This document shows positions 1 through 39,993 of a stretch of 39,993 nt of DNA, in pieces; positions within the stretch are counted from its first letter, which is position 1, and each line of letters begins with the position of its first letter. This stretch comes from a virus (lineage: Duplodnaviria; Heunggongvirae; Uroviricota; Caudoviricetes). The stretch is taken from positions 1 through 39,993 of the IMG/VR virus record IMGVR_UViG_2623620506_000005; one strand, given 5' to 3'. The notes under the pieces are model-generated. The model was not told the DNA's origin. It saw only the letters and a program-made list of their open reading frames with translations, and did not search any database. Position numbers and translations under genes: made by a program.

Positions 1-248
1 ACCCGGTGTCCTCAACGGGGAAGGAATAACCCCGCCATACTTACCGCCGCGCCATTTCGCGGAGTGCCACAACCGGAAGCGCATGGTCGAATTAAATTTA
101 ACGACACCGTACAGTGAGACGAATTTCGCCGTGCGCTTTCGTGTTGTGTGCCTGCTTTTTAACCACGTCAGGCGAGGTGGTTCCTGTTATTCCCCAACAA
201 CAAGAAATTTGTATAATCCGGATACCCCAACAACAAAGAGAGTTAAGA

Positions 249-767
249 ATGCTATCTGGAATAACTTCATCAATAACGGCAATTAAAGCCTCGATTGATT
301 TATTACAGGTAATACTTGATGCAAAAAGCCAATCTGAACGTGAAAAGGCTGTCTACGAAATGCGTCGCCAACTGGCAGACTTACAAATACAGAACGCAGA
401 GCTAGCGAAAACGCTCGCGCTTCAGTACGAGGAAATACTCTTGCTTAAGCAAAAATGTCATGAAATTGACGAGCGTAATCGAAAACTTGAATGCTATACG
501 ATACACAAAACTGGTTTTGGGCATTTTGTCTATGCTTTCAGGAACAGCCTCGACGAAGAAGACACATGTTTTCACTATGCCTGTCCCAATTGCTATCAGC
601 ATGGTGTAATAGCAATACTTCAACCTGTTGAAATTGATGAGCATGATAAGTTCCATATTTCTAAATGCCTGAAATGTGATTCGCACTTTAAATTTGAACG
701 CAATGATGACTATATACCGCCCCCATCTGTAGAAGAGATAGGGAGAGCATTGAGCAGTAATCCGTAG
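249..767 (+). CDS. hypothetical protein, predicted coiled-coil with C-terminal Cys-rich zinc-ribbon-like motif
   Basis: ORF 114-767; internal ATG at 249 chosen as start. Heptad-like region (LADLQIQNAELAKTLALQYEEILLLKQK) and CPNC...CLKCDSH cysteine pairs. No family recognised. Confidence 0.4.
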   Translation: MLSGITSSITAIKASIDLLQVILDAKSQSEREKAVYEMRRQLADLQIQNAELAKTLALQYEEILLLKQKCHEIDERNRKLECYTIHKTGFGHFVYAFRNSLDEEDTCFHYACPNCYQHGVIAILQPVEIDEHDKFHISKCLKCDSHFKFERNDDYIPPPSVEEIGRALSSNP

Positions 768-1001
768 GTTATTGCTGTTGTGGATATCCAGATTGTTAAA
801 GAGCATGCCGGAAGGTTATCCGTGTCTGGCGCACGACCACACGTAGCAGCGTGTTGGTCTCCATTTTTTAGATCTCTAATGGAGGATAAAATGTCAGAAC
901 AATTTAGCCCCCTGTTGAGGCCTGCCTCAGCAGCACAACAGGTCGTGCTTGAAGTTGTTCGCGCGGGTAGTTGTACGACAAAACACAACTTTCTGAACTT
1001 T

Positions 1002-1199
1002 TTACACACATGCTTGACCATTACCGTGCTGAGGCGAAACGCCAGGAGCAGGAAAATAAAGCTCAATAAAAGCTGTTTTAATGCTCTGAGCCAGTGTGAT
1101 TGCTGGCTCTTTTTGTGTTGAATCTAGGTCTACTAATTTTTGACGAAGACAGTCTGTAGCAATAACCTGCAAATCTGAGGGTAAATCTTTAAATTCCAT
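1002..1199 (-). CDS. hypothetical small protein
   Basis: 65-aa ORF tightly packed on the minus strand with the two small ORFs upstream of it, suggesting a leftward early operon. Confidence 0.3.
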   Translation of the reverse strand: MEFKDLPSDLQVIATDCLRQKLVDLDSTQKEPAITLAQSIKTAFIELYFPAPGVSPQHGNGQACV

Positions 1200-1210
1200 C
1201 TTTAACCCCG

Positions 1211-1339
1211 TTAGTCGATAGATTTTGTCGAACTGGAAAGCGCCTGTTTAAACTCACTGAAGCTGAGAGCTTCTTCGCCTTCGGCAAGGCCTTCGAAGTA
1301 TTCTTCGTAAGCCTTTTCCATGATTGCGTCGAAATCCAT
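1211..1339 (-). CDS. small acidic hypothetical protein (42 aa)
   Basis: Not in ORF track (<60 aa). ATG at 1339 directly after the stop of the upstream ORF; translation MDFDAIMEKAYEEYFEGLAEGEEALSFSEFKQALSSSTKSID; stop 1211-1213. Confidence 0.3.
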   Translation of the reverse strand: MDFDAIMEKAYEEYFEGLAEGEEALSFSEFKQALSSSTKSID

Positions 1340-1340
1340 A

Positions 1341-1577
1341 TCACTCACCTGAGTTTCTTTCCAGCCAGCGACGGGCACCATTTTCGGTTTTAAACGTTTT
1401 GCTTTTGTTATACGTCATCGCGGTGAACGTACCGTCCTGGTTGGGGAACACGCCACATACCAGAGATTCGCTGTTGCCAAGATCGATAGTATCCATGCTG
1501 ACCTCATTTCCCCTTAACGCCGGGGTAGCGGAACAAAAACCTGCTGCATAGTTATTAAAGTTGAACCCTGCCGTCAT
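1341..1577 (-). CDS. hypothetical small protein
   Basis: 78-aa ORF, first gene of the leftward minus-strand cluster downstream of the repressor gene. Confidence 0.35.
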   Translation of the reverse strand: MTAGFNFNNYAAGFCSATPALRGNEVSMDTIDLGNSESLVCGVFPNQDGTFTAMTYNKSKTFKTENGARRWLERNSGE

Positions 1578-1707
1578 GTTCTTACGCCTCGGGCTGGCTA
1601 CTTAACCCCTGACCACTGCCTGGTAACTCGAAGTATTGCCCTGCATTCTGTGGGGCGGGGTGAGGGAATGAATGAAGTTTAGAAAAATGAACATTTAAGG
1701 TCAATGT

Positions 1708-1723
1708 TTTTTTATCAAAACAT
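1708..1723. promoter_or_regulatory. candidate left operator site (OL-like)
   Basis: Reverse complement (GTTTTGATAAAAAAAC) matches the 16-bp operator-like sites found between the repressor and cro-like genes. Confidence 0.3.
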
Positions 1724-1788
1724 TTTAAGCAGGCAGCTGTTACGCCATCACTACGATGGCATACAGTTAATCAAATAGATGAGGTTGG

Positions 1789-2427
1789 TTAAATATCTTG
1801 TTGAATTTTAAAGCATACTCCCAATATGCAAGATAGATCATCCAGCATAATTGAAGGGTAGCGAGGATTCGTGGGGACTAAAAGAATATCCGGCCCTTCT
1901 ATCTCCAGTTTGCGAATGACAGGCGTTGTGGTCCCTTTGGGTAAGGCAAGGACAATATTTCCTGGTTGTACGATTCGATCGGGATCAACAAAAACTGTTG
2001 AACCATTTGGGATGGAAACTCCACCACCAGATGTCGACATACTGTCACTCTCTAGAACAACAGCAAAGGTATTGGCCGGGATTTCTCCGACAAGCTGCAC
2101 ACAAGAGGTTATTGAGGAATTTTTCATATAATCACTCCAGCTTGCTGCCTGCTGAAGTGATAGTAGCGGAACCGTTTTTATCGGCGGTAAAGATAGATCA
2201 AGCGAATCACCTGTATTTAACTCTCCTCCATTAAGAAGCCAATTTTCGTTTACTTTCAATATCTTTGCCAGTGAACTTATGTAACGCGAGGACGGCGCTC
2301 CTCCACCGTTCATCCATTGACTTACGGAGCCTTTTGATGCGCCAGTGGCATTGACAAGGTCTTTGCCTTTCAAGTTTAGCGCATGCATACGTTGGGTTAT
2401 GCGTTCAGATATTGTTTGCTTGTTCAT
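1789..2427 (-). CDS. cI: CI-like phage repressor (N-terminal HTH, C-terminal S24 LexA-like peptidase domain)
   Basis: 212 aa. N-terminal HTH (LKGKDLVNATGASKGSVSQWMNG); C-terminal S24-type region with Ser in LESDSMSTSGG and Lys in VIRKLEIEG; divergent from a cro-like gene. Confidence 0.85.
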   Translation of the reverse strand: MNKQTISERITQRMHALNLKGKDLVNATGASKGSVSQWMNGGGAPSSRYISSLAKILKVNENWLLNGGELNTGDSLDLSLPPIKTVPLLSLQQAASWSDYMKNSSITSCVQLVGEIPANTFAVVLESDSMSTSGGGVSIPNGSTVFVDPDRIVQPGNIVLALPKGTTTPVIRKLEIEGPDILLVPTNPRYPSIMLDDLSCILGVCFKIQQDI

Positions 2428-2489
2428 GTTTTGATTTTAAAACACAGATGGTTTTGTTTCTTGACTTTCTTTGGTTTTGATTATTAAAC
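2428..2489. promoter_or_regulatory. tripartite operator/promoter region between repressor and cro-like gene (OR-like)
   Basis: GTTTTGATTTTAAAAC (2428-2443), GTTTTGTTTCTTGAC (2451-2465) and GTTTTGATTATTAAAC (2474-2489) recur at 23-bp spacing; TTGACT at 2461-2466 is a possible -35. Confidence 0.5.
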
Positions 2490-2518
2490 TTTTGGCGTTC
2501 AGTTTTATGGAGCGACTC

Positions 2519-2761
2519 ATGAAAAAATCAGAAGTATTAGGCTATTTTGGCGGAGTTGTTAAAACAGCCGCCGCTCTAGGAACGTCAAAAACCACAGTCA
2601 GCATGTGGGGGGAAGACGTTCCGTGGAAATGGGCGTTGCTAATTCAGGCAGTCACTGCCGGGGCGCTCAAATATGAGTTACACATACCGACGGTTGTCAT
2701 TCCCGATTCTGATCATAATCCGCCTTCTAACCAAGGGGGGATTCATGAAAATCAAGCATGA
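2519..2761 (+). CDS. Cro/YdaS-like DNA-binding protein
   Basis: ORF 2471-2761; ATG 2519 preferred (GGAG RBS). HTH-like segment VVKTAAALGTSKTTVSMWGEDVPWKW; divergent from the repressor. Start uncertain (2507 also possible). Confidence 0.6.
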   Translation: MKKSEVLGYFGGVVKTAAALGTSKTTVSMWGEDVPWKWALLIQAVTAGALKYELHIPTVVIPDSDHNPPSNQGGIHENQA

Positions 2762-3170
2762 ACACATCCGCATGGCGATGAATGCCTGGGCGCATCCGGA
2801 CGGCGAAAAAGTACCGACTGCGAAGATTACCAAAGCGTATTTCGAACTGGGTATGACGTTCCCGGAACTGTATGACGACAGCCATCCGGAAGCCCTGGCT
2901 CGCAATACCCAGAAAATTTTCCGCTGGATAGAGAAAGACACCCCTGATGCAGTTGAAAAAATTCAGGCGTTGTTACCAGCGATCGAAAAGGCAATGCCAC
3001 CTTTGCTGGTGGCCAGAATGCGCAGCCACAGTTCAACTTATTTTCGGGAGCTGGTGGAGACGCGGGAGCGACTGGTGAGAGACGCTGATGATTTTGTCGC
3101 AGTGGCAATCGCCGGTTTCAATCAGATGAACCGTGGTGGCCCGGCAGGAAATGCTGTGGCAGTGCATTGA
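2745..3170 (+). CDS. CII-like / YdaT-family early regulatory protein (tentative)
   Basis: ATG 2745 after a strong RBS (AAGGGGGG). Position after cro and N-terminus MKIKHEHI resemble YdaT-type proteins of Rac-like prophages, from memory only. Confidence 0.45.
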   Translation: MKIKHEHIRMAMNAWAHPDGEKVPTAKITKAYFELGMTFPELYDDSHPEALARNTQKIFRWIEKDTPDAVEKIQALLPAIEKAMPPLLVARMRSHSSTYFRELVETRERLVRDADDFVAVAIAGFNQMNRGGPAGNAVAVH

Positions 3171-3241
3171 GTGATAATAGCCATATCGAATCGCTTCCGG
3201 CAACTCGTGAGTAAAAAGATTCGGTATCAGAAGAGGTGAGT

Positions 3242-4312
3242 ATGGCTAACGCCTGGCTCAGATTATGGCATGACATGCCAAATGACCCTAAGTGGCGAAC
3301 AATTGCCAGGGTGTCAGGGCAGCCAATTGCAACAGTGATGGCAGTGTATATCCACCTCCTGGTGAGCGCGTCACGAAATGTCACGCGAGGTCACATTGAT
3401 GTCACGACAGAAGATTTAGCAAGTGCGCTCGACGTGACAGAAGAGGTAATTGATTCAATTTTGCAGACGATGCAGGGGCGGGTACTTGATGGTGATTTAA
3501 TCACTGGATGGGAAAAACGCCAGGTGCTGAAAGAGGACAACGGCAATATTTCGCAAACCGCAAAATCTCCTGCAGAGCGCAAGAGGGCGCAGCGAGAGAG
3601 GGAAAGAAAGCGGGAACAAAATGGCGATTGTCACGGCGCGTCACGAAATGTCACGCACATGTCACGACGAGTCACGACAGATAAAGATACAGATAAAGAT
3701 ACAGATCAAGAAGATCAAAACACTATGGTCCATGGCGTAAAAAACGCCACGAACCAGGCAGGGGATGTTCAGACCGCCAATCCTGGTCAGCCAGCAGGCA
3801 CGACACCGGAAGCCGATTCAGCGTATGCGCTGAAAGCCGATTCGGGCGCTGTGCAGCAGGTGATGACCGCAAGGCCGGAGCAATCACACCAACTGCAGCA
3901 GCCTGAAGCCGATTCCGCCATTCAGCGGGAAGCCGATCGGGTAGTCCCGGAAAACACCGGGCAGCCTGTGGGACGAGTGGATTATCCGGATGTGTTCGAG
4001 CAGGTCTGGCGGGAATACCCGTTACGAGCCGGGGCAAACCCGAAGAAATCCGCTTTCAGTGCCTGGAAGGCCAGATTACGCGAGGGGGTGCCACCAGAGG
4101 CCATGCTGGATGGTGTGAGGCGTTACACAAGATACCTGGCTGCTACCGGGAAAACGGGAACGGAATTTGTTCAGCGAGCGACGACGTTTTTTGGACCGGA
4201 CCGGAATTTTGAAAACCCCTGGTTGCTCCCGGTAAGCGGCACGAACAACCAGCGTTGTGTTAATCATATTTCTGAACCGGACACCGAAATTCCGCCGGGA
4301 TTCAGAGGGTAA
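3242..4312 (+). CDS. replication initiation protein (lambda O-like replisome organiser)
   Basis: ATG 3242 with GAGGTG RBS (track start 3236 is GTG). Position after cro/cII; GTCACG iteron clusters inside the gene, as in lambda O/ori. Confidence 0.6.
   Translation: MANAWLRLWHDMPNDPKWRTIARVSGQPIATVMAVYIHLLVSASRNVTRGHIDVTTEDLASALDVTEEVIDSILQTMQGRVLDGDLITGWEKRQVLKEDNGNISQTAKSPAERKRAQRERERKREQNGDCHGASRNVTHMSRRVTTDKDTDKDTDQEDQNTMVHGVKNATNQAGDVQTANPGQPAGTTPEADSAYALKADSGAVQQVMTARPEQSHQLQQPEADSAIQREADRVVPENTGQPVGRVDYPDVFEQVWREYPLRAGANPKKSAFSAWKARLREGVPPEAMLDGVRRYTRYLAATGKTGTEFVQRATTFFGPDRNFENPWLLPVSGTNNQRCVNHISEPDTEIPPGFRG
3370..3410. repeat. iteron cluster 1 (4 x GTCACG at about 10-bp spacing), candidate origin of replication
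   Basis: GTCACG at 3370, 3380, 3390, 3401. Confidence 0.6.
3630..3704. repeat. iteron cluster 2 (5 x GTCACG at 10-11-bp spacing) followed by a 12-bp tandem duplication
   Basis: GTCACG at 3630, 3640, 3650, 3661, 3671; then GATAAAGATACA x2 (3681-3704), encoding DKDTDKDT. Confidence 0.6.
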
Positions 4313-4349
4313 CAGATTTCAGGTCATGGGGTAATTTTCAGGAGGGCTT

Positions 4350-4766
4350 GTGGCAAAAGTTTTTACTCCCGAACTGCGGGAAGAAGTGAAGGCGCGCATT
4401 GTGGAACTGGTATGCAGAGATGGGCGAAAAACGCGTAAACAACTGGAAAATGAAACCGGGGCGACGAGACACCTGATAGAAGTTCTGGCGAAAGAGCTGG
4501 TAGTTAGTGGCGCAGTATATGGTTCAGGACATGGAATATTTCCTTCGGAGCAGGCCAGTAAGGACTGGGGAAAAGCCCGCAAAAAAATGTCGAGAGCGGC
4601 AGTGAAAAAGAAGAGCGACCCTGACCTGATTTATTCATTGCTAGATGGCGAAATACGCCGTTACAACAGACGACAGAATATAATTTGTCGCGAGTGTCGT
4701 CAGAGCGAAGTTATGCAGCGCATACTGGAATTTTATCAGGGAAATGTTCGGTATTTATTGAAGTGA
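4350..4766 (+). CDS. hypothetical protein with HTH-like segment, in the position of a replication accessory gene
   Basis: GTG 4350 preceded by GGAGGG RBS; 138 aa; no family recognised. Confidence 0.5.
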   Translation: MAKVFTPELREEVKARIVELVCRDGRKTRKQLENETGATRHLIEVLAKELVVSGAVYGSGHGIFPSEQASKDWGKARKKMSRAAVKKKSDPDLIYSLLDGEIRRYNRRQNIICRECRQSEVMQRILEFYQGNVRYLLK

Positions 4767-4902
4767 CGAAATTAAAGAGCATTAGTTCAGATATTAATTG
4801 ACACTTCGATGGCACAGGCCCAGACCTAGTCTGGTTGTCAGCTTTGAGTCAGGTGAACGTTGGTATCGTTAGTTTGTATTAATCAACGGAGAATAGGCCA
4901 AA

Positions 4903-4932
4903 TGACTTTTCTTTGCCTCTTTTAATTATAAT
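4903..4932 (+). promoter_or_regulatory. candidate sigma70 promoter for the 5001-7799 gene
   Basis: Perfect TATAAT at 4927-4932 with TGACTT about 18 bp upstream, in an AT-rich spacer. Confidence 0.3.
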
Positions 4933-5000
4933 TCAAGTTCAATTGATTACATTGAAGTACTAATGTGAGTCCGTCAAACAAATAGCTCAAGGAATAGGTC

Positions 5001-7799
5001 ATGTGGGGAAGTGAAAACAAACAAAATCTGGACGTACTGGATCCTGTGCAGTTGGTGCGTATCGAAGCGGTACACCGGGGGTTCCTTTACCAGCATCTTT
5101 ACGCTGTAGGCTGCTTACTTTTGGCGCAGAGGGCTGCTATGGACTCAGTAACTGTCGAGCTTGATGAGGATATTGAGCTGAAATCCAAACAGGAACGTCT
5201 CTACATTCAGGTTAAAACCCGTTCAAAGCCTATTATGCCCAACGATGTGTCGGGGGCTCTGGAGCGATTTGTAAAGCTCAGAAATGAGCATACTTCGGCA
5301 AACCGCGAAGGGGTGGCTTCTTTTGTGATTATTGTAAACCAGGCGCCTGGACCGCTGCTTCAGAAGATGATTGACGATAAAAAGCTTCCTTCTGATGTTC
5401 TTATTGTCTGGCCCCGGTCGACAGCTGGACGTCACCCGGCACTTCCGCCCGCATGGAGTACTCTGGCTGATGCGGCCACATGGTGTATCGCAGAAGCAGA
5501 AAAGCTGAAATTTTCACTATTGTCCCCAGAATCCTTGATTTGGAAGTTAGCAGGGTTGGTTCAGCTTGCCGCCACCGGAGGCGATACCAATGGACAACAT
5601 ACGTTTTTCACGGAGGAACTTACTGAACTATTTGAACAGTTGATCGTTCAGCTACAGGACTTTCCTGCACCACCAGCACTGTACCGCCCACAAAACGAAG
5701 AACCTTCTCTCACATCTGGTGAGCGGATCCGTATCCTTTGTGGACTCTCAGGTGCAGGCAAGACAGCGTGGGCCGCACAGGCCGCATTACACTCCACTGC
5801 ACTTTGTGCTTATTACGACACCGGTGATCTTCCCGGTCCAGCTCTGGCCAGTACGCTGGTGCGGGAGATGGCTGCTAGATTTACAGCCCGTGACCAAGAC
5901 GGTTTGCGCAGGATTTTGCTCCCCGGAGCCAGTGGTTTTGAGGCTCTTAGGAGTTTTGATACCTACCTGAAAGAGCAGGGTACCACCTTGGTGCTGGTTC
6001 TGGATAACGCCCATCGTGTACCTGCGGAAAATCTACGGGATGTTCTGAATGCAACTACACATATTCGTTTTGTGCTGTTGTGCCAGCCTCACGAAAACGT
6101 TCGCGAACTGGAGGTCATGACGGGGCTACAGCGCGAGGGCCTGCAGGGATGGAATCTCGATACGGTAGCTGTCGTTGTAAACGATATCGGAGGATTTGCC
6201 ACCGCTATGGGATACGAGCAGCTACGGGCTTACACTGGTGGTCTTCCCCTGTATGTAGAGAGCGCCGCAAAAATCGCCGTTTCTGACTATGAGCGTAGTG
6301 TCGATGCTCTGTGTGCTGAACTCCAGCAACAAACCCATACTGCGGAAACCGCCCAAGAAATTATTCTGTCACGTGTATTTCAGGGATTTGAATCACTACT
6401 TCAGAGCGCGCTGGCATTGTTCAGTCTCTCTGACGTAGGGCTGAGTCGCGAAGAGATTTCTACGCTCCTAATCAATTCGCTGAACATTTCACCAAGCAGT
6501 GCGGCTTCTTTAATTAGGAAAATGCGCGCTACTGGCACTATTGAAATTTATGGAAACCAGACCCTGAAGGTACATGATGCTGTCAGGGGGCTAGGACTGC
6601 AACATCTGGAACTGATGGATCAGGGTATATCGAACAAAGCGCTACTAGCGCTGAAAGACCTTTTAGTTGAAAGTCTTCATAATACCCGCAATACAAAACG
6701 GTTATCGTTGTTGACTCAACTTTATATTAAGCTTAATGATGTCACGACGTTGATCGAACTCTCAGGCCAAGAAATGTTTTATGAGATGGGCGTGACGGTC
6801 GACATTCTTGCAAGCTTGGAGCGTGCTGCAACATCGGACTTATTGGGACCTGTTCATAAATTCTGGGCATTGGATGGCCTTGTTTTCGTTGAGCTTAAAG
6901 ACGGAATATCCGACCACATTGCTCAGAGGTTAAACATCATGGGAGCTTTACTTGCGGAGCACAAGTTCGGCTATCAAGAAGAGATGGCCTATGCAATGAA
7001 ACGAATGTTATTTTCGGCAGAAAGCAATGATGCACGAGAAGTTCAAAAGCTGGCACAGGAAGTCCGCCCCCAACTCCCAGATGAAGAACATAAACGCATC
7101 TTTGACTACAACCATGCCATTGCACTCTGGAGATTAAAAAAACTCAAGGATGCTGAAACATTAAGCTGTAATGTTATACAAGGGTACTATTCTTTATTTG
7201 GTATCACACCTGCTGATGTCATAGGAAAAAACGCCGACGCATTATGGAAAACTATTAATCATTCCGAAAATATGCAGGAACACTTTAAACATATGGCTGA
7301 TGCTCTGGAGTTGCTGGCCAGAATTCGTGATGCGCAGGGAAAACTGTCACCATTACTGCGTATTCATTCGATGAAGTTCTACAATCTGGCCATGGCCCCG
7401 GAATCCATGGTCAGGGTGGGCCAAGATCTGGCGGATGAGTTTGTTGCCATAAAGGATTACGACGGTGCCAAGGAAGTCATGGAGCAACATGTCCTGCCGG
7501 TTGTCAATGAGGCAGGTCTAGTACATCGACTGATTCAGGTTCGAAGCCAGTACGCAGTCATATTGGCACTATCGGGTCAGCATAAAGCAGCTGATGTCGA
7601 AATGCAGCGCCTTGCTCCCTATATCGAAGGCCTCACAGGTGTACAGCGTCAAGAAATCCAAAATCAATCAAATTACATCGTACAGCTTGCCCATAAAGCA
7701 GCAAAGACTAAATTAACTGAAGTTTTTGGTGCGGTCGGCCGGAATGAACAATGCCCCTGTGGCTCGGGAATAAAGTACAAAAAATGTCACGGTGCCTGA
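5001..7799 (+). CDS. large multidomain protein: N-terminal PD-(D/E)xK-like nuclease domain (Cap4/DUF4297-like), P-loop NTPase, helical repeat region, C-terminal SEC-C zinc motif; candidate anti-phage defence protein
   Basis: 932 aa, AAGGA RBS. Residues 53-72 VELDEDIEL...IQVK (acidic cluster plus QxK); Walker A GLSGAGKT (248-255); Walker B-like LVLVLDNAH (331-338); about 550 aa helical region; C-terminal CPCGSGIKYKKCH. Confidence 0.7.
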   Translation: MWGSENKQNLDVLDPVQLVRIEAVHRGFLYQHLYAVGCLLLAQRAAMDSVTVELDEDIELKSKQERLYIQVKTRSKPIMPNDVSGALERFVKLRNEHTSANREGVASFVIIVNQAPGPLLQKMIDDKKLPSDVLIVWPRSTAGRHPALPPAWSTLADAATWCIAEAEKLKFSLLSPESLIWKLAGLVQLAATGGDTNGQHTFFTEELTELFEQLIVQLQDFPAPPALYRPQNEEPSLTSGERIRILCGLSGAGKTAWAAQAALHSTALCAYYDTGDLPGPALASTLVREMAARFTARDQDGLRRILLPGASGFEALRSFDTYLKEQGTTLVLVLDNAHRVPAENLRDVLNATTHIRFVLLCQPHENVRELEVMTGLQREGLQGWNLDTVAVVVNDIGGFATAMGYEQLRAYTGGLPLYVESAAKIAVSDYERSVDALCAELQQQTHTAETAQEIILSRVFQGFESLLQSALALFSLSDVGLSREEISTLLINSLNISPSSAASLIRKMRATGTIEIYGNQTLKVHDAVRGLGLQHLELMDQGISNKALLALKDLLVESLHNTRNTKRLSLLTQLYIKLNDVTTLIELSGQEMFYEMGVTVDILASLERAATSDLLGPVHKFWALDGLVFVELKDGISDHIAQRLNIMGALLAEHKFGYQEEMAYAMKRMLFSAESNDAREVQKLAQEVRPQLPDEEHKRIFDYNHAIALWRLKKLKDAETLSCNVIQGYYSLFGITPADVIGKNADALWKTINHSENMQEHFKHMADALELLARIRDAQGKLSPLLRIHSMKFYNLAMAPESMVRVGQDLADEFVAIKDYDGAKEVMEQHVLPVVNEAGLVHRLIQVRSQYAVILALSGQHKAADVEMQRLAPYIEGLTGVQRQEIQNQSNYIVQLAHKAAKTKLTEVFGAVGRNEQCPCGSGIKYKKCHGA

Positions 7800-8075
7800 G
7801 TCTTTGTACGACCATGCGGGCCTTATTGTCTTGCTATTGCTCTTATGGTTCGCCTTTCTGATTGATTTCATATTGGCGAGGTGACGGGAGTTAAGTAGAA
7901 TTGCTGCGGGTGCTTGAGGCTATCTGCCTCAGGCATGAACACCAAAGGCAGATAGAGAAAAGCCCCAGTTAACATTACGCGTCCTGCAAGACGCTTAACA
8001 TTAATCTGAGGCCATATCTATGCGACACATAGAGATTAGCCTCTTACGGACCGAAAGGTCAAGGAGAAGCAGGCT

Positions 8076-8231
8076 ATGAAGCAGCAAAAGGCGATGTTAA
8101 TCGCCCTGATCGTCATCTGTTTAACCGTCATAGTGACGGCACTGGTAACGAGGAAAGACCTCTGCGAGGTACGAATCCGAACCGGCCAGACGGAGGTCGC
8201 TGTCTTCACAGCTTACGAACCTGAGGAGTAA
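8076..8231 (+). CDS. hok: Hok/Gef-family type I toxin (small membrane toxin)
   Basis: 51 aa, MKQQKAMLIALIVICLTVIVTALVTRKDLCEVRIRTGQTEVAVFTAYEPEE; near-identical in pattern to remembered Gef/HokC. Not in ORF track (<60 aa). Confidence 0.85.
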   Translation: MKQQKAMLIALIVICLTVIVTALVTRKDLCEVRIRTGQTEVAVFTAYEPEE

Positions 8232-8300
8232 GAGACCAGGCGAGGGAGAAATCCCTCGCCACCTCTGATGTGTCAGGCATCCTCAATGCACCCGCACTTA

Positions 8301-8325
8301 ACCCGCTTCGGCGGGTTTATTTTAT
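8301..8325 (+). terminator. rho-independent terminator downstream of hok
   Basis: Hairpin ACCCGC-TTCG-GCGGGT followed by a T-run. Confidence 0.6.
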
Positions 8326-8689
8326 CTGTAAATATTTTTATAAAAATAATGCCCACACACAGCATAAAACAAAAAGTATCACAGATAAAAAAGGAGCGTA
8401 ATGTGCAGATTTGTTGTTTTCCATATTTACTCACTTTAACATAATCAATATTGATATGGTTGTTGTTTCGGTGGTTTCAAACGAGATGTTATGGTGATCT
8501 GGTAAAATTACATAACATTAAAATTTAATTTATCTAATCGCTTTTAATAATAAGCGTTGTGTTTATCCCAACAATCTGTTGTTTGACTTTTATTCCATTA
8601 ATGTAGGGGCTTTACACTGGAACCAGTTTATTTATACTTTATACGCCAGCCTGAACAACTGGCACCTGCTGCGCCAGCAGAGACAACCG

Positions 8690-8968
8690 ATGGCGCACGA
8701 TACCAAATTACACAATTCTGATGATTCTGCCGTCTTTGCCAGCAGGTGCGGACGGCGTTTTCATGCATTCAAATCGGACTGGTTCCAGCATCCACCATGC
8801 ACTGAAGAGCAGGCTGAATGGATAATTCAGTGTTACCGCAGGCGCGGATACGAGGTTAAAAAAGCCCTTAGCCTCGACTACCGTCACTGGATAATCTCCG
8901 TCAGGCTTCCTTACTCCGAACGCCCACCGCGTCCGTCCCGCACATTCCAGCAACGCATCTGGAGGTAA
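8690..8968 (+). CDS. hypothetical protein
   Basis: ORF 8579-8968 (track start is TTG); internal ATG 8690 chosen. Ends 1 nt before the DUF968 gene. No family recognised. Confidence 0.4.
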   Translation: MAHDTKLHNSDDSAVFASRCGRRFHAFKSDWFQHPPCTEEQAEWIIQCYRRRGYEVKKALSLDYRHWIISVRLPYSERPPRPSRTFQQRIWR

Positions 8969-8969
8969 C

Positions 8970-10019
8970 GTGCGGGTATTACTTCGACCTGTTCTGGTAC
9001 CGGAACTCGGGCTGGTGATCGTTAAGCCGGGCCGTGAATCCATGCCGGTATTCCACAATACCCGGGTACTGGTGGAGCCGGAACCGAAAAGCATGCGTGG
9101 TCTGCCGTCCGGAGTTGTTCCTGCCGTTCGCCAGCCGCTGGCGGAAGATAAATCATTACTGCCATTTTTCAGCGACGAACGGGTGATTCGTGCTGCCGGC
9201 GGCGCTGGTGCACTGTCTGACTGGCTCCTGCGTCATGTTAAATCCTGCCAGTGGCCTCATGGTGACTATCACCACAGCGAAACCGTCATACATCGTTACG
9301 GCACCGGCGCGATGGTGTTGTGCTGGCACTGCGACAACCAGCTGCGTGACCAGACCTCAGAATCACTTGAGCAACTTGCTCAACAAAACCTGACAGCATG
9401 GATGATTGACGTCATCCGTCACGCAATAAGCGGTGCGCAGGAGCGGGAATTATCGCTGGCTGAATTATCCTGGTGGGCTGTCTGCAATCAGGTGGCGGAC
9501 GCACTACCGGAGGTAGTATTACGTCGTTCTCTGGGGTTACGTGCGGAAAAAATTCGCTCGGTGTACCGCGAAAGCGACATCATACCGGGAGAGCAGACAG
9601 CCACCAGCATACTGAAGCAGCGCACAAAAAATATTGTGCTATCGCCTCACGTCCACCAGCAACAGAACTCACCGCAGGAAAAGGCGGTGGTCAGCATTGC
9701 CGTTGATCCGGAGTCTCCGGAATCTTTCATGAAACGACCTAAACGTCGCCGTTGGGTTAACGAGAAATACACGCGCTGGGTGAAGACACAGCCGTGTGCG
9801 TGTTGTGGTAAGCCAGCCGACGATCCCCATCACCTGATTGGTCATGGTCAGGGCGGAATGGGGACAAAATCCCACGATATTTTCACGCTACCGCTGTGCC
9901 GGGAGCATCACAACGAACTTCATGCGGATCCGCTGGCGTTCGAAGAAAAGCATGGTTCTCAGGTTGATTTAATTTTTCGTTTTCTTGATCACGCCTTTGC
10001 AACCGGTGTGCTCGGGTAA
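8970..10019 (+). CDS. DUF968-family prophage protein (YdfU-like) with C-terminal HNH-like Cys/His motif
   Basis: GTG 8970 after GGAGG RBS; 349 aa; C-terminal CACCGKPADDPHHLIGHGQGG...CREHHNELH; typical neighbour of rusA/Q in lambdoid prophages. Confidence 0.7.
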   Translation: MRVLLRPVLVPELGLVIVKPGRESMPVFHNTRVLVEPEPKSMRGLPSGVVPAVRQPLAEDKSLLPFFSDERVIRAAGGAGALSDWLLRHVKSCQWPHGDYHHSETVIHRYGTGAMVLCWHCDNQLRDQTSESLEQLAQQNLTAWMIDVIRHAISGAQERELSLAELSWWAVCNQVADALPEVVLRRSLGLRAEKIRSVYRESDIIPGEQTATSILKQRTKNIVLSPHVHQQQNSPQEKAVVSIAVDPESPESFMKRPKRRRWVNEKYTRWVKTQPCACCGKPADDPHHLIGHGQGGMGTKSHDIFTLPLCREHHNELHADPLAFEEKHGSQVDLIFRFLDHAFATGVLG

Positions 10020-10031
10020 AAGAGGTTACTG

Positions 10032-10403
10032 ATGCGTATAGAGTTTGTTTTGCCTTACCCGCCGACGGTGAACACCTACTGGCGTCGTCGTGGCAGCACA
10101 TATTTTGTATCAAAAGCCGGTGAGCGTTATCGCCGTGATGTGGCGCTTATTGTTCGCCAGCAGCGGCTGAAATTAAACCTGTCCGGAAGGCTGGCGATAA
10201 AGATTATTGCAGAGCCACCGGATAAGCGCCGTCGTGACCTGGACAATATTCTGAAAGCACCACTGGATGCGCTGACGCATGTGGGACTGCTTATCGATGA
10301 CGAGCAGTTTGATGAAATCAATATAGTACGCGGTAAGCTCGTTCCTGGTGGTCGGCTGGGCGTGAAGATTTGCGAAATTAGAGGTGATAGTAATGGGGCG
10401 TGA
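10032..10403 (+). CDS. rusA: RusA-type Holliday junction resolvase
   Basis: 123 aa; RRRDLDNILKAPLDALT catalytic region and overall similarity to remembered E. coli RusA. Confidence 0.85.
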   Translation: MRIEFVLPYPPTVNTYWRRRGSTYFVSKAGERYRRDVALIVRQQRLKLNLSGRLAIKIIAEPPDKRRRDLDNILKAPLDALTHVGLLIDDEQFDEINIVRGKLVPGGRLGVKICEIRGDSNGA

Positions 10404-10764
10404 TATGTATGAGGTTTTAGACCGCTGGGGGGCATGGGCTGCAGCAGAAAATAGTGGTGTCGACTGGCAGTCGATAGCGGCAGGCTTCAAGGGGCTTCTA
10501 CCACACGGTAAAAAGTCACGCCTCCAGTGCGATGATGATGAAGGAATTATGATTGATGGATGTGTGGCCCGGTTGCGGAAATATAAGCCAAAAGAATATG
10601 AGCTGATAATTGCACACTTTGTCATCGGGATTTCGCTCCGTACAATTGCAAAGAAGCGGAAGTGTTCAGATGGTACAATACGAAAAGACATGCAAACAGC
10701 AATGGGGTTTATTGATGGCTGCTTGTCATTTTTCATTTACTACAATGACTTAAGTTCTATGTAA
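10393..10764 (+). CDS. Q: late-gene antiterminator Q (QuuD/phage-82 type)
   Basis: ATG 10393 (RBS GAGGTGA); VLDRWGAWAA...SIAAGFKGLL...CDDDEGIMIDGCVARL matches remembered QuuD-like antiterminators. Confidence 0.75.
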   Translation: MGRDMYEVLDRWGAWAAAENSGVDWQSIAAGFKGLLPHGKKSRLQCDDDEGIMIDGCVARLRKYKPKEYELIIAHFVIGISLRTIAKKRKCSDGTIRKDMQTAMGFIDGCLSFFIYYNDLSSM

Positions 10765-10769
10765 AATCG

Positions 10770-10805
10770 TTCTACTTTCCCAACTTTTATGTGTATATAA
10801 TACCA
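10770..10805 (+). promoter_or_regulatory. candidate late promoter (PR'-like) downstream of Q
   Basis: Perfect TATAAT at 10796-10801 in the 51-bp gap between Q and the next gene; weak -35. Confidence 0.3.
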
Positions 10806-10815
10806 GGATAAAGTA

Positions 10816-11868
10816 ATGGAGAATCTTGTGAACATTCAGGCAGTAGACATTTTTTGTGGTGCGGGGGGCTTAACTTTTGGGCTAAAAAAAGCCGGGATTG
10901 AGGTTTCTCATGGTATTGATATTGATGAATCCTGCCGTTTTGCTATTGAGAGCAATAATCCTTTAACGCAGTTCATTAATCAGTCAGTTACAGAACTGCA
11001 ATCCTGCGATGTGTCTGCTATGTTCAGGGAAGGAAATATTAGATTGCTTGCTGGATGTGCTCCTTGCCAACCGTTTTCCAAGTATCGTAATCCAAATAGC
11101 CGTAAAGACGATACAAAGTGGCGTTTGTTATATGAGTTTCAAAGGCTTGTAAGTGATGTCATGCCAGAGCTTGTGACGATGGAGAATGTTCCTCAACTTA
11201 GAAACCATAAGGTTTTTGAAGGGTTTGTTAGTGCATTAAAGACTCTTGGATATCATTTGTGGTACGACGTTGTAAGATGTTCTGAGTATGGCTTACCTCA
11301 AAATAGACGTAGATTAATTCTAATTGGTTCCCAATTGGGGCCGATCAGCCTTGATCAAAAAAAAGTTAGCCGTAAAGTTACTGTTAAGGATGCTATTGGT
11401 AGGTTGCCAAAAGTAGGGGCAGGTGAGAAGCTGGAAAGCGATCCCTTGCATCGTTCGCCTAAATTGATGGATATCAATCTTAAACGAATCATGCATTCTT
11501 TACCTGGTGGTACATGGGATGACTGGCCTGAAGAAATTAGAGCAGACTGTCATAAAAAGAATTCAGGTGCTACCTATAAAAGCGTTTATGGACGGATGGT
11601 TTGGGACGATACTAGCCCTACGATAACTACCCAGTGTTATGGATATGGAAATGGACGATTTGGCCATCCTGAGCAAAATCGCGCCATAACTTTGCGTGAA
11701 GCTGCGATTTTGCAATCCTTTCCAATGGATTATAAATTCCTTGACAAGGAGACGCCTTTTTCATTCCAAAAATTGGGGACAATGATTGGAAATGCTGTTC
11801 CCCCTATAATTGGTCAGATAATAGGGGAAACATTTATCAGACATGTTGAGGGGATAAATACCCGTTAG
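10816..11868 (+). CDS. DNA (cytosine-5)-methyltransferase
   Basis: Motif I FCGAGG, motif IV PCQPFS, ENV motif, C-terminal GNAVPP. Confidence 0.9.
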   Translation: MENLVNIQAVDIFCGAGGLTFGLKKAGIEVSHGIDIDESCRFAIESNNPLTQFINQSVTELQSCDVSAMFREGNIRLLAGCAPCQPFSKYRNPNSRKDDTKWRLLYEFQRLVSDVMPELVTMENVPQLRNHKVFEGFVSALKTLGYHLWYDVVRCSEYGLPQNRRRLILIGSQLGPISLDQKKVSRKVTVKDAIGRLPKVGAGEKLESDPLHRSPKLMDINLKRIMHSLPGGTWDDWPEEIRADCHKKNSGATYKSVYGRMVWDDTSPTITTQCYGYGNGRFGHPEQNRAITLREAAILQSFPMDYKFLDKETPFSFQKLGTMIGNAVPPIIGQIIGETFIRHVEGINTR

Positions 11869-12526
11869 AGGTAATATAATTTTCTGTTGAGTTGATTAAT
11901 AAACGCAAATATAGATCAATTCTTTCTGACCTCGATTTGACTTCTTCTAAAGGGTCTATTTGACCTTTTTTAGAAAAGCTGGTACTTCCATGTGCCAGCT
12001 CATTTCTGATATCTTTAAGTAAATCTAAGTCAACGCCATTTCTACACTCTGGTGAGTTTGCAACAGTTATTCCGTAAGCTTGTGTTATTTTGTGCAATAC
12101 AGACTTGCAAACATTACCATTGAATTCTTTACGTATGTTTAATGAGGCTGAAATGATCCTTTTAGATATATCGGAACCAATTTTTTGATAAAGAGATTTT
12201 CCCGATTCATTATCTGAAATGATACGGTGCAAGATATTTACTTGGAATTTCTCCCTGAGTGATGCGTAATTTACTTCATTATCTTGCAAATGGTCATAAA
12301 TTGACTCAATGCATCCTCTGGCAGTGTTTTCAACCTGATTGTACAGCATCATGTGCACGGATGATTTTAAAATGTTAACCCTAAGGGTATTAGATTCTAT
12401 TTCATCTTTATGCGTTTGCTGATCTAAATGCTGAGTCTGAGCCTCTAAAGATGACGCAAGAGAAAGCAATTCCATAATATCTCTTGCTCTTTCTTCGTAT
12501 TCATCTCTTAAATCAATCAAACTCAT
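11837..12526 (-). CDS. HEPN-domain protein (MAE_28990/MAE_18760-like), putative RNase partner of the DUF262 protein
   Basis: 229 aa; Rx4H motif RNELAH (R174..H179) near the C-terminus; start 2 nt downstream of the DUF262 stop. Confidence 0.6.
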   Translation of the reverse strand: MSLIDLRDEYEERARDIMELLSLASSLEAQTQHLDQQTHKDEIESNTLRVNILKSSVHMMLYNQVENTARGCIESIYDHLQDNEVNYASLREKFQVNILHRIISDNESGKSLYQKIGSDISKRIISASLNIRKEFNGNVCKSVLHKITQAYGITVANSPECRNGVDLDLLKDIRNELAHGSTSFSKKGQIDPLEEVKSRSERIDLYLRLLINSTENYITSNGYLSPQHV

Positions 12527-12528
12527 AG

Positions 12529-13686
12529 TTACATTCCTAATAATTTATCTTTGACATAAAATATTCTGTTTTTGAGTTGGCTGGTGTTGTTGGCACTATC
12601 AGCAGTAACTATGGTTTCAAATTCCTCCCCAAACAGCCAGTCTCCTACAGGAATAACCGGAGCCTGTAGATGTGGATTGGCTTTTAAGGCAAGAGCAGTT
12701 CCCACTGCTATGGCTTCGTATCTTGCACGGGGGGTGGTTTTACTTGTTGCTGTCTTTTTAAACCCCATAGGAAAATGAGCATCTACAAAAGCAAGCATGC
12801 TCTCAAAATCATGTTTAAAATTGTCAACATCTTGTTGTGTAACCCTTTCGGCTTGAACATTAAGATAATTGTCAATAAAAGGAGCGACATAACCCTTATA
12901 ATTTTCTAAATCATTTAAGTATGCAAAAAATCTCAAAACTAACTCACGATGATCGCCATTCGAACGCTTCCTGTCTGATAATGGAGCTAGGCTAGCGAAA
13001 AGTGGATTTGTTGAGCAAGGGGTCACAACGTCTCTATAGAAAATTGAAGTAGCCGCATCTGAACCATGTCTAACCTCCATAGCTTCCAATCTCTTAACAC
13101 CTGAGTTTATCCTTTCGAATAAATCTCTCCTATGTTGCTCCTCAACATCACCTTTCAATTCAATAAATCTTAGTGATGCCCTTAAAAATCGTCTTTGGCG
13201 ACTAGCCAAAAGATCTGAAAATTTGAAACCCTCTAAACTTTTGAGTTCTTTTAAATCTTTTAATTCAAACTGATTGTTCCAAAAGTAATAAATTGAGCGA
13301 ATCCTTTGTGAGCCGTCAATGATTTCTACCCGACCATCCAATTCTGGATCTTCATTAAATACGTCTGCAATGTAAAGATACGGTATTGGAAAATCTAATA
13401 ATATGCTTTCGATAAATCGAGAGGCTGTTTTGATATCCCATTTGTAGTCGCGTTGATAATCAGGAATAAAAAGTTCGTTTTTGTCAGTTTCAAGATTATC
13501 GCCATACTTTTGTACAATTACTTCAACGGTCCATTCACGTACGTTGTATCCAATGCTTCTCTGTGCGAGCCTAATCTCGTTGTCGGCAGAGGTGACCAAG
13601 GCTGCGATTTCAGCCTTTTTTCTGTTTTTCGCGTTTTCATCTTGAATCTGATCAAGCTCTTCTTTAAGTTCTTTGAGTGTAGTCAT
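12529..13686 (-). CDS. DUF262 (ParB/Srx-like NTPase-nuclease) domain protein
   Basis: 385 aa; DUF262 hallmarks IPDYQRDYKW (76-83) and IIDGSQR (122-128). Confidence 0.8.
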   Translation of the reverse strand: MTTLKELKEELDQIQDENAKNRKKAEIAALVTSADNEIRLAQRSIGYNVREWTVEVIVQKYGDNLETDKNELFIPDYQRDYKWDIKTASRFIESILLDFPIPYLYIADVFNEDPELDGRVEIIDGSQRIRSIYYFWNNQFELKDLKELKSLEGFKFSDLLASRQRRFLRASLRFIELKGDVEEQHRRDLFERINSGVKRLEAMEVRHGSDAATSIFYRDVVTPCSTNPLFASLAPLSDRKRSNGDHRELVLRFFAYLNDLENYKGYVAPFIDNYLNVQAERVTQQDVDNFKHDFESMLAFVDAHFPMGFKKTATSKTTPRARYEAIAVGTALALKANPHLQAPVIPVGDWLFGEEFETIVTADSANNTSQLKNRIFYVKDKLLGM

Positions 13687-13712
13687 ATAACAGTTCCTTT
13701 AATTGAATATGG

Positions 13713-13741
13713 ATTGTAAGAAAACTATAACGCGTACGCAA
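13713..13741 (-). promoter_or_regulatory. candidate sigma70 promoter for the DUF262-HEPN operon
   Basis: Minus strand: TTGCGT (-35) - 17 bp - TACAAT (-10), about 25 bp upstream of the DUF262 ATG and its AAAGGA RBS. Confidence 0.4.
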
Positions 13742-13934
13742 AAAATATTGTATCGTGTTAAGAGTGGTTGCTTCGCCACGCAGCTTAAAACCGCCGCAGA
13801 GCGGGTTTTTTTATGCCTGAAAATTGCTGCAGTACGTTAAACGCGCTGGTGGTTGCGAATACTGATCTTTCAGCTTGCTGGCTTTTTGGACAAGAGTTAT
13901 TGGTATGTCACGTTAACCAGAAAAGGGAAAAGAC

Positions 13935-14132
13935 ATGCTAAAACAGCAGGATATGACTGAAACCGCCAGAGTGGTATTTAATGAATTAAGCGTCACCGAA
14001 CCGGCGACCGTCGGGGAAATTGCGCAGAATACTTACCTTTCACGCGAACGCTGTCAGTTAATACTGACCCAGCTTGTTATGGCGGGTCTGGCAGATTATC
14101 AGTTCGGTTGTTACAGACGCCTTCCTCAGTGA
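13935..14132 (+). CDS. small winged-helix-like DNA-binding protein (possible regulator)
   Basis: 65 aa, RBS AAAAGGGAAAAG; HTH-like PATVGEIAQNTYLSRERCQLILTQLV. Confidence 0.4.
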   Translation: MLKQQDMTETARVVFNELSVTEPATVGEIAQNTYLSRERCQLILTQLVMAGLADYQFGCYRRLPQ

Positions 14133-14282
14133 AGGCTTTTTTATTTGTGGTAATGGGCGGCTGGTGGGTGTTAGCGGCACCTGCCAGCCATCTGCTCATG
14201 CGTTGGGGTCACAAGCAAACCTCAGGCCCATCTGCTTTGCGCAAAAGCGGTATGAGCCTATCAGAGAAGTGCTTATTGATCT

Positions 14283-15329
14283 ATGGCTAATACTGTAAAA
14301 ATATCCAGTTGTGAGTTAATCAACGCTGATTGCCTGGAATTTATCCAGACCTTACCGGAAAACTCTGTCGATCTTATAGTCACAGACCCGCCATACTTTA
14401 AAGTGAAACCCGAGGGCTGGGATAACCAGTGGAAGGGCGACGATGATTATCTGAAATGGCTGGACCGATGTCTGGCGCAGTTCTGGCGGGTACTGAAGCC
14501 TGCCGGAAGTCTCTACCTGTTCTGTGGTCATCGCCTGGCATCTGATATCGAAATCATGATGCGTCAGCGCTTTAATGTACTGAACCACATTATCTGGGCG
14601 AAGCCGTCCGGACGCTGGAACGGATGCAACAAGGAAAGCCTGCGGGCGTATTTCCCGGCAACAGAACGCATTCTGTTTGCAGAACATTATCAGGGGCCAT
14701 ACCAGCCCAAAAATGACGGCTATGCGGCAAAGGGGCGCGAGCTAAAACAGCACGTCATGGCCCCGCTGATTTCTTACTTTCGTGATGCGCGTGAATCACT
14801 GGGAATAACGTCAAAACAGATAGCGGAAGCCACCGGAAAGAAAAACATGGCTTCGCACTGGTTTGGTACCAGTCAGTGGCAGTTACCGAACGAGGGTGAT
14901 TACAACAAATTGCAGGAGTTGTTTGCGCGTGTTGCGGCAGAAAAACATCAGCGCGGGGAACTGGAAAAGCCACACCACCAGCTGGTCAGCGCATACAGTG
15001 AACTGAACCGGCAATATGCCAGCCTGCTGGCAGAGTACAAATCTTTACGGCGTTATTTTTCCGTATCGGCTGCTGTTCCTTATACGGATGTCTGGACGTA
15101 CAAGCCAGTGCAGTATTATCCGGGCAAACATCCCTGTGAAAAACCAGCGGATATGTTACGTCAGATAATTACCGCCAGCAGTCGTCCGGGAGACTTGGTT
15201 GTCGACTTTTTTATGGGGTCAGGCTCCACAATTAAAGCCGCAATGACGCTGGGGCGTCGGGCAATTGGTGTGGAACTGGAAAAAGAGAGATTTAATCAAA
15301 CTGTAACTGTAATAGAAAATAATCTTTAA
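14283..15329 (+). CDS. DNA N6-adenine/N4-cytosine methyltransferase (beta-class, DPPY)
   Basis: 348 aa; DPPY at 35-38; C-terminal AdoMet motif VVDFFMGSGST. Confidence 0.85.
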   Translation: MANTVKISSCELINADCLEFIQTLPENSVDLIVTDPPYFKVKPEGWDNQWKGDDDYLKWLDRCLAQFWRVLKPAGSLYLFCGHRLASDIEIMMRQRFNVLNHIIWAKPSGRWNGCNKESLRAYFPATERILFAEHYQGPYQPKNDGYAAKGRELKQHVMAPLISYFRDARESLGITSKQIAEATGKKNMASHWFGTSQWQLPNEGDYNKLQELFARVAAEKHQRGELEKPHHQLVSAYSELNRQYASLLAEYKSLRRYFSVSAAVPYTDVWTYKPVQYYPGKHPCEKPADMLRQIITASSRPGDLVVDFFMGSGSTIKAAMTLGRRAIGVELEKERFNQTVTVIENNL

Positions 15330-15494
15330 ACACGCTTTCTATTATTTATTAATTATTGAAACAATAAAAACATATGAGTATATTTACAAATATTGACATT
15401 GATTTTTATTGAAAAAATATCTTATCTCGTTAATATTCTCACCCGGTTCCGAGGGGGTATTGCTGGGGCATTTTATTTTTCTTGAGGAACCATT

Positions 15495-15570
<76 letters not shown>

Positions 15571-15573
15571 TAT

Positions 15574-15648
<75 letters not shown>

Positions 15649-16014
15649 GCAGAGGACGATGCTAGGCCGTTTCAGGCACTGACACATTATATGTGTGGGA
15701 TGTTTTTAACCTAACTCCTTACCACATCCTGTTCTGTAATGAATATTATTTATTACGGTACCAGTGCTGTTTTTTTACAATAGTGGAATGGTGCATTACT
15801 GGTGGAGATTTGTATTTCCTGGCAGGGCTGGTAATGTATCATTCCGGTGTTGTAAATGACACCCCAGAGACGTTCCTCAGTGCGAGGGTGGTTGAAAGAG
15901 TCGGTTTTGCGGGAAACCACAGCATCCATGCAGGACTGGATGTTTCGGGAGGCACCCGACGTCTCTGGTCATAATAAAATCATCGTTTTCTCTTCATGCC
16001 ATTTTATGCCATAG

Positions 16015-16040
16015 ACCGCCACGCCAGGCGGTTTTTTTTT
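16015..16040 (+). terminator. rho-independent terminator
   Basis: ACCGCC-loop-GGCGGT hairpin followed by nine T. Confidence 0.5.
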
Positions 16041-16222
16041 ATTCAGAATTCAGTATTTATGCGGCTCGCTACGGCGGGCCTTTTTCATATCCGCGCCACG
16101 CCCGGCGAATATCAAAAACCACAGAGCCTTTCAGGGGTGAGCTTACGGGATGGTCAGTGTGACTTTCTCTGTGGGCTGGTCACCCCCGGGCGCAGGCTCA
16201 CCCACTAAAAGGAAAAGTCACG

Positions 16223-16648
16223 ATGTTTGGTATTTTCAAAAAGAAAACCCGCAAGGCCATTACTGAAGTGAAGAAGATGGAGAACCGCGACGCAGTGGAG
16301 GCGACTGTCTGGGGCGCGTATTCCATAGCATTCGCCGACGGCACCTGTGATGCGAAAGAAATCGCTGTGCTGGAGAAAACCATTGCAGCACTTCCTGCTT
16401 TTGCGCCGTTCTCGGGTGAGATTGCACAAATGAGTGCAAATATCCGCGCCCGTTATGAAGCGTCGCCGCGCTCTGCCAATGCTGAAGCCCTTCGCCAGCT
16501 GGCTGATGTTGCCGGTACTGATGATGCAGTTAATGTACTGTGCCTGTGTCTGGATATCGCAGACCAGGATGGCATTGGTCCGGATGAAGAAGCGCAGCTC
16601 AAGAAAATTGCTCAGGCGCTGCAGTTACCGCTGGAGCAGTACCTGTGA
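16223..16648 (+). CDS. TerB-like (tellurite-resistance TerB fold) protein, tentative
   Basis: 141 aa, RBS AAAAGGAAAAG; acidic helical protein with ADG...E and DIADQDG motifs; assignment from memory. Confidence 0.4.
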   Translation: MFGIFKKKTRKAITEVKKMENRDAVEATVWGAYSIAFADGTCDAKEIAVLEKTIAALPAFAPFSGEIAQMSANIRARYEASPRSANAEALRQLADVAGTDDAVNVLCLCLDIADQDGIGPDEEAQLKKIAQALQLPLEQYL

Positions 16649-16797
16649 AAAGTGCGCGCCTTGTGCTGGCTGCCATCCTGCTGTTTCTGGTAGTGGCGGT
16701 GGATTTCACCGGACGGCTGATGTCGGTGCTGGCAGATGGTGTGCTGGTGGCGATGGCGCTGGTCGTGCTCCGGCCTTTACTGCGTAAATCTGAATAA
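16645..16797 (+). CDS. small hydrophobic membrane protein (50 aa)
   Basis: GTG start overlapping the upstream stop (GTGA); highly hydrophobic; not in ORF track (<60 aa). Confidence 0.3.
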   Translation: MKSARLVLAAILLFLVVAVDFTGRLMSVLADGVLVAMALVVLRPLLRKSE

Positions 16798-16886
16798 CAC
16801 CACACAAAAGGCATCTGCGGGTGCCTTTAACGGGGTGTTTTTTACGGGCCGCTGGTGGCCCTTTTTTATTTACAGGAGAAAAAAGT

Positions 16887-17279
16887 ATGTCTGAACCCTT
16901 ATCCGGTTCCGGCACAGCTGCGGCGCTCGGTGGGGCGACGGTGTACGGGCTGTTTACCGGAACGGATTTCGGGATTGTGTTTGGTGCGTTCGCCGGGGCG
17001 TTATTTGTGGCAACGATGCCGCAGGCGCTTTCAGCCTGGCGTGTGGCGGCGCATTTTCTGGTGTCGTTCATTATCGGCGTGCTGGGCGCAGAGGTTCTGG
17101 CATCCTGGCTGGTAAAGCATACAGAGTTTGACGGTGCACCTGTCGACGCATTGTGTGCAGTACTGGTGTCAGTGGTGTCGGTGAAGATTCTCTCGTTCAT
17201 CCACCAGCAGGATATTGCATCGCTGGTGTCCGGCCTGTTCTCCCGCCTGCGGGGTGGAGGAGGCGGCAATGTTAAGTAA
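16887..17279 (+). CDS. holin-like multi-TM membrane protein
   Basis: ATG 16887 after CAGGAGAA RBS; Gly/Ala-rich transmembrane segments; directly upstream of the endolysin. Confidence 0.5.
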   Translation: MSEPLSGSGTAAALGGATVYGLFTGTDFGIVFGAFAGALFVATMPQALSAWRVAAHFLVSFIIGVLGAEVLASWLVKHTEFDGAPVDALCAVLVSVVSVKILSFIHQQDIASLVSGLFSRLRGGGGGNVK

Positions 17280-17547
17280 CCTTCCCGGATTACTGAATGT
17301 GGCGTTATGCACGGTTATCGTGCTGACGCTCTTTTTTTATCGTCGCCGTGATTCCAGACATAAACCGCTGATGTCATGGCTGGCCTGGCTACTGATGCTG
17401 CTTTATGCCTTTGCACCACTCAGCTATCTGTGTGGTCGCCCGTTAGCGGCGAACTGGCTGGCGGTGGGGCTTAATCTGCTGTTCTGCGTGTTGGTGATTC
17501 GCGCACGCGGGAACGTTTCAAAAATCTTTGTATTACGAAGGCGCTGA
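17269..17547 (+). CDS. holin/antiholin-like membrane protein
   Basis: ATG 17269 (RBS GGTGGAGGAGG) overlapping the previous gene's end; 92 aa with 2-3 hydrophobic helices and basic C-terminus. Confidence 0.5.
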   Translation: MLSNLPGLLNVALCTVIVLTLFFYRRRDSRHKPLMSWLAWLLMLLYAFAPLSYLCGRPLAANWLAVGLNLLFCVLVIRARGNVSKIFVLRRR

Positions 17548-17548
17548 T

Positions 17549-18094
17549 ATGAAGTCGAAAGATGAAATTTTTGACGAAGTTCTGGGAAAAGAGGGCGGTT
17601 ACGTCAATCACCCGGATGATAAAGGCGGACCGACAAAATGGGGTATTACTGAAAAAGTTGCCCGTGCGCACGGATACCAGGGCGATATGCGTGATCTGAC
17701 GCGCGGACAGGCGCTGGAAATACTCGAGGCGGACTACTGGTATGGACCACGTTTTGACCAGGTGGCAGCGTTATCCCCTGATATTGCCGCAGAGTTGTGT
17801 GATACGGGCGTGAACATGGGGCCAACCGTGGCGTCAAAAATGCTTCAACGCTGGCTTAACGTTTTCAACCTGCGCGGGAAACTGTATCCGGATATGGATG
17901 CTGATGGACGCATCGGGCCGCGTACTCTTAATGCGCTACGGGCATATATGAAAAATCGTGGCAGGGATGGCGAACTGGTCTTACTAACCGCGCTGAACTG
18001 TACGCAGGGTGACCGTTATCTGGAGCTGGCAGAGAAACGCGAGGCCAACGAGTCGTTTGTCTATGGCTGGATGAAAGAACGCGTGGGAGTGTAG
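17549..18094 (+). CDS. endolysin, glycoside hydrolase family 108 with C-terminal peptidoglycan-binding domain
   Basis: GH108 signature LGKEGGYVNHPDDKGGPTKWGIT near the N-terminus; C-terminal region consistent with PG_binding_3. ATG 17549 preferred over 17528. Confidence 0.7.
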   Translation: MKSKDEIFDEVLGKEGGYVNHPDDKGGPTKWGITEKVARAHGYQGDMRDLTRGQALEILEADYWYGPRFDQVAALSPDIAAELCDTGVNMGPTVASKMLQRWLNVFNLRGKLYPDMDADGRIGPRTLNALRAYMKNRGRDGELVLLTALNCTQGDRYLELAEKREANESFVYGWMKERVGV

Positions 18095-18434
18095 TTGAAA
18101 TTCCACTTTTCAATGAAGTCGGTAAATCCACTTTGCAGATAGCACGACATTAGACTTACTGAAAAAGCAAAACCCCGGCTGGGGGAACAGTCCGGGGTTT
18201 TCTGTTTCTGACCTTGGGTAAGGCAAAGTAGAACATGAGGAAGTATAAACCAATTCTGTTGAGGTTGACTATGAAAAACGGCCTTGAATTGAAAGCGCCT
18301 GTAACTGATGACATCAGCAGAGCGGTGGCTTTTGCCATTAAGTGGGTGGCTGTCGGTATCGCTGTGTCTCCGATTCTGTATGGGATGGCAAAATTGATCA
18401 TTGCTGTGAAATCGTAAGTGGTGCGGGGGTAAAT

Positions 18435-18569
18435 ATGTCAGATAGCATCATAAAACTAGCGAGGATTCTCTGTGTGGTTGTTGGCCTTTCATTTTCAGTG
18501 ATGCTGGTTGCTATTTTCATTGCTACTGCCTGGAGAGTCTTGAGCTTATCTGGATTGATTGGTGGATAG
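18435..18569 (+). CDS. small membrane protein (possible spanin-like or lysis accessory)
   Basis: 44 aa with one TM helix (LARILCVVVGLSFSVMLVAIFIATAW); RBS GGGGGT. Confidence 0.3.
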   Translation: MSDSIIKLARILCVVVGLSFSVMLVAIFIATAWRVLSLSGLIGG

Positions 18570-18574
18570 CTGAC

Positions 18575-18757
18575 ATGAGCCGAAAACACTGGACACACAG
18601 AGTGCCGCGAACGGCGGCGAAATGGGCACTGGTAGCGATACTGGTGCCTTTTTTTCTGGTGGGATGCGTCAGCCTGGATAAGGCGCGCCAGCTTTTCGAT
18701 ACAGCTTCTCAGGTCTGTGAAATTGTCGACGGTGTTCGGCAGTGTATGCAGAACTGA
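18575..18757 (+). CDS. predicted lipoprotein (o-spanin-like or Bor-like)
   Basis: Signal peptide ending in lipobox FFLVGC; 60 aa with Cys residues in the mature part. Confidence 0.5.
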   Translation: MSRKHWTHRVPRTAAKWALVAILVPFFLVGCVSLDKARQLFDTASQVCEIVDGVRQCMQN

Positions 18758-18931
18758 TCGCCTGTAAGAGCAGAATATTTTGCTGAAAAATGAAGGATGC
18801 GCCGGCGTCCGGAAAGCATGAAATTCTGTGTTTGTGGCTACTCAATAAAATAAATTCTTTCTGTCGCCGCGAATACTCAAATGTTGATCAGCGCCCGGGG
18901 CGGTGACGGGCTTCGATATCAGGAGAAGATA

Positions 18932-19207
18932 ATGGAAAAGAAAGAAGACAAACCAATGGTAATTGGTGCTGTGGCTGTTCCGTTTAAGTTTGAACTGTCA
19001 CAACTGGTGGAGATGCGCATCAGTGATGAATGGGGTGAGGTTAAAGCTCGCGCGCAGTATGCGGATGGCGAAAACCAGTACTTGATCCACTACAAGGCTG
19101 CTGATGGTCGCGCCACAACGGCGTGGTTTGGTGAATCAATGCTGGAAGCAACAGAAGATGCTCGTCATCCGGGCTGTCCGGTATTTGCCTTCATGAAATT
19201 ACCGTAA
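18932..19207 (+). CDS. hypothetical protein
   Basis: ATG 18932 after AGGAG RBS; 91 aa; no family recognised. Confidence 0.45.
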   Translation: MEKKEDKPMVIGAVAVPFKFELSQLVEMRISDEWGEVKARAQYADGENQYLIHYKAADGRATTAWFGESMLEATEDARHPGCPVFAFMKLP

Positions 19208-19485
19208 GGTGCGGTAGTTAATGAGTAACAGGCATTACAGCAGCTCTTCAGCGAGGGGCTGCGATAATGTGAGGAATAAAAAACCGGCAGGGGAAATCCA
19301 TTGAAGATTTGCCGGTGGCGAAAGATGGCCATGTTTTTAACCTTAGTAGCAGAGTTACGGAGTGCAACAACGGATGCTGCCGGTATAGGACTGAATGGCG
19401 TTTCAATGATGTACATCATCTTATCCGCAAATTTCAATGATAAATGTTCTCATTTGCGCGGGTCCTTTCTGAAATCTGAAACACC

Positions 19486-19645
19486 GGGGGGCGGCAGACG
19501 CGCAAAAACGCGCTATTTATGAAAATTTTCAGGGAACCATGTCCGGTTTCCCTACTGGTTAACTATATGAAAAATATAAAAACAAGCTTTTTGTGAACCG
19601 GACATGTACAAAAAACGAACATGCAAACCGGACATGGGCGGTTTT
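19486..19645. other. candidate cos region (cosN-like GGGCGGCAGACG plus cosB-like repeated sites)
   Basis: GGGCGGCAGACG at 19489-19500 resembles the lambda cohesive end GGGCGGCGACCT; three copies of CCGGACATG (one inverted) at about 19546-19641, just upstream of the terminase small-subunit gene. Confidence 0.45.
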
Positions 19646-19680
19646 CTGATTGTGAGGTGAGAGTTTTTGCGAGGTAAGTC

Positions 19681-20190
19681 GTGGCTACGCAGACTGAAGT
19701 TGCCAGGCATTTGAGTCTGACCGATCGCCAGCTTCGCAGATTGCAGAAATTGCCTGGTGCCCCGGTCTCGAATAAACGGGGGCATCATGACTTGGATGCC
19801 TGGCGTGATTTTTACATATCGTATCTGAGGAGAAGTAAAAATGATGTGTCTGATGGTGATAGCGAAGAAGACTATGAAGAAAAATTACTTATCGCCAGAT
19901 GGAAATTGACTGAAGAACAGGCAATAGCACAGCAATTAAAAAATCAGGTAACTGAAGGCAGACTTATTGATTCAGGGTTTTGCGTTTTCGCTCTCAGCAA
20001 ACTGGCGATGGCATTGTCCAGTACGCTTGATTCCATTCCTTTATCCATGCAGCGACAGTTTCCGGATTTAACTCCGCGTCATATTGATCATCTGAAAACT
20101 CTTATCGCAAAGGGAGCGAATCAGTGCGCGCGGGCAGGGGATAAATTACCGGAGTTACTCGATGAATATATCCGAATTACAGCTGAATAA
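19681..20190 (+). CDS. nu1: terminase small subunit (lambda Nu1-like)
   Basis: GTG start with GAGGTAAG RBS; C-terminal half aligns with remembered lambda Nu1 (FCVFALSKLA...LSMQRQFPDL...LPELLDEYI). Confidence 0.8.
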   Translation: MATQTEVARHLSLTDRQLRRLQKLPGAPVSNKRGHHDLDAWRDFYISYLRRSKNDVSDGDSEEDYEEKLLIARWKLTEEQAIAQQLKNQVTEGRLIDSGFCVFALSKLAMALSSTLDSIPLSMQRQFPDLTPRHIDHLKTLIAKGANQCARAGDKLPELLDEYIRITAE

Positions 20191-22078
20191 TATGATGATC
20201 GCCGTCACAACCGCATTGCAGCCACTAATAAGGGCACTGCCGGTGACGCCAGTTGAATGGGCTGATCAAAATTATTATCTGCCTAAAGAGTCGTCATATG
20301 TTGATGGAGAATGGAAGACCCTGCCGTTTCAGGTTGCCATCATGAACAGCATGGGAAATGACCGGATCCGTACTGTTAATCTGATTAAATCGGCGCGTGT
20401 GGGTTACACCAAAATGCTGCTGGGCGTGGTTGGGTATTTTATTGAGCATAAATCCCGTAACAGCCTGCTCTTCCAGCCGACAGATTCTGCAGCTGAAGAT
20501 TTCATGAAAGCGCATGTGGAGGCTACGCTGCGGGATGTCCCCTGCCTTAAAGCGTTATCGCCATGGCTGGGAAGAAAGCACCGTGATAATACACTCACCC
20601 TGAAGCGTTTTTCCTCCGGCGTGGGGTTCTGGTGCCTGGGCGGTGCCGCAGCTAAAAACTACCGTGAAAAATCTGTGGATGTGGTCTGCTATGACGAACT
20701 CTCCTCGTTTGAACCGGATGTGGAAAAAGAAGGTTCGCCGACGCTTCTTGGCGATAAACGTATCGAAGGCTCGGTATGGCCTAAATCCATACGCGGTTCA
20801 ACGCCAAAAATTAAAGGTTCCTGTCAGATTGAGAAAGCCGCGAATGAATCTGCGCATTTCATGCGGTTTTATGTTCCTTGCCCTCATTGCGGGGAGACCC
20901 AGTATCTGAAGTTTGGCGATGATGCGACGCCGTTTGGCCTGAAATGGGAGAAGGGTAAACCGGAAACGGTGTATTACCTGTGTGAACACAATGGCTGTGT
21001 GATCCGCCAGTCGGAACTTGACCAGACCGACGGACGCTGGATTTGTGACAATACCGGGATGTGGACGTGTGACGGCCTGACATTTTACAGCGCCGGTGAT
21101 GAGGAGATACCGCCACCGCGCTCAATCACGTACCACGTGTGGACGGCGTACAGTCCGTTCACCACCTGGGTACAGATTGTTTATGACTGGCTGGATGCGC
21201 TGAAGGATCCGAACGGCGTCAAGACGTTTATTAACACCACGCTCGGAGAACCCTATGAAGAGGCCGTGGCAGAAAAGCTGAGTTTCGAGTTATTGCTGGA
21301 AAAGGTCTGTCACTATGGCGCGCAGGTTCCCCTGCGGGTGGTTTACCTGACTGCCGGGATCGACTCCCAGAAAGATCGCTATGAAATTTATGTCTGGGGC
21401 TGGGCTCCCGGCGAAGAAGCCTTTCTGATTGACAAGCAAATTATCATGGGGCGACCGGAAGACGAGGACACCCTTAAACGTGTTGATGCGGTGATCAGGA
21501 AAAAATACCTCCATGCTGACGGTACTGAAATTTCCATTTCCCGCGTCTGCTGGGATACCGGTGGTATCGACCAGGACATTGTGTATCAGCGTTCCAGAAA
21601 ACACGGCACTTTTTTTGTGCTTCCCATTAAAGGGGCATCGGTGTACGGCAAGCCGGTGATCACCATGCCCAAAAAGCGCAACCAGCGTGGGGTGTTTTTG
21701 TGTGAGGTGGGCTCTGATACCGTCAAGGAAATGCTGTACGCCCGTTTTGCCCTGCCGGTGGTCTCTGCCAGTGACGCCGCCCCGTATACCTTCCGTTTTC
21801 CGGATAACCCGGACATTTTTTCGGAAGAAGAGGCGCGTCAGATCGTGGCGGAAGAACTGGTGGAGAAGGTGGTTAATGGCAGGGTGAAACTGCTGTGGGA
21901 TAAAAAAGGGCGACGCAACGAAGCCCTAGACTGCCTGGTATATGCCTATGCTGCCCTGCGTATTTCAGTTCAGCGATGGCAGCTGGACCTTGAGGCACTG
22001 GCCCGGGCACGAAGAGACGAGCAGGACGAGGATGATATGAGTCTGGAAGAAATCGCGGCTGCACTGAGTGGAGGATAA
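20162..22078 (+). CDS. A: terminase large subunit (lambda gpA-like)
   Basis: 638 aa; overlaps the Nu1 3' end as in lambda; gpA-family features and position. Confidence 0.9.
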   Translation: MNISELQLNNMMIAVTTALQPLIRALPVTPVEWADQNYYLPKESSYVDGEWKTLPFQVAIMNSMGNDRIRTVNLIKSARVGYTKMLLGVVGYFIEHKSRNSLLFQPTDSAAEDFMKAHVEATLRDVPCLKALSPWLGRKHRDNTLTLKRFSSGVGFWCLGGAAAKNYREKSVDVVCYDELSSFEPDVEKEGSPTLLGDKRIEGSVWPKSIRGSTPKIKGSCQIEKAANESAHFMRFYVPCPHCGETQYLKFGDDATPFGLKWEKGKPETVYYLCEHNGCVIRQSELDQTDGRWICDNTGMWTCDGLTFYSAGDEEIPPPRSITYHVWTAYSPFTTWVQIVYDWLDALKDPNGVKTFINTTLGEPYEEAVAEKLSFELLLEKVCHYGAQVPLRVVYLTAGIDSQKDRYEIYVWGWAPGEEAFLIDKQIIMGRPEDEDTLKRVDAVIRKKYLHADGTEISISRVCWDTGGIDQDIVYQRSRKHGTFFVLPIKGASVYGKPVITMPKKRNQRGVFLCEVGSDTVKEMLYARFALPVVSASDAAPYTFRFPDNPDIFSEEEARQIVAEELVEKVVNGRVKLLWDKKGRRNEALDCLVYAYAALRISVQRWQLDLEALARARRDEQDEDDMSLEEIAAALSGG

Positions 22079-22081
22079 GTG

Positions 22082-22291
22082 ATGATTTATACACATGAGA
22101 TGCTTTGCGAAGCGCGTCGGGCGCTGCATGAACTGATGATAGGGCGTGCTGTGGCTTCTGTCAGTAAGAACGGACGACAGGTACAGTATTCGCGGGCGAC
22201 GATTAATGAATTACGGCGATATATTGAGGAAATTGAAAGTGCGCTTGGAATGTCCGGTCGTCGCCGTGGCCCTGCAGGAGTACGACTGTGA
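22082..22291 (+). CDS. W: head-tail joining protein W (lambda gpW-like)
   Basis: RALHELMIGRAVASVSKNGRQVQYS...RRRGPAG closely parallels lambda gpW; start at ATG 22082 (GTG 22079 also possible). Confidence 0.8.
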   Translation: MIYTHEMLCEARRALHELMIGRAVASVSKNGRQVQYSRATINELRRYIEEIESALGMSGRRRGPAGVRL

Positions 22292-23859
22292 GCGGGGGAC
22301 TGGTGGATCTTCACGGGCAACCTTTGCGGCAGAGTATGGGATATTCCGGCAGCGGCTCCGGATTCGGAGGGCAACTGGCTGAATGGTTGCCAGCACCGGA
22401 AAGTGCCGATGTGGCGCTCTTACCTTCCATTCAACTGGGTAACGCCCGTGCAGACGATCTGGTCCGTAACAACGGTATTGCCGCAAATGCTGTAGAAATT
22501 CATAAAGACCATATCGTCGGTCACATGTTTCGCCTGAGCTACCGACCCAACTGGCGCTGGCTGGGGATGTCAGAAGCTGATTCGCATGCCTTTATTGAAG
22601 ATGTGGAGGCGGCGTGGATGGAATATTGCGATCCGGTATTTGGTTCGATGGATGTGGAAGGGCGTCGCTCGTTTACCGAATTTATTCGTGAAGGGGTGGG
22701 GGTCCATACTTTTAACGGTGAAATTTTTGTCCAGCCCGTATGGGATACGGAATCCACGTCATTATTCAGAACAAAATTCAAGACCATCAGTCCGAAGCGC
22801 GTCAGCACGCCCGGTTATGGCATCGGCGATCGTTTTATGCGTGCCGGAGTGGAAATCAACCGTCACGGAAAGGCGATGGCTTATCATGTTCAGGACGATG
22901 ACTGGCCTGGCTACGGTGTCAGCAACTGGACACGGATTGCGGCGACGCTGCCCTCCGGGCGACCGGGAATGATCCATGTGTTTCAGCCGCAGGAGGACGG
23001 ACAGACGCGCGGGGCCAACCAGTTTTATTCCGTGATGGAGCGCCTCAAGATGCTCGACACACTACAGGCCACGCAACTGCAGTCGGCGGTGGTGCGGGCG
23101 ATGTATGCCGCGACGATTGAATCCACACTGGATTCGGAAAAAGCATTTGAATATATCGCCGGGGTGGGAGATGGCGGTAAAAATCCCCTGAACACCATCA
23201 TGAAAGGCTATGCGCGCTATTACGCCACCAATACGGTAAAGATGGGGGGGGTTCGTATTCCGCATCTTTATCCGGGGGATTCACTGAATCTGCAGACAGC
23301 ACAGAATGCGGATAATGGTTTTTCTGAACTGGAAAAGGCGCTGTTACGTTACATTGCTGCCGGACTGGGCGTGTCCTATGAGCAGCTTTCCCGCGATTAT
23401 TCACAGGTCAGTTATTCCAGTGCCAGAGCATCCGCCAATGAGTCGTGGCGGTATTTTATGGGGAAACGAAAATTTGTGGCCAGCCGACTGGCGTCACAGA
23501 TGTTTGCCTGCTGGCTGGAGGAAGCCCTTATTCGCGGTGTGATCCGCCCACCGAAATCCCGTTTCTCATTCTGGGAGGCCCGTTCCGGGTGGTGTCGTGC
23601 CGAGTGGATTGGTGCCGGCCGCATGGCGATTGATGGCCTTAAGGAGGTGCAGGAGGCGGTGATGCGTATTGAAGGTGGCCTGAGCACGTACGAGAAGGAG
23701 CTGGCCCTGATGGGTGATGACTATCAGGAGATTTTCCGCCAGCAACTGCGTGAAAGCCAGGAGCGACAGGCGGCTGGTCTTCCCCGCCCCATCTGGATAA
23801 AGGATACGTTTCAGCAGCAGATCCGACAGACAACGGGAGAAAAAGTCGATGCGTCGTAA
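22288..23859 (+). CDS. B: portal protein (lambda gpB-like)
   Basis: 523 aa; GTG start after GGAG; position after A/W and lambda-B-like length. Confidence 0.85.
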   Translation: MSGGLVDLHGQPLRQSMGYSGSGSGFGGQLAEWLPAPESADVALLPSIQLGNARADDLVRNNGIAANAVEIHKDHIVGHMFRLSYRPNWRWLGMSEADSHAFIEDVEAAWMEYCDPVFGSMDVEGRRSFTEFIREGVGVHTFNGEIFVQPVWDTESTSLFRTKFKTISPKRVSTPGYGIGDRFMRAGVEINRHGKAMAYHVQDDDWPGYGVSNWTRIAATLPSGRPGMIHVFQPQEDGQTRGANQFYSVMERLKMLDTLQATQLQSAVVRAMYAATIESTLDSEKAFEYIAGVGDGGKNPLNTIMKGYARYYATNTVKMGGVRIPHLYPGDSLNLQTAQNADNGFSELEKALLRYIAAGLGVSYEQLSRDYSQVSYSSARASANESWRYFMGKRKFVASRLASQMFACWLEEALIRGVIRPPKSRFSFWEARSGWCRAEWIGAGRMAIDGLKEVQEAVMRIEGGLSTYEKELALMGDDYQEIFRQQLRESQERQAAGLPRPIWIKDTFQQQIRQTTGEKVDAS

Positions 23860-25465
23860 TTTATCGCATATTGCCGCCATGGCATTTAATGAACCGCTTT
23901 TACTGGAGCCCGCCTATGCGCGGGTTTTCTTTTGCGCGCTGGGTAAAGAGATGGGGGCCGGCAGCCTTGCCGTTCCTCAGCAGGCTGTTCAGCTTGATGC
24001 TGACGGTATGCAACTGGCTGTGACTGACTATATGGCGGGCGGTCAGCGCCCGGCGAAGAGTTACCAGGTGAAGAATGGCATCGCCATTCTGCCAGTGAGC
24101 GGCACGCTGGTGCATAAACTGGGTACCCTGCGGCCTTACTCCGGCATGACAGGCTATGACGGTCTGACTGCTCGTCTTCAGATGGCGGTGAATGATCCGG
24201 ATGTGCGCGGCATTTTGCTGGATATCGACAGCCCAGGCGGTCAGGCTGCCGGGGCGTTTGACTGTGCTGACATGATTTACCGTCTGCGGGAACAGAAGCC
24301 CGTGTGGGCGCTGTGTAATGACATGGCCTGTTCAGCCGCCATGTTGCTGGCGGCAGCCTGTACCCGTCGGCTGGTCACGCAGACGGCAAAAATTGGTTCG
24401 ATTGGCGTGATGATGGCGCACACCAGTTATGAGAAACAACTGGCACAGGAAGGGGTGGACATCACGCTGATTTACTCCGGGCAGCACAAGGTTGACGGCA
24501 ACAGTATTCAGGCATTGCCGGCAGGTGTGCGTGCAGATTTTCAGCGCCGTATTGATGAGGCCCGCCGGATGTTTGTCGACAAGGTGGCGCTTTATACGGG
24601 GCTGAGTTCAGAGGCTTTGATGAATACCGAGGCTGCCGTTTATGACGGTCAGGCAGGCATTGATGCAGGCCTGGCTGATCAACTGATTAATGCTGCAGAT
24701 GCCGTTGAAGTGATGGTTTCTGCACTGAATGACTCTGTTACGAAGGAGAATGCAATGACTGTTAAAAATCTCACCGTTGCTGAAGCGGTGGCCCAGGAAA
24801 ATCAGCGCGTGATGGGGATCCTGAATTGTCAGGAGGCGAAAGGGCGCGAGCAACTGGCGCAAATGCTGGCAGGTCAGCCTGGAATGACGGTAGAGCAGGC
24901 GAAAGCGTTCCTGGCTGCTGTGCCTGCTGCCAGTGTGGCAAATACAGGTGATCAGATTATGGGGCTGCCGGAAGCAAAGGGGCGTGAGCAACTGGCACAG
25001 ATGCTGGCAGGTCAGCCGGGGATGACGGTGGAGCAGGCGAAAGCGTTTCTGGCGGCAGCCCCTGCTGCTGGTGCTGCAGGCACAGGCGATCAGATTATGG
25101 CGTTACCGGAAGCAAAAGGGCGTGAACAACTCGCGCAGGCGCTGGCTGAACAGCCGGGAATGACCGTTGACCAGGCCAAAACGTTACTGGCGGCGGCACC
25201 GGTTGCTGGTTCTGCAAGTGTCGGCGATCAGATTATGGCGCTGCCGGAGGCAAAAGGGCGCGAGCAACTTGCACAGGCACTGACAGAACAACCGGGAATG
25301 ACGGTGGCGCAGGCGAAAACGCTGCTGGCAGCCGCGCCGGCGGCATCGCAACCGTCACAGGAAACACTTTTTGATCGCTTTATGGCACAGCATGCTGCCA
25401 GTGCGGTTTCCGGTGGCGGAACTGCCGGGCGCGGGGAGGAAGACCTGCTGATGAGTATGCCGTAA
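23849..25465 (+). CDS. C: head maturation protease / scaffold (lambda gpC-like S49 peptidase with repeat-containing C-terminal region)
   Basis: 538 aa; ClpP/S49-like N-terminal half; C-terminal region has four tandem 46-aa repeats. Confidence 0.85.
   Translation: MRRNLSHIAAMAFNEPLLLEPAYARVFFCALGKEMGAGSLAVPQQAVQLDADGMQLAVTDYMAGGQRPAKSYQVKNGIAILPVSGTLVHKLGTLRPYSGMTGYDGLTARLQMAVNDPDVRGILLDIDSPGGQAAGAFDCADMIYRLREQKPVWALCNDMACSAAMLLAAACTRRLVTQTAKIGSIGVMMAHTSYEKQLAQEGVDITLIYSGQHKVDGNSIQALPAGVRADFQRRIDEARRMFVDKVALYTGLSSEALMNTEAAVYDGQAGIDAGLADQLINAADAVEVMVSALNDSVTKENAMTVKNLTVAEAVAQENQRVMGILNCQEAKGREQLAQMLAGQPGMTVEQAKAFLAAVPAASVANTGDQIMGLPEAKGREQLAQMLAGQPGMTVEQAKAFLAAAPAAGAAGTGDQIMALPEAKGREQLAQALAEQPGMTVDQAKTLLAAAPVAGSASVGDQIMALPEAKGREQLAQALTEQPGMTVAQAKTLLAAAPAASQPSQETLFDRFMAQHAASAVSGGGTAGRGEEDLLMSMP
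24833..25350 (+). repeat. tandem direct repeat, about 138 bp x 3.7 copies, inside the protease/scaffold gene
   Basis: Unit EAKGREQLAQMLAGQPGMTVEQAKAFLAAxPAA...GDQIM(A/G)LP starts at 24833, 24971, 25109, 25247 (last copy partial). Confidence 0.85.
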
Positions 25466-25503
25466 GCGATATCCGGAATTCAGATAAATCAGGAGGCTGA
25501 AAA

Positions 25504-25839
25504 ATGATTAAAACCACCACGGAAAAGCGCGCGGATGTGCACATTTTTGCCGGAAACGATCCGGCGCATACCGCAAAAGCCACCAGTGGTATCAGTGCCG
25601 CCATGCCTGCACTGACGCCACTGATGCTGGATGACGCCACCGGTAAACTGGTGGCATGGGATGGTCAGAAAGCCGGAACGGCAGTGGGCGTGCTGGCTCT
25701 GGCGCTTACCGGGACCGAGTCCATGCTGACGTACTACAAAAGCGGTACGTTTGCCACTGAGTCGCTGGTCTGGCCTGACTCTGTGGATGCGGTGAAAAAA
25801 GCCAACGCATTTGTGGGAAGTGCCATCAGCCACGCCTGA
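25504..25839 (+). CDS. D: head decoration protein (lambda gpD-like)
   Basis: NDPAHTA...MPALTPLMLD...KLVAWDG...YKSGTF...AISHA aligns with remembered lambda gpD. Confidence 0.9.
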   Translation: MIKTTTEKRADVHIFAGNDPAHTAKATSGISAAMPALTPLMLDDATGKLVAWDGQKAGTAVGVLALALTGTESMLTYYKSGTFATESLVWPDSVDAVKKANAFVGSAISHA

Positions 25840-25907
25840 TGGTGAAGTGATTAACTGAAAAACGGGTCGCGATGCGGCCCGTTTGTGTTTCTGAAGGAAA
25901 ATAAATT

Positions 25908-26936
25908 ATGGGGTTATTTACCACGCGTCAGTTACTCGGGTACACCGAGCAGAAAGTGAAATTTCGTGCGCTGTTTCTGGAGCTGTTCTTTCGTCGCACG
26001 ATCACTTTCCATACTCAGGAAGTCATGCTGGATAAAATTACCGGCAAAACACCGGTCGCGGCGTATGTGTCTCCGGTGGTGTCAGGCAAAGTGCTGCGCA
26101 GCCGTGGTGGTGAAACCCGCGTGTTACGTCCCGGTTATGTAAAACCAAAACACCGCTTTGATTATCAGCAGGCAGTGGAACGTCTTCCGGGAGAGGATCC
26201 GGCCCGCCTTAATGACCCGGCTTACCGCCGTCTGCGTATTCTGACAGACAACCTGAAACAGGAAGAGCAGGCGATTGTGCAGGTGGAAGAAATGCAGGCG
26301 GTCAGTGCCGTTCTGCAGGGTAAATACACCATGAGCGGCGAGCAGTTTGAGACGGTGGAAGTGGATTTTGGGCGTTCTGCCGCCAATAACATTACGCAGG
26401 CTGGCGGACGCGAATGGTCACAGCAGAATGCTGACACCTTCGATCCGACGCATGATCTGGATGCGTACTGCGATTTCGCTTCCGGCACCATCAATATCGC
26501 AATTATGGACGGCACGGTCTGGCGTATGCTGAACGGTTTTAAACTGTTCCGTGAAAAACTGGATACCCGCCGTGGCTCCAAATCTGAGCTGGAAACGGCA
26601 CTGAAAGACCTGGGCTCCGTGGTTTCCTTTAAAGGTTATTACGGCGATCTGGCAATTGTGGTGGCGAAGACAACGTATGTTGACGAAAACGGGGATGAAC
26701 AGCGTTATCTGCCGGAAGGTACACTGATTCTGGGGAACACTCAGGCGGAAGGCGTCCGTTGTTATGGTGCCATTCAGGATAATCAGGCACTGAGTGAAGG
26801 GATCACCTCTGCGATTCGTTATCCGAAACACTGGGAGGAAGTGGGGGATCCTGGTTGCGAATATACCATGACGCAGTCTGCGCCGTTGATGGTGCTGCCG
26901 GATCCGGATGCGTTTGTGGTGGTTCAGGTGAAATAA
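25908..26936 (+). CDS. E: major capsid protein (lambda gpE-like)
   Basis: 342 aa; position after D; lambda E-like length. Confidence 0.85.
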   Translation: MGLFTTRQLLGYTEQKVKFRALFLELFFRRTITFHTQEVMLDKITGKTPVAAYVSPVVSGKVLRSRGGETRVLRPGYVKPKHRFDYQQAVERLPGEDPARLNDPAYRRLRILTDNLKQEEQAIVQVEEMQAVSAVLQGKYTMSGEQFETVEVDFGRSAANNITQAGGREWSQQNADTFDPTHDLDAYCDFASGTINIAIMDGTVWRMLNGFKLFREKLDTRRGSKSELETALKDLGSVVSFKGYYGDLAIVVAKTTYVDENGDEQRYLPEGTLILGNTQAEGVRCYGAIQDNQALSEGITSAIRYPKHWEEVGDPGCEYTMTQSAPLMVLPDPDAFVVVQVK

Positions 26937-26940
26937 GACG

Positions 26941-26967
26941 GGGCGGGATATTCCCGCCTTTTTCTTT
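26941..26967 (+). terminator. rho-independent terminator/attenuator after the major capsid gene
   Basis: GGCGGGA-TAT-TCCCGCC hairpin followed by TTTTTCTTT. Confidence 0.6.
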
Positions 26968-26986
26968 AGCGCACGGGAGAGATGTG

Positions 26987-27352
26987 ATGACAAAAGAGCA
27001 GATGACTGAACGTTTGCAGGAACTGGCAGTGATTCTGGGGCGTGAAGCAGATATTTCAGGTTCAAAAGCCGATCTTGAGCAGCGCCTGGCGGAATGGGAA
27101 GAGGAGGCCGCCGGATTCGATGGGGAGGAGACAGGGAAGGAAGAGGTGGGCAACGATGCATCCGGCGACGGAATGCATTCTGAGCGGGGACTCGCCCGGG
27201 TGCGTATGCTGAAAACGGCGCATATGCCAGCCTGTGATGCTGTGACGGGAAAAATGTTGATGTTTGCCCGGGCCTCCAGTGTTGTGCTGGTTAATGAAGC
27301 CGCAGTTCCTGCGTTGCTGGCGGACGGTCTGGCAGAAAAAATCCGGGAGTGA
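26987..27352 (+). CDS. DNA packaging protein FI-like
   Basis: Start MTKEQMTERLQEL resembles lambda gpFI N-terminus (MTKDELIARL...); acidic middle; position after E. Confidence 0.6.
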   Translation: MTKEQMTERLQELAVILGREADISGSKADLEQRLAEWEEEAAGFDGEETGKEEVGNDASGDGMHSERGLARVRMLKTAHMPACDAVTGKMLMFARASSVVLVNEAAVPALLADGLAEKIRE

Positions 27353-27756
27353 TGATGTTCGATAATCTGTTCGATCAGGCCATGAGTGATGCGGATGACA
27401 TCATCCTGGATACGATGGGGACGGAAATCAGCATATATCCGGGCGGCACGGAAAGAAGAATCCGTGCCGTTTTTGATGCCCCGGCAGATAACACCGGGAT
27501 GAACACTGGCAGCGGCGAAATTCGTGATACTGCGCCCGTGTTATTTACCCGGAGCACATGGGCCGCCGGTCTGAAAAAATATGACAGGGTCATGATCCAC
27601 GGCGAACCCTATCAGGTAGTCGATCCCGGCTGGGATGAGTCAGGCACTGCGGGTCAGGGGGTGATTACCATCACCCTTGCGCGTGGAGAGCCGGGGAGAA
27701 ATACACCTGCTGCACCGGAACGACCGAGTAAACGTTATGGCAGTCAGAGAGCATGA
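27352..27756 (+). CDS. head-tail connector FII-like
   Basis: MFDNLFDQAMSDADDII...IRAVFD aligns with remembered lambda gpFII (MADFDNLFDAAIARADETI...IRGVFD). Start ambiguous among 27349/27352/27355. Confidence 0.7.
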   Translation: MMFDNLFDQAMSDADDIILDTMGTEISIYPGGTERRIRAVFDAPADNTGMNTGSGEIRDTAPVLFTRSTWAAGLKKYDRVMIHGEPYQVVDPGWDESGTAGQGVITITLARGEPGRNTPAAPERPSKRYGSQRA

Positions 27757-28459
27757 ACGAAGCAGTGCCCGGCAGCGACGGCTGGCACGAAACCTCGTCG
27801 TCGATATTGATGAAGATGAGGTGCTGAAAATTATCGCTAAACTGGGTGGGTCAAAAAGTCAGATCCGTAAAGCCTGGGGCGTGGCGTTGAAAAGAGCCGC
27901 GTCTGCACTGCGGATGAAGGCTATGGCAGAGTTTAAAAAACAGGTTGCCCCACGCAGTCAGAAAATGATCAAAAAGCGTGTTCTGCATAATTTTATCATT
28001 CGTCGTAACGGTGATGAGTTTGATGAGGCGAAGGTATGGTTCGGTCTGAACGCCATCAAAGTACGCGATCTGCGCGGACGCATCAGTGGGGGACGACGCA
28101 GCGAACGCCATCAGTTGCGCGATGAGCGGGGGCGTTTTGCACCAGCTTCCCGCCGCAGGAAGGCACGGGAGCTCCGTTTTAAACCTGCCGGGGAATCCCT
28201 GCCTGTCAGCACCTGGTCAACGAATGATGCCTTTATCAACCAGTTCGAAGCGGAAAATCGTAACGGACGTATATCAAAAAGGAAAACGATACTGATCCGA
28301 CAGACATCCGGACGACGGAGGGTGCGTGAAGCGGAAATTGATATTTATGAAGCCATGCTGAACCGTATAGAGGATTTTGTTTTTCCGGATGCGGAAGTAC
28401 TGATCCTGAAAAATTTTGAGCATGAACTGAAATTCCGGGTATTTAAGGGGCTGGAGTGA
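27737..28459 (+). CDS. putative virion morphogenesis / tail completion protein
   Basis: Basic 240-aa ORF between the lambda-like head genes and P2-like baseplate genes; function by position only. Start uncertain (27677 or 27737). Confidence 0.35.
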   Translation: MAVREHERSSARQRRLARNLVVDIDEDEVLKIIAKLGGSKSQIRKAWGVALKRAASALRMKAMAEFKKQVAPRSQKMIKKRVLHNFIIRRNGDEFDEAKVWFGLNAIKVRDLRGRISGGRRSERHQLRDERGRFAPASRRRKARELRFKPAGESLPVSTWSTNDAFINQFEAENRNGRISKRKTILIRQTSGRRRVREAEIDIYEAMLNRIEDFVFPDAEVLILKNFEHELKFRVFKGLE

Positions 28460-29022
28460 TGGAGCCATTGATGATGGGCGCCTGGCATCAGGCGGTGATT
28501 GACAGTCTGAAACAAATTCCCTGGGTGGAAGATGCCGATGAGTACCCGGAAAAAGTGACGCAACTGGTGACGCCTGCCGTGTTTGTGGATGTACCGGGCT
28601 GGGACAAGGCTCAGTTTGCCGACGGGCAGACGCGGGTCACGCTGAAATGTGATCTGTTTGTGGTGACAGATCGGGCCGGGAAGACGGAAAACGTGCCAAA
28701 ACCGCAGATTTTTGCCCGTTGTCTGGCGATGGATTTATCTGACTGGATTGAGGGAGCCACGTTCGGGCTGGATAACGTTGATCCGGCGGTTTTTATCGAT
28801 GCTGAGGTGGATACCTTCGACCGGCTACTGGACGACTACATCGTTTTCCGTGTCTCTTTTGAACAGGACATTCCGGTCGGCGAAGATCCGTTTGCGGTTC
28901 CGGCAGGTGCGCCGTTACAGGAAGTCTGGCTGGGTAAAGTACCGGAAACCGGCAAGAGACATGAGCAGGATTATCGTCTTATCTGGAAATCGGAGGGCAC
29001 CGGTGATGAGTCTGGCAGATGA
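28456..29022 (+). CDS. putative tail completion / head-tail adaptor protein
   Basis: 188 aa, start overlaps the upstream stop (ATGA); function by position only. Confidence 0.35.
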   Translation: MMEPLMMGAWHQAVIDSLKQIPWVEDADEYPEKVTQLVTPAVFVDVPGWDKAQFADGQTRVTLKCDLFVVTDRAGKTENVPKPQIFARCLAMDLSDWIEGATFGLDNVDPAVFIDAEVDTFDRLLDDYIVFRVSFEQDIPVGEDPFAVPAGAPLQEVWLGKVPETGKRHEQDYRLIWKSEGTGDESGR

Positions 29023-29629
29023 AGTGGCTGAGTTACGCCGCAGGGTGGCGGACATGGTCCGTCGCGGCGTGGTGGACGAGGTGATCCCGGGTAGCCCGGT
29101 GATGGTTCGGGTGGATATCGGGGATGTGCTTTCGCCTCCGTTGCCCTGGATTCAGGTACAGTCCGGGCGCTACATGCAGGTCAGTAATTACCCGGCTCCC
29201 GGAGATGCCGTTACAGTGATATCGGAGGCGGGCGATCTGCGTAACGGTCGGGTGTATCCGGGGGCCAATATTGACGCCATTCCTGTCCCTGAGGGCAGTG
29301 AATACGAACATGTTATTTTGTTTGATACCGGAACGGAAATCCGTTACGACCGTCAGGCTAATGCCCTGTCCATCACGCTGGCTGAAGGCGGCAGCTATAA
29401 AATTACCGGCAGGGGAACCCTGGACGGTCCGGTAGAAATCACAGATACCCTGACCGTACAGGGTAAAGCAACCATGAATGCTGAGGCGGTGGTTAAGGCG
29501 GATCTGATGGTCGGTGGTGAGGTTTCTGATTATCACGGAACGATGAGTCAAATCAGAATTGTCTATAACGGTCACAATCACCGGGGCGACAGTGGTGGCA
29601 GCACCGGACAGCCTGGTCAGCAAATGTAA
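29006..29629 (+). CDS. V: baseplate assembly protein V (P2 gpV-like spike)
   Basis: 207 aa; gpV-like; start at ATG 29006, internal to track ORF 28712-29629. Confidence 0.75.
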   Translation: MSLADEVAELRRRVADMVRRGVVDEVIPGSPVMVRVDIGDVLSPPLPWIQVQSGRYMQVSNYPAPGDAVTVISEAGDLRNGRVYPGANIDAIPVPEGSEYEHVILFDTGTEIRYDRQANALSITLAEGGSYKITGRGTLDGPVEITDTLTVQGKATMNAEAVVKADLMVGGEVSDYHGTMSQIRIVYNGHNHRGDSGGSTGQPGQQM

Positions 29630-29662
29630 TCTCCTTTCAGTTCTTTTTCCGGAATAAACAAC

Positions 29663-30019
29663 ATGATTGGTATTGATTCAGGCACCGGCAGATATCTGCA
29701 CGGTAACGAACATCTGCGTCAGTCCGTCACCGATATTTTGTCAACACCGGTCGGCAGCCGGGTCCTGCTCAGGGAATACGGTAGCAGACTTTTCAGTCTG
29801 CTTGATAACCCACAGGATGATTTCACGCGGGTGAGAATTGTCCGTGAAACGGTAACCGCCCTTGAACGCTGGGAACCCCGCCTGACTCTCCGGCGGGTGG
29901 AAGTGACGTGGACAGGAGAAGGAAGCGCGTGGCTGACGCTTGTCGGGGTGAATAACGAAACTCAGGATACGATTCGACTCGAGGAGATAAAAATTGGCAA
30001 CGTCTCAGGCAATCATTGA
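29663..30019 (+). CDS. W: baseplate protein W (P2 gpW / GPW_gp25-like)
   Basis: 118 aa; GPW/gp25-family pattern (LHGNEHLRQSVTDIL...RVLLREYGSRL). Confidence 0.8.
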   Translation: MIGIDSGTGRYLHGNEHLRQSVTDILSTPVGSRVLLREYGSRLFSLLDNPQDDFTRVRIVRETVTALERWEPRLTLRRVEVTWTGEGSAWLTLVGVNNETQDTIRLEEIKIGNVSGNH

Positions 30020-30908
30020 TCTGTCCGCGATACCGGTACCGGATGCGGTGGAAGTGCCGGATACCGCAATGCTGGTCACTCAGATAGTGGCGAAGTATCA
30101 GGAGCTGGATACGTTGTTTTCGGCTCTGGTGGAATCTGATCCCGCGTATAAATGGGCAGAGGCGCTGGCTTTTCGGGTGGCGCTGATGCGCCAACAGATA
30201 AATGATGCTGTCCGTGCTGTACTGCTTGCCAGTGCCGGTGGGAGCGATCTGGATCAGGTTGGCGCGAATTATCAGGTTCAGCGGCTGGTCATTACCCCGG
30301 CAGACGACAGCACCATTCCGCCCACGCCGGCGGTGTATGAAGATGATGACGCTTTTCGCGAACGTATCCAGTTGTCGTGGGCACAGCTCAGCACCGCTGG
30401 CGCGAAAAATGCGTATCACTATTTTGCACAAAGTGCTGATCCTGATGTGCTGGATGTGAAGGCTTACGGGCCGGAAACGCATTCGCAGGAAGGCCGGGTT
30501 TTTCTTTATGTGTTATCCCGCTCCGGAAATGGCACTGCACCACAACCCCTGCTGGATAAGGTGGCAGCATCAGTCAGTGATGATGAAACCCGTCCCCTGA
30601 CGGATTTTGTCAGTGTCCGGGCGGCAGAAATTATTCCCTACGATGTGGTGGCGGATATTCATATTCCCTACGGACTGGATGGTGAACTGGTTATGGCAAA
30701 TGCCCGCAAGGCGCTGCAGTCATACACTGACAGCGTCCACCGGATTGGCTCGGTGGCATCCCGTTCTGGCATGGATGGTGCCCTTCACCAGACTGGAGTG
30801 ATTACGGTGAATCTGACCTCTCCGGGCAGTGATATCGTTCCTGCGATGGGGCAGGCACCGTGGTGCCGTAAGGTAACGCTGAACAAGGTAGAGACAACTG
30901 ATGAATGA
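29994..30908 (+). CDS. J: baseplate assembly protein J (P2 gpJ-like)
   Basis: N-terminus IIDLSAIPVPDAV parallels P2 gpJ (MPIIDLNQLPAP...); likely TTG start after GGAG RBS. Confidence 0.8.
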   Translation: MATSQAIIDLSAIPVPDAVEVPDTAMLVTQIVAKYQELDTLFSALVESDPAYKWAEALAFRVALMRQQINDAVRAVLLASAGGSDLDQVGANYQVQRLVITPADDSTIPPTPAVYEDDDAFRERIQLSWAQLSTAGAKNAYHYFAQSADPDVLDVKAYGPETHSQEGRVFLYVLSRSGNGTAPQPLLDKVAASVSDDETRPLTDFVSVRAAEIIPYDVVADIHIPYGLDGELVMANARKALQSYTDSVHRIGSVASRSGMDGALHQTGVITVNLTSPGSDIVPAMGQAPWCRKVTLNKVETTDE

Positions 30909-31491
30909 CGATATCAGCAGCATACTGCCGGTCAGTGCCAGCCGGGCAGAGCGGGTGGTGGACTGTGTCGCCGGAGATATGCTGTCAGACATAGCGGTCT
31001 GCCTGATCCGCTATGTGAAAAATCCCGATTTATGCCCTGCTGAATTGCTGCCATGGCTGGCCTGGGAAATGGCGGTGGATACCTGGAATGAACACTGGAC
31101 GGAGACGGAAAAAAGGTCTGCGATAAAACGTGCTGCTTACATCCACCGACACAGAGGGACTAAAGCGGCGCTGATGGCATCGCTGGCTGACAGTCCCTTC
31201 CGGTCGCAGATTGTTGAGTGGTATGAGCAGACCCCGCCCGGGGAGCCGTATACCTTTCGTCTGAACGTGGAGCAGAAGGATTTACCGGTGCTGATGAATG
31301 ATCATCAGGATCTGAAGCATGCGGTGCTCCGTGCCAAAAATCTGCGTAGCTGGTTCAGTATTCACGTTTACGGGAACAGCACAGGGCGGGGATTTGGTTA
31401 CGGTTATGTGATGGCGACAGAAAAAATCAGAAGTAACGGTGTGATAACAAAGACAGTGCCCACTGGCGGGCAGAGTGAGGCAGGAGTATGA
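30901..31491 (+). CDS. I: tail protein I (P2 gpI-like)
   Basis: 196 aa; overlaps the gpJ stop; P2 gene order V-W-J-I. Confidence 0.75.
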   Translation: MNDDISSILPVSASRAERVVDCVAGDMLSDIAVCLIRYVKNPDLCPAELLPWLAWEMAVDTWNEHWTETEKRSAIKRAAYIHRHRGTKAALMASLADSPFRSQIVEWYEQTPPGEPYTFRLNVEQKDLPVLMNDHQDLKHAVLRAKNLRSWFSIHVYGNSTGRGFGYGYVMATEKIRSNGVITKTVPTGGQSEAGV

Positions 31492-32747
31492 ATGGGCTGA
31501 TTCTGACAACGTCCGGCACTGCAGAAATTGAAGCAGCATATCAGAACGGGCAAACCGTGACCGTCCGGCATGTTCTGCTTGGCGACGGGGGCGGGCAGGC
31601 ATTGCCATCCACGCCGGATGAAATGGCAGCAATGACATCATTGTACGGCGAATTCGGGCAGGAACCCTTTTCCGACGGTGCGGTGGAGGAGGGCTTCATC
31701 AGCGGGGATATTGTGATTGACTGTAAATCATACCCCGGTAAAACCCTTCGTGAACTGGGGATAATTAGCGACAGCGGTACGCTTATCGCGTACGGACGTT
31801 ATCCGGACACCTTTTTACCAGACCAGACGGACTCTGTTATCAAGGAAGTTATTCTGACGCTGGTTCTTGGGCTGACGCACGCACAAAACGTGGTGCTGGA
31901 AGTTGATCCGGACAGGGCCATTGTTACTCAGGAAATCGGAGACAGACGCTATCTGCAACGAAAAAAGAATCTTTCGGATGTGGAAGACAAGGATGAGGCT
32001 GTTGAAAACCTCGGATTAAAACCCACGGTGGACAAGGCAAAAAATGCCGTTCAGCGTGATGGTGACACCATGAGCGGGGAACTGAAAATCCGTGGTGTTA
32101 ATGCGCTGAGGATTTTCAACGAAGCCTTTGGCCTGATTTTTCGTCGTTCGGAAGAGTGCCTGCACCTTATTCCAACACAGGAAAACCAGGGTGAAAATGG
32201 CGATATTGGTCCACTTCGCCCGTTCACTATTAATCTGCGGACGGGTGAAATATCCATGTCGCATAAAGTGTCTGTTGGTGGCGGTTCTCAGGTCAATGGT
32301 GCACTTGGTATCGGCGTTCAGAACACGCTGGGTGGAAACTCAATAGCGATCGGGGATAACGATACAGGCTTTAAACAGAATGGTGACGGCATGCTGGATG
32401 TTTATGCCAATGGTCAGCGAGTATTCCGTTTTCAGAACGGAACAATGCAAAGTGAACGAGGAGTAGTTGTTTCAGGGCAGGTTATACCATCAAACTACGC
32501 AAACTTTGATGCCCGTTACCAGACCAAAACAGGCGGCGTTCAGGATGTGCGTTATGGTTCCGAAATGTATTACAACCCGGGAGGTAACCAGATATCCTGG
32601 ACATTTCGCTCACCTTCAGGCCACGGGTTATCCGGTATTAATGTGCAGGAAACCGGAAGTAATTCGGCAGATAACATCGGCGGCGTGTATTACCGACCGC
32701 TTCAGAAACTGATTAACGGCACCTGGTATAACGTGGCGAGTGTTTAA
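31488..32747 (+). CDS. H: tail fibre protein (P2 gpH-like)
   Basis: 419 aa; conserved tail-fibre N-terminus (MNGLILTTSGTAEIEAAYQNGQTVTV...) with divergent C-terminal half. Confidence 0.7.
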   Translation: MNGLILTTSGTAEIEAAYQNGQTVTVRHVLLGDGGGQALPSTPDEMAAMTSLYGEFGQEPFSDGAVEEGFISGDIVIDCKSYPGKTLRELGIISDSGTLIAYGRYPDTFLPDQTDSVIKEVILTLVLGLTHAQNVVLEVDPDRAIVTQEIGDRRYLQRKKNLSDVEDKDEAVENLGLKPTVDKAKNAVQRDGDTMSGELKIRGVNALRIFNEAFGLIFRRSEECLHLIPTQENQGENGDIGPLRPFTINLRTGEISMSHKVSVGGGSQVNGALGIGVQNTLGGNSIAIGDNDTGFKQNGDGMLDVYANGQRVFRFQNGTMQSERGVVVSGQVIPSNYANFDARYQTKTGGVQDVRYGSEMYYNPGGNQISWTFRSPSGHGLSGINVQETGSNSADNIGGVYYRPLQKLINGTWYNVASV

Positions 32748-32749
32748 CA

Positions 32750-33292
32750 ATGTTGCATTTAAAAAATATTACTGCGGGTAATCCGAAAACCGCGGAACAA
32801 TATCAGATGACAAGACAACATGGTATCACCTGGCTTTTTTCGGAAGATGACAAAAACTGGTATGAAGAGCTGAAAAATTTTGCCAGTGACACCATAAAAA
32901 TGGTTTACACCGGAGACGGGCGCGTGGTGTGGGTCGGTAAGGATGTGACAGGCATTGAACCCCGTAACGCCAGTGTTATTGAAGTTCCTGATATTACCGC
33001 TAATCGCCGTATTACCGTGCCTGGTTACTGGTTTTACCGCAACGATAAATTTGTCTTCGACTACAAACTTAAAGCGGAAGATGAGCGCGATGCTCTGTTA
33101 AAACAGGTCAGCATCATGACCAGCGAATGGGAAAAAGACCTGCTGCTGGGATTAATCAGTGACGAAGACAGGGAGAAGCTGAAAGCGTACCGCATTTACG
33201 CGAAATCGCTGCAGGCGATGGATTTCAGCGCTATTACGGATAAGCCCACTTACAACAATATTAGCTGGCCTGAGCAGCCACAAAATACCTGA
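32750..33292 (+). CDS. tail fibre assembly chaperone (Tfa/gpG-like)
   Basis: 180 aa immediately after the fibre gene; Tfa-like C-terminus. Confidence 0.65.
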   Translation: MLHLKNITAGNPKTAEQYQMTRQHGITWLFSEDDKNWYEELKNFASDTIKMVYTGDGRVVWVGKDVTGIEPRNASVIEVPDITANRRITVPGYWFYRNDKFVFDYKLKAEDERDALLKQVSIMTSEWEKDLLLGLISDEDREKLKAYRIYAKSLQAMDFSAITDKPTYNNISWPEQPQNT

Positions 33293-33311
33293 AAAAGAAG
33301 TTAATCATCTG

Positions 33312-33334
33312 ACCGCCTGAGGGCGGTTTTTTTA
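33312..33334 (+). terminator. rho-independent terminator
   Basis: ACCGCC-TGAG-GGCGGT hairpin followed by seven T. Confidence 0.65.
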
Positions 33335-33346
33335 TGGGAGAAATGT

Positions 33347-34822
33347 ATGTCCGGATTACATGGTGTTGAAACCATTGAACTGACGACAGGCACGGTTGCC
33401 GTGCAGACCATCTCCACGGCAGTGATTGGCCTGGTGGGGACAGCGCCGGACGCCTCTGGTGGTGTGTGCGCTTCCGGCACAGCCGGCTCCTGGCTGCTGG
33501 GAACGGCGCTGGATTTCACGGCGAAACAGGAAGGTCGGGCCGGTAATAAGATTTCGGTTGTTGCTGTGGCTGCCACAGAACAAAACGCGCAGACAGTTGC
33601 CTCACTGAAAGGTACGACCCTGACGATAACACTGGGGACGGACGAACACAGCCAGGTTAACGCCACGGCGGACCGTGTGACTGAAGTGGTGAATGCGCTG
33701 GGGGATTCGCCTGTGACGGCGGCTGTCAGCACCCTGAATGCAGGAGGCGCTGAAAATAAAGTGGTGTTGCCGTTCAGCCTGACGTTATCCGGCGGAGAAG
33801 ATGAGGCGTTCCCGGTCAATACACCAGTGGTGGTGGCAGGGGCCATTACTCAGGCAGGGAAACTGGGCACAGCCGGAACATTATACCCGGCCCTGCGGGA
33901 TATTTTTGACCAGACTGGTGCGCTGGTGATTGTGGTGCGCGCAGAAAGTAAAACAAAGGCGAAAGAGGCCGAACAGCGTGCGGCGGTGATTCAGGCCATG
34001 GAGGCACTGACAGAAAGTAAGGGCGTGACAGGCTATCAACCGCGCATCCTCATTGCCACGGGGTACAGTGAGGATGATGGCGTGGCAAAGGCGCTGGAAA
34101 CGTATGCCGCGAAGCTGCGGGCAGTGGCCTATATTGACTCGCCCTCAATGGCAACGCCGCAGGATGTGGTTCAGCGGCGCGCGTCATTTGGTGGGCGTGT
34201 GGAGCTGCTGCGTCCGCGCGTGTCAGTGACGGATGACAGCGGGCAAACGATATTTCGTCCATATTCGGCTCGTGCTGCCGGGCTGCGTGCCCGTATTGAT
34301 TACGAAAAAGGGTGGTGGTGGTCCAAATCAAACCAGGACGTGATGAATATCACCGGTCTGGAACAGGTGGATACGTTTATTCTCGGGGAGCAGAACTGCA
34401 CGGCAAACCTGCTGAACATGGAAAATATCTCCACCATTATTCGCCATGACGGTTTTAAACACTGGGGTAACCGTCTGTGCACATCCCACAGTCAGTGGCG
34501 CTTTGAGCCGGTACGCCGCACTGCAGATGTGATTGAGGACAGTATCCAGGAGGCCATGTTGCCTTATGTCGATCGCCCGCTTGATCGGGATGTGGCAGAC
34601 GACATTCTTGGCAGCATTAATGCCTATATGCGTCAGCTTAAAAATCTGGGTGCGATCCACGGTGGCAGCGCCTGGCTGAATGATGAACTGAATACAACTG
34701 AAACCCTGGCGGCAGGGCAGTTGTATATCGATTATGACTTTGGGCCGAAGTCACCACTGGAGCGCCTGACACTGCGGGCAATGATTAACAATAAACTGGC
34801 GCTGGAGGAACTGACGGTATGA
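33347..34822 (+). CDS. FI: contractile tail sheath protein (P2 FI-like)
   Basis: 491 aa; sheath-like N-terminus (MSGLHGVETIELTTGT...) and size; followed by tube gene. Confidence 0.85.
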   Translation: MSGLHGVETIELTTGTVAVQTISTAVIGLVGTAPDASGGVCASGTAGSWLLGTALDFTAKQEGRAGNKISVVAVAATEQNAQTVASLKGTTLTITLGTDEHSQVNATADRVTEVVNALGDSPVTAAVSTLNAGGAENKVVLPFSLTLSGGEDEAFPVNTPVVVAGAITQAGKLGTAGTLYPALRDIFDQTGALVIVVRAESKTKAKEAEQRAAVIQAMEALTESKGVTGYQPRILIATGYSEDDGVAKALETYAAKLRAVAYIDSPSMATPQDVVQRRASFGGRVELLRPRVSVTDDSGQTIFRPYSARAAGLRARIDYEKGWWWSKSNQDVMNITGLEQVDTFILGEQNCTANLLNMENISTIIRHDGFKHWGNRLCTSHSQWRFEPVRRTADVIEDSIQEAMLPYVDRPLDRDVADDILGSINAYMRQLKNLGAIHGGSAWLNDELNTTETLAAGQLYIDYDFGPKSPLERLTLRAMINNKLALEELTV

Positions 34823-35337
34823 TTACGGGTGAAAAAAAACTGTTGCGCGCATGGGCGTTATTTCTTCCTGGCGGGATCCGCCTTCAGGGTGCGCATGAAT
34901 ACACGCCGCCTGCCATTAATATCACGACAGTGGATATCAAAACCGGCGCAATGGATGCACCGGTGGCAGTGGATGACGGCATGGAAGCGCTGACCTGTTC
35001 GTTTAAGATTTATGGTTATGATGTTGCCATGCTTACGCTGCTGGGATTGCAGGCCGGGCTTTATTCGCCGGAGATTGTTGTGCGCCAGGCTTATCGGGTG
35101 GGAAATGCGACCAGCGGACAGGTGGAAACCCTGCAGGGGATGATCACCAGTATCACGCCGGATGCACGTCCGGCAACATCACAGGCAGAGGCTTCGGTGA
35201 CAGTGGAAATGTCACTGAGTTATTACCGTCAGGCTGTCGATGGCCTGGAAACCATCTGCATTATTCCGGAGGAGTTTGTACGTCGTATTAATGGCGTTAA
35301 TGTTCTGGCGGATCTGAAAAAAATCATCCGGGTTTAA
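34819..35337 (+). CDS. FII: tail tube protein (P2 FII-like)
   Basis: 172 aa; overlaps the sheath stop; P2 order. Confidence 0.8.
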   Translation: MITGEKKLLRAWALFLPGGIRLQGAHEYTPPAINITTVDIKTGAMDAPVAVDDGMEALTCSFKIYGYDVAMLTLLGLQAGLYSPEIVVRQAYRVGNATSGQVETLQGMITSITPDARPATSQAEASVTVEMSLSYYRQAVDGLETICIIPEEFVRRINGVNVLADLKKIIRV

Positions 35338-35354
35338 TCCGGGATCCTGTCATT

Positions 35355-35384
35355 CAGGCGGCTCAGGCCGCCTTTTCTTTTTTA
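35355..35384 (+). terminator. rho-independent terminator/attenuator
   Basis: GGCGGC-TCAG-GCCGCC hairpin followed by TTTTCTTTTTT. Confidence 0.6.
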
Positions 35385-35396
35385 AAGGAGATGCTT

Positions 35397-35699
35397 ATGT
35401 CGGAAAAAAACAGCGTTCCTGCCAGCAGCGTGGAAATTGTGTTATCCGTGCCGTATGTCACCGCATCCGGACAGACGATCACGCACGTCACCATGCGTGC
35501 GCCCACCGTCCGCGATCGTCTGTTGCATCGCCGGAGTACCAAACCGGAAGCAGAGGCTGATCTGGATATGATCGCCGGTCTGTGCGGGATGGACGCGGCG
35601 GACATGATGAACATGGAAGCGTGCGATTACCTGGCCCTGGAGCGGCAGTTTAATGTTTTTTTGCTGCCGCCGGTCCGGCGGAAAAAGAAAACATCCTGA
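35397..35699 (+). CDS. E: tail assembly chaperone E (P2 gpE-like)
   Basis: 100 aa; RBS AAGGAG; precedes the tape measure gene. Confidence 0.7.
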   Translation: MSEKNSVPASSVEIVLSVPYVTASGQTITHVTMRAPTVRDRLLHRRSTKPEAEADLDMIAGLCGMDAADMMNMEACDYLALERQFNVFLLPPVRRKKKTS

Positions 35700-35836
35700 T
35701 GGCGATACGGCGCGCCGGTGCCTGGTTCGGGTGGTCTCCCGGAGATGTGATGGCGCTGCCGTATGAGGATTTTGTGACAATGATGCTGGCAGAGGCGGAG
35801 GAGAGGAAGCAACGTTATGGCAACGGTTGGCGATAA
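35397..35836 (+). CDS. E': tail assembly chaperone E+E' (product of -1 programmed frameshift)
   Basis: Slippery heptamer T_TTT_TTG at 35657-35663 in the E frame; -1 frame stays open to TAA at 35834-35836, overlapping the tape measure start. Confidence 0.55.
35657..35663 (+). other. programmed -1 ribosomal frameshift slippery site
   Basis: TTTTTTG read as T_TTT_TTG in the E frame. Confidence 0.55.
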
Positions 35837-37469
35837 CCTTAAAGCGAATATCCGGATCGGCGGCACAATCGATCCATCCTGGAAGAATTCTGTTGAAGGC
35901 CTGAAAAAAGGACTATCCGGAGCAACAAAGGAAGTCGCCCGTCTTACCCGCCAGCAGGATGTACTGAAACGAAAAATTCAGGCTGGGGTGCTGGCCGGGC
36001 AGGATATTACCGATCTGCGAAAGCAGTATGAAAAACTCGGCAAAAAAATTCATGATGCCACCGGAGAGCAGGACAAATTTAACCGTAAGCTGGCGCGCGC
36101 GGAACGTCTTGCTCGCTGGAAAGGGCGTGCAGGGACGGTTCTTAAAACCGGGCTGGGTCTTTCGGTTGGTTCCGGGCTTACGCTGGCAGCAGGTGCCGGC
36201 GCGGTACTGAACCGGAATTCGGAAACGGCAGAGCGGGCTGGGATCGCCCGGAGTTACGGAGTGGACTATGAAACCTACGCGGCGTGGGATTCACTTGGCC
36301 GACAGATGGGATTAAACGGCGAAAACGTCGGTGATTTGTTTGAGGAGTACCGGAACAAGGTTTTTGACGATGATAATGGTGCCACGGATAAAGGGGCCAT
36401 TCAGGAGGTCTTTGGCAAACTGGGACTGAAAGCCGGGGTGATGGCAGGGAAAAGTAACCAGGAGCAGGTCGAATTTTTATTTGATCGCTTACTGCAGGTA
36501 GAGAATGAACAGGTGGCAGCCGGGATGGCAGATGCGCTGTTTGGTGGAGAAGCCAATAAAATTCTGACCTGGATGCGTCTGTCAGGGAAAACTTACCGGG
36601 AGCTTATCAGTGAGCAGAAGCGCTATAACCTGGTGACAAAGGCAGGGGCTGATGGCGCAGTTCAGGGACATGTGGCACTGTCAAATCTCCGTAATGTTCT
36701 GAATTCTTCCATTGATGAAATCAGCGGACAGCTGGGTAATGAACTTGCCCCACATATTCAACAGGTGACGGATGATCTTGCGGCCTGGTTTAAGGATGGT
36801 GGGCTGGAAAAAATCCGGGCATTTATTCGTGATGATGCCCTGCCGGCGCTGATCGACATGGCTGCCTGGATGTGGAAATTTGGAAAAGTTCTGGCTGGAA
36901 TAACGCAGAAAGCCATTGAGTGGGGGCTGGCAGATGATCCGCGTCAGGACCGGCGAGAGGTACTGGAATATCTGGCAAAAATGGGGTCACCGGAGCTGGC
37001 GAGAGCGGTGGCGCAGAAAAACGGCCAGGGAGAATGGTTTGATGAACTGCTCAGGCAAAATCCGGACCTGACGAAACAGGTTGTACAGGCTTATAAAGAC
37101 ACCCGCGGTTATCTCCCCTGGAATCATGACGATAAAAAGTTTGATGCATTTCTCGACCCTCTGCTGGGGCCGAAAGAAGAACCTGATTTTAAGGCGATAA
37201 AAGAGAAATCCCGCACCTACATTGATGGACTTCATGCAGCAGATCCGGGGCAGGGTAATTCGGATCCCCTCTCAGCTCTTCAGTATACGCCCGGCAGTGT
37301 CAGCCAGGTGGAAGTAAAACCCACGTATCAGATACGGGCGGAATTTAACATCACTCAGAAGCCCGGCGAGGATGCCGGACAACTGGCAGACAGGGTAACG
37401 AAAAATCTGGGTGATATTCATTTTGGTCAGCGTTCCCGCATGACCGATGGTAATGCTTTCTGGGGGTGA
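35817..37469 (+). CDS. T: tail tape measure protein
   Basis: 550 aa, helical, Gly-rich segments; follows E/E'. Confidence 0.75.
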   Translation: MATVGDNLKANIRIGGTIDPSWKNSVEGLKKGLSGATKEVARLTRQQDVLKRKIQAGVLAGQDITDLRKQYEKLGKKIHDATGEQDKFNRKLARAERLARWKGRAGTVLKTGLGLSVGSGLTLAAGAGAVLNRNSETAERAGIARSYGVDYETYAAWDSLGRQMGLNGENVGDLFEEYRNKVFDDDNGATDKGAIQEVFGKLGLKAGVMAGKSNQEQVEFLFDRLLQVENEQVAAGMADALFGGEANKILTWMRLSGKTYRELISEQKRYNLVTKAGADGAVQGHVALSNLRNVLNSSIDEISGQLGNELAPHIQQVTDDLAAWFKDGGLEKIRAFIRDDALPALIDMAAWMWKFGKVLAGITQKAIEWGLADDPRQDRREVLEYLAKMGSPELARAVAQKNGQGEWFDELLRQNPDLTKQVVQAYKDTRGYLPWNHDDKKFDAFLDPLLGPKEEPDFKAIKEKSRTYIDGLHAADPGQGNSDPLSALQYTPGSVSQVEVKPTYQIRAEFNITQKPGEDAGQLADRVTKNLGDIHFGQRSRMTDGNAFWG

Positions 37470-37471
37470 AT

Positions 37472-37960
37472 ATGGTGGATTTGCTGGGCTGGGGCGTAAA
37501 CCGGCTTGAGCGTGAAGCATGGGACGCGGTGGGATCATTAACGGATGTCGCCTCCCGCGTCATGCTGTCGTTTGGTGAGTTTGAATTCAGTATTGATACT
37601 GCTGCTTATAACGCCATGAAGCGCACGATGGAATGGCGATGGGATGAACAACAGCTTATCGGAAAAAACGACCTGCTGCAGTATACCGGCAAGGGGGCCA
37701 GAACAATAACCCTTGAAGGTATGGCGCACGCGGGATTTCGTGACGGTGTGGGAATGGATGCCCTTGATACACTGGTTCAGATGGTGGATGACAATCCGGC
37801 CCCGCATCTTTTGGTCTCGAGCACAGGTGATGTGATGGGGTATTTCGTGGCAACCGCCTATTCAGATAACACCACGTCCTTTCTTCCCGGCGGTGCGCCG
37901 AAGAACAAAACGTTCACACTGGAGCTGAAATACTATGGCGAAAAACTGGCGGACTACTGA
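37472..37960 (+). CDS. U: tail protein U (P2 gpU-like)
   Basis: About 162 aa after the tape measure; ATG 37472 with GGGGGTGA RBS (track start GTG 37466). Confidence 0.75.
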   Translation: MVDLLGWGVNRLEREAWDAVGSLTDVASRVMLSFGEFEFSIDTAAYNAMKRTMEWRWDEQQLIGKNDLLQYTGKGARTITLEGMAHAGFRDGVGMDALDTLVQMVDDNPAPHLLVSSTGDVMGYFVATAYSDNTTSFLPGGAPKNKTFTLELKYYGEKLADY

Positions 37961-38153
37961 CGGCGATATGCTGGATGACATCTGCCAGAGACACTATGGC
38001 AGTGCCGGGCTTAACCAGTCACTGGCGGCGGTACTGGAAGCCAATCCCGGACTGGCTGACCTTGGTCCGGTCTATCCGGCGGGAGTGGAAATCGTGTTGC
38101 CGGACTGGGTATATGAACCGGAAGTGAAGGAGACGTTTCAGTTATGGGACTGA
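37935..38153 (+). CDS. X: tail protein X (P2 gpX-like, LysM-like)
   Basis: GDMLDDICQRHYG...LEANPGLADLGPVYPAGVEIVLPD parallels remembered P2 gpX. Confidence 0.8.
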   Translation: MAKNWRTTDGDMLDDICQRHYGSAGLNQSLAAVLEANPGLADLGPVYPAGVEIVLPDWVYEPEVKETFQLWD

Positions 38154-39232
38154 ATGAATATCAGCCGGATTTCAGCCTGACAGCGGAAGGCCAGGATATC
38201 ACGAAGGCCATAAAACGGGGGCTGGCTGAACTGCGATATACCGATAATGGTGCTGCCACAAAGCGGTCCGATGAACTGATGATAACGCTGTTCAGCGAGA
38301 CGCTAGCATTACCACCGAAAGGCGCGGTGTTAACGCTGGGACTGGGGTTCAACGGAAATCTGGTAAATAAAGGTACCTTTACAGTCTGTCAGGTGGCAAG
38401 TGGTGGTCCTCCCCGCCGGATCACCATTTATGCCACCGCAGCCCCCATGAATGCGTCAAAACATGGCGCAGACGTGACCGCACTGAAAACCCGGGCTTTC
38501 AGCGATATCACACTGGGCGACCTGGTGAAAACCATTGCCACTGAAAATAATCTGGTGGCGCGCGTCTCATCGGTGCTTGCTGATATTCATATCCCGTGGG
38601 TGATGCAGTCATCAGAATCTGATGCTGCCCTCTTGTCCCGCATTGCAGGTATGTACGGCGCCACCAGTAAACCGACCAGTGGCTACTGGTTATTTCTGGA
38701 ATACGGGGCATCACAGAGTACGGGGGGCAGAAATGCGCCTGAGATAACCATTACGCCGGGTATGGTATCAGACTGGGATTATCGTGAAGGTGAGCGACAG
38801 GGCGCTGCGGGTGGTGCGAAGGGGGATAAAAAGAGCGGGAAAGTTGGGGTCCGGTATTTTGATGCCCGTGACGGACGCACACGTGAAGTTAAAGTTGACG
38901 TGGAGTCAACAGATAAGCGACATCCGTTTACCCAGCCTGACCAGGGCACCGCAAAACACTGTGCAGAGTCGAAGGTTAAACGTGTGCAGAAAGCCGGACG
39001 CCAGATGACGATAACGTTGCCCTGCAGGCCGGAACTGCTGAAAGCAGGGGCGGAGATGCGTTTTGTCACGCAGGGATTTGGTGTACGTGAGGACCATCAC
39101 TGGCAGGCTGAGTCTGTGGAGTTTTCACTGGTACCGGGACAGGGATTTACGCTGAATCTGTCACTGACCACGGATATTTCTGCAAAGGGGAAAGCCAGTG
39201 GCAAGAAAAAAGGCGTCAATTATTTTGGTTAA
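38144..39232 (+). CDS. D: tail protein D (P2 gpD-like)
   Basis: 362 aa; P2 order U-(X)-D; RBS GAAGGAG. Confidence 0.8.
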   Translation: MGLNEYQPDFSLTAEGQDITKAIKRGLAELRYTDNGAATKRSDELMITLFSETLALPPKGAVLTLGLGFNGNLVNKGTFTVCQVASGGPPRRITIYATAAPMNASKHGADVTALKTRAFSDITLGDLVKTIATENNLVARVSSVLADIHIPWVMQSSESDAALLSRIAGMYGATSKPTSGYWLFLEYGASQSTGGRNAPEITITPGMVSDWDYREGERQGAAGGAKGDKKSGKVGVRYFDARDGRTREVKVDVESTDKRHPFTQPDQGTAKHCAESKVKRVQKAGRQMTITLPCRPELLKAGAEMRFVTQGFGVREDHHWQAESVEFSLVPGQGFTLNLSLTTDISAKGKASGKKKGVNYFG

Positions 39233-39256
39233 TGTTTTCTGAATCAGGAAATAAAC

Positions 39257-39993
39257 ATGTCTGTATTAATTTCGGGTGTGCTGACGGATGGCACGGGACT
39301 CCCCATGTCCGGATACCATATTATTCTGAAAGCCCGACAGAATACATCCGCAGTGGTTATGAGAACGGTGGCAACAGTGGTGACGGGGCCGGCAGGAGAA
39401 TATGCATTTGAGGCTCAGACCGGAAGATATGACGTTTATCTTCGGTCATGTATTGAAAGAGAATATTGTGTTGGTGATATTTCGGTTTACGACGACTCAA
39501 AGCCCGGCACACTGAACGACTTTCTGACTGCTCTCGATGAAGGTGACCTCAAACCCGACGTGGTGAAACGCTTTGAGGAAATAGTGGCGCAGGCGCAGCA
39601 GAGCGCGGAAGCGGCAGCGGAAAGCGAACGACAGGCAGGGCAACATGCTGAAGCGGCAACTCTGATAAAAGAGCAGGTTGAAACGCTGGCAGATAATGTT
39701 CAGCAGAATACAAATGCTGTGGAGCAAAACACGCAGCGCGTTGAACAGCTGGCCTCGCAGGTTGAGGATACCGCCGAAGAAGTCAGGCAGGATGCTGAAG
39801 CCGCCAAACAGGCCGCATCCGATGCAGAGCAGGCCAGAGATGAAATTGATGTTGCGTTATCTGCAACGCTGAAAACGGCGAATCACCTGTCAGAAATTGC
39901 AGCAGAGGGGGAAGATGCTCAGCAGGAATCCCGAGACAATCTGGGGTTGAAAAGTGCTGCAACGATGGATGTACAAACAGACATTTACAACCG
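39257..39993 (+). CDS. tail fibre protein, N-terminal part (prophage tail-fibre N-terminal domain plus coiled-coil region), 3'-truncated by window end
   Basis: MSVLISGVLTDGTGLPMSGYHIILKARQNT... followed by Ala/Glu/Gln-rich heptad repeats; ORF is open at the window end. Confidence 0.6.
   Translation, partial: MSVLISGVLTDGTGLPMSGYHIILKARQNTSAVVMRTVATVVTGPAGEYAFEAQTGRYDVYLRSCIEREYCVGDISVYDDSKPGTLNDFLTALDEGDLKPDVVKRFEEIVAQAQQSAEAAAESERQAGQHAEAATLIKEQVETLADNVQQNTNAVEQNTQRVEQLASQVEDTAEEVRQDAEAAKQAASDAEQARDEIDVALSATLKTANHLSEIAAEGEDAQQESRDNLGLKSAATMDVQTDIYN

Follow-up and report, generated by a model that had tools for sequence, protein, structure and literature searches.

Iterons and a DNA unwinding element (DUE) that lie within the gene of the initiator itself are a textbook principle, and one gene of the prophage analyzed here raises the question of whether it carries such an origin, since a short hexamer, GTCACG, recurs in it in two clusters. 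We analyzed the whole stretch of 39,993 nucleotides (hereafter the window, or 40-kb window) together with related loci from other genomes. A preliminary description, made from the letters of the window, had counted four and then five copies of GTCACG, phased at 10–11 bp in clusters about 260 bp apart, had placed them within an O-like coding sequence, and had proposed that they form the phage origin. The features that bear on this question are the following.

1789–2427, − strand: CI-like repressor, upstream of the initiator gene
2745–3170: YdaT/CII-like gene, upstream of the initiator gene
3242–4312, + strand: replication initiator gene, an open reading frame (ORF) of 356 amino acids that contains both iteron blocks
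3370–3406, + strand: iteron block 1, four direct GTCAC(G/A) copies at 3370, 3380, 3390 and 3401
3433–3438, − strand: lone inverted iteron copy, about three helical turns to the right of block 1, encoding the invariant residues D64-V65-T66
3630–3676, + strand: iteron block 2, five direct GTCACG copies at 3630, 3640, 3650, 3661 and 3671
3677–3725: A-rich, purine-rich run, a candidate DNA unwinding element, which includes GATAAAGATACA twice
3700–3717: module joint, a similarity break between the putatively origin-bearing N-half and the C-half in other E. coli prophages
3726–3756: imperfect inverted repeat with 13-nt arms and a 5-nt loop, directly to the right of the A-rich run
4241–4309, + strand: DnaT-like C-terminal tail (GTNNQRCVNHISEPDTEIPPGFRG), which aligns end to end with DnaT tails (PDB 6aep, 2ru8 and 9zbt)
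4350–4766: DUF977/Ren-like gene, downstream of the initiator gene
5001–7799: gene for a 932-aa ATPase, downstream of the initiator gene

Two repeat arrays and the protein whose gene contains them

The iterons are units of 10–11 bp around a non-palindromic GTCACG core (6–7 bp), repeated in direct orientation. Block 2 holds the five GTCACG copies that had been counted, at spacings of 10, 10, 11 and 10 bp, whereas block 1, with spacings of 10, 10 and 11 bp, consists of exact GTCACG at 3370, 3380 and 3401 and of GTCACA at 3390, so that the four copies reported there are four of GTCAC. The phasing and the separation stand as described, the starts of the two blocks being 260 bp apart. On the + strand, 8 of the 19 GTCACG copies in the 40-kb window fall within 335 bp, a span for which 0.069 copies are expected (Poisson P ~ 1e-14); clustering by chance is excluded. 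No second GTCACG cluster occurs in the 40-kb window, the remaining 20 copies being scattered. The inverted copy at 3433–3438 is absent from the preliminary description.

Few other signals accompany the arrays. A relaxed DnaA-box pattern has 82 matches in the window where about 75 are expected, which is no enrichment, and no exact DnaA box lies in or beside the iteron repeats. Promoter and terminator scans of positions 1700–5000 gave results at chance level, the sole nearby item being the inverted repeat at 3726–3756, which as a DNA hairpin has a folding energy of −8.7 kcal/mol (z −2.75).

Along its whole length, the protein encoded by the surrounding gene matches phrog_3729, "replication initiation protein" (E 1e-256). 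Its PGAP name in E. coli genomes is "phage replisome organizer", and GenBank phage records name it "DNA replication protein O" or "primosomal protein I". Searched against Pfam, the full protein gave no match at E ≤ 0.01, and the lambda O family (Phage_rep_O) was not matched. The N-terminal 159 residues align with PF09681 (Phage_rep_org_N) at 15.6 bits and E 0.016, below the cut-off of 23.3, and this subthreshold alignment places residues 5–123 on profile positions 1–119 of 121; for the N-domain at E ≤ 1, the only Pfam matches are PF09681 and HTH_Crp_2.

An AlphaFold (AF2) model, built from a 44-sequence alignment (mean pLDDT 71), predicts an N-terminal winged-helix-like domain (about residues 1–98), a basic helix (110–126) and a disordered linker (129–159). 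Within the N-domain the model has helices at 4–14, 16–25 and 29–45, a loop with a beta bridge at 46–55, and then a winged-helix-like unit made of helices 56–63 and 67–77 and a hairpin at 78–88. A Foldseek search of the modelled N-domain against the PDB gave no significant match (best E 0.15), and its top neighbours, which are generic winged-helix regulators, were accordingly given little weight on their own. From these comparisons the initiator is a predicted replisome-organizer-type winged-helix protein and not a homologue of lambda O, the match to PF09681 being subthreshold. The earlier placement of the repeats within an O-like coding sequence thus holds for their position inside ORF 3242–4312, whereas "O-like" applies by function and by some GenBank annotations only.

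The C-terminal half is the predicted helicase-recruitment part. Its last 24 residues (333–356) resemble the DnaT C-terminus ...SEPDxxIPPGFRG, with a score of 18 bits against a cut-off of 201, and this DnaT-like tail, which also ends many relatives bearing other C-domains, is a candidate docking motif for host machinery. The DnaT DNA-binding domain (PF17948 / NF002770) is not found in the initiator of the window. As the match is confined to the tail, the GenBank label "primosomal protein I" carried by relatives overstates the case for this allele. No P-like or DnaC-like helicase loader gene is present in the window phage.

The two blocks lie in very different parts of this protein. Block 1 encodes residues 43–55 (ASRNVTRGHIDVT), i.e. 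the end of helix 29–45 and the loop preceding the helix-turn-helix, and block 2 encodes the disordered interdomain linker, where the AF2 model has a pLDDT of about 36. In a variant found in E. coli and E. albertii, an insertion of 21 bp, the length of two iterons and of seven codons, raises the number of block 1 copies to six, which indicates that the alternation of 10- and 11-bp spacings permits in-frame expansion of the array.

Conservation of the repeats and of the adjoining run

One genome per species was scanned for relatives of the N-domain, which gave 52 loci in Gamma-, Beta- and Alphaproteobacteria and in Acidobacteria; the locus GC ranges from 33 to 69%. In about 24 loci from many genera (GC 34–69%), GTCAC occupies gene nt 129, 139, 149 and 160 and recurs at about 387–430, and most members of this GTCAC subfamily also keep GTGAC at gene nt 193. 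The phasing and positions of GTCACG are conserved across phyla; mere codon-level repetition, which the preliminary description had set against its own proposal, is not what the relatives show. More distant subfamilies have other words at the same two places, likewise phased at 10–11 bp: GTAACG in Pantoea, Enterobacter, Marinobacter, Sphingomonas and others; CGAACG/AACGCA in Janthinobacterium, Rhodoferax, Terracidiphilus and others; and AACGCCAG at both places in an alphaproteobacterial MAG.

We scored both zones in 52 sequences (the window and 51 related loci). One 5-mer is shared by the two zones, at least twice in each, in 41 of the 52, and a 5-mer is present at least three times in the second zone in 46; the equivalents of block 2 comprise three to six copies. 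Clear iterons were not seen in about ten distant relatives (L029, L031, L044, L045 and L047–L052), and block 1 is missing in lineages L038, L048 and L053, where it is therefore dispensable. Across the sampled loci, the two-block layout is a family trait and not a peculiarity of the window phage. The preliminary description had called two separated blocks unusual; they do differ from the single array of lambda, but they are the conserved design of the whole family.

That the motif goes with the N-domain subfamily is only to be expected, and trivially so: the iterons are part of the N-domain gene, and this physical linkage confounds iteron type with N-domain type. Only the concerted change of both blocks is thus informative. 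The words of distant subfamilies (GTCACG, GTAACG, CGAACGCA) differ in both blocks alike, and the fact that seven to nine copies in separate blocks have changed together indicates, at the level of sequence comparison, that a single reader serves both blocks. The conserved block spacing of 250–280 bp is set by the length of the protein and is not independent evidence for looping.

Several observations bear on whether the repeats are kept as DNA or as peptide. All three codon phases occur among the hexamers, which are read as xxG-TCA-CGx (S-R), GTC-ACG (V-T) and xGT-CAC-Gxx (x-H-x), and the 10–11 bp period is not a multiple of 3, from which it follows that the repeat is a DNA-level one. In a position-based test of synonymous-site conservation on 21 species-level loci without indels, the third codon positions within the four block 1 hexamers were conserved at 0.97, as against 0.55 at the other 82 (Mann-Whitney P 2.6e-5), and the spacers that separate the hexamers vary across relatives. 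The residues encoded by the iterons are themselves invariant (S44, N46, V47, T48, G50, H51, V54 and T55; S141, V144, T145 and D147), those of block 2 being the sole invariant ones in an otherwise variable linker of the protein alignment; part of a disordered linker would be invariant in the protein because the constraint acts on the DNA. Codon counts inside the iterons are partly circular, the regions having been defined by the motif, and we therefore relied on the position-based test and on a non-circular count in the run that follows block 2. Synonymous SNPs are about as frequent in hexamers as expected by chance (4 of 24 variable DNA positions, 2.7 expected) among 80 IMG/VR prophage copies, near-identical E. 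coli alleles with an identical protein over residues 1–159 whose divergence is too shallow to inform. We conclude from the alignments that the GTCACG repeats are selected as DNA and not as peptide.

The run at 3677–3725 has a GC content of 0.28–0.29 and a purine fraction of 0.70–0.73. It contains the perfect 12-bp tandem duplication that had been noted after the second cluster, GATAAAGATACA at 3680–3691 and 3692–3703, followed by a degenerate third unit; in another register the duplication reads as two copies of ACAGATAAAGAT at 3677–3700. GATC sites lie in the run at 3704–3707 and 3713–3716. The least stable 45-mer of the gene is 3681–3725 (dG −49.6, compared with a gene mean of −64.6 and an sd of 4.0), and its duplex instability is at the 99th percentile of the whole window.

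Nearly every relative has, directly after the last block 2 iteron, (A/C)(C/T)AGATAAAGATAAAGA... or a purine-rich equivalent, and the (GATAAA)n run is kept across the iteron specificity groups, even in hosts of 60–69% GC. Within the 36 nt after block 2, GAT outnumbers GAC by 66 to 2 and AAA outnumbers AAG by 59 to 10, as against 175:219 and 140:154, respectively, elsewhere in the same genes; for loci with a GC of at least 0.57 the corresponding counts are 29:1 and 27:6, as against 65:119 and 32:89. This skewed codon choice argues for selection on the DNA of the element. The copy number of the 6- or 12-nt unit differs among relatives, which is compatible with slippage. The suggestion that the duplication marks a slippage-prone linker is borne out to that extent, but the duplication is part of a conserved (GATAAA)n element that appears to be selected as DNA. 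By its composition and conservation, the (GATAAA)n run at 3677–3725 is the best candidate for an unwinding element.

The origin-like segment also behaves as a module. Among 5426 complete E. coli genomes, 1646 cover at least 80% of a 1.3-kb query at 95–99% identity, and further E. coli genomes match the N-half alone (query 1–600, H34) or the C-half alone (query 618–1286, H30–H33). These separate matches point to a recombination joint at 3700–3717, at the right edge of the repeat run. In one locus (L001) a variant of the N-half is fused to a DnaT-like DNA-binding domain (PF17948) and followed by a lambda-P-like gene. Elsewhere (L135, L136), the N-domain joined to a C-half of the window type is unrelated in sequence, and a DnaC-like gene comes next. 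This L135-type N-domain, which Shigella phage POCJ13 also has, carries iterons of its own (AAGGGGCTT) in two blocks 256 bp apart, the second of which is followed by the purine-rich tandem AAGAACAGGAACAGGA × 2. Thus, a sequence-unrelated type of N-domain also has two blocks, and the layout is not peculiar to one family. Common ancestry of the window and L135-type N-domains is not claimed (BLASTP E 1.2). A repeat similar to the inverted repeat at 3726–3756 is present in L135.

A candidate origin and the competing explanations

We consider it quite probable, by sequence and by analogy, that positions 3370–3725 are the replication origin of the prophage, inside the gene of its own initiator. The earlier proposal of an origin gains support here from the conserved layout, the frozen synonymous sites and the A-rich run. 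In the best reading of the anatomy, block 2 and the A-rich run would form the origin core, with block 1 as an auxiliary array. The repeats and their phasing, the DNA-level conservation, the concerted change of motif, the A-rich element, the stability minimum and the modular joint were computed here; binding, melting, helicase recruitment and the role of block 1 are proposed by analogy, from the match of this anatomy to the proven origins of lambda and SPP1.

In the proposed mechanism, the N-terminal winged-helix-like domain of the initiator would bind the GTCACG iterons and, since these are directly repeated once per helical turn, the bound initiators would form a cooperative array along a single face of the DNA. 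Block 2, with its five iterons, would place the initiator beside the A-rich run at 3677–3725, which supercoiling would open, probably helped by rightward early transcription through the gene. The C-terminal half of the initiator, which ends in the DnaT-like tail, would then bring in the host helicase machinery; the DnaT route to DnaB/DnaC recruitment is itself unsettled (PMC13377028). Block 1 and the inverted copy at 3433–3438 would bind the same protein as an auxiliary array; block 1 may be bridged to block 2 within a single nucleoprotein complex, or it may titrate and control the initiator.

The arrays might instead bind the initiator as control sites, acting as autoregulatory roadblocks or in titration or handcuffing, with the true origin elsewhere; in a milder form, block 1 alone would be a control array and block 2 the origin. 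Two separate arrays in direct orientation would suit such a role, block 1 has no adjoining A-rich element and is dispensable in some lineages, and in iteron plasmids, P1 among them, copy control relies on a second array. However, block 2 is joined to a conserved, easily melted A-rich run that appears to be selected as DNA, which is a signature of origins, the window has no other iteron cluster, and lambda and SPP1 have proven origins of matching layout. That the two arrays serve regulation alone is unlikely, and we give the control-site explanation as a whole a small chance; its milder form is compatible with the best explanation, i.e. an origin core at block 2.

The arrays could also bind some other factor, either a host protein or the YdaT/CII-like or DUF977 regulator, or could act mainly as homology patches for the exchange of modules. 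The module joint does adjoin block 2 and the repeat run. Nevertheless, the motif tracks the N-domain subfamily while hosts and neighbouring genes vary, and recombination alone leaves helically phased direct repeats beside an A-rich run unexplained; we regard both versions as very unlikely. Least credible is the notion that the repeats have no function in the DNA and simply follow from a peptide repeat (SRNVT and similar), or from repetition at the codon level that the protein needs. In its favour, the protein contains two copies of ASRNVT, and its alignment shows conservation of the residues that the repeats encode, but this notion does not accommodate the three reading frames of the hexamer, its period of 10–11 bp, the frozen synonymous positions, the setting of block 2 in a disordered and otherwise variable linker, or the use of the rare serine codon TCA even at a locus GC of at least 0.57 (an iteron codon count that is partly circular). 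On the alignments it is effectively refuted, and we leave it next to no probability.

A more specific joint reading of the favoured origin is tentative, and we hold it to be doubtful. It supposes a bipartite design in which the word of block 1 fixes residues 43–55 of the DNA-binding domain of its own reader, and in which the (GATAAA)n element beside the linker array would be a specific loading site or single-stranded DNA-binding site, beyond a passive A/T-rich DUE, common to the different iteron specificities and perhaps read by DnaT-like modules. If this were true, the occurrence of two blocks with unrelated N-domains would point to a general architectural rule for phage origins of this kind.

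The initiator-origin module proposed here is very common in E. coli, with relatives in prophages of many Proteobacteria and some Acidobacteria, and is annotated merely as "hypothetical", "replisome organizer", "protein O" or "primosomal protein I". A description of these iterons or of this origin was not found in the searchable literature, which leaves out most subscription journals, and a prior description, e.g. in reviews of phage replication modules, is possible. The concept itself is textbook knowledge; what is new here is a widespread variant with a conserved two-block layout. Defining the origin in this way gives a candidate minimal replicon of about 370 bp plus one gene. The series GTCACG, GTAACG and CGAACGCA offers a natural range of specificities for the co-evolution of initiator and origin, with the site encoded inside the gene of its reader, and the iteron layout could serve as a marker for the annotation of prophage origins.

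Comparison with known replication systems

The iterons of lambda are about 19 bp long, have internal dyad symmetry and are bound by O dimers, whereas those of the window are short, recur once per helical turn and form two arrays 260 bp apart instead of one. The proteins also differ, as the initiator of the window has no sequence relationship to lambda O and no match to Phage_rep_O, and so do the neighbouring genes: no P gene lies downstream in the window phage, in which the DUF977/Ren-like gene and the 932-aa ATPase gene come next. Nevertheless, the general plan is shared. In ori-lambda the iterons and an AT-rich tract lie in the middle of gene O, with four iterons in lambda and six in Stx phages (PMC7466680). 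As in ori-lambda, the iterons of the window are inside the initiator gene with an A/T-rich tract on their right (here block 2, then 3677–3725), the gene is downstream of the early rightward promoter region, and the number of iterons varies in frame among relatives. The two parts of the protein are divided as in lambda O, the N-part going with the origin and the C-part with the helicase-loading partner.

A second parallel is oriL of SPP1, in which AB boxes and an A-T-rich DUE are embedded in gene 38, which encodes the organizer G38P, not an AAA+ protein; a 356-bp fragment is necessary and sufficient in vitro with G38P (PMC5737612). The window likewise has repeats and a DUE-like run embedded in the gene of its organizer, a likeness at the sequence level, and its initiator is not an AAA+ protein either; the N-domain aligns end to end with Phage_rep_org_N, though below the threshold. 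Unlike the window phage, SPP1 encodes a helicase, G40P, and its loader, G39P, and has a second, distant binding region, oriR, whereas no second cluster is present in the window; the iteron sequences of the two phages are unrelated. Block 2 and the A-rich run occupy the linker between the N-domain and the C-half, the same position as ori-lambda in O and oriL in gene 38. Compared with both of these origins, the window differs in its short direct iterons, spaced at one per turn of the helix, in having two separated arrays, one of which is inside the coding sequence of the DNA-binding domain, and in the conservation of (GATAAA)n as a sequence.

Two arrays are found in other replicons. The initiator of P1 is of the winged-helix type and binds directly repeated sites in two arrays, incC and incA, and SaPI origins have two iteron sets flanking an AT-rich region. 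The window resembles P1 and SaPI in its two arrays of one motif and its predicted winged-helix-type initiator, but their arrays have longer iterons and are outside the rep coding sequence, whereas both arrays of the window are inside it. As in iteron-controlled replicons, the motif copies appear to be kept identical by selection and change in concert among lineages. The likeness to DnaT is confined to the last 24 residues, the DnaT DNA-binding domain being present in the variant L001 and absent from the window protein.

Relatives of the initiator and their gene structures

The two-block layout of iterons inside the replication gene recurs with another DNA-binding domain. Two loci carry the C-terminal half of the window initiator joined to an initiator N-domain that is unrelated in sequence to the N-domain of the window protein.

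L135 1660-1998 (E. coli strain 350), also present in L136 (Shigella phage POCJ13): alternative N-domain with its own iterons

The iterons of this type (AAGGGGCTT) form two blocks with 256 bp between them. The second block is succeeded by AAGAACAGGAACAGGA x2, a tandem rich in purines, and a DnaC-like gene lies downstream of the initiator.

Other relatives show altered gene structures. In L045 (a Serratia MAG) and L052 (Pantoea sp.), an extra segment is found after the conserved N-domain, at about nt 320-600 of the gene; it reads YVYYVATTDG...VGISRNPWARCKDLK and is similar to a domain of the GIY-YIG/T5orf172 type. The initiator-relative genes of these two loci yielded no iterons. The records of the Pseudomonas phages phi1, phita81A, 5399, 5371, and Marin (database matches H55-H60) show two separate "hypothetical protein" genes over the homologous region, which could reflect either a gene that is truly split or a mis-annotation across the repeat-rich linker.

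Close relatives of the replication module adjoin the DicF sRNA and ydfB/ydfC-like genes (172-224 of L002, phage Tritos; 531-907 of L001), which places them in lambdoid prophage backbones of the Qin/Kim type.

The initiator tail and the downstream reading frame

Window 4241-4309 (initiator residues 333-356): DnaT-like C-terminal tail, GTNNQRCVNHISEPDTEIPPGFRG, identified by alignment to the DnaT C-terminus
Window 5001-7799, + strand: 932-aa ORF that separates the replication genes from the late region

Over their full length, the final 24 residues of the initiator align with the very C-terminal end of DnaT, a primosomal protein of the host (PDB 6aep), and the same DnaT-like tail terminates many initiator relatives whose C-domains otherwise differ. 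The tail seems to be a short linear motif that was either copied from DnaT or is shared with it. The window phage itself encodes no helicase loader, and its initiator carries this tail.

The 932-aa ORF, preceded by an AT-rich gap (window 4770-5000), has an N-terminus with weak matches to Cap4/DUF4297/LmuA-like nucleases, then an ATPase core of the AAA_22 type, and a SEC-C metal-binding motif at its C-terminus. It has the appearance of a cargo gene for defence against phages.

The right edge of the A-rich run

Window 3704-3707 and 3713-3716: a pair of Dam sites (GATC) in the right-hand end of the A-rich run
Window 3726-3756: imperfect inverted repeat, with arms of 13 nt around a 5-nt loop, directly to the right of the run

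A GATC also occurs at the equivalent place in several relatives from enterobacteria and Pseudomonas (L008, L014, L022, L026, and L027), and the candidate origin may be under methylation or SeqA control. The inverted repeat is predicted to form a DNA hairpin of -8.7 kcal/mol (z -2.75), and L135 likewise possesses such a repeat. In ori-lambda, a palindrome lies to the right of the AT-rich tract.

Follow-up and report, generated by a model that had tools for sequence, protein, structure and literature searches.

A compact Cap4 nuclease-STAND protein with a SEC-C tail is a probable single-protein antiviral receptor of a lambdoid prophage

A 932-aa protein is encoded within the analysed window, i.e., the whole 39,993-nt stretch of the IMG/VR virus record IMGVR_UViG_2623620506_000005. 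The protein is likely to be a single-protein, NLR-like antiviral STAND receptor of Avs type, carried by a lambdoid prophage as lysogen-protecting cargo. Its modules are arranged in one polypeptide in the order of Cap4 nuclease (~residues 14-215), NOD (240-540), TPR-like sensor (541-909), and SEC-C tail. The features of the gene are listed below with their positions in the window.

4927..4932, plus strand: hexamer TATAAT, a -10 candidate from the earlier note; the letters are present
4989..4993, plus strand: AAGGA, a Shine-Dalgarno 7 nt ahead of the start codon, by sequence reading
5001..7799, plus strand: complete CDS from the ORF list, 932 aa and stop, ATG start
5040..5645, plus strand: Cap4/DUF4297-type PD-(D/E)xK nuclease effector domain, ~residues 14-215, approximate boundaries
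5157..5216, plus strand: nuclease catalytic motif E53-x-D55-x-D57-x-E59 ... Q70-x-K72, from conservation in 219 full-length relatives
5718..6152, plus strand: STAND nucleotide-binding domain, ~residues 240-384, Pfam AAA_22 and AAA_16
5742-5765, plus strand: Walker A GLSGAGKT, residues 248-255
5988-6008, plus strand: Walker B LVLVLDN, within LVLVLDNAH, residues 330-338
6153..6341, plus strand: NOD helical domain, ~residues 385-447
6237-6251, plus strand: GLPL-type motif GGLPL, residues 413-417, P416 in 219/219
6342..6620, plus strand: predicted winged-helix domain, ~residues 448-540
6570-6578, plus strand: MHD-like V-H525-D526, residues 524-526
6621..7727, plus strand: TPR-like alpha-helical repeat sensor, ~residues 541-909
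7740..7793, plus strand: SEC-C / SecA-like metal-binding knuckle, residues 914-931, Pfam PF02810

The ORF was found exactly where the earlier note had placed it, and its homologs rule out a chance ORF. The product is WP_021564393.1, 100% identical to that of an annotated E. coli gene. Upstream of it lie a YdaT-like gene, a 358-aa gene without Pfam match, and a DUF977 gene, and downstream lie sok/hokD (Rfam, 106 bits), DUF968, RusA, and Q. The downstream block is thus as it was previously described, whereas the "replication genes" said to precede the ORF were so labelled by position only. The gene was also proposed to have its own promoter. The TATAAT letters are in place, with a best -35 element, by eye, of 4/6 matches at a 19-nt spacer, but a sigma-70 promoter scan gave no call there. 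The DNA upstream of the gene showed no cross-genus conservation at orthologous loci beyond the Shine-Dalgarno and leader; GAGGA/AAGGA at the Shine-Dalgarno position was the sole upstream element kept across genera. Terminator prediction gave nothing between the ORF and the preceding DUF977 gene. Transcription by read-through of the early-right operon is thus as possible as transcription from an own promoter.

The N-terminal domain was assigned as a PD-(D/E)xK nuclease of Cap4/DUF4297 type, as expected from the earlier reading, on the basis of profile and fold searches and a near-invariant motif. Residue conservation was counted over 219 full-length relatives. The motif, i.e., VELDEDIEL...IQVK, occupies residues 52-72, and D55 was kept in 217/219 relatives, D57 and Q70 in 219/219, and K72 in 218/219. 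These motif residues were invariant in alignment A1 of the family. The Pfam Cap4_nuclease profile matched 36 of 37 aligned family members; on this sequence it matched residues 25-77 at 27.1 bits, barely over its cutoff of 26.2 and with just 63/200 profile positions, which belong to the first third of the profile. In the PADLOC v2.0.0 scan, partial matches to LmuA, DUF4297, HamA, and SEC-C-bearing models were obtained.

The P-loop NTPase was likewise recognized, as a STAND NTPase, with Walker A and a Walker B-like motif as first read from the translation. A motif of GLPL type and, within the predicted winged helix, an MHD-like His-Asp were found in addition. Pfam AAA_22 was matched at residues 239-364 with 34.8 bits (cutoff 27) and in all 37 of the aligned family members. 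The NTPase domain of WP_021564393.1 is given as residues 227-435 in Lee et al. 2026 (bioRxiv 10.64898/2026.01.04.697583). K254 of Walker A and D335 of Walker B were each kept in 219/219 full-length relatives, while N336 was found in 209/219 and Asp in the other 10. The second Walker B acid is Asn in the 932-aa protein, i.e., DN and not the canonical DD/DE. Retention of the Mg-coordinating Asp without the catalytic acid suggests that nucleotide would be bound but slowly hydrolysed. In the MHD-like motif, H525 was kept in 214/219 and D526 in 209/219 full-length relatives. The AlphaFold model places helices at residues 448-511 and then a beta-hairpin at 514-524 preceding VHD. Taken over both modules, D55, D57, Q70, K72, K254, D335, P416, and H525 were kept in 214-219 of the 219 relatives, down to 28% identity.

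The helical region noticed earlier is a TPR-like sensor by both profile and fold searches. The sequence C-terminal to residue 435 is 497 aa long, which is above the 400-aa sensor threshold of Lee et al. 2026. The AlphaFold model of the protein showed a mean pLDDT of 79.8 and a pTM of 0.50, at which inter-domain geometry is unreliable. By Foldseek on this model, the NOD fold resembles solved STAND proteins. The matches included the STAND-TPR protein 6mfv (E 8e-14), SeAvs3 8dgc (E 2e-12), EfAvs5, a wheat resistosome, HamA, and Cap4. When the family profile was searched against PDB sequences, only SecA C-terminal peptides and YchJ-C were matched, and no solved Avs. The protein has the tripartite Avs layout, i.e., N-terminal effector, STAND NOD, and C-terminal repeat sensor in one polypeptide.

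The protein gave no match to any PADLOC v2 system, a check that had been suggested before. Membership in Avs/AVAST, Lamassu, CBASS, or Hachiman was rejected, as PADLOC v2, NCBIfam, and PHROG gave partial-domain matches only. Among them, no model of Avs1-Avs5 / AVAST types I-V or PD-lambda-4 (Avs8) was matched in PADLOC v2.0.0. Because no AVAST model was matched, Avs-type membership rests on architecture and fold. A CBASS Cap4 effector was rejected, as the protein lacks a SAVED domain and none of the neighbourhoods examined contained a cyclase gene. An LmuA effector of Lamassu was also rejected, since no SMC gene was adjacent in E. coli or most other contexts and only the nuclease domain is LmuA-like. 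Cap4 (CBASS), LmuA (Lamassu), and HamA (Hachiman) share the PD-(D/E)xK Cap4/DUF4297-type fold and the D...QxK motif, but they are controlled by SAVED with cyclic oligonucleotides, the SMC protein LmuB, and the helicase HamB, respectively, and none of SAVED, LmuB, or HamB is fused or adjacent to the 932-aa protein.

SeAvs3 (PDB 8DGC) and SeAvs7 are nearer in design. Like the 932-aa protein, each is a single gene with a Cap4-type nuclease, a STAND NOD, and a TPR-like sensor. The Cap4 domain of SeAvs7 (Lee et al. 2026) spans residues 2-225, comparable to ~14-215 here, and its conserved His545 in the apo NTPase pocket is equivalent to H525. No sequence similarity to SeAvs3 or SeAvs7 was detected by HMMER on PDB chains or with the PADLOC AVAST models, and the protein is unlike both of them in the DN of Walker B and the SEC-C tail. 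SeAvs3 is ~2,000 aa in contrast to 932 aa, and the sensor here is only ~370 aa. Avs7 was rejected by size, SeAvs7 being ~1,500 aa as estimated from its ~250 kDa 1:1:1 complex. The protein was earlier called much shorter than typical Avs proteins, but its length does not argue against an Avs assignment, as EfAvs5, whose structure is solved, has a chain of 833 aa. The archaeal PH0952 (PDB 6MFV) is also a STAND protein with a TPR sensor, but it is without a nuclease effector and without a SEC-C tail. PH0952 is of uncharacterised function.

The combination was not recognised as a named system in the earlier note. However, Lee et al. 2026 included exactly this protein among their 656 STAND seeds, as #193, and the novelty in the earlier note was thus overstated. 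The 932-aa protein is a further family of the known Avs-type receptor kind and its novelty is limited. The SEC-C tail is its sole unusual feature.

By homolog searching, 933 homologs of the protein were obtained in one search, and 388 representatives at 50% identity (E <= 1e-30) in a separate search. In E. coli, 16 of the 5,426 complete genomes carried the gene (0.3%), and family members were found in 54 plasmid records, conjugative and mega-plasmids among them. In the IMG/VR scan, only copies of 93-100% identity were found, all of the same prophage lineage. Relatives 34-40% identical were present, unannotated, on two "UNVERIFIED Bacteriophage sp." faecal contigs. One E. coli allele was disrupted by an IS element, which shows that the gene is dispensable and possibly that it is costly. 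With few E. coli genomes, plasmids, and a prophage as its carriers, the distribution is sporadic and the gene is horizontally transferred.

The E. coli gene lies in mosaic lambdoid prophages, in a slot whose cargo varies. Other defence-like cargo was found in the same prophage, i.e., hok/sok as well as methyltransferases with a DUF262-HEPN pair. The neighbour genes differ in each genus sampled, and no conserved partner gene was found across the E. coli and other-genus neighbourhoods examined. Full-length GajA/GajB (Gabija) directly adjoin relatives in Vibrio, Yersinia, and Pantoea, AbiH adjoins a relative in Pseudomonas, DruA (Druantia) lies near a relative in Variovorax, and PDC-S06 near a relative in Vibrio. 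This sample is small, at ~10 contexts, and does not amount to a statistical test. The relatives reside in bona fide defence islands. Gabija or AbiH as an obligatory partner was rejected, as neither accompanies the gene in E. coli, in Serratia, on the plasmids, or in Variovorax. The defence reading is supported by the near-invariant residues, the lack of a partner gene, and the location of the family in defence islands, on plasmids, and in a prophage slot.

The same surroundings bear on a different role, in which the nuclease-STAND protein would be triggered by proteins of a rival plasmid or prophage, or by loss of the element, and would stabilise its carrier (prophage, megaplasmid, or island) in the manner of hok/sok. 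The relatives on conjugative plasmids and mega-plasmids, the hok/sok genes adjoining the prophage copy, and the location of Pseudomonas relatives within metal-resistance mobile regions are consistent with such competition or addiction. Avs21-type sensing of recombination proteins (Lee et al. 2026) also indicates that proteins from outside the virion can act as triggers. However, no cognate antitoxin or partner was present among the neighbourhoods examined, the architecture is that of a ligand-activated receptor and unlike toxin-antitoxin pairs, and the closest companions are the anti-phage systems Gabija and AbiH. It is considered improbable as an explanation, and it largely shares its mechanism with defence.

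It is more improbable still that the protein is a non-immune STAND, e.g., a MalT-like regulator or a housekeeping or repair nuclease, which rides on mobile DNA. Lee et al. 2026 note that STAND clades with a defence role are intermingled with clades without one, and the Serratia ficaria copy stands alone amid housekeeping genes. Against this, the protein has no DNA-binding output domain, its output being a nuclease of Cap4 type whose catalytic motif is intact, and the sporadic horizontal distribution and the recurring defence-island neighbours also count against a non-immune role.

The preferred reading is that of an antiviral receptor, which very probably protects the lysogen from other phages. 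Structures of Avs3 and Avs4, reportedly solved by Gao et al. in Science in 2022, are one basis for the mechanism proposed here. The mechanism is put forward by analogy with these two proteins and with Avs7 (Lee et al. 2026), and the latter work shows such a mode of action for Cap4-STAND-TPR proteins. In the resting state, the protein would be an ADP-bound closed monomer, in which His525 of the winged helix touches the nucleotide and the nuclease is sequestered. The TPR sensor would clamp a monomeric protein of the infecting phage. This binding would open the NOD, and ADP would be exchanged for ATP. The NOD and Cap4 domains would then oligomerise, probably into a tetramer, to form active nuclease sites. 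The assembled sites may cut double-stranded DNA indiscriminately, by which the infection would abort. With DN in Walker B, hydrolysis may be slower and the active, ATP-bound state longer-lived.

The C-terminal SEC-C module claimed from the first reading was borne out by PF02810, which matched residues 914-931 at 38.8 bits (cutoff 20.4) and 34 of the 37 aligned family members. The motif CPCGSGIKYKKCH corresponds to residues 918-930 at the C-terminus, and the sequence carries the putative CxC...C[HC] metal knuckle of PF02810. C918, C920, and C929 were kept in 172-173 of the 219 relatives, and position 930 was His or Cys in 175 (141 His and 34 Cys). The CxC...CH knuckle with flanking GRN and KYK is shared with the C-terminal metal-binding domain of E. 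coli SecA; YecA and YchJ are also SEC-C proteins. As in SecA, the knuckle ends the chain and follows a linker, but here it is carried by a probable immune receptor and not by a translocase or chaperone. In the AlphaFold model, the tail follows the last helix with a pLDDT of 47-68 and is probably on a flexible linker. In the literature, nothing linking SEC-C with STAND or anti-phage proteins was found except Rugutis. Rugutis is a single-gene antiphage protein of a lactococcal plasmid, experimentally active and also with a terminal SEC-C motif. However, its motif is N-terminal, and its 359 aa are of otherwise unknown fold, without a nuclease or STAND module.

The tail could make the receptor dependent on a host factor, i.e., by docking onto SecB or the ribosome, and this rather unlikely alternative takes two forms. 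The host factor may be a structural co-factor, as EF-Tu is for Avs7, or the receptor may be of guard type and, instead of simply binding a free phage protein, sense that a phage disturbs the chaperone, the ribosome, or the secretion pathway. Our own count gave 16/21 identities between the tail and the E. coli SecA peptide that binds SecB, and the tail keeps the conserved Ser that is tied to metal preference in Cranford-Smith et al. The same work describes binding of the SecA metal-binding domain to SecB and ribosomes. As a low-pLDDT appendage, the tail resembles the tethered domain of SecA. Use of EF-Tu by Avs7 is reported, and DnaJ sensing by bNACHT25 is cited, in Lee et al. 2026. SEC-C also ends the defence-associated PADLOC models E2, E1-E2, and PDC-S12 and begins Rugutis.

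The occurrence of the tail in the family can be read both ways. It was found in 169-170 of the 219 full-length relatives (~77%) and is inferred to be ancestral, which would favour a retained docking role. However, a rough tree gave at least about 35 losses, and for 33 of the 49 members without a tail, the nearest relative bears one. With so many losses beside tail-bearing relatives, the core function is independent of the tail. Tail-less members also occur in Pseudomonas, a genus that encodes SecB. In addition, SEC-C is present in proteins of unrelated role, e.g., the DNA-binding redox-responsive YchJ. In the preferred reading, the tail is an optional accessory, probably a localisation or partner-binding peptide outside the core switch.

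If host-factor docking were true, an NLR-like receptor on SecB or the ribosome would encounter phage proteins during or just after their synthesis, while they are still monomers and unassembled, or alternatively would guard the secretion-chaperone pathway against phage interference. It would be a second and mechanistically distinct repurposing of a host factor by Avs after EF-Tu in Avs7, and it would account for the SEC-C knuckles at the termini of unrelated defence proteins, i.e., Rugutis, PADLOC E2, and PDC-S12.

If antiviral function is confirmed, the pattern-recognition receptors of bacteria would gain a compact (105 kDa) Cap4-nuclease Avs family. Its members are common in Gammaproteobacteria and extend to other groups, moving on prophages, megaplasmids, and islands, and its small sensor makes it attractive for trigger identification and structural work. 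Confirmation would also mean that a lambdoid prophage stacks several protective cargos, i.e., the STAND protein, hok/sok, and the DUF262-HEPN pair with methyltransferases. The SEC-C tail is the one element that could alter current thinking. Without a link between the tail and SecB or ribosomes, the protein would be a well-supported but expected addition to a family class with 90 or more structurally distinct members. Such a link, if demonstrated, would join immunity of the NLR-like type to the machinery of translation and secretion.

A single ORF with an ATG start was found at 5001-7799 (+) of the window, encoding 932 aa, with a Shine-Dalgarno AAGGA 7 nt 5' of the ATG. The earlier note had read this ORF (here, the STAND gene) as a nuclease, P-loop NTPase, helical repeat and SEC-C protein, and all motifs it listed were recovered at their residue numbers in the translation. 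The Pfam matches were as follows.

Residues 25-77: Cap4_nuclease, 27.1 bits against a cutoff of 26.2, first 63 of 200 profile positions only
Residues 239-364: AAA_22, 34.8 bits against a curated cutoff of 27
Residues 914-931: SEC-C, 38.8 bits against a curated cutoff of 20.4

In this protein alone the Cap4_nuclease call is marginal, but family-wide matches remove the doubt. Among 37 aligned members (49-81% identity to the query), Cap4_nuclease was matched in 36, AAA_22 in 37 and SEC-C in 34, and a Cap4-type nuclease at the N-terminus, as had been suspected, was thus found by profile. One search returned 933 homologs. An exhaustive profile search gave 388 representatives at 50% identity (E <= 1e-30), nearly all of which were 880-960 aa long and collinear from end to end. 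These comparisons show a real, conserved gene.

An AlphaFold2 model was built from the family alignment (mean pLDDT 79.8, pTM 0.50) and showed the following parts.

Residues ~14-215: alpha/beta domain
Residues ~216-239: disordered linker
Residues ~240-384: Rossmann-like P-loop domain
Residues ~385-447: helical bundle
Residues ~448-540: helices and beta-hairpin, winged-helix type
Residues ~541-909: all-helical repeat region
Last ~20 residues: low-confidence tail with SEC-C knuckle

The top Foldseek match against PDB was PH0952, an archaeal STAND-TPR protein (6mfv, E 8e-14), and the second was terminase-bound SeAvs3 (8dgc, E 2e-12), followed in order by a wheat resistosome, EfAvs5, Cdc6/ORC-type ATPases, Hachiman HamA and CBASS Cap4. 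The three large modules of the predicted fold are supported by two independent fold searches, and the nuclease/NTPase/helical-repeat layout was recovered in the model and in these searches, Foldseek included.

Residue conservation was examined in 219 aligned full-length relatives, with identity down to 28%. The nuclease residues D55 (217/219), D57 (219/219), Q70 (219/219) and K72 (218/219) were nearly invariant, as were Walker A K254, Walker B D335 and P416 of the GLPL-type motif (each 219/219) and, in the MHD-like motif, H525 (214/219) and D526 (209/219). The residue after the Walker B Asp was Asn in 209 and Asp in 10. From this DN we infer only that nucleotide may be bound with slow hydrolysis, which would stabilise the active state. 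The sensor was the most variable part, i.e., 2.1-2.3 bits per column vs ~1.8 for the nuclease and NBD, and had no indels among the 219 relatives.

The anatomy matches that of antiviral STAND (Avs) receptors, and the architecture expected of Avs was found. In SeAvs3 and EcAvs4, the TPR sensor reportedly binds a monomeric conserved phage protein, and the NOD, i.e., the STAND module of NBD, helical domain and winged helix, is said to swap ADP for ATP and tetramerise, with the Cap4 or Mrr nuclease degrading DNA. For SeAvs7, a survey of defence STANDs (Lee et al. 2026, bioRxiv 10.64898/2026.01.04.697583) describes the same cycle of TPR sensor and phage protein, ADP to ATP, tetramer, and nuclease on DNA. 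The STAND protein probably runs this cycle too. Its TPR-like sensor would bind a monomeric conserved phage protein, ADP in the NOD would be exchanged for ATP with a closed-to-open switch, the NOD would tetramerise, and the assembled Cap4 nuclease would degrade DNA, with infection aborted. Modules, module order, catalytic residues and autonomy were shown here; the Avs-type order, the residues and the autonomy support the defence role by Avs/AVAST logic that had been proposed, the activity being expected by analogy. The observation in the earlier note is confirmed and its interpretation is supported.

The PADLOC scan it had proposed gave no sequence-model match to Avs1-5 or PD-lambda-4/Avs8, and these assignments were rejected. 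Membership in CBASS (SAVED domain and cyclase missing), Lamassu (LmuB missing) or Hachiman (HamB missing) was rejected because of the missing parts. The combination had been considered not to be a recognised named system. This held for the PADLOC models of Avs1-5 and PD-lambda-4, but the exact protein, WP_021564393.1, is already known to the field, being number 193 among the 656 NTPase domains used as seeds by Lee et al. 2026 (NTPase at 227-435). As described there, the seeds are known defence STANDs together with BLAST hits whose effectors are of Cap4, Mrr or similar type. The study reports 90 or more families of defence-associated STANDs that differ in structure, and about 30 sensor clusters were assayed, Enterobacteriaceae proteins being preferred, with names including EcAvs19 and EcAvs22-24. 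If the STAND protein is one of the numbered Avs families, it is already known. A further Cap4-STAND-TPR family would be no surprise to a specialist.

The window matched a Qin/Rac-like lambdoid prophage integrated beside rspAB/ynfA. The gene order was YdaT-like, a 358-aa gene without Pfam match, DUF977, STAND gene, sok/hokD, DUF968, RusA and Q, in agreement with the hok, DUF968, RusA and Q neighbours previously named. The STAND gene was carried by 16 of 5,426 complete E. coli genomes, all copies being at least 99% identical and annotated solely as 'SEC-C metal-binding domain-containing protein'. In three copies examined, the DUF977-hokD slot was the same, and the immunity regions and Q/RusA modules differed, so these prophages are mosaic. 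In related E. coli prophages, this interval is a variable cargo slot, holding QueH, ParA, DUF551/DUF4014 or DUF7167 genes, or nothing, as seen on comparing 4767-5000 of the window and the homologous slots of E. coli genomes. Because copies in the IMG/VR scan were all 93-100% identical, phage carriage seems confined to one enterobacterial prophage lineage. In a clinical E. coli isolate (L013 4001-8052, NZ_OZ546984.1), ISEc52 splits the gene at about codon 200, and the two parts are annotated as 'dsDNA nuclease domain' and 'SEC-C' proteins. This allele is consistent with a dispensable or costly gene.

The candidate TATAAT hexamer at 4927-4932 is present, but the promoter scan made no call there. 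Across genera, conservation in the 240 bp 5' of the gene was limited to the ribosome-binding site and a short leader. No terminator was predicted between DUF977 and the STAND gene, or between the STAND gene and the hok promoter. Expression in the lysogen from its own candidate promoter is plausible.

Other cargo was found in the same prophage. Directly 3' of the STAND gene, 7908-8317 holds a complete hok/sok type I toxin-antitoxin.

7873-7901: promoter-like site, probably the hok mRNA promoter
7908-8078: sok, Rfam 106 bits
8076-8231: hokD
8300-8317: terminator-like hairpin

Directly past RusA and Q, a second accessory block of low GC (35-40%) was located at 10816-15329, and it has the look of a further defence cargo accompanied by methylases.

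10816-11868 (+): C5-cytosine methyltransferase
11837-12526 (minus): MAE_28990-type HEPN protein, without PADLOC match, paired with the next gene
12529-13686 (minus): DUF262/GmrSD_N protein, PADLOC NsnA E 1e-45, PD-T4-2_A E 8e-27
14283-15329 (+): N6/N4 methyltransferase

3' of the latter, tRNA-Thr(UGU) and tRNA-Gly(UCC) were placed at 15495-15648; a related prophage (L014) has tRNA-Ile/Arg/Arg at the equivalent position.

Outside E. coli, the neighbours of the STAND gene change completely. The contexts, plasmid copies included, were as follows.

Vibrio cholerae: same-strand, full-length GajA/GajB immediately upstream, preceded by AbiH; PDC-S06 downstream
Yersinia and Pantoea: GajA of another subtype, divergent
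Pseudomonas: AbiH 61 bp downstream, within a metal-resistance mobile region
Variovorax: HNH gene, DruA and DruE-like helicase
Serratia ficaria: alone among housekeeping genes, without defence genes
Plasmid copies: IncHI1B plasmids in E. coli, megaplasmids in Pseudomonas

No conserved partner gene was found across these contexts, which makes this a single-gene module travelling with defence islands and mobile elements, as the stand-alone reading had supposed. Two independent arrangements, each with its own GajA subtype, place Gabija directly beside the gene: same-strand in V. cholerae (L002 3754-7778, PDLC00065) and divergent with an identical 345-bp gap in Yersinia/Pantoea (L007, L009-L011 4511-7655, PDLC04168). 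Either chance co-location within islands or a functional pairing could account for this.

Among solved proteins, the family profile matched the SecA C-terminal zinc/iron-binding peptide and YchJ-C, and no others. Counted from the sequences, the SEC-C tail shares 16 of 21 residues with the SecA peptide of E. coli. According to Cranford-Smith et al., the SecA metal-binding domain has SecB and ribosomes as partners and probably carries iron in vivo. YchJ is a DNA-binding, redox-responsive regulator containing the same motif. Of the 219 full-length members, 169-170 have the tail, and a rough neighbour-joining tree placed it as ancestral with at least ~35 state changes. For 33 of 49 tail-less members the nearest relative bears the tail, and tail-less proteins end cleanly with the last sensor helix. 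The repeated loss and clean stops indicate that the tail is a modular, dispensable accessory. Three of the ~50 members without SEC-C (P0153, P0243 and P0245) have strongly Lys/Arg-rich C-termini, e.g., ...KNRKNKLKEQKIQRRKNRRK. Such ends hint that the terminal appendage may dock electrostatically onto a partner that is acidic or polyanionic.

The SEC-C knuckle, encoded at 7740-7793, also matched the C-terminal ends of the PADLOC E2, E1-E2 and PDC-S12 models and phrog_18195, and Rugutis, a lactococcal antiphage protein, has SEC-C at its N-terminus. As a terminal add-on, SEC-C thus seems to recur among defence-associated proteins. According to Lee et al. 2026, EF-Tu is a structural co-factor of Avs7. 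Given this precedent, the most interesting reading is that the tail tethers the STAND receptor to SecB or the ribosome, which we consider unlikely. The SEC-C tail is the sole feature of the STAND protein with real upside.

Follow-up and report, generated by a model that had tools for sequence, protein, structure and literature searches.

The hok/sok (parB) locus of plasmid R1 has its elements in the order promoter, tac, ucb, Sok terminator hairpin, mok Shine-Dalgarno (SD) sequence and AUG, anti-SD hairpin, hok, fbi and terminator. The established model for the R1 hok mRNA is a switch of tac to ucb. The mok of R1 is an ORF of about 70 codons in the +1 frame that overlaps hok, and the rule for mok is that its translation matters and its product does not. 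R1 hok/sok also excludes T4.

A lambdoid cassette of this kind, hokW-sokW, lies between the replication genes and the Q antiterminator of Sakai prophage 5 (Sp5) in E. coli O157:H7 (PMC8621323). HokW is toxic and 44% identical to the Hok of R1. Its antitoxin is the RNA sokW, of which 71 nt are complementary to the leader of hokW; this RNA was seen in a Northern blot probed with the sense-strand oligonucleotide YO-592, and it needs RNase III and Hfq (PMC8621323). A 'pro-less' mutant, in which the promoter hexamer TAACCT was replaced with primers YO-421/YO-422, loses the antitoxin activity (PMC8621323). When the prophage is induced with mitomycin C the sokW RNA disappears, and hokW-sokW speeds up growth arrest and doubles the phage release (PMC8621323). 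The other close relative is hokD (relF) of the Qin prophage in K-12, where 6% of the mRNA is edited to Cys at the conserved Tyr47 position (PMC12214031).

The window analysed here is the whole stretch of 39,993 nucleotides of a tailed phage genome. Very probably, one region of it, about 430 bp long, is a type I toxin-antitoxin cassette of the hok/sok type that is complete and seems to be intact, of the HokD/HokW kind found in lambdoid prophages. The system is already known, it is found in its known place, and many E. coli genomes have the sequence under the name hokD. The features are as follows, with the basis for each in brackets.

7873-7901, plus: hok promoter-like site, with -35 TTGGCG at 7873-7878, a 17-nt spacer and -10 TAGAAT at 7896-7901 (consensus scan)
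7908-8325, plus: predicted full-length hok mRNA, about 415 nt (Rfam leader match, terminator, fold, end of homology in relatives)
7908-7919, plus: tac element GGGUGCUUGAGG, predicted partner of fbi as long as the RNA is full-length and of ucb once the 3' end is trimmed (MFE fold, truncated folds)
7920-7955, plus: stable 5' hairpin from an inverted repeat (sequence, MFE fold)
7926-7938, plus: ucb element GCCUCAGGCAUGA, alternative partner of tac (folds of truncated RNA)
7956-8028, minus: predicted Sok antisense RNA, about 72 nt, with a probable start near 8026-8028 and end at about 7956 (fold and homology to sokW, from which the ends are inferred)
8008-8011, plus: mok SD GAGG, within a dcb-like box CUGAGGC at 8006-8012 (invariant in 57 haplotypes)
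8013-8037, plus: hypervariable patch, comprising the loop and inner stem of the mok-start hairpin and corresponding to the Sok 5' tail sequence (entropy, alleles)
8020-8079, plus: mok leader ORF of 19 codons, MRHIEISLLRTERSRRSRL (sequence, allele comparison)
8033-8062, minus: putative Sok promoter, with -35 TTGACC at 8062-8057, an 18-nt spacer and -10 TAATCT at 8038-8033 (read from the sequence, homology)
8042-8067, plus: hairpin sequestering the hok SD (pair table)
8076-8231, plus: hok toxin gene, 51 aa, HokD sequence (Pfam HOK_GEF and CDS identity to the WP4 hokD)
8214-8216, plus: Tyr47 codon UAC within UUACGAA (8213-8219), the TadA A-to-I editing motif, Tyr to Cys (sequence)
8281-8293, plus: fbi element CCUCAAUGCACCC, 3' partner of tac (MFE fold, haplotype helix 1)
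8300-8325, plus: intrinsic terminator of the hok mRNA (terminator call; stem kept in 57 haplotypes, helix 17)

The toxin and its described relatives

The 51-aa ORF, with the translation MKQQKAMLIALIVICLTVIVTALVTRKDLCEVRIRTGQTEVAVFTAYEPEE, is a member of the Hok/Gef family by its size, its profile match, its hydrophobic N-terminal helix and its Cys and editable Tyr residues, as the first-pass annotation had proposed. It matches Pfam HOK_GEF (PF01848) over profile positions 1-42 of 42 with E=1.2e-23 and 82.9 bits, the gathering cut-off being 22. Residues 7-24 are hydrophobic, Cys15, Cys30 and Tyr47 can be read from the sequence, and the motifs TRKDLCEV and GQTEVAVF are found at residues 25-32 and 37-44. 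The matches to the NCBIfam Hok subfamily models were below their curated cut-offs (48.5 as compared to 73), and a HokD-specific call is therefore not given by these models. In the alignment the CDS is 100% the same as the annotated RefSeq hokD of strain WP4 (WP_000813254.1, 'HokD'), and a 100% identical protein is encoded by 80 phage contigs. By analogy with its homologues, the toxin of the window would be expected to depolarise the membrane or lyse the cell when expressed; overexpression of tagged CDSs led to lysis for every studied homologue but HokB and PndA-R483 (10.1101/2025.08.07.668861).

Comparisons with hokW-sokW were made through leaders identified by exact matches to the published probes. 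The cassette of the window has the same position between replication genes and antiterminator as hokW-sokW, and the two share a 51-aa Hok with the same N-terminus and the leader architecture; the Sok promoter and body of the window are predicted at the position they have in sokW. A locus containing the exact sokW and hokW probe sequences (L009) differs from the window in 21 of 421 aligned columns. The C-terminus is …FVDYESEK in HokW (primer YO-560) and …FTAYEPEE in the window, and the two have different alleles of the patch that spans the start of mok and the 5' tail of Sok. The upstream ATG of L009, whose allele is of the sokW type, lies 57 nt ahead of hok and in its frame; the window has the 19-codon ORF with its AUGA end. 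The Sok -10 is TAATCT in the window and TAACCT in sokW, and the -35 with its spacer is TTGACC with 18 nt as compared to TTGCCT with 17 nt. The locus of the Stx2 phage PPompW was considered as a hokW locus and rejected, as its protein is identical to the Hok of the window and its leader is another allele.

The K-12 Qin prophage encodes the same 51-aa HokD, and DUF968/ydfU and an antiterminator follow downstream, as in the window. The difference lies in the leader, which is complete in the window. In the K-12-type arrangement relB-relE-hokD, represented by two loci (L034 and L038), the homology to the window starts only at about 8062, and the hok promoter, tac, ucb, Sok and mok are all missing.

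The element order of R1 hok/sok is that of the window, and both Pfam and Rfam place the two in one family. The blocks GCTTGAGGCT.TCTGCCTCA, TAGCCTCTTAC, CAAGGAGAAG and GCTTACGAA are common to the window and an R1-type plasmid locus; the tac block and the TadA motif UUACGAA are also kept in that locus, and TTGCGC-17-TATCCT stands at the position of the predicted Sok promoter of the window. The setting is different, a prophage for the window and a plasmid for R1, and the role in the window may be to assist lysis and not to stabilise a plasmid.

The hok mRNA, the antisense RNA and the mok leader

The predicted start of hok transcription, G7908, is position 1 of the Rfam model RF01794. This model is matched on the plus strand at 7908-8078 over its whole length (1-157 of 157, not truncated) with 106 bits against a gathering cut-off of 59 and E=3e-23. 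Only the -10 of the hok promoter is inside the conserved cassette, since the homology to most relatives starts at 7885-7896. The transcript 7908-8322 (415 nt) folds at -176.2 kcal/mol as compared to -122.2 +/- 6.3 for shuffled sequences (z=-8.55), and none of 100 shuffles folded as well. It is predicted from the folds that tac and fbi lock the full-length RNA and that tac and ucb form the alternative. The tac-fbi helix has 12 pairs in the MFE fold and is 100% paired across the 57 haplotypes, though nearly invariant in them. When the RNA was cut in silico to 8280 or shorter, the 5' end refolded and 7908-7920 paired with 7926-7938, which is the tac-ucb pairing.

The arms of the upstream inverted repeat, CTATCTGCCT at 7920-7929 and AGGCAGATAG at 7946-7955, are paired in the MFE fold. 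One pair in this hairpin (helix 2) shows a compensatory AU-to-GC change, in four sequences. Over the 57 close haplotypes 97.6% of the pairs are kept, nearly all of them invariant, and both sides have changed in that one pair only; the relatives are too similar for the covariation to add to or weaken the Rfam evidence. The hok SD, AAGGAG at 8061-8066, is held in a hairpin where UCUU 8042-8045 pairs with GAGA 8064-8067, i.e. the last three SD bases and A8067, around a GACC-GAAA-GGUC tetraloop stem, and the inner stem of this hairpin is GACC/GGUC in one allele and UGCC/GGCA in another. According to the pair table for the full-length fold, the hok AUG region is paired with 8206-8214, the mok SD is paired with 7962-7966, and the mok ATG is base-paired too. 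The transcript ends at a stem of 7 pairs (5 G-C) with a loop of 4 at 8300-8317, followed by TATTTTAT.

Most of what the first-pass annotation had read from the sequence is in agreement with these results. The type I toxin locus it described is supported by Rfam from end to end, by Pfam, by the fold and by a predicted Sok homologous to sokW. The inverted repeats do act as fold-back elements in the predicted structure, the downstream terminator has its stem and T-run, and the folding it had suggested as a check gave the tac-fbi and tac-ucb pairings. The extent it had assigned, 7940-8330, covers a real locus, and the true unit is slightly larger, from the promoter at 7873 to the end of the T-run at 8325.

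On the minus strand, the predicted Sok consists of a single-stranded 5' tail at about 8028-8013, lying over the mok AUG, a long hairpin at 8012-7962 and the terminator GGGGCUUUUCUCU. The tail leaves about 14-16 nt unpaired ahead of the hairpin. The fold has -32.2 kcal/mol and z=-5.89, with the hairpin and U-run on the minus strand. Sok had been expected within 8000-8080 on this strand, which holds for the promoter and the 5' end, while the body of the RNA extends upstream to about 7956. The proposed search of the minus strand found the hairpin and U-run, but in the consensus promoter scan the hok promoter was called and the Sok promoter was not; its -10 TAATCT agrees with the consensus at 3 of 6 positions, and an 18-nt spacer separates it from the -35. 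Sok was therefore placed by its homology to sokW. The -10 TAATCT has the position of TAACCT in sokW, the hexamer that was replaced in the promoter mutant, and the equivalent of probe YO-592 is 7999-8026 in the window.

A leader ORF with its own SD, running through the region of the hok SD, is present in the window. Its ATG at 8020-8022 and its SD are invariant in 57 of 57 haplotypes, though they lie beside or within the hypervariable patch. The reading path crosses the anti-SD hairpin, and the stop UGA at 8077-8079 overlaps the hok AUG at 8076-8078, mok and hok sharing the 4 nt AUGA. A long ORF overlapping hok in another frame, as in R1, is not present in the window, and the overlapping mok frame of the classical form that had been assumed at first was consequently given up. 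Relative to other alleles, the mok of the window is shorter through a 2-nt deletion. As it is not the classical long +1 ORF, its coupling to hok is an inference: translation of mok would melt the anti-SD hairpin, and ribosomes that have terminated on mok would reinitiate at the hok AUG, in keeping with the rule that mok counts by its translation alone.

The mok frame was compared in the 80 phage contigs that encode the identical Hok, together with the reference loci. In 64 of 80 loci the mok ATG shares the frame of hok at a distance of 57 nt on its upstream side, which predicts an extended Hok of 70 aa, and this in-frame ORF is annotated as the gene in some phage records. The 19-codon form is found in 12 of 80 loci, i.e. 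in the window and, as the same allele, in 11 other phage contigs. A classical +1 mok ORF, of 68 codons, is present in one locus only, that of phage Rac. In the two K-12-type loci relB-relE is fused about 14 nt upstream of hok and the leader is absent, and in one locus a transposase gene lies directly 5' of hok and the leader homology is lost. With a 49-nt probe (8001-8049) and an identity of at least 99%, the mok-short allele turned up in 798 records; 804 of 5426 E. coli genomes (15%) have it, so it is not a private lesion. The prediction of mok has been described as not trivial (10.1101/2025.08.07.668861), and a literature search on variation in the mok frame gave nothing relevant.

Genomic setting and competing readings

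The region 7800-8400 is matched in 4728 of 5426 complete E. coli genomes. DNA that is 97-98% identical occurs in Qin-like lambdoid prophages of E. coli, annotated as 'type I toxin-antitoxin system toxin HokD', and there are 102 matching phage records, with names that include HokD toxin, MokW, 'host killer protein' and 'gef: phage maintenance protein'. Strain WP4 has the same order as the window: replication-region genes, a DUF977 protein, a 932-aa SEC-C protein, hokD, a DUF968/ydfU protein and an antiterminator. Of 82 related loci, 60 begin to match the window at 7885-7896 and a further 18 at 7823-7843; in 73 the match ends at 8313-8329, and the homology to 80 phage loci has its end at 8318-8328. 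With these sharp homology borders the hok cassette is a discrete module of about 430 bp.

In 77 loci, the ORFs closest to hok on its upstream side make up at least 35 clusters with no relation to one another. Ten large representatives were picked for a PADLOC test because they looked defence-like, and five of these ten had strong matches (Septu PtuA, Kiwa KwaB, PD-Lambda-2_C, PDC-S15 and PDC-S39) and a sixth a weak one (Hp3). Ten other upstream neighbours include DUF551 proteins, QueH, a solute-binding protein, a HAD hydrolase and a kinase fragment, and three of these ten had no Pfam match. Most of the upstream neighbours are not known defence genes, but some are. Hence hok borders a variable accessory slot, which sometimes contains defence genes, and is not the partner of the 932-aa protein.

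The proposal that hok/sok and the 932-aa Cap4-nuclease-like/AAA/SEC-C protein form one defence unit, for instance a sensor-effector pair, comes from their position: both are on the same strand, the 932-aa gene stops at 7799 and hok starts at 7908, with 108 bp and no called terminator between them. The 932-aa protein also has weak matches of the defence type, Cap4_nuclease (5.7e-6), LmuA (5.7e-7) and DUF4297, as well as matches to AAA ATPase and SEC-C; in PADLOC there is no Hok model, and this protein gave weak domain matches only. Outside the window, though, the two genes are adjacent in only one of the 82 related loci, that of E. coli WP4. The sharp borders and the many different upstream neighbours of the cassette also argue against a common unit, as do its own promoter and its own terminator, and in a published genome-wide test hok was enriched in prophages and without enrichment near defence systems (10.1101/2025.08.07.668861). 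With no conserved linkage, the reading as one defence unit is already largely refuted and can be regarded as highly improbable, and the defence/addiction islet of the first-pass annotation comes down to co-location. As a candidate for a multi-gene anti-phage system, the pair was rejected on its co-occurrence in 1 of 82 loci. The self-contained cassette is the reading we prefer, and two other views of it have to be considered.

One is that the cassette is structurally intact and functionally silent, a relic carried along with the prophage, as has been proposed for chromosomal hok loci. The hokD of K-12 has lost its whole leader to relBE, an arrangement repeated in L034 and L038, and the shortening of mok in the window could be taken in the same direction. 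Post-segregational killing by the native chromosomal hokA, hokB and hokC failed in earlier work, according to the account of it in 10.1101/2025.08.07.668861, and an intact structure is thus no guarantee of activity. On the other hand, all regulatory elements are present in the window and pair as expected, the mok SD and ATG have stayed invariant beside or within the hypervariable patch, the allele of the window has a frequency of 15% at 99% identity or more, and the close homologue hokW-sokW is an active toxin-antitoxin pair that affects phage release (PMC8621323). A silent relic therefore seems unlikely to us. The other view, that the antitoxin is a small RNA from the plus strand at 7908-8078, the same strand as hok, would follow from the name of the Rfam family, since RF01794 is a 'sok antitoxin' model and its match is on that strand. 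But the match starts at the predicted hok start and ends in the hok AUG, which means that the model describes the leader of the hok mRNA. The sokW that has been detected is complementary to the hok leader, as it is found with a sense-strand probe (PMC8621323), and the homologous promoter, hairpin and U-run are on the minus strand. The plus-strand match was rejected as an antitoxin with Sok lying opposite to it, and there is next to no probability left for this view.

Mechanism, role and the variable patch

The first three steps of the mechanism proposed for the intact cassette are drawn from the sequence and the predicted structure, and the last three from R1 hok/sok and hokW-sokW. The weak promoter at 7873-7901 would give the hok mRNA of about 415 nt starting at 7908. 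In the full-length RNA tac would be paired with fbi, and the mok SD, the mok AUG and the hok SD would all be base-paired, so that the RNA should be translationally inert. From the minus strand, the stronger promoter at 8062-8033 would produce Sok, an RNA with a single-stranded 5' tail complementary to the region where mok starts. Slow trimming of the 3' end would then remove fbi, tac would change to ucb, and the mok-start hairpin would become exposed. As long as Sok is present it would pair there, block the translation of mok and lead to cleavage by RNase III. When the unstable Sok runs out, after loss of the element, shut-off of transcription by an infecting phage, or induction of the prophage, the 19-codon mok would be translated; its ribosomes would melt the anti-SD hairpin, stop at the UGA and restart at the overlapping hok AUG. 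Hok in the inner membrane would then depolarise or lyse the cell, and editing of the mRNA by TadA at Tyr47 (to Cys) is a possible extra control of the toxicity.

By analogy with hokW-sokW, the most likely role of the cassette in the prophage would be to make host killing and lysis faster upon induction. Stabilisation of the prophage and exclusion of other phages are further possible roles.

The sequence variation is concentrated at one place in the cassette. Among 62 distinct haplotypes the entropy has its peak, 0.75 bits, at 8018-8027, inside a variable stretch at 7968-8037, and it is close to 0 in the CDS. The toxin CDS is almost invariant in these haplotypes, synonymous sites included, where the identity of the protein was itself a criterion for selecting the sample. 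The patch at 8013-8037 has 14 alleles, and all of them fold as a hairpin closed by GAGGC/GCCUC with -11.5 to -14.7 kcal/mol.

The patch is at the same time the 5' tail of Sok and the target of Sok.

It is conceivable, as a tentative idea that we hold for possible and rather doubtful, that the patch acts as a specificity code, by which the Sok of each prophage silences its own hok only. The allele of the window is found at 884 places in 804 genomes, with at most two per genome, and in a rough check no obvious avoidance of the same allele within genomes was seen, since 80 of the 804 genomes have two copies of the window allele. As identical alleles are not obviously kept out of one and the same genome, the idea of a specificity code is unproven.

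The analysis gives a complete hokD locus, independent of K-12, with all its elements placed. It also shows that the mok frame is not conserved, whereas the mok SD and AUG are, and it reveals a sharply localised hypervariable patch at the interface between Sok and its target, in a cassette that flanks a lambdoid cargo slot. The region 7873-8325 is a self-contained module of toxin and antisense RNA, and an evaluation of the 932-aa candidate defence gene should keep the two apart. If the patch is indeed a specificity code, its diversification would have produced the various reading frames and lengths of mok (in frame, +1, or 19 codons with AUGA coupling) as a free by-product. Such a code would also imply that several lambdoid prophages in one cell can keep independent timers for addiction and lysis.

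Variation in the hok leader

Among the 57 distinct hok-cassette sequences of the related loci, variation is concentrated in one sharply bounded hypervariable patch of 14 alleles (window 8013-8037, columns 106-131 of alignment A2). Both the start of the leader ORF mok and the 5' tail of the predicted antisense RNA, Sok, fall within it. The hairpin, the SD and the ATG are kept despite the variability, and, in contrast to the patch, the coding sequence of the toxin is near-invariant, synonymous sites included.

The loci also differ in whether the mok ATG and hok share a reading frame. We compared L003-L082 (with hok at about 6001-6153 in most), L002 and L195. The ATG was in frame with hok in 64 of 80 loci, predicting an extended Hok of 70 aa, which some phage records annotate under the name 'gef' or 'MokW'; judged by eye, the ATG is in frame in the R1-type plasmid locus L083 as well. 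A mok ORF of 19 codons, coupled to hok by AUGA, was seen in 12 loci, and in the phage Rac the ATG opens a +1 ORF of 68 codons.

In some relatives the leader is altered altogether. In two loci, L034 and L038 (hok at 6001), relB-relE stands in place of the whole leader, with its end about 60 nt 5' of hokD, and similarity to the window starts only at 8062. This is the relB-relE-hokD arrangement of the K-12 type. A third locus, L079 (hok at 6001), has an ORF of 331 aa on the opposite strand upstream of hok, resembling a transposase or integrase. The end of this ORF is 4 nt from the boundary of the upstream region examined and about 165 nt before the hok ATG. The leader homology is lost in L079, consistent with disruption by an insertion sequence.

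Strand of the Rfam match and an editing motif

The match to the Rfam family RF01794, named 'sok antitoxin', is on the sense strand (window 7908-8078, +), where it covers the leader of the hok mRNA as far as the AUG of hok; the antisense strand, that of Sok, is not matched. An annotation transferred automatically from RF01794 would place the antitoxin on the wrong strand.

Around the Tyr47 codon of hok we found UUACGAA (8213-8219, +). This is the motif for A-to-I editing by TadA that has been reported in the mRNAs of hokC, hokD and hokE (PMC12214031). In the MFE fold the hok start region, 8071-8079, pairs with 8206-8214, so that the 5' edge of the motif (8213-8214) lies inside that helix and the editing site, A8215, adjoins it.

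Surroundings of the cassette

The following features lie around the locus and further downstream:

5001-7799, + strand: gene of a 932-aa protein
8330-8580: AT-rich spacer of about 250 bp, 3' of the hok terminator
8418-8445, + strand: promoter-like site in this spacer
15495-15567 and 15574-15645, + strand: two neighbouring tRNA genes (73.8 and 65.6 bits)

The tRNA pair (15495-15645) is located within the prophage; lambdoid and Stx-type phages commonly carry tRNA genes upstream of their late or lysis region. No gene is annotated in the stretch of E. coli WP4 equivalent to the spacer.

The 932-aa protein is Cap4-nuclease/DUF4297/LmuA-like in its N-terminal part (residues ~25-120); an AAA ATPase follows at residues ~240-365, and the C-terminus bears a SEC-C zinc motif. 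No full-length family match was found in PADLOC or NCBIfam. WP4 carries the same gene, with at least one amino-acid difference.

In five relatives (L054, L013, L015, L052 and L062) the slot that directly precedes the hok cassette, 1-4 kb 5' of hok, is filled by genes of known or candidate defence systems: Septu PtuA, Kiwa KwaB, PD-Lambda-2_C, PDC-S15 and PDC-S39. Other related contigs carry DUF551, QueH, HAD, solute-binding or kinase genes there. The slot is a variable cargo hotspot, of which hok forms the fixed edge.

Follow-up and report, generated by a model that had tools for sequence, protein, structure and literature searches.

We find that two adjacent minus-strand genes in an E. coli lambdoid prophage, encoding a DUF262 protein (A) and a HEPN protein (B), very probably constitute an anti-phage system, as judged from their sequences and genomic associations, and that the functional unit is probably one of three genes, in which a convergent C5 DNA cytosine methyltransferase gene is the third. 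This cassette is mobile cargo, carried in a variable slot between the antiterminator Q gene and the lysis genes of the window (the whole stretch of 39,993 nucleotides that was analysed). The gene combination is not unprecedented: it has been on record since 2013, and in 2022 a relative with two genes was shown to block phage T4.

The A gene (12529..13686, minus strand) encodes a DUF262/GmrSD_N protein of 385 aa, the predicted DNA sensor or switch, and the B gene (11837..12526, minus strand) encodes a MAE_28990-type HEPN protein of 229 aa, the predicted RNase effector. The stop codon of A (TAA) is followed by ‘ct’ and then by the ATG of B, leaving a gap of 2 nt, and an AGGA Shine-Dalgarno sequence precedes the start of each gene. 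Profile support for the two domains is far beyond chance: A matches Pfam GmrSD_N (PF03235) at 1.8e-25 (90.6 bits, cut-off 33.2), and B matches HEPN_MAE_28990 (PF18737) over its whole length at 1.3e-15 (58.7 bits, cut-off 26.8) as well as HEPN_RiboL-PSP at 8e-8. The NCBI annotation pipeline already gives names to both proteins.

The catalytic motifs of both proteins are intact. A consists of a ParB-fold DUF262 NTPase domain and a helical C-terminal domain, and in an alignment of its relatives the QR motif (Q78-R79, within DYQRDYKW at residues 76-83; 13438-13461, minus strand), the DGQQR-type nucleotide-hydrolysis motif (D124 G125 S126 Q127 R128, within IIDGSQR at residues 122-128; codons of residues 124-128 at 13303..13317, minus strand) and the FxxxN motif (F190...N194) are all invariant. 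Similarly, the RNxLAHG motif of B is invariant, and R174 and H179 of its catalytic R174-N-E-L-A-H179 (codons at 11990..12007, minus strand) are fixed among 122 distant relatives. Sequence searches of solved structures found no close relative of A (best E 1e-3) and none of B, a profile search found no DUF1524/HNH His-Me nuclease domain in A, B or their neighbours, and Rfam gave no match within or near the cassette. These results bear out much of the first-pass annotation, which had described two minus-strand ORFs 2 nt apart, had picked out DYQRDYKW, IIDGSQR and RNELAH, had assigned the DUF262 and HEPN domains and had noted the missing DUF1524 nuclease. Its choice of the HEPN protein as the likely effector agrees with the intact motif and invariant R174/H179, and the defence or abortive-infection role that it gave the pair is supported.

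The same annotation had read the locus as a two-gene system that could be Abi-like or type IV restriction-like; the DUF262 and HEPN domains of that reading stand, but it overlooked a conserved C5 methylase partner. The methylase gene (10816..11868, plus strand, 350 aa), identified by Pfam, NCBIfam and PADLOC profiles, is convergent with B, and the 3′ ends of the two genes overlap by 32 nt (11837..11868). Its product matches Pfam DNA_methylase (PF00145) at 1.8e-53, the NCBIfam dcm superfamily at 6e-35 and PADLOC MTase_II at 5e-87, and the translation shows FCGAGG, PCQ, ENV, QNRRR and GNAVP; all catalytic motifs are present. With respect to type II restriction-modification, a profile search recognised no DNA endonuclease domain, and the HEPN RNase is the sole nuclease predicted.

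The linkage of these genes is directly observed. Of 63 reference-genome loci that could be assessed, 62 have A immediately ahead of B on the same strand, and the identity of A between pairs of loci rises and falls with that of B (rho 0.85). The methylase is found with A-B in 107 of 107 complete E. coli genomes, in two allelic variants, and in 29 of 29 viral contigs, and a C5 methylase accompanies A-B at 28 of 62 reference-genome loci, which are spread over Gammaproteobacteria, Desulfobacterium, Lentisphaerae, Planctomycetota, Actinomyces, Flavobacterium and marine cyanobacteria. A convergent methylase directly abuts B at 23 loci (overlap -282 to +65 nt, with 21 of the 23 between -11 and +41 nt and 4 nt the commonest value), while the methylase has shifted to a co-directional position in 5 loci and a different C5 methylase (27-30% identity) substitutes for it in 3. 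Methylase identity is still 48-66% where A drops to 37-44% and B to 21-30%. A conserved third partner of this kind moves the likely logic of the system from type IV-like to restriction-modification-like, with an RNase as the effector.

The methylase is nevertheless not found at every locus. At 34 of the 62 reference loci, A-B has no C5 methylase inside 6 kb; these loci are mostly in Nostocales-type cyanobacteria and are set among housekeeping genes, and alternative methylases beside the cyanobacterial loci were ruled out, as the neighbours are those housekeeping genes. The copy of A-B on the IncFIA plasmid pVE155 also lacks a methylase, and in the record of the P2-like phage P24B2 a frameshift splits the methylase gene. 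Together with the two-gene clone of PD-T4-2 discussed below, these cases indicate that a methylase in cis is not universally needed, which weakens the proposal that unmethylated DNA is the trigger. Such two-gene forms, which are common, suit a type IV-like alternative, in which DUF262 would sense hypermodified phage DNA (T-even hmC or glucosyl-hmC) and turn on HEPN, and the methylase would be independent cargo, for example for anti-restriction. DUF262 is the sensor/NTPase module of GmrSD, BrxU and SspE enzymes, in which, as in A, this NTPase carries a DGQQR-type motif, and structurally A has a single long match, BrxU; moreover, PD-T4-2 shares the two-domain architecture of A-B, came from a selection on T4 and is active without a cloned methylase. 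We nonetheless consider this alternative unlikely, given that the methylase is linked in every one of the E. coli genomes and viral contigs above, recurs across phyla and on mobile elements of four kinds, and has been kept through rearrangement and non-orthologous C5 replacement, a pattern that hitch-hiking hardly explains. In addition, a sensor of modified cytosine beside its own cytosine methylase would risk self-activation.

The pairing itself, which had been taken to be uncharacterised, turns out to have an experimental relative as well as an entry in a 2013 operon table. PD-T4-2 (‘DUF262, HEPN’) from E. coli ECOR65 is a validated T4-blocking pair that provides phage defence in its native strain, and its clone is active in K-12 with two genes only (Vassallo et al. 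2022). PD-T4-2 and A-B are both two-gene operons in which a DUF262 protein without DUF1524 is followed by a small HEPN protein; the top profile matches of the PD-T4-2 HEPN, like those of B, are RiboL-PSP and MAE_28990, and both PD-T4-2 and the window cassette are E. coli accessory elements. They differ in the length of the HEPN protein (∼165 aa for PD-T4-2B versus 229 aa for B) and in the conserved C5 methylase of the cassette, compared to the two genes only of the PD-T4-2 clone.

We compared PD-T4-2 (RCO39066.1, QOYX01000002:338334-339873) with the cassette by PADLOC profiles. The best PADLOC match of A is Menshen NsnA (1.1e-45, 154.6 bits, residues 23-313), which scores higher than PD-T4-2_A (PDLC04027; 7.8e-27, 92.3 bits), and B has no match to PD-T4-2_B (PDLC04028) at E≤1; indeed, only 2 of 122 distant relatives of B match that profile, at E ∼3e-3. 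Likewise, NsnA outscores PD-T4-2_A for the relatives of A in the P2-like phage and on the plasmid, and the B proteins of both lack a PD-T4-2_B match. Both phage P24B2 and plasmid pVE155 had been candidates for a ‘true PD-T4-2’ and were rejected, because each falls into the NsnA-like DUF262 + MAE_28990 clade of the cassette and lacks a match to PD-T4-2_B. By profile, the cassette thus appears to be distinct from PD-T4-2, and since B does not match PD-T4-2_B, the phenotype of PD-T4-2 is not simply transferable to the cassette. A PADLOC check, proposed in the first-pass annotation, yielded the matches of A to NsnA and PD-T4-2_A, but the PADLOC 2.0.0 profiles call no system, so that the cassette is probably missed in current defence-system censuses.

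Several other systems resemble the cassette in part. An operon of a MAE_28990 HEPN, a ParB nuclease and a DNA methylase was tabulated in silico by Anantharaman et al. 2013, as one table row that gives no experiments, mechanism, gene order, mobility or prophage location; the features of this class, namely a MAE_28990 HEPN with Rx4-6H, a ParB-superfamily partner and a DNA methylase, are each present in the cassette, where all three are linked. PD-lambda-5 is a prophage-borne combination of ParB-like, HEPN-like and methyltransferase components, which its authors read as a compact ‘RM+Abi’ (Vassallo et al. 2022). It has the same component set as the cassette and both are prophage-borne, but in PD-lambda-5 a single polypeptide contains both ParB and HEPN, for which the cassette has separate genes, and its domains are ParBc + DUF4145 rather than DUF262 + MAE_28990; the PADLOC PD-Lambda-5 models match neither A nor B. 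The ParB-DUF262 + ParBDB architecture of Menshen NsnA is a proposed DNA sensor that feeds an RNase effector, and by its NsnA match A has this type of architecture. Neither the NsnB ABC ATPase (DUF3696) nor the NsnC inPIN effector of Menshen is found in the cassette, which has a stand-alone HEPN downstream of A, followed by the methylase. The GmrSD, BrxU and SspE enzymes differ from the cassette in that they have a His-Me (DUF1524/HNH) nuclease, where the cassette has a separate predicted RNase. SspE provides the precedent of a DUF262 domain that reads a self DNA modification and licenses an effector through NTP hydrolysis, although the modification is phosphorothioate in SspABCD-SspE and m5C, by prediction, in the cassette. 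Other leads from the literature (DARNA/PD-T7-3, HEC-05/06/08, WonAB, GrwAB, the Dnd and BREX surveys and the GmrSD cluster survey) were unrelated to the cassette.

The location of the cassette marks it as mobile. The antiterminator Q gene (10384..10764, plus strand; PF06530 at 5e-46) lies directly upstream of the methylase gene, and its 3′ part was inherited jointly with the cassette as a single block (10398-13809), with a contiguous 87%-identical block common to a different prophage at dusA; a Q homologue directly adjoins the methylase in 24 of 29 viral contigs. The GC content of the cassette is 34-41%, compared to 50-57% in the flanks, and A-B is oriented opposite to all flanking phage genes, consistent with the antisense placement described earlier. 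The Q-lysis slot is a cargo hotspot: in phiP27 it is occupied by a GIY-YIG nuclease, and in STEC308 by ORF6N and OB-fold genes. Beyond this slot, the triad is found in a P2-like phage (where it adjoins gene A of that phage), in Tn7-like cargo and in an integrase island, making four kinds of mobile element with the lambdoid slot. Among complete E. coli genomes, ∼2% carry the cassette, ST131 strains included.

Mobile cargo might instead stabilise its own element. On an addiction, toxin-antitoxin-like explanation, a HEPN toxin would be curbed by DUF262, by methylation or by both, post-segregational killing would maintain the element, and defence would at most be a by-product. We regard this as distinctly unlikely: with 385 aa and invariant NTPase motifs, A is an enzyme and no small labile antitoxin, the slots that hold the cassette otherwise carry defence-type cargo, the closest validated system acts in phage defence in its native strain, and chromosomal two-gene copies are stable among cyanobacterial housekeeping genes. 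With regard to the HEPN-MNT type of toxin-antitoxin pair, no MNT antitoxin gene is present; the partner of the HEPN gene is DUF262.

Expression of A-B may depend on a candidate sigma-70 promoter, TTGCGT-17-TACAAT (13713..13741, minus strand), which the first-pass annotation had proposed. The site is located as proposed, running from 13741 to 13713, but it is weak by consensus (8/12 matches overall and 3/6 in the -35) and falls under the scan threshold; promoter-like sites are not enriched in the region (7 found versus 10.8±3.7 in shuffles). The best support for this promoter is the conservation of a 16-nt block that contains the -35, TTTTGCGTACGCGTTA with the palindrome GCGTACGC (13728-13743), which does not vary among five prophage copies that have diverged to 71-97% identity in their coding sequence. 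Through the conserved block, expression itself could respond to methylation or to A. The GCGTACGC/ACGCGT palindrome was rejected as a universal site for the methylase or an operator, for distant loci lack it; Moorena loci have another, repeated palindrome upstream of A. The palindromes at the A promoter and upstream of the Moorena A genes suggest operator sites, and DndB-family ParB proteins regulate DNA modification operons. Both points fit the idea that A serves mainly to regulate the modification gene, in the manner of DndB, and that HEPN acts on RNA in some unrelated housekeeping or regulatory capacity. We judge this idea highly improbable, because A-to-B linkage is near-absolute even where the methylase is missing and the HEPN catalytic residues are invariant over the 122 distant relatives; a regulatory role of A is, moreover, compatible with a sensor role.

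The right edge of the cassette is marked by an A-run, a GC hairpin and a T-run (13787..13813), which are terminator-like in both directions. The structure of this element is retained in the five copies with differing stem sequences, and the element is also found in phiP27 and twice in STEC308, one after each cargo gene. Two candidates for pR′ were unconvincing, a promoter-like site inside Q with 10/12 matches (10619-10646) and a perfect TATAAT without a -35 just before the methylase gene. STEC308 has a clear promoter-terminator pair immediately after Q; its Q allele differs, however, and this pair therefore cannot be carried over to the window.

The domain identities, the intact catalytic motifs, the A-to-B and methylase linkages, the mobility and the hotspot location are matters of direct evidence, from which we infer an RNase activity of B, signalling in the direction from A to B, a trigger and an abortive outcome, as follows. 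The C5 methylase would mark host and prophage DNA at a specific sequence. A, with its DUF262 NTPase and its helical, NsnA/DndB-like DNA-binding domain, would survey DNA as an NTP-driven switch, and on meeting DNA of the wrong modification state, most likely incoming DNA without the m5C mark of the cassette, would activate the translationally coupled B. B would then cleave cellular RNA, phage RNA or both, halting translation and aborting the infection. Taken as a whole, this model of a three-gene mobile anti-phage cassette, with a marking methylase, a sensing DUF262 protein and an abortive HEPN, is in our estimate evenly poised between right and wrong. Only tentatively do we put forward a further reading, in which the cassette works as a restriction-modification system with an RNase for its restriction arm, DUF262 reading m5C or its absence and freeing HEPN.

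If the three-gene model is right, the cassette would provide a compact, tractable E. coli case in which self-recognition by DNA methylation is wired to an RNA-targeting abortive effector, so that epigenetic discrimination of self from non-self on DNA is coupled to RNA cleavage instead of cleavage of the invader DNA. Such methylation-to-RNase logic has been predicted since 2013 and is hinted at by PD-lambda-5, but has never been dissected. The cassette would also shed light on the way in which DUF262 sensors signal to effectors in trans, a question that arises likewise for PD-T4-2, Menshen and Dazbog.

The two minus-strand ORFs lie precisely where the first-pass annotation had placed them. Gene A (12529..13686, −) encodes a 385 aa DUF262 protein and gene B (11837..12526, −) a 229 aa HEPN protein; in the window sequence, 'ct' is the sole spacer between the A stop codon and the B ATG, and AGGA is found upstream of both start codons. 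The motifs DYQRDYKW, IIDGSQR and RNELAH are all in the sequence, and the family assignments based on them held when we ran profile searches: PF03235 (GmrSD_N/DUF262) matches A at 1.8e-25 and PF18737 (HEPN_MAE_28990) matches full-length B at 1.3e-15, each well over its curated cut-off, with HEPN_RiboL-PSP as a further match of B (8e-8). As the annotation had also claimed, the profile search found no DUF1524/HNH nuclease. Its prediction of an RNA-targeting effector is likewise borne out as likely.

The A-B pair is real, but the unit described as two genes is missing a conserved member, a convergent C5 DNA methylase (10816..11868, +) that has all catalytic motifs and overlaps B by 32 nt. We measured linkage in three sets: reference genomes (74 loci), complete E. 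coli genomes (5,426) and viral contigs (29 loci). In the reference genomes, a HEPN gene lies downstream of A on the same strand at 62 of 63 assessable loci, and 28 of these 62 have a neighbouring C5 methylase, convergent in 23, co-directional upstream in 3 and co-directional downstream in 2. The same 107 E. coli genomes carry the A-B pair and the methylase, always as neighbours and in two allelic variants (73 and 34 genomes); similarly, the three genes occur together at 29/29 viral-contig loci. The layout of the window recurs around relatives of A in Pseudoalteromonas, where a Tn7-like element carries the genes, and in Vibrio owensii, where they lie in an integrase island: DUF262 comes first and HEPN second, and next a C5 DNA methylase gene in convergent orientation runs with its 3' end into the HEPN gene.

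Methylase identity is kept at 48-66% where that of A is down to 37-44% and that of B to 21-30%, and in three loci a different C5 methylase (27-30% identity) substitutes. By these comparisons, the methylase is an orthologous partner. The main rival explanation, the type IV-like trigger of the first-pass annotation, is that hypermodified phage DNA is sensed and that the methylase is unrelated cargo. Retention of the methylase argues for functional coupling rather than such hitch-hiking, since it has been kept through rearrangement and non-orthologous replacement, in many phyla and in many kinds of mobile element. The coupling is not universal: 34 reference loci, mostly in Nostocales-type cyanobacteria, have A-B only, amid housekeeping genes, and an IncFIA plasmid copy of A-B is without the methylase. 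In the P2-like phage P24B2 (a Peduovirus; locus L112), a single frameshift near residue 231 splits the methylase (~2021-3050, −) while A and B are intact; a sequencing error or a naturally methylase-null variant would account for it.

Methylase-less cyanobacterial loci (L024, L026, L027, L030, L035, L042, L043, L051, L058, L068 and L070) have an ORF of ~870-976 aa that directly precedes A in the same orientation. That of L027, the only one scanned, is aconitase B, and if the others are as well, the cyanobacterial two-gene form is syntenic and probably vertically inherited. Compared with E. coli variant 1 (window 10816-13686), the window methylase shares 99.8% identity with the common allele and the A-B pair only 96.8%, which suggests that the pair is evolving faster or that recombination has occurred inside the cassette. 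Within B, a hairpin with a 9-bp stem that runs into a T-rich tail (11977-12000, +) sits exactly on the ELAHGSTS codons of the HEPN motif, 110 nt beyond the methylase stop, and could be a terminator of the convergent methylase transcript or a coincidence.

The window is a lambdoid prophage of E. coli that shares 97.9% backbone identity with prophages from STEC strains and has the gene order hok/sok, DUF968, RusA, Q (the antiterminator gene), cassette, small winged-helix gene, N6 methylase, two tRNAs, TerB, holins and endolysin. The GC content of the cassette is 34-41%, compared to 50-57% in the flanks. The slot between Q and the winged-helix gene (~10765-13750) holds a GIY-YIG nuclease gene in phiP27 (L080 2239-3468) and ORF6N and OB-fold genes in STEC308, which has a near-identical backbone (L082 3911-5466); with three unrelated cargos in related prophages, the slot is a hotspot of variable cargo. 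Of the two E. coli variants, the second is in another prophage, at dusA, likewise between Q and holin, and shares with the window one contiguous 87%-identical block (10398-13809) comprising the 3' part of Q, the methylase, B, A and a hairpin element. In the P2-like phage, the triad adjoins the phage replication gene A, in a region recognised as a defence hotspot.

At the right cassette edge is a ~60-nt element (13751-13811; GTTAAGAGTGG... with a GC hairpin and T-run), also found after each STEC308 cargo gene (L082 4538-4597 and from 5485) and in phiP27; its hairpin structure is kept in five copies with differing stem sequences. Beyond it, the winged-helix gene, N6 adenine methylase and tRNAs (13935-15648) are 93% identical to Stx2e phage phiP27, where stx2e comes after this block. 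At the equivalent position, the window carries tRNA-Thr/Gly and a TerB-like gene, and no toxin genes. In the early region, a 932-aa ORF (5001-7799, +) with a Cap4-like nuclease N-terminus (5.7e-6; PADLOC LmuA, 5.7e-7), an AAA_22 P-loop domain and a C-terminal SEC-C motif may, from these matches, be a second defence gene. Just 3' of it, a match to sok antitoxin RNA (7908-8078, +; Rfam RF01794, 106 bits) identifies a hok/sok module, and hokD is annotated at the equivalent place in STEC308.

The late promoter pR' was not located within the window. Antisense late transcription through A-B is nevertheless plausible by analogy with STEC308 (a different Q allele), where an obvious promoter-terminator pair immediately follows Q, ahead of the slot. 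The A promoter of the first-pass annotation, TTGCGT-17-TACAAT (13741->13713, −), is present as sequence but weak by consensus (8/12 overall, 3/6 in the −35), and the region shows no enrichment of promoter-like sites. The real support for this candidate is conservation of a 16-nt block, TTTTGCGTACGCGTTA (13728-13743, −), that takes in the −35 and does not vary among five prophage copies with coding identity of only 71-97%; the block was not found in distant loci. It includes the palindromes GCGTACGC and ACGCGT and may be an operator or methylation-sensitive site. In the Moorena loci L014 and L020, two copies of the palindrome GCATATGC, spaced 15 nt apart, precede A by 44-61 nt; L019 has a single copy. 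This hints at lineage-specific operator sites.

The claim that this pairing was experimentally uncharacterised is outdated, since both proteins were already named by the NCBI annotation pipeline and a DUF262-HEPN system has been validated. PD-T4-2, isolated from ECOR65, comprises two genes annotated 'DUF262, HEPN', assigned by HHpred as DUF262 (A) and RiboL-PSP/MAE_28990 HEPN (B), and T4 plaquing returns once the native strain loses it (Vassallo et al. 2022). In PD-lambda-5, which the same study described as a compact 'RM+Abi' system, a methyltransferase accompanies a ParB/HEPN fusion (Vassallo et al. 2022). Window A, however, scores 92.3 bits on PD-T4-2_A versus 154.6 bits on Menshen NsnA, PD-T4-2_B has no match to window B, and just 2 of 122 distant B relatives touch that profile (E about 3e-3); P2-phage and plasmid relatives score the same way. 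By these scores the window clade is not PD-T4-2 in the profile sense, and it is not Menshen, as NsnB ATPase and NsnC are both absent. Thus, PADLOC 2.0.0 profiles would not call the cassette as a system. In the literature searched, MAE_28990 is mentioned only in a 2013 paper (Anantharaman et al.), and no paper was found that brings DUF262 and HEPN together with a cytosine methyltransferase.

In the best-supported model, the methylase would mark self DNA, A would sense DNA and act as a switch in an NTP-dependent manner, and B would be the RNase effector that arrests translation. SspE provides a precedent, in that its DUF262 domain reads self modification and licenses the effector via NTP hydrolysis. 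An addiction module or a DndB-like regulator is a less likely reading of these genes. Sensing of the modification state that the methylase sets is a tentative proposal, somewhat on the doubtful side; that the methylase is functionally part of the system in this lineage is probable. We consider it highly likely that the cassette is a defence system with a DUF262 sensor and a HEPN RNase effector, and it belongs to a catalogued kind with a validated two-gene analogue.

Follow-up and report, generated by a model that had tools for sequence, protein, structure and literature searches.

The window, the whole stretch of 39,993 nucleotides that was analysed, carries between positions 10816 and 15329 a group of genes that had been described in a preliminary account as one accessory island. 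We checked its gene calls with an ORF list, Pfam profiles and an inspection of catalytic motifs. All genes named in that description are present at the positions given, with intact catalytic motifs, and our scan of 10816-15329 revealed neither a further long ORF nor a recognisable restriction endonuclease, in line with the earlier statement that no type II enzyme is evident. The ORFs, profiles, motifs and comparisons with other genomes show that the segment is a composite of two independent modules. The first (about 10765-13727, hereafter the cassette) is a mobile, horizontally acquired trio, formed by a C5-methylase and a convergent DUF262-HEPN operon, with a GC content of 34-42% versus 50-57% in the flanks. 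The second (13728-15648) is ordinary phage backbone, with a probable late promoter and terminator, a 65-aa ORF, an adenine methylase and two tRNAs. The features are:

10384-10764, + strand: antiterminator Q (Q21-type family), left border of the hotspot (PF06530, E 5e-46)
10796-10801, + strand: TATAAT -10 with weak -35, read from the sequence, candidate methylase promoter of the cassette
10816-11868, + strand: C5-cytosine DNA methyltransferase (PF00145, E 1.8e-53)
11837-12526, - strand: HEPN protein (MAE_28990 family), proposed effector nuclease (PF18737 HEPN_MAE_28990, E 1.3e-15; PF18735, E 8e-8)
12529-13686, - strand: DUF262 (ParB-like NTPase) protein with helical C-terminal domain, proposed DNA/modification sensor (PF03235, E 1.8e-25)
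13713-13741, - strand: candidate DUF262-HEPN operon promoter, read from the sequence (-35 TTGCGT 13741-13736, 17-bp spacer, -10 TACAAT 13718-13713)
13728-13812, + strand: promoter-leader-terminator element, candidate pR'/tR' by comparison, right border of the hotspot
13935-14132, + strand: conserved 65-aa ORF (phrog_331, E 1.4e-37)
14283-15329, + strand: beta-class N6-adenine methyltransferase, orthologue of M.EcoGII/M.EcoGI (PF01555, E 2.7e-45)
15495-15570, + strand: tRNA-Thr(UGU) (ARAGORN; Rfam 73.8 bits)
15574-15648, + strand: tRNA-Gly(UCC) (ARAGORN; Rfam 65.6 bits)

The C5-methylase has the complete motif set of DNA C5-methylases (FCGAGG at residue 13, PCQPFS at 83, ENV at 123, QNRRR at 162, GNAVPP at 325). 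Its true start is probably the GTG at 10828, because this is the RefSeq start in E. coli and the ATG reads ACG in Klebsiella. The methylase and HEPN ORFs converge and share 32 bp at their 3' ends, and only 2 bp separate HEPN from DUF262, which argues that the latter two form an operon, as originally proposed. The HEPN motif RNELAH occupies residues 174-179; across 49 homologues whose overall identity is only about 25%, conservation is at least 95% at R174, N175 and H179. The DUF262 protein lacks a nuclease domain and has invariant NTPase motifs (QRDYKW at 78, DGSQR at 124, FERIN at 190). Its AlphaFold2 model (mean pLDDT 82.5) has BrxU, SspE and ParB CTPases as best structural matches, all of them weak.

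Separate inheritance of the two modules

Stx phages and SfV have the 65-aa ORF, the N-methylase and the tRNAs but no cassette, and the trio moves without the N-methylase. The picture of a single island in which two methylases flank the DUF262/HEPN pair must thus be abandoned. Nor is this segment where Stx phages carry stx: there, stx follows the methylase and the tRNAs, a position held in the window by a TerB-like gene (16223-16648). The 65-aa ORF, which is the same gene in phiP27, WGPS2, 1720a-02 and SfV, always precedes an M.EcoGII-type methylase. It might encode a wHTH protein. Its similarity to TrmB is weak (E 0.0026) and lies below the Pfam cut-off. Along its full length, the N-methylase (DPPY at 35, FMGSG at 310) has 85% identity both to M.EcoGII, whose sequence was machine-read from a supplement of PMC11551740, and to the methylase of phage 1720a-02. 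M.EcoGII is a known non-specific adenine methylase reported to be silent in lysogens (PMC5778455), and we assume that its orthologue in the window is similarly non-specific. The idea that both methylases are orphan anti-restriction enzymes thus fits this one, but probably not the C5-methylase, which travels with DUF262/HEPN.

The arrangement of the cassette is found again on a chromosome of Photobacterium and in Pseudomonas, where McrBC is its neighbour, as well as in prophages of Klebsiella that lack the N-methylase. Among species-representative genomes, HEPN adjoins DUF262 in 77 of 80 loci; two of the remaining three stop at a contig edge and the last has a disrupted DUF262 ORF. The C5-methylase adjoins the pair, in three different gene orders, in 45 of the 72 assessable loci of this set, and another 21 have the pair without an adjacent methylase, mostly in one cyanobacterial clade beside clpB. 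The complete trio is present in all 52 assessable IMG/VR loci, only 12 of which also have the N-methylase. Complete E. coli genomes carry the cassette in 107 of 5,426 cases, where it is always full-length (107/107) and never partly deleted.

Of 48 non-redundant three-gene loci that we compared, from many phyla, 39 have a partner methylase with at least 44% identity to that of the window. Across phyla, the median identity to the proteins of the window is higher for the methylase (about 50%) than for DUF262 (44%) or HEPN (26%), and the target-recognition region of the partner methylases is more conserved than their catalytic part (56% versus 47% identity). Most of these methylases are orthologues whose recognition region is conserved, which would make them dedicated partners of DUF262-HEPN. 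The correlation of identities counts against such a partnership, since it is much lower between DUF262 and the methylase (r 0.54) than between DUF262 and HEPN (r 0.92).

The cargo hotspot downstream of Q

The cassette lies in a cargo hotspot between the stop codon of Q and the promoter-leader-terminator element. Q is 27% identical to that of phage 21 over 79 residues (pairwise E 5e-8) and 58% identical to that of phage 1720a-02. This site is unoccupied in 1720a-02, houses a homologue of PD-Lambda-1 in phiP27 and has other cargo in WGPS2. The element at 13728-13812 was found 3' of differing cargo in four phages, and directly after the Q stop codon in 1720a-02. It is composed of TAACGC, a 17-bp spacer, TATCGT, GTTAAGAGTGG, a GTGG..CCAC hairpin and a further hairpin followed by T7. 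In the copies that align directly, its -10 always has the form TAnnnT, and the CAGTAT of 1720a-02 retains the key A and T; the terminator hairpin persists while its sequence varies. The layout agrees with the annotated pR'/tR' of phage 21, and we regard the element as probably the late promoter pR' with its terminator tR'. In the window, the terminator stem contains a mismatch and the fold energy of this copy alone is not significant (z 0.39); the -35 elements of the assigned promoters are weak.

This changes the expected control of the cassette. The TATAAT at 10796-10801, directly after Q, had been taken for a candidate late promoter. It is unlikely to be one, because Klebsiella prophages retain it along with the cassette, even a prophage in which the gene next upstream is not Q, and we assign it to the cassette. 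The candidate promoter of the DUF262-HEPN operon is likewise kept in cassette-bearing prophages of E. coli and Klebsiella. Since the cassette sits between the Q stop codon and the candidate pR'/tR', the C5-methylase probably does not belong to the late genes that depend on Q, contrary to what was first proposed, and the trio would be expressed in the lysogen from its own promoters. The two strands may possibly still serve lysogeny and lytic growth, respectively, if early transcription from upstream of Q continues rightward: in lytic growth such read-through would favour the C5-methylase and be antisense to the DUF262-HEPN operon.

Proposed role of the trio and competing explanations

We propose, with a probability of roughly 55%, that the trio is a methylation-gated defence resembling restriction-modification, with a ParB-like NTPase as sensor and HEPN as effector; the N-methylase module is independent of it. 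The C5-methylase, the candidate modification subunit, would mark one short, conserved motif in the resident DNA of both host and prophage. The DUF262 protein, with its NTPase and a helical domain of DNA-binding type, would read DNA or its modification state and, upon meeting unmarked incoming DNA, license the HEPN nuclease, probably an RNase, to stop the infection or kill the infected cell. The N-methylase would separately hypermethylate progeny DNA against host restriction, without specificity. An unconventional restriction-modification-like unit had been the fallback of the preliminary description; it now seems the better reading, but for the C5-methylase only. The suggestion of a defence module on the minus strand is also plausible, since the pair resembles a validated DUF262+HEPN system, PD-T4-2. 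The sensor role assigned to DUF262 is supported by GmrSD, BrxU and SspE, in which it is the sensor/NTPase (PMC12065111, PMC10952713), BrxU and SspE being also the best, if weak, fold matches. Against our proposal, all DUF262 enzymes studied to date recognise, to our knowledge, modified rather than unmodified DNA.

It is conceivable, if unlikely, that both methylases are orphan anti-restriction enzymes and that DUF262/HEPN is a separate, modification-dependent (type IV-like) defence that merely adjoins the C5-methylase. DUF262 senses modified cytosines in GmrSD and BrxU and phosphorothioate-modified DNA in SspE (PMC10952713), and PD-T4-2 confers protection against T4 although it has no methylase (PMC9519451). 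Its methylase-free clone and the 21 methylase-free loci indicate that the pair is workable and tolerated without a linked methylase, and a modification-dependent sensor would fit such pairs as well. The N-methylase, moreover, is truly an orphan anti-restriction enzyme. Yet the pair is adjoined by orthologous C5-methylases, whose recognition region is conserved, across phyla in three gene orders, and in all assessable viral and all E. coli loci, which chance hitch-hiking does not explain. The trio also occupies non-phage chromosomal sites, where phage anti-restriction would be senseless.

Less probable still is a trio that acts mainly as an addiction module stabilising the prophage or island, with phage defence secondary or absent. 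Loss of the trio would then entail loss of methylation, and the longer-lived DUF262/HEPN would kill the cell (post-segregational killing). The convergent overlapping layout, shared with many type II restriction-modification and toxin-antitoxin loci, fits this scheme, as do the lack of partial deletions in E. coli and the frequency of HEPN proteins among toxins (PMC3710099). But the hotspot also houses a homologue of the validated defence PD-Lambda-1, McrBC is a neighbour in Pseudomonas, the related PD-T4-2 is a validated defence, and the two functions can coexist.

Some enzymes with the C5-methylase fold methylate tRNA. HEPN domains are mostly RNases (PMC3710099), so that a Dnmt2-like methylase could shield cellular RNA from HEPN in an RNA-level toxin-antitoxin, but this is very improbable for an enzyme with the full DNA motif set, a large target-recognition region, DNA methylases (DNMT1, M.HaeIII, M.HhaI) as its closest solved structures by sequence, and type II, DISARM and Druantia DNA methylases as top PADLOC matches.

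Relation to known systems

The cassette is a member of the MAE_28990 HEPN / ParB-like (DUF262) / DNA methylase operon type, with the same three components, which Anantharaman et al. (2013, Biol Direct) gave as one table line of a computational study, without mechanism or experiment (PMC3710099). Beyond this in silico mention, we found no experimental test of the operon type in the literature. PD-T4-2 of E. coli ECOR65 (Vassallo et al. 2022) is a validated two-gene anti-phage system that is likewise a DUF262 + HEPN operon (PMC9519451), and the HEPN protein of the window matches PF18735, the family reported for it. Yet PD-T4-2 is smaller, with both ORFs within about 1.5 kb and a cloned 1.8-kb region devoid of methylase; the HEPN protein of the window does not match the PADLOC model PD-T4-2_B, and its DUF262 protein scores higher against NsnA (1.1e-45) than against PD-T4-2_A (8e-27). 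NsnA, its best PADLOC match, belongs to Menshen (NsnABC) and has the same ParB-DUF262 and helical-domain build, but the window has HEPN and a methylase instead of the NsnB ABC-ATPase and the NsnC effector.

GmrSD, BrxU and SspE share the N-terminal DUF262 NTPase (motifs QR..W, DG.QR and F...N) followed by a helical domain, and SspE with SspABCD is a precedent for a modification module paired with a DUF262 sensor. In contrast to these proteins, the one in the window lacks a DUF1524 His-Me finger nuclease and has its nuclease in a second protein, HEPN; it is also linked to C5-methylation instead of the phosphorothioation of SspE. The N-methylase (348 aa) resembles M.EcoGII and M.EcoGI in being prophage-borne and of the beta class, with DPPY, recognition domain and FxGxG in that order (PMC5778455). 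As in convergent type II restriction-modification systems, the C5-methylase lies tail-to-tail with presumed restriction genes in a mobile unit inherited whole. The restriction side differs, being an NTPase sensor with HEPN, typically an RNase, instead of a recognisable restriction endonuclease fold, and the methylase seems to have kept its specificity instead of diversifying. What our study adds to the 2013 description of the operon type is a set of mostly orthologous partner methylases that share a conserved recognition region, the absence of a methylase from about a third of the loci, and the recurrence of the trio as prophage cargo at a defined hotspot.

Composition of the segment downstream of Q

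The segment 10816-15329, previously seen as a single island in which two methyltransferases flank a DUF262/HEPN pair, is composite. The genes reported in it are real: it has five substantial ORFs, each with a clear family match, and no further long ORF.

10384-10764: Q (PF06530), just upstream of the segment
10816-11868, plus strand: C5-cytosine methylase (PF00145, E 1.8e-53)
11837-12526, minus strand: HEPN protein of the MAE_28990 family (PF18737, E 1.3e-15, 58.7 bits for a cut-off of 26.8)
12529-13686, minus strand: DUF262/GmrSD_N protein (PF03235, E 1.8e-25)
13935-14132, plus strand: 65-aa ORF (weak TrmB-type match, strong phrog_331 match)
14283-15329, plus strand: beta-class N6/N4 methylase (PF01555, E 2.7e-45)
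15495-15648: tRNA-Thr(UGU) and tRNA-Gly(UCC), downstream of the segment

The first three genes of the segment form a cassette, or trio, in which the DUF262 stop codon precedes the HEPN start by 2 bp and the methylase and HEPN ORFs overlap tail to tail by 32 bp. All catalytic motifs are intact in the window's proteins. The early remark that no type II restriction endonuclease is evident was well founded, since none is recognisable in any ORF of 10816-15329 and Pfam and PADLOC revealed no known DNase fold. The idea of one island with two methylases, on the other hand, does not hold. The cassette and the N-methylase occur independently of each other, and their GC content differs: 34-42% over the methylase, HEPN and DUF262 genes, 48-53% over the 65-aa ORF and the N-methylase, and 50-57% in the phage backbone. 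Furthermore, deposited phages (phiP27, several Stx2 phages, SfV and 1720a-02) share only the right-hand part, i.e., the 65-aa ORF, the N-methylase and the tRNAs. At the place of the two tRNAs of the window, related E. coli and Stx prophages have Ile, Arg and Arg tRNAs.

The second methylase requires no new explanation. It is identical to M.EcoGII at 294 of 347 residues (85% over the full length, against a reference machine-read from the supplement of PMC11551740, where small errors are possible), and its motifs (DPPY at 35, FMGSG at 310), their beta-class order and its size fit the M.EcoGII family (about 349 aa). Its similarity to the methylase of phage 1720a-02, named as a very similar enzyme in the M.EcoGII paper (PMC5778455), is just as high. 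M.EcoGII modifies adenines regardless of the surrounding sequence; its constitutive expression is harmful, and the lysogen does not express it (PMC5778455). Sequence-independent m6A and silence in the lysogen were reported for M.EcoGII and M.EcoGI (PMC5778455) and for M.EcoMV, the ST131 orthologue, whose transcription is likewise low (PMC4659465). We assume, by homology, that the enzyme of the window has the same activity and is also silent in the lysogen. Upstream of the M.EcoGII-type methylase there is always the conserved 65-aa ORF (phrog_331; weak wHTH signal), in the window as in comparison loci L001-L003 and L091, and this ORF could control the otherwise toxic enzyme. By the same homology, the already known enzyme, with the 65-aa ORF upstream of it, would be anti-restriction equipment of the phage backbone.

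Cargo site and candidate promoters after Q

The space between Q and the 65-aa ORF has a different content in each phage examined. A conserved non-coding element (13728-13812, plus strand) stands to the right of every cargo variant, and the site between the Q stop codon and this element is a cargo hotspot, because its contents differ between phages and it is empty in 1720a-02, where the element begins within ~20 bp of the Q stop. In phiP27, the site holds L22 (1739-2968 of locus L003), annotated as a GIY-YIG nuclease family protein (GIY-YIG/T5orf172), which is a homologue of PD-Lambda-1 (PADLOC E 2e-89); the hotspot of the trio also carries, then, a homologue of a validated defence system. In Stx2a_WGPS2 (3362-4925 of locus L002), it holds two minus-strand genes of 179 aa (weak membrane-protein match) and 343 aa, neither of which has a convincing match in Pfam or any in PADLOC, and which we regard as a candidate defence pair. 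In Q21-type lambdoid and Stx phages, this hotspot offers a defined place to look for more defence genes.

The preliminary description placed the cassette where Stx phages carry stx, but in these phages stx lies further downstream, past the methylase and the tRNAs. The stx-equivalent position is filled in the window by a TerB-like gene of 141 aa (16223-16648, plus strand; PF05099; phrog_632, 'tellurite resistance'), just upstream of which are two strong terminator-like hairpins (16013-16034 and 16063-16080). Elsewhere in the prophage, upstream of DUF968, RusA and Q, an ORF of 932 aa (5001-7799, plus strand) has an N-terminal Cap4/LmuA-like nuclease domain (PF14130 E 5.7e-6; PADLOC LmuA E 5.7e-7), a P-loop NTPase (AAA_22) at residues 239-364 and, at the C-terminus, a SEC-C zinc motif. 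With this STAND/Avs-like build, it appears to be a second defence gene of the prophage.

The following signals were read from the sequence, by eye and by comparison:

13728-13756, plus strand: candidate promoter part of the conserved element (TAACGC 13728-13733, 17-bp spacer, TATCGT 13751-13756)
up to 13812, plus strand: candidate leader and terminator of the conserved element (invariant GTTAAGAGTGG, GTGG..CCAC hairpin, then a hairpin and T7 ending at 13812, ~50 nt from the predicted start)
13741-13713, minus strand: candidate promoter of the DUF262-HEPN operon (TTGCGT, 17-bp spacer, TACAAT), conserved in the E. coli and Klebsiella copies

The Q of the window is a distant relative of that of phage 21, in whose annotated record the -35 of pR' begins 7 bp past the Q stop, with the Q-binding element in the spacer and a 50-nt transcript to the terminator. 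The ~95 bp after the Q stop of 1720a-02 show this pR'/tR' layout, and the leader of the conserved element, ~50 nt, is about as long as that of phage 21. Copies from other loci that can be aligned directly retain TAnnnT as their -10; in 1720a-02, the hexamer is CAGTAT, which still has the key A and T. These comparisons suggest, with moderate confidence, that the conserved element downstream of the cassette is pR'/tR', with a weak -35. No Q-binding repeats were recognised in it. The folding energy of 13740-13830 is not significant (z 0.39), and the terminator draws its support from the copies at other loci, in which the sequence of the last hairpin varies while the hairpin and the T-run persist. 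In the window, a C-to-A change introduces a mismatch in the terminator stem at 13790-13812 (AAAACCGC vs AAACCCGC elsewhere), which may make it leakier than in related phages. A permissive Rfam search of 10000-16500 returned the two tRNAs and chance matches, leaving the conserved element uncovered. A generic scan gave no excess of promoter-like sites (15 vs 13.4 in shuffled sequence) and missed both the terminator of the conserved element and the DUF262 promoter.

The candidate late promoter initially proposed immediately after Q is better explained otherwise. The TATAAT found there (10796-10801) goes with the cassette, and its conservation with the latter in Klebsiella prophages suggests that it is the methylase's own promoter. 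The candidate promoters of DUF262 and pR' overlap back to back at 13713-13756, where their adjacent -35s lie around a palindromic ACGCGT, and binding of RNA polymerase to the two might be mutually exclusive. The hotspot genes of Stx2a_WGPS2 apparently use the same TTGCGT -35. In the lysogen, the cassette could plausibly be expressed from promoters of its own. Once the phage grows lytically, transcripts reading rightward out of the early operon would pass through the methylase gene in the sense direction and run antisense to the DUF262-HEPN operon. A version of the initial idea that the two strands serve different states is thus possible, via a different transcript.

The trio as a co-inherited unit

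The DUF262 protein has widespread homologues, 2,885 proteins at E <= 1e-5. A survey of one genome per species yielded 80 loci (Gammaproteobacteria, Cyanobacteria, Planctomycetes, Bacteroidales, Verrucomicrobiota and others), in which all ORFs were searched with profiles. HEPN adjoins DUF262 in 77 of them; in the remaining three, the contig ends (two loci) or the DUF262 ORF is disrupted (L063). Eight contigs were too short to judge the methylase. Among the 72 assessable loci, 45 have a C5-methylase as immediate neighbour (36 convergent, 8 upstream co-directional, 1 downstream co-directional), 3 have it further off and 21 have none. The methylase-less loci belong mostly to one cyanobacterial clade (Microcoleus and relatives, L059-L074 and related loci), where the pair stands beside clpB. 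Two others of the methylase-less loci, L056 and L060, have an MmeI/Eco57I-type methylase, and a large helicase-domain protein is encoded at L056 and L050.

The arrangement of DUF262, HEPN and a convergent C5-methylase occurs between housekeeping genes in the chromosome of Photobacterium damselae, next to McrBC in Pseudomonas sp. M47T1, and in Klebsiella pneumoniae prophages, either after Q (L007, L008, L010) or after other early genes (L009). HicAB or lysis genes come after the trio in these prophages, which lack the second methylase. In the Pseudomonas locus (L006 2003-4827), the trio lies ~1.2 kb from McrBC with a Bro-N gene between them; since McrBC restricts methylcytosine DNA, the methylation motif of the trio is presumably not a McrBC target in that strain. 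The full trio is found in 52 of 52 assessable loci of IMG/VR viral contigs. Q directly precedes the methylase in 26 of them, and only 12 have the 65-aa ORF and the N-methylase. The cassette is carried by 107 of 5,426 complete E. coli genomes, ST131 clinical strains included, at full length every time and in two allelic forms (~97.8% and ~87% identical to the window). It has no match in 50,697 deposited phage genomes except for short stretches inside the methylase gene. The three genes are co-inherited as an intact unit with intact active sites, independently of the M.EcoGII-type methylase.

The HEPN protein, which also matches PF18735 (Pfam E 8e-8), has RNELAH at 174-179 (Rx4-6H motif), conserved across the family; its R174, N175 and H179 and the NTPase motifs of DUF262 are at least 95% conserved, although overall identity is low. 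Pfam covers only residues 68-206 of the DUF262 protein, where the NTPase motifs are present. In its structural model (mean pLDDT 82.5), an N-terminal helix and a ParB-like core are followed by a C-terminal half that is entirely helical, and no nuclease domain is present. Foldseek ranks BrxU, SspE and ParB CTPases as the best matches of this model. The global scores are weak (best E 2.8e-3, TM 0.32) and support the fold family but not a specific mechanism.

Several patterns suggest that the C5-methylase is a dedicated partner of the pair. Across 48 non-redundant three-gene loci, the median identity to the proteins of the window is 50% for the methylase, 44% for DUF262 and 26% for HEPN, and just a handful of loci have an unrelated C5-methylase (25-30% identity). 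The identity matrices of DUF262 and HEPN correlate with r 0.92, and those of DUF262 and the methylase with r 0.54, neither value being reached in 2,000 permutations (0/2,000). In the 39 orthologous methylases, the target-recognition region (residues 176-290) is 56% identical, versus 47% for the N-terminal catalytic part. Such conservation of the recognition region implies that the methylated motif is conserved as well. This would be unexpected for methylases that are randomly co-located, or that belong to diversifying restriction-modification systems, and argues for a dedicated orthologue functionally linked to the pair. The motif itself could not be assigned from solved structures, because the sequence matches to DNMT1, M.HaeIII and M.HhaI run through the catalytic core only.

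Possible mechanism and relation to known systems

The trio is most likely a restriction-modification-like defence carried as prophage cargo. From what is known of the families, DUF262 would act as NTPase and sensor and HEPN as nuclease effector, probably an RNase, while the dedicated and recognition-conserved methylase suggests that 5mC at one motif would be the mark of self. We can join these elements in a tentative model, to which we give about one chance in four, of restriction-modification with a non-DNase restriction arm. The ParB-like NTPase would check C5-methylation of one conserved motif and unmethylated foreign DNA would switch on the HEPN RNase, so that an epigenetic mark of self on DNA would be linked to abortive infection at the RNA level. 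When the prophage itself enters lytic growth, antisense read-through and the overlap of divergent promoters where the cassette meets pR' would turn the effector off and boost the methylase. Should the proposed defence reading of the trio hold, it would add a widespread defence type that is absent as a system from current catalogues, and would mean that DNA methylation can gate a HEPN effector via a ParB-like NTPase, linking the logic of restriction-modification to abortive infection. Given the conservation of the partner methylase and of its recognition region, a single motif may be common to all members of the family, making the system unusually easy to test.

Alternatively, the pair might be a modification-dependent sensor with which the methylase merely hitch-hikes. 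The main weakness of the restriction-modification-like reading is that the DUF262-HEPN pair can exist without a linked methylase and that PD-T4-2, the DUF262 and HEPN pair of ECOR65 that protects both K-12 and its native strain from T4 (PMC9519451), defends without one. The conservation of the methylase as an orthologue fits the alternative poorly, and we find it improbable.

Like type II restriction-modification systems, the trio has a methyltransferase with complete catalytic motifs, but the cognate endonuclease of known DNase fold is missing. DUF262 is described as the NTPase or sensor of GmrSD, BrxU, SspE and Menshen (PMC10952713, PMC12065111). The window's DUF262 protein shares this N-terminal NTPase with GmrSD and BrxU, whereas their DUF1524 His-Me finger nuclease is neither fused nor adjacent, the neighbour being HEPN. 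In PADLOC, the protein matches NsnA of Menshen (NsnABC; E 1.1e-45) better than PD-T4-2_A (PDLC04027; E 7.8e-27). Yet the NsnB ABC-ATPase and the NsnC effector of Menshen are absent, with HEPN and the C5-methylase as sole neighbours; as for PD-T4-2, the HEPN protein has no match to PD-T4-2_B even at E up to 10, and the methylase conserved in the window's clade is absent from the 1.8-kb cloned region. One defining component being missing in each case, we rejected assignment to Menshen, GmrSD or PD-T4-2, and PADLOC does not call the trio as a system, giving partial matches to single genes only. The window does have all three features (HEPN, adjacent DUF262, adjacent methylase) of the MAE_28990 HEPN-ParB-methylase operons noted in silico by Anantharaman et al. 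in 2013 (PMC3710099). Our literature search found no other paper naming MAE_28990 beyond that survey, and no experimental work on the methylase-linked trio. The trio is a methylase-linked variant of the validated DUF262 and HEPN kind, of an operon type known in silico since 2013. It is not categorically new, but it occurs widely, including in clinical E. coli lineages, and can be tested directly.

Follow-up and report, generated by a model that had tools for sequence, protein, structure and literature searches.

The 39,993-nucleotide stretch of phage DNA analyzed here (the window) very probably carries, at positions 19460-19680, the cos site at which DNA packaging of a lambda-like Escherichia coli prophage starts. 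Taken by itself, the window is an ordinary result, a lambda-like prophage with a lambda-like cos at the expected place. What is new, as judged from sequence, is that a cos built like that of lambda has candidate small-terminase binding boxes that differ from lambda's. These boxes have the form AACCGGA(C/A)AT and are paired with a small terminase (TerS) whose DNA-binding domain (DBD) is of a MATQxEVAxHL type; we tentatively suggest, at rather less than even odds, that the pair defines a fifth, experimentally uncharacterized packaging-specificity class of lambda-like phages. The lambda, 21 and N15/Monarch classes are documented experimentally, and the Gifsy-1 class is known from sequence.

The gene order supports the assignment. 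Lysis genes lie upstream and a Nu1/gpA terminase pair downstream of 19460-19680, in the series GH108 endolysin, cos, Nu1, gpA, gpW and lambda-family portal. Sequence analysis and comparison with 12 diverged relatives (TerS identity 60-88%) establish which cos elements are present, where they lie, how far they are conserved and how they co-vary with TerS, as set out below; the relatives were reached through a protein search and the contigs of the matching proteins. A scan of genome contigs with back-translated patterns returned four loci only, because the patterns were too specific, and the SerU-LTIIb record proved to be a remnant without TerL. One Rfam match, to glmS (E=1) inside the TerS gene, was discarded.

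Architecture of the probable cos site

On the upstream side, a cosQ-like heptamer, GGGTCCT, is present on the plus strand at 19460-19466, corresponding to -29 to -23 relative to the predicted nick in the top strand (-30 to -24 in lambda). The heptamer is identical to that of lambda, does not vary in the 12 diverged relatives, and is also found in Pseudomonas phage Y8. The cosN core, a predicted 12-nt 5' cohesive end GGGCGGCAGACG on the plus strand at 19489-19500, was located by aligning the region to lambda and to the cdtI record, in which the final base corresponds to 19488 and the first to 19489. The top strand is predicted to be nicked between 19488 and 19489 and the bottom strand between 19500 and 19501, although cosQ is 1 bp nearer to the predicted nick than in lambda and the exact nick positions are therefore uncertain by about 1 nt. 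Among the records consulted, the linear record of Aeromonas PhAER-2 has an end 2 nt from the homologous predicted nick and contig L104 begins inside the homologous position; none of the IMG/VR contigs with a class-B flank ends at cos.

The 12-mer lies where the original prediction had placed it, and it departs from the lambda end GGGCGGCGACCT at four positions (8, 9, 10 and 12) that, as described there, all fall within the last five bases, the first seven nucleotides being equal. Taken alone, however, this likeness is within chance: at three or fewer mismatches the lambda 12-mer has 31 matches in the window against 31.4 expected, and the site itself, with four mismatches, is missing even from that list. 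The resemblance was accordingly dropped as evidence. The site is credible because of its context, namely the GGGTCCT heptamer upstream, the lambda-identical block CGCTATTTATGAAAATTTTC, and the Nu1/gpA pair directly downstream.

Read through to 19503, cosN comprises GGGCGGCAGACG followed by CGC; it begins with GG and displays a partial two-fold symmetry in which 5 of 11 symmetric pairs match, a count from sequence equal to that of lambda. The flanks, ACACCGGG and CGCAAAAAC, represent a cosN variant class that is not lambda's and that is found with four different box/TerS pairs; comparison of TerL with flank class was confined to the 705R4 TerL, which is 45% identical. Across related loci, 22 different 12-mers occupy cosN, with G1, G2 and C13 G14 C15 constant; among members of the flank class, changes at positions 4 and 9 are coupled around a center between 19494 and 19495. 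The window 12-mer is unique among the collected loci, and its G at position 3 departs from the T3/A10 symmetry usual for the class. Overhang variation at bp 7-12 is known, and tolerated, among lambda-like phages (PMC4669245).

These features also bear on whether a working cos might be cut elsewhere, either with nicks displaced by a single nucleotide, producing GGCGGCAGACGC, or with a longer overhang that starts in the G-run at 19486-19491. Such cuts are unlikely. They would suit the cosQ-to-nick distance of 29 rather than 30 bp, the six G residues at 19486-19491 that leave the top-strand nick ambiguous by sequence, and the flanks unlike lambda's on either side of the nicks, but the spacing on the cosB side, where terminase anchors, equals that of lambda (I2 at bp 23-42, R3 from bp 50). 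Additionally, the dyad centered between 19494 and 19495 (position-4/9 co-variation, G2/C11 and -1/+13 symmetry) fits the 12-nt register, on which the pattern of constant and variable positions in the 12-mers is likewise centered, and the boundary of the cdtI record aligns with the predicted top-strand nick.

Downstream of cosN, the I2-like block CGCTATTTATGAAAATTTTC (19511-19530, plus strand) is a 20-mer with the same sequence and the same relative position as lambda bp 23-42. Its core, TTATGA(A/G)AATTT, is kept in all 12 relatives, and the corresponding stretch bears the annotation IHF site I2 in phage 21 (GenBank M81255) and the label IHF in Fig. S8 of PMC2669165. Three exact copies of an 11-nt box follow. 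The R3-like box reads CATGTCCGGTT on the top strand, and hence AACCGGACATG on the minus strand, at 19538-19548 (relative bp 50-60); the R2-like box, AACCGGACATG on the plus strand at 19596-19606 (bp 108-118), is inverted relative to it, the two forming an 11-nt inverted pair with 100% complementarity; and the R1-like box, again AACCGGACATG on the plus strand, is a direct repeat at 19626-19636 (bp 138-148), 30 bp past R2-like. A repeat search, which recovered these boxes separately, also yielded a degenerate fourth copy, AAACGAACATG, at 19613-19623 on the plus strand (9 of 11 box matches) that may be a relic; many E. coli-type loci share its ACATG segment, which Enterobacter lacks. At one or fewer mismatches the box has four matches in the window against 0.81 expected, a number reached in 0 of 100 shuffles, and the window holds no further copy that could be a remote rR2.

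The original prediction had likewise described three copies, two direct and one inverted. The three are indeed exact and the start of the second direct copy, 19626, was right, but the inverted copy lies at 19538-19548 rather than 19546-19561 and the first direct copy at 19596-19606 rather than 19605-19619, so that the coordinates of two boxes had been 8-9 nt off. Similarly, all three had been placed no more than 100 bp from the TerS start codon, GTG at 19681, which is correct for the direct copies, whereas the inverted copy is 133-143 bp upstream. The broader proposal that these elements are the equivalents of cosN and cosB is borne out by the lambda-matching layout, the conserved geometry, and the co-variation of boxes with the TerS DBD.

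The spacing of the elements is conserved, unlike the spacers between them. All 12 diverged relatives share the R3 core TCCGGTT, 25 bp after the I2 block (26 in one), and the distance from R3 core to R2 is 54 bp in all of these relatives and in all 28 distinct E. coli-type cosB sequences. Among the latter, R3-like is identical in 28, R2-like exact in 25, and R1-like exact in 18; the R1-like box is absent altogether from 7 of the 12 relatives. R1 is an accessory site in lambda, and the conservation pattern of the R1-like box would fit such a role. This box has the same orientation as R2-like, the reverse of the arrangement in lambda and 21, where R1 is opposite to R2; because R1 is accessory in lambda, the orientation is compatible with membership of the wider group of lambda-like cos sites. 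In the complex cosB sites of lambda, 21, phi80 and Gifsy-1, R1 is oriented like R3 and opposite to R2, and R3 is the critical element in the lambda hierarchy (PMC9026076), which the order of exactness in the window family (R3 > R2 > R1) mirrors.

Between the R3-like and R2-like boxes, as in lambda, lies a predicted IHF site, the I1-like sequence TAACTATATGAAA (19560-19572, plus strand; relative bp 72-84), with two mismatches to YAANNNNTTGATW. Its positional counterpart in lambda is I1, TAACTTAATGTTT at bp 74-86. Of the 12 relatives, 11 have an IHF consensus match with 0-1 mismatches at +18 relative to the R3 core, five of these matches being mismatch-free, and the window copy is the weakest of the set.

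That weakness raises the alternative that the site descends from a cos but is now a non-functional relic in a defective prophage, its variant cosN GGGCGGCAGACG or weakened IHF site no longer used. Many O157 prophages of the family are defective (PMC2669165), the entire 601-bp region occurs in only 6 E. coli genomes (E. coli STEC409 is 99.8% identical over the region), and the 12-mer, as noted, is singular among the 22 variants and breaks the T3/A10 symmetry. We nonetheless regard decay as improbable, since the TerS, TerL, gpW and portal reading frames are all full-length with strong family matches, none of the three boxes contains a mismatch, and cosQ, I2 and both cosN flanks are undamaged; moreover, overhang variation is normal in the group and tolerated among lambda-like phages, and lambda I1 itself matches the consensus with one to two mismatches at best.

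The terminase and its co-variation with the boxes

The small terminase, a 169-residue Nu1-family protein with a GTG start, is encoded at 19681-20190 on the plus strand. The large terminase (TerL), of the gpA family and 638 residues long, follows at 20162-22078 on the same strand, matches the Pfam families GpA_ATPase (1.7e-53) and GpA_nuclease (3.5e-67), and shares 64% identity with lambda gpA and 82% with the TerL of an EDL933 prophage; it is predicted to be the enzyme that nicks cosN. In TerS, the Pfam Phage_Nu1 match covers residues 49-150 only and begins at profile position 62, and tblastn against lambda, 21, N15 and Gifsy-1 aligns only residues ~64-165. Residues 1-57 are predicted to form a winged helix-turn-helix DBD. 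A full-length TerS model had a pTM of 0.32 and weak fold matches; a rerun of the DBD alone gave a clearer topology, strand-helix-helix-wing-helix, with an AF2 pLDDT of 80 and fold matches to winged helix-turn-helix excisionase, RacA, MerR and TerS DBDs at TM 0.5-0.68, every E-value being above 0.1. A comparison of the TerS sequence with solved structures returned only noise and no gpNu1 match. The putative recognition helix comprises residues ~14-23, TDRQLRRLQK.

In every genome, all box copies share one base at position 8, and this base tracks TerS residue 20: Arg is found with C (7 loci) and Asp or Asn with A (9 loci), a correlation that may reflect one ancestral switch. Genomes in which the TerS DBD has been swapped carry swapped boxes as well. 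For example, E. albertii prophages (L090/L091) combine a window-type TerS C-terminus and the lambda cosN with an N15/Monarch-type DBD, and have GGTTGTTGTTT boxes at the same places. Where the same DBD occurs in Pseudomonas, Aeromonas and phage 705R4, a single TTTCCGGTT element is present at the R3 position, R3-like being the sole box retained in the distant Pseudomonas and Aeromonas relatives. The co-inheritance of boxes and TerS is partly due to linkage.

Another reading would make the CCGGACATG boxes targets of a different protein, for instance a late-gene regulator of host or phage origin, or else functionless inherited repeats. In its favor, the boxes occupy the 5' leader of the terminase operon, a place accessible to a regulator, and linkage by itself could keep them joined to the 5' end of TerS. 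This reading is nevertheless very hard to credit: the boxes keep a constant position and 54-bp spacing with respect to cosN while their distance to the TerS start varies from 37 to 88 bp, all copies shift in concert with the TerS recognition helix, other DBD classes have replacement boxes at the same positions, a scan of 19100-19800 found zero promoter-like sites and no Rfam match was left, and the layout reproduces that of cosB in lambda and 21, which has been defined by experiment.

Relation to known packaging classes

Lambda (cosQ-cosN-I2-R3-I1-R2-R1, with gpNu1/gpA) presents the same subsite order as the window at nearly the same coordinates. R3 spans bp 50-65 in lambda and 50-60 in the window, I1 spans 74-91 and 72-84, and TerS starts at relative bp 191 and 193, respectively; in both, R3 and R2 are inverted around an IHF-type site. 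Lambda TerS is homologous to the C-terminal two-thirds of the window protein (46% over residues 73-164), whereas the lambda Nu1 DBD has no similarity to that of the window detectable by BLAST or Pfam and an hhalign probability of 8%. The boxes are correspondingly different, CGTTTCC(G/T)TTCT in lambda vs AACCGGACATG in the window, as are the overhang (bp 8, 9, 10 and 12) and the cosN flanks. A search of 19489-19680 for lambda-type R boxes, by which lambda packaging specificity would be recognized, returned none.

The closest known boxes, by sequence, are the annotated R boxes of phage 21 (GenBank M81255). Their cores read CATGTCGG or CGTGTCGG, whereas all three window copies read CATGTCCGG, with one extra C. 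The R3 and R2 cores of phage 21 lie at bp 53-60 and 112-119, those of the window at 50-58 and 110-118, and the orientations agree; R1 is flipped relative to the window, and the cosN of phage 21 is that of lambda. In the hhalign register of the recognition helices, R17/R21/Q23 of phage 21 correspond to R16/R20/Q22 of the window, although the gp1 DBD is only ~28% identical over 29 residues with an hhalign probability of 13%. Cross-recognition between phage 21 and the window class would be unlikely because of the insertion in the core; the core C(A/G)TGTCGG and the gp1-type DBD that mark phage 21 specificity are both absent.

The module also occurs in the Sakai prophages Sp4 and Sp14, together with their EDL933 CP-933 homologs and the PhiR12 phages, which have an 88% identical TerS, all three boxes, and both I1 and I2. 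These Sakai-type prophages have the exact lambda cosN, GGGCGGCGACCT, and lambda flanks; the window differs from them in flank class and overhang. In Fig. S8 of PMC2669165 the cosQ, cosN and IHF elements of the Sp4/Sp14 cos are labeled by homology in an alignment with lambda; the text of that figure has no R-box label, and its DNA alignment ends inside R3. The same source records Sp4 DNA in phage particles (PMC2669165). For the PhiR12 phages, module carriers grown on K-12 or E. coli C, a search for a source paper with functional evidence found none.

The Feiss laboratory is said to contrast a 'simple' cosB in N15 with a 'complex' cosB in Monarch. This dichotomy is echoed here, in that the enterobacterial representatives contain R3-I1-R2, some with R1 in addition, whereas in Pseudomonas Y8, Aeromonas PhAER-2 and 705R4 just one element, at the R3 position, immediately precedes the TerS start. 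The N15/Monarch boxes, GGTTGTTGTTT, and DBD, MAVLLNKSDMASS, are present in N15 and E. albertii L090/L091 but not in the window. On these sequence grounds the window class appears to differ from the lambda, 21, N15/Monarch and Gifsy-1 classes.

The original prediction had further supposed the box sequence to be particular to one phage, a supposition that fails: the cosB/TerS module matches in ~24% of complete E. coli genomes (1287 of 5426), including O157 Sakai with its prophages Sp4 and Sp14. A literature search on the box sequence retrieved only unrelated p53 and primer matches, and we found no published description of this recognition class, common as it is in E. coli.

Proposed packaging mechanism and implications

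From these comparisons we infer how TerS binding, DNA bending, nicking and packaging specificity may operate at the window cos. A dimer of the TerS N-terminal winged helix-turn-helix domain would bind the inverted R3-like and R2-like pair, which an IHF bend at 19560-19572 would join, with R1-like (19626-19636) serving as an accessory site. The TerS complex would anchor the gpA-type TerL on cosN, where staggered nicks at about 19488/19489 on the top strand and 19500/19501 on the bottom strand would generate the 12-nt 5' end GGGCGGCAGACG, and cosQ at 19460-19466 would end the preceding packaging run. Box sequence and TerS recognition helix would together fix packaging specificity.

Whether a terminase packages a given co-resident prophage, satellite or hybrid depends on packaging specificity. 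Because the many lambda-like prophages of enterohemorrhagic E. coli (EHEC) exchange virulence genes, this specificity bears on the movement of such genes. If the proposed class is real, it would be among the commonest in E. coli and common to several co-resident O157 prophages, and a rule consisting of box sequence plus TerS recognition helix would make cross-packaging predictable from genome sequences, as for Sakai Sp4, which is thought to be packaged by the Sp14 terminase. Box position 8 (C vs A) would then be read by a one-residue switch, TerS residue 20 (Arg vs Asp/Asn), and the class would add this natural specificity pair, Arg20/C8 vs Asp/Asn20/A8, to the lambda/21 system for terminase-DNA recognition. 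Finally, and speculatively, the variable 12-nt ends, with their 22 variants, may act as compatibility tags that limit cyclization of genomes whose packaging runs from the cos of one prophage to that of another.

Gene context and layout of the candidate cos site

The window is an E. coli prophage of the lambdoid type, and the STEC409 chromosome is 99.8% identical to the 601 bp around the cos region. A GH108 endolysin gene (17528-18094) is followed by small lysis-region ORFs, a non-coding stretch of ~470 bp, and genes for a 169-aa small terminase of the Nu1 family (TerS; 19681-20190, GTG start), a large terminase of the gpA family (TerL; 20162-22078), gpW (22079-22291), a lambda-family portal (22288-23859) and an S49 protease/scaffold (23849-25465). 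Lambda holds its cos at the same place in the gene order as the candidate site.

The original prediction joined a lambda-like 12-mer to three R-like boxes within 100 bp of a Nu1-like start. The 12-mer GGGCGGCAGACG indeed occupies 19489-19500, mismatched with lambda's GGGCGGCGACCT at positions 8, 9, 10 and 12; at up to three mismatches the lambda 12-mer matches the window 31 times against 31.4 expected, the 19489-19500 site itself has four, and taken alone its likeness to lambda is not significant. The boxes are far beyond chance: with one mismatch allowed, AACCGGACATG matches the window four times against 0.81 expected, a count reached in none of 100 shuffles, and a blind repeat search recovers the boxes together with a degenerate fourth copy at 19613-19623. 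All three copies are exact, at 19538-19548 (minus strand), 19596-19606 and 19626-19636; the coordinates first proposed for the first two were 8-9 nt too high, and the inverted copy is 133-143 bp away from the start of TerS, beyond the 100 bp claimed for it.

With 19489 set as bp 1, the predicted subsites are superimposable on those of lambda. The cosQ motif GGGTCCT lies at -29 to -23 (lambda, -30 to -24); the I2 region CGCTATTTATGAAAATTTTC is an identical 20-mer at bp 23-42 in both; the first box (R3) spans bp 50-60 (lambda, 50-65; PMC9026076), an IHF-like site (I1) bp 72-84 (lambda, 74-91), the second box (R2), inverted relative to the first, bp 108-118 (lambda core, 114-120) and the third (R1) bp 138-148 (lambda core, 155-161); and TerS starts at bp 193 (lambda, 191). 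The phage cdtI record has been written so as to start at GGGCGGGAGCGT; its right arm is 84% identical to 19169-19467, and the last base of the record aligns with 19488.

Among the collected loci, 22 different 12-mers occupy the overhang position, with G1, G2 and the following CGC constant, in agreement with the statement that bp 7-12 commonly differ in the lambda-like group (PMC4669245) and with the custom of assigning variant cos ends from homology (PMC12315714). Loci sharing the window's cosN flanks (window 19481-19509; L007, L010-L013, L105, L117-L134) carry at least 14 different overhangs, in which positions 1, 2, 10, 11 and 12 are constant, 3-9 vary, and position 4 varies together with position 9, as C/G or, in GGTACGCGTACG, GGTACGTGTACG and GGTAGGCATACG, as A/T, with one exception. 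This co-variation, together with G2/C11 and a G/C pair at -1/+13, places a dyad center at 19494|19495, the center expected for nicks at 19488|19489 and 19500|19501. We consider these exact positions probable, and hold them no more firmly because the window's 12-mer is unique among the collected loci, its G3 breaks the usual T3/A10 pair, and cosQ is 1 bp nearer the predicted nick than in lambda. Some overhangs of this flank class are near-perfect palindromes, e.g. GGTACGCGTACG. A 9-nt perfect inverted repeat (19501-19509, CGCAAAAAC; 19663-19671, GTTTTTGCG) links the right cosN flank with the ribosome-binding region of TerS; this is probably a coincidence, since the downstream arm occurs also in loci with lambda's cosN.

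Several neighboring features were observed. Directly upstream of cos, a 108-aa ORF (18881-19207) has no match in Pfam; DNA overlapping its 3' end (19001-19269) is 93% identical to phage phiP27, and shorter stretches of Yersinia phages vB_YpM_41 and vB_YpM_44 are ~76% identical to the region just upstream of cos, identities that suggest a mobile unit between the lysis genes and cos. A 78-aa minus-strand ORF (19552-19788), which overlaps both cosB and the start of TerS, most likely reflects spurious gene calling across cos; a homologous stretch in phage PhiR12_1 (1501-1623 of locus L002) is annotated as a hypothetical protein. TerL is mosaic against that of EDL933, with the first ~250 residues 92-100% identical and the remainder 60-80%, a pattern suggesting that a recombination junction lies within the ATPase domain. 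In the lambda C/Nu3 position, the S49 protease/scaffold gene contains in its C-terminal half a tandem repeat (24832-25329; 138 bp or 46 aa, 3.6 copies, 80% identity) coding for repeated LPEAKGREQLAQ...GMTVEQAK... units.

Conservation of the boxes and their spacing

In 80 loci from IMG/VR, and also in the EDL933 prophage and the PhiR12 phages, a TerS of 88-99% identity is accompanied by the same three boxes. A set of 28 distinct cosB sequences has an exact first box in every member, an exact second box in 25 and an exact third box in 18, a gradient agreeing with lambda, where R3 is critical and R1 accessory (PMC9026076, PMC4669245); the R3-R2 offset is 54 bp throughout, and the R2-R1 offset 30 bp (29 bp in one). 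Upstream regions of diverged relatives (TerS 60-83% identical; Klebsiella, three Salmonella subspecies, Citrobacter, two Enterobacter species and other E. coli) align in islands only: cosQ, the cosN edges, the I2 block, the R3 core TCCGGTT, a TAA....TTGA motif and the R2 core AACCGGA. In these relatives I2 and R3 are 25 bp apart (26 bp in one), R3 and R2 are 54 bp apart in 12/12, and the IHF consensus YAANNNNTTGATW is matched at +18 from R3 in 11/12, five of them with zero mismatches. R1 is present in only five of the 12. Between the last box and the start of TerS the spacing is variable (37-88 bp), which argues that the geometry is tied to cosN and not to the gene start.

A TerS N-terminal domain of the window's type also occurs in phage 705R4, Pseudomonas phage Y8, Aeromonas phage PhAER-2 and a metagenomic contig (L104), whose whole-protein TerS identity to the window is 26-42%. 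Their cosB has neither IHF site nor R2; a single TTTCCGGTTCCGGT(T) element, composed of two overlapping TTCCGG units, stands at the R3 position, with TerS starting directly after it, and cosQ GGGTCCT is kept even in Y8. Single-element and multi-box cosB within one TerS type parallel the simple cosB of N15 versus the complex cosB of Monarch (PMC4669245). The end of the linear PhAER-2 record falls 2 nt from the position homologous to the predicted nick, and contig L104 begins inside cosN, which gives only a hint of real ends. In phage SerU-LTIIb (KU052038), an LT-IIb toxin prophage remnant, a CDS annotated as 'NU1-like protein' (62-280 of the locus) overlaps cos itself; the true small terminase comes after it, followed by tail-fiber genes, with no large terminase.

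Co-variation of boxes and small terminase

The Pfam Phage_Nu1 match is confined to TerS residues 49-150, from profile position 62, and tblastn to lambda, 21, N15, phi80 and Gifsy-1 covers residues ~64-165 only; the N-terminal 60 residues therefore belong to a separate sequence class. Residues 1-60 as modeled by AlphaFold2 from 15 sequences (pLDDT 80, pTM 0.62) comprise a strand, helices 4-10 and 15-22, a wing of two short strands, and helix 38-57. The best Foldseek matches are the RdfS excisionase, RacA, the DNA-binding domains of three small terminases (7LXS, 7LWR, 7LW0), 6HN7 chain B (from the entry that accompanies the PICI Rpp/TerS paper) and MerR-family regulators, with TM-scores of 0.5-0.68 and every E-value >0.1. 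A winged-HTH-like fold is a reasonable but not strong assignment.

Residue 20, placed by the model in the second helix of a predicted helix-turn-helix, divides the loci. Where it is Arg (the window, EDL933, locus L018, Citrobacter, E. kobei, E. hormaechei, S. diarizonae), every box copy reads AACCGGA-C-AT; where it is Asp or Asn (Klebsiella, E. coli L105, S. salamae, Salmonella L096, L109, 705R4, Y8, PhAER-2, L104), every copy reads AACCGGA-A-(A/G)T or AACCGGA-A-AC. Two caveats apply to this co-variation: the boxes lie <200 bp from the residue-20 codon, and a single ancestral event may account for the split. In favor of a common ligand, two or three separated copies change jointly while the spacers drift.

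Module swaps point to cosB and the TerS DNA-binding domain traveling as a unit, independent of cosN and the rest of TerS. In two E. albertii prophages (L090, L091), lambda's cosN and a TerS with a window-type C-terminus (72% identity from residue 26) go together with a DNA-binding domain of N15/Monarch type, and GGTTGTTGTTT boxes occupy the R3, R2 and R1 positions. The window's class of cosN flanks, ACACCG[GA]G / 12 nt / CGCAAAAACGCGC, occurs in combination with four distinct box/TerS pairs: Gifsy-1-type (AGATCCGTTC), 21-type (CATGTCGG), the window type and the Asp20 type. The shared I2 block marks the junction and, because one cosN class occurs with four box/TerS types, looks like a recombination junction between cosN and cosB/TerS classes. 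The same block (19511-19530) is common to otherwise different cos modules (L117-L134, L090-L091). Layout, conserved geometry, concerted evolution and module swapping support the proposed cosN and cosB equivalents, at which we infer protein binding, IHF bending, nick positions and specificity.

Relation to known packaging specificities

The Feiss laboratory has documented three experimental specificities, lambda, 21 and N15, and described complex cosB sites in phi80, 21, Gifsy-1 and Monarch (PMC9026076, PMC4669245). Taken directly from reference sequences, the R boxes are CGTTTCC(G/T)TTCT in lambda, GGTTGTTGTTT in N15 and Monarch, AGATCC(G/T)TTC in Gifsy-1, and AATCGTGTCGGTACTT (R3), AAGGTCCGACATGAAA (R2) and TTTCATGTCGGGCCTT (R1) in phage 21. 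In what its TerS appears to read, the window's class is nearest to 21, whose core CATGTCGG is the window's CATGTCCGG less one C. Phage 21 R3 (bp 53-60) and R2 (bp 112-119) have the same places and orientation as the window's, whereas its R1 is flipped relative to the third box. In an hhalign register of only 13% probability, recognition-helix residues R17, R21 and Q23 of 21 correspond to R16, R20 and Q22 of the window; lambda has Asn at the middle position. The window falls outside the 21 specificity in both box and DNA-binding domain sequence.

Sakai prophages Sp4 and Sp14 carry the window's TerS; their cos sites have been aligned with lambda's, with cosQ, cosN and IHF labeled (PMC2669165 Fig S8), and Sp4 DNA was reported in particles, its packaging being attributed to Sp14's terminase (PMC2669165). 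In the text of that figure the R boxes are unlabeled and the DNA alignment ends inside R3. A full-text literature search for the box sequence, with most subscription journals outside its coverage, returned nothing relevant, and an earlier description is possible.

The cosB/TerS module is very common in E. coli: 1287 of 5426 complete genomes match the region, typically over 19511-19900 at 87-90% identity. By itself the window's cos is of modest importance; the class is of somewhat wider interest, being plentiful in pathogenic E. coli and providing a simple residue-to-base rule that can be tested.

Follow-up and report, generated by a model that had tools for sequence, protein, structure and literature searches.

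Predicted virion operon of a lambdoid Escherichia coli prophage: a lambda-type head and a P2/R-pyocin-type contractile tail joined by ordinary neck genes

Results

The window, a stretch of viral DNA of 39,993 nucleotides (IMGVR_UViG_2623620506_000005:1-39993), was examined from position 19681 to 39993. All genes that a sequence-only reading had previously named in this region were recovered at or near the same places, all on the plus strand. Gene identities and order, together with the E/E′ frameshift site, were determined by sequence and fold comparisons as follows.

19681-20190, plus strand: Nu1-type terminase small subunit (Pfam PF07471; 46% amino acid identity to lambda Nu1)
20162-22078, plus strand: gpA-type terminase large subunit (GpA_ATPase and GpA_nuclease, PF05876 and PF20454; 64% amino acid identity to lambda A)
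22079-22291, plus strand: gpW head-tail adaptor (PF02831; 50% identity to lambda W)
22288-23859, plus strand: lambda-family portal gpB (PF05136; 62% identity to lambda B)
23849-25465, plus strand: gpC/Nu3-type S49 prohead protease/scaffold (PF01343; C-terminal scaffold domain with repeats)
25504-25839, plus strand: head decoration protein D (PF02924; 51% identity to lambda D)
25908-26936, plus strand: major capsid protein E (PF03864; 59% identity to lambda E)
26987-27352, plus strand: FI packaging chaperone (PF14000; phrog_92)
27349-27756, plus strand: FII head-closure protein Hc1 (PF05354; phrog_82; 33% identity to lambda FII, 35% to Hafnia yong2 FII)
27737-28459, plus strand: ORF1, 240 aa, divergent lambda gpZ-family tail completion protein (TCP/Ne1) (phrog_27, Pfam matches of relatives, hhalign)
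28456-29022, plus strand: ORF2, 183-188 aa, predicted tail terminator (collar) of contractile-tail type (Foldseek, profile match, phrog_1072)
29006-29629, plus strand: V baseplate spike (weak Pfam PF04717/PF18946; PHROG baseplate assembly protein, 4e-23; 26% identity to P2 V)
29663-30019, plus strand: W/gp25 baseplate protein (Pfam; tblastn match to P2 W)
29994-30908, plus strand: J baseplate protein (Pfam; tblastn match to P2 J)
30901-31491, plus strand: I baseplate protein (Pfam; tblastn match to P2 I)
31488-32747, plus strand: P2 gpH-type tail fibre (PF12571)
32750-33292, plus strand: Tfa fibre assembly protein (PF02413)
33347-34822, plus strand: tail sheath (PF04984, PF17482; 34% identity to P2 FI, 63% to yong2 sheath)
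34819-35337, plus strand: tail tube (PF04985; P2 likeness by Pfam only)
35391-35699, plus strand: tail assembly chaperone E (PF10109; P2 likeness by Pfam only)
35391-35833, plus strand: E+E′ by predicted -1 frameshift at T TTT TTG, 35657-35663 (slippery sequence; computed 147-aa product)
35817-37469, plus strand: tape measure T (position, size, 39% identity to yong2 counterpart)
37466-37960, plus strand: U (Pfam; 33% identity to P2 U)
37935-38153, plus strand: X (Pfam; 49% identity to P2 X)
38144-39232, plus strand: D hub (PF05954 below cut-off; 38% identity to P2 D, E 1e-28)
39257-39993, cut by the window end, plus strand: second tail fibre with lambda Stf-type N-terminal domain (PF08400 at 3.7e-56)

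All nine Pfam families of a lambda-type head module scored above their cut-offs and stood in lambda order, in agreement with the sequence-only reading, which had described Nu1, A, W, B, C, D, E, FI, and FII as lambda-like in both sequence and arrangement. The products from Nu1 to E shared 46-64% amino acid identity with those of lambda; similarity of FI to lambda FI was not detectable by BLAST, and FI and FII matched phrog_92 and phrog_82. The scaffold repeats already pointed out in the C gene were confirmed by a tandem repeat finder and translation, which determined 3.6 copies of a 138-bp unit at 24832-25329, encoding 46-aa repeats. Similarity at the DNA level to lambdoid phages, phage 21 among them, stopped exactly at 26936, the end of E, and a terminator-like hairpin followed at 26940-26960. 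The head DNA was only about 75% identical to that of siphovirus lambdoid heads, thus indicating that no recent transfer had occurred.

Downstream, the features of a P2-like contractile tail were present, namely, the sheath, the tube, the V/W/J/I baseplate set, U, X, and D. W, J, and I matched PF04965, PF04865, and PF09684, U and X matched PF06995 and PF05489, and V, W, J, and I were 26-40% identical to those of P2; tblastn found matches to P2 for V, W, J, I, H, G, FI, U, X, and D. The E/E′ heptamer TTTTTTG lay in the right frame, and the predicted -1 product of 147 aa would end just inside T. No homologue of lambda V, G, T, or H is present. Pfam families and gene order bore out the description of a lambda-like packaging and head block followed by a P2-like contractile tail. 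The tail had also been said to follow P2 order, but X was located between U and D, which is the R-pyocin-type order, whereas it lies beside the lysis genes in P2. The C-terminal parts of the H-type fibre and Tfa shared 84-94% DNA identity with fibre genes of phiP27 and Actinobacillus phage vB_Apl-pPE4. A comparison with SfV/phiP27-like phages, which had been proposed earlier, was of no help, as phiP27 shares only the fibre genes with the window. The homologue of the second tail fibre in STEC309 is 790 aa long. A minus-strand ORF at 33301-33846 was rejected as a gene, being only a shadow of the sheath gene.

ORF1 and ORF2, both labelled "hypothetical protein" in RefSeq, lie between FII and V. 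ORF1 alone gave no Pfam match above threshold; it matched phrog_27 over its full length at 2.4e-27, and lambda gpZ matches the same profile at 3.2e-69. Furthermore, Pfam Minor_tail_Z (PF06763) was matched by 24 of 44 distant ORF1 relatives (best E value, 4.9e-9), and hhalign of the ORF1 alignment A3 against lambda gpZ gave a probability of 94.5% and an E value of 7.6e-8; the shallow alignment A1 gave no direct signal against gpZ. In a poor AF2 model of ORF1, N-terminal helices, a beta apex, and C-terminal helices were predicted, a pattern that may correspond to the TCP architecture known from 80alpha gp51 and lambda gpZ (PMC11661146). The TCP fold starts with a long N-terminal helix, followed by a beta apex and a helix at the C terminus. 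ORF1 sits between FII (head closure) and ORF2 (terminator), as Z sits between FII and U in lambda. It carries an Arg-rich central insertion and belongs to a small family (185 representatives among 1.84 billion). These comparisons establish homology to gpZ and place ORF1, as a divergent protein, in the lambda gpZ family of tail completion proteins.

ORF2, whose start codon is ambiguous (28456, 28459, or 28471; hence 183-188 aa), had no Pfam match and belonged to phrog_1072. Its structural model was of moderate quality (pLDDT 74), and Foldseek matched it to the R2 pyocin collar PA0615 (6u5j, 1.7e-7) and the Mu terminator (9khy, 2.7e-7), with further matches to T5 p142 and then lambda gpU at 8e-5. 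The Foldseek probability was 1.00 for the collar (6u5j/6u5f), Mu (9khy/9lj8), T5 p142 (8bcp), and lambda gpU (3fz2/3fzb/8iyd), and TM scores on the target were 0.6-0.75. The profile of ORF2 alignment A2 matched PA0615 marginally, at E 8e-4. As modelled, ORF2 has a tail-terminator fold in the contractile-tail version (R2 pyocin collar PA0615/Mu terminator subtype).

The order FII-ORF1-ORF2-V in the window compares with FII-Z-U-V in lambda. FII-ORF1-ORF2 mirrors lambda FII-Z-U, and both junction ORFs are ordinary neck parts, not novel adaptors. The sequence-only reading had found none of lambda Z/U/V/G/T/H after FII and had concluded that the two unassigned genes must adapt a lambda-type connector to a myovirus tail. 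The absence of V, G, T, and H stood, but profile searches assigned the two junction genes to the classes of lambda Z and U, an outcome that the sequence-only reading had itself named as contradicting it: ORF1 belongs to the gpZ family, and ORF2 has a gpU-type terminator fold. FII and ORF1 overlap by 20 nt, ORF1 and ORF2 share TGATG, and the 17-nt overlap of ORF2 and V comes with a GGAGGG ribosome-binding site; these overlapping or abutting genes are consistent with one translationally coupled operon.

Lambda shares with the window the order from Nu1 to FII, and its FII, Z, and U are matched one by one in that order; the window differs in that ORF2 is a longer, contractile-tail-type terminator and that the siphovirus tail genes V, G, T, H, M, L, K, I, and J are missing. 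P2 and R2 pyocin share V, W, J, I, H, a G-like Tfa, FI, FII, E/E′ with the TTTTTTG frameshift, T, U, X, and D with the window, with 26-49% identity to P2. In the R2 pyocin cluster, the PA0615 collar gene immediately precedes V, as ORF2 does here, and the series from ORF2 to D matches that cluster (PA0615-PA0628). P2 gpS and gpR fall into phrog_26 and phrog_65, different from phrog_27 of ORF1 and phrog_1072 of ORF2, and hhalign against P2 S or R gave no signal for either junction ORF, indicating that these are not R/S orthologues. Similarly, tblastn of the Nu1 to ORF2 proteins found no match in P2 or the P2-like Klebsiella phage ST16-OXA48phi5.4. Peduoviridae share orthologues of the large and small terminase subunits, portal gpQ, scaffold gpO, capsid gpN, and gpL (bioRxiv 10.64898/2026.09.14.750843). 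Because the window has neither the P2 head genes Q, P, O, N, M, and L nor R/S orthologues, and has X between U and D, the element is not a member of Peduoviridae.

Wolbachia phage WO (WOcauB1, WORiC, and WOVitA1) likewise combines a gpA terminase, gpW, a lambda-family portal, and gpC with P2-type V, W, J, I, sheath, and tube, and its junction is identical: first a Minor_tail_Z protein (phrog_27), next one resembling PA0615 (phrog_1072), and finally gpV. ORF2 is 28% identical to WOcauB1 gp8. At 162 aa, the gpZ homologue of WO is short, and it scores above the Pfam threshold, whereas the 240-aa ORF1 with its Arg-rich insertion falls below it; in addition, the WO host is very distant, and WO has rearranged modules and extra genes. 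Lambda/P2 chimerism has been described for WO and Xylella XfP1/2 (PMC3235987), and that of WO has been in the literature since 2000. The joining of a lambda-type head to a P2/R-pyocin-type tail in an E. coli prophage is of a chimera type known since 2000.

The same FII/ORF1/ORF2/V junction was found in Hafnia yong2, Citrobacter Chris1, and E. coli vB_EcoM-569R10, 783R5, 720R5, and 705R4, none of which matched the window at the DNA level. Identity in yong2 and Chris1 was 40-42% for ORF1 and 48-52% for ORF2, compared with 27-28% for both in the vB_EcoM group. The complete gene order of vB_EcoM-569R10 is the same as that of the window, whereas yong2 has a ClpP-capsid fusion in place of lambda C/D/E and permuted tail blocks (V first, sheath to D next, and W J I H last). 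The series phrog_82/phrog_27/phrog_1072/V recurs in yong2, vB_EcoM-569R10, and WOcauB1, and also in a Salmonella prophage (L008) and a metagenomic locus (L009); junction protein homologues also occur in Chris1, a Vibrio phage, and a Burkholderia phage.

In a search of 5426 complete E. coli genomes, the whole module was kept in 70-73; overall, some 70-80 complete genomes contain it. Records of the close variant of the head (at least 80% DNA identity) and of the junction/tail stretch were similar in number, about 120 and 83, whereas other lambdoid heads occur in about 2,000 genomes. The STEC309 Stx2k prophage (NZ_CP041435, beside dusA) and about 70 other E. coli prophages carry the same genes, with 95-99% DNA identity over most of the length of the virion module. 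The early/regulatory region of the STEC309 prophage differs, the window has no stx genes, and in STEC309 the first tfa gene is followed by another.

Discussion

The region 19681-39993 is very probably the late operon, encoding the virion, of a temperate lambdoid prophage of E. coli with a lambda-type head, a P2/R-pyocin-type contractile tail, and a normal type 1 neck; the main gain is an improved annotation, especially of the two formerly unassigned junction genes. The particles are predicted to have a lambda-type head built with a cos terminase, portal B, protease/scaffold C, decoration protein D, and capsid protein E, and a contractile tail of the P2/R-pyocin type. A DNA-level search of a phage collection found no isolated phage with this module, and the myovirus morphology of this exact element is therefore a prediction from its genes. 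In the neck, portal B would be followed by the gpW adaptor and the gpFII head-closure ring, the latter docking on a hexameric ORF2 terminator that may cap both tube and sheath, as PA0615 does in the R2 pyocin and the terminator does in Mu. By comparison with structures from pyocin, Mu, and P2, this hexameric cap is expected to bind the final ring of the tube together with the sheath and the head-closure ring; the ring stoichiometries and the FII-ORF2 and ORF2-sheath contacts are likewise predicted by analogy. ORF1, as a gpZ-family tail completion protein, would occupy a lumenal position. The location of TCPs is disputed, and T5 p143 has been placed at the tail tip (PMC11784142).

It has been largely refuted already, and is very improbable, that the two junction genes are novel, lineage-specific adaptors that evolved, following a recent recombination at 27.7-29.0 kb, to fit a lambda-type connector to a myovirus tail of foreign origin. 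Although the lack of Pfam matches for both ORFs, their RefSeq labels, and the small size of the ORF1 family would be in keeping with such adaptors, ORF1 and ORF2 belong to universal neck classes (gpZ/TCP and gpU-fold terminator), the same pair occupies the same junction in Wolbachia WO, Hafnia yong2, and vB_EcoM-569R10 and does so with two different head types, and the low DNA identity of the head argues against recent transfer. Very unlikely, too, is an orthology of ORF1 and ORF2 to P2 gpS and gpR, by which the whole tail including its completion genes would be P2-derived and the seam would lie between FII and ORF1. The two ORFs are located directly upstream of V, as R and S are in P2, and represent the same functional classes (tail completion/Ne1 and terminator), and the yong2 identities of ORF1 (42%) and ORF2 (52%) track the tail (40-63%), not the head (23-25%). 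However, ORF1 shares its PHROG with lambda gpZ and neither ORF shares one with gpS or gpR, the hhalign searches gave no signal, and the TCP-then-terminator order is that of lambda (Z, U), the reverse of that of P2 (R, S).

That the tail cluster is an R-type tailocin, or the prophage defective with a functionless head-tail junction, is hardly credible, even if the ORF2-to-D series matches the R2 pyocin cluster and the pyocin collar is the best structural match of ORF2. The ORFs of head, neck, and tail are all intact and translationally coupled, a tailocin would have no use for FII or a gpZ-type protein, and about 70 genomes have retained head and tail together.

The only nameable lambda-versus-P2 seam is between ORF1 and ORF2, at about 28.46 kb. 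DNA similarity to lambdoid siphophages already ends with the E gene. Since the FII/Z-like/collar-like/V arrangement recurs in WO, Hafnia yong2, and a second E. coli lineage, the junction is ancient, and the architecture is old, stable, and vertically kept, not a recent splice. It is conceivable, albeit rather unlikely, that FII, the long gpZ-type protein, and the collar-type protein form a distinct, rare, ancient neck cassette that enables portals of the lambda family to dock onto contractile tails of the P2/pyocin type and that moves with the tail, not the head, the enlarged, Arg-rich ORF1 being specialised to handle the end of the DNA and the tape measure within such a tail. If so, an inducible E. 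coli prophage of this kind would be tractable for locating a gpZ-class protein in a myovirus.

Gene content of the head and tail region

The region from 19681 to 39993 is a single unbroken gene series, all on the plus strand, in which Pfam assigned the first nine genes to lambda packaging and head families in the order of the lambda map. Two genes without any Pfam match, ORF1 and ORF2, come next, and a complete contractile-tail set lies downstream of them.

Genes of the head and tail region (coordinates, strand, product)
19681-20190, +, Nu1
20162-22078, +, gpA
22079-22291, +, gpW
22288-23859, +, lambda-family portal
23849-25465, +, S49 protease/scaffold (C)
25504-25839, +, D
25908-26936, +, E (capsid)
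26987-27352, +, FI
27349-27756, +, FII
27737-28459, +, ORF1
28456-29022, +, ORF2 (start ambiguous)
29006-29629, +, V
29663-30019, +, W/gp25
29994-30908, +, J
30901-31491, +, I
31488-32747, +, H-type fibre
32750-33292, +, Tfa
33347-34822, +, sheath
34819-35337, +, tube
35391-35699, +, E (tail)
35817-37469, +, T
37466-37960, +, U
37935-38153, +, X
38144-39232, +, D (tail)
39257-39993, +, second fibre (continues past the window end)

At the amino acid level, Nu1 to E were 46-64% and FII 33% identical to their lambda counterparts, and BLAST detected no similarity between FI and lambda; the tail proteins were 26-49% identical to their P2 counterparts. These family assignments and identities confirmed the gene content and the lambda-head/contractile-tail mosaic proposed in the sequence-only reading. 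The scaffold repeats reported in C were also real, a 138-bp unit being repeated 3.6 times at 24832-25329 to give 46-aa repeats. The description of the tail as P2-ordered held for the set of genes but not for X, which lies here between U and D and in P2 adjoins the lysis genes; we take the position between U and D to be that of the R-type pyocin cluster. Tail gene E contains a canonical slippery heptamer (T TTT TTG) at 35657, and a -1 shift at this site gives a computed 147-aa E+E' product that ends just within T.

The phage codes for two fibre types, one P2 gpH-type and one Stf-type; the latter lies 3' of gpD and begins with a lambda Stf-type domain (PF08400, E 3.7e-56). Strong terminator-like hairpins occur at 26940-26960 after capsid gene E, at 33311-33328 between Tfa and sheath, and at 35356-35373 after the tube gene, the last two marking boundaries of tail sub-blocks. 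For a 181-aa minus-strand ORF at 33301-33846, the role of an alternative tfa in inverted orientation, as in a switch like the Mu G segment, was examined. It had no family match, lies wholly inside or opposite the sheath gene and overlaps the sheath start; it was rejected as a tfa switch and is probably a shadow ORF. The related prophage of E. coli STEC309 carries a second tail-fibre-assembly gene between tfa and sheath (L001 26312-26845).

ORF1 as a gpZ-family tail completion protein

Along its entire length, ORF1 (240 aa) matched PHROG family 27 ("tail completion or Neck1 protein"; 2.4e-27), and lambda gpZ matched the same profile at 3.2e-69; P2 gpS and Mu gpG fell into another family, phrog_26. 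The ORF1 family is rare, as a profile of its shallow homologue alignment (A1) retrieved only 185 relatives from 1.84 billion representative proteins. When 44 of these were sampled across the whole range of the 185, 24 matched Pfam PF06763 (Minor_tail_Z; best E 4.9e-9). Furthermore, hhalign matched a deeper alignment of ORF1 with these distant relatives (A3) to lambda gpZ across 133 columns that take in the basic Arg-rich stretch (probability 94.5%, E 7.6e-8). Among the alignments tried, only A3 tied ORF1 to gpZ: hhalign found no signal between the shallow alignments of ORF1 and ORF2 homologues (A1 and A2) and the individual sequences of lambda Z, P2 S and P2 R, and searches of ORF1 against PDB sequences, singly and as profile A1, returned only noise. 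Together, the PHROG 27 match, the PF06763 matches of the relatives and the A3 alignment argue that ORF1 is a divergent, enlarged member of the gpZ tail-completion family.

In A1 and A3, the ORF1 subfamily carries a central Arg-rich insertion, about 45 residues long and spanning roughly positions 115-165, which is absent from the many relatives of lambda Z size (about 185 aa). As a minor further point, contractile tails are served by members of the gpZ family whose basic insertion is enlarged. The AF2 model of ORF1 was poor (pLDDT 63), and fold searches with it were uninformative; the layout predicted at this low confidence, in which helices at the N-terminus are followed by a beta region and a pair of C-terminal helices, would fit the architecture of tail completion proteins (TCPs) as described in 80alpha gp51 and predicted in lambda gpZ (PMC11661146).

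ORF2 as a tail terminator

The model of ORF2 was usable (pLDDT 74). Foldseek matched it best to PA0615, the collar of R2 pyocin (6u5j, E 1.7e-7), and also to the terminator of phage Mu (9khy, 2.7e-7), T5 p142, lambda gpU (3fz2, 8e-5) and many further tail terminators. An HMM of ORF2 homologues matched PA0615 by sequence as well (E 8e-4), with a conserved C-terminal motif aligned. The fold and profile matches point to ORF2 as a tail terminator, predicted to be of the kind that caps contractile tails.

Organization of the neck

With ORF1 assigned to the gpZ family and ORF2 to the terminator fold, FII-ORF1-ORF2 reproduces lambda FII-Z-U in family or fold and in order. The two junction genes had been regarded as special adaptors and as the least understood structural genes; profile searches instead placed ORF1 in the lambda Z family, ORF2 resembled lambda U at the fold level, and both resolve into standard neck components. 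A placement in the lambda Z/U/V families was the outcome that the sequence-only reading had itself named as refuting it. Their being orthologues of P2 R and S was likewise rejected, as the PHROG families differ, hhalign was silent and the gene order is the inverse of P2 R-S. Nor did comparison with SfV/phiP27 reveal a relationship, only the fibre genes matching phiP27.

The neck would be expected to run from portal B through gpW and gpFII to an ORF2 hexamer, followed by tube and sheath. In the P2 structure, the single terminator gpR links the adaptor to the sheath via beta-strand "handshakes" (bioRxiv 10.64898/2026.09.14.750843), and in the pyocin and Mu structures the closest structural relatives of ORF2 have the same linking role. 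ORF1 would sit inside the lumen, in contact with both the tape measure and the end of the DNA; this position is the most likely one by likeness to 80alpha gp51, which lies in the lumen and makes these two contacts (PMC11661146), and TCP location is still debated (PMC11784142). The FII/ORF1 overlap measures 20 nt, ORF1 and ORF2 have TGATG in common, and a GGAGGG site precedes the 17-nt overlap of ORF2 with V. These start/stop overlaps appear to bind the junction into one translationally coupled unit.

Siphovirus and myovirus tails thus use a common FII/Z/terminator neck logic, so they can be combined without a special adaptor. The architecture is of a known kind, and what is new is better names for two hypothetical proteins. 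The gain is mainly in annotation: two RefSeq "hypothetical protein" genes, present in roughly 80 prophages of E. coli that include Stx2k-converting ones, can be named as gpZ-family tail completion protein and tail terminator/collar. No new mechanism follows. The place and role of gpZ-class proteins, on which the result touches, is a general question rather than one specific to this element.

Position and age of the head-tail joint

DNA similarity (about 75%) to lambdoid siphophages (phage 21, PhiR12 and others) ends exactly at 26936, the end of E, coinciding with the first of the terminator-like hairpins. Lambda-family proteins run on through ORF1 and P2-family proteins start at V, so the sole nameable lambda/contractile boundary would lie at about 28.46 kb, where ORF1 meets ORF2.

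The head-tail joint is not recent. The series FII (phrog_82), gpZ-like (phrog_27), collar-like (phrog_1072) and V recurs in several other sequences. It is present in Hafnia phage yong2, Wolbachia phage WO, a Salmonella prophage, a metagenomic contig, and a second E. coli lineage (vB_EcoM-569R10 and relatives) whose full gene order is that of the window. Citrobacter phage Chris1 encodes close homologues of both junction proteins, a Vibrio phage adjacent homologues of ORF1 and ORF2, and a Burkholderia phage a homologue of ORF2. In yong2 and the Salmonella prophage, the trio is joined to a different head with a ClpP-capsid fusion. Identity between yong2 and the window was low for terminase and portal (23-25%) and higher for FII (35%), ORF1 (42%), ORF2 (52%) and the tail (40-63%); the neck trio thus follows the tail more closely than it does the head.

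Relatives differ in the order of their tail blocks. In yong2 (L006 8487-19136) and the Salmonella prophage (L008 11252-20681), V is followed first by sheath to D and only then by W J I H tfa, which resembles Mu. In the window (29006-39232) and vB_EcoM-569R10, V W J I H tfa come before the sheath-to-D block, as in a P2/pyocin-like arrangement.

A literature search under the exact phrase pair "lambda-like head" and "P2-like tail" gave no match; precedent for a lambda/P2 chimera was found in the WO literature. As relayed in PMC3235987, Masui et al. described WO as a lambda/P2 chimera; the same paper cites Xylella XfP1/XfP2 as further chimeras and gives the WORiC annotation [quoted passage not shown].

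Distribution in E. coli and the early region

The junction and tail stretch 27000-31000 was found in 82 of 5426 complete E. coli genomes, 70 of which carry the whole 20-kb module at 94-97% identity. A close head variant (at least 80% DNA identity) occurred in about 120 records, a number comparable with the 83 records that contain the junction/tail stretch, and lambdoid heads of only about 75% identity in about 2000 further genomes. No isolated-phage record carries the module at the DNA level, so myovirus morphology is what we infer for this exact element. Strain 16F5M1D1 is one carrier. Another is STEC309, whose Stx2k prophage is integrated beside dusA and differs from the window in its early region. 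The window was rejected as stx-converting: the STEC309 stx region has no counterpart in it, and it has no stx genes.

In the early region, a candidate gene for anti-phage defence at 5001-7799 (+) encodes a 932-aa protein that combines a nuclease-like N-terminus of Cap4 type with an AAA ATPase domain and, at its C-terminus, a SEC-C motif. A minus-strand pair, HEPN (11837-12526) and GmrSD_N/DUF262 (12529-13686), has a C5 cytosine methylase (10816-11868) on one side and an N6/N4 methylase (14283-15329) on the other, and 10816-15329 looks like a defence/counter-defence island.
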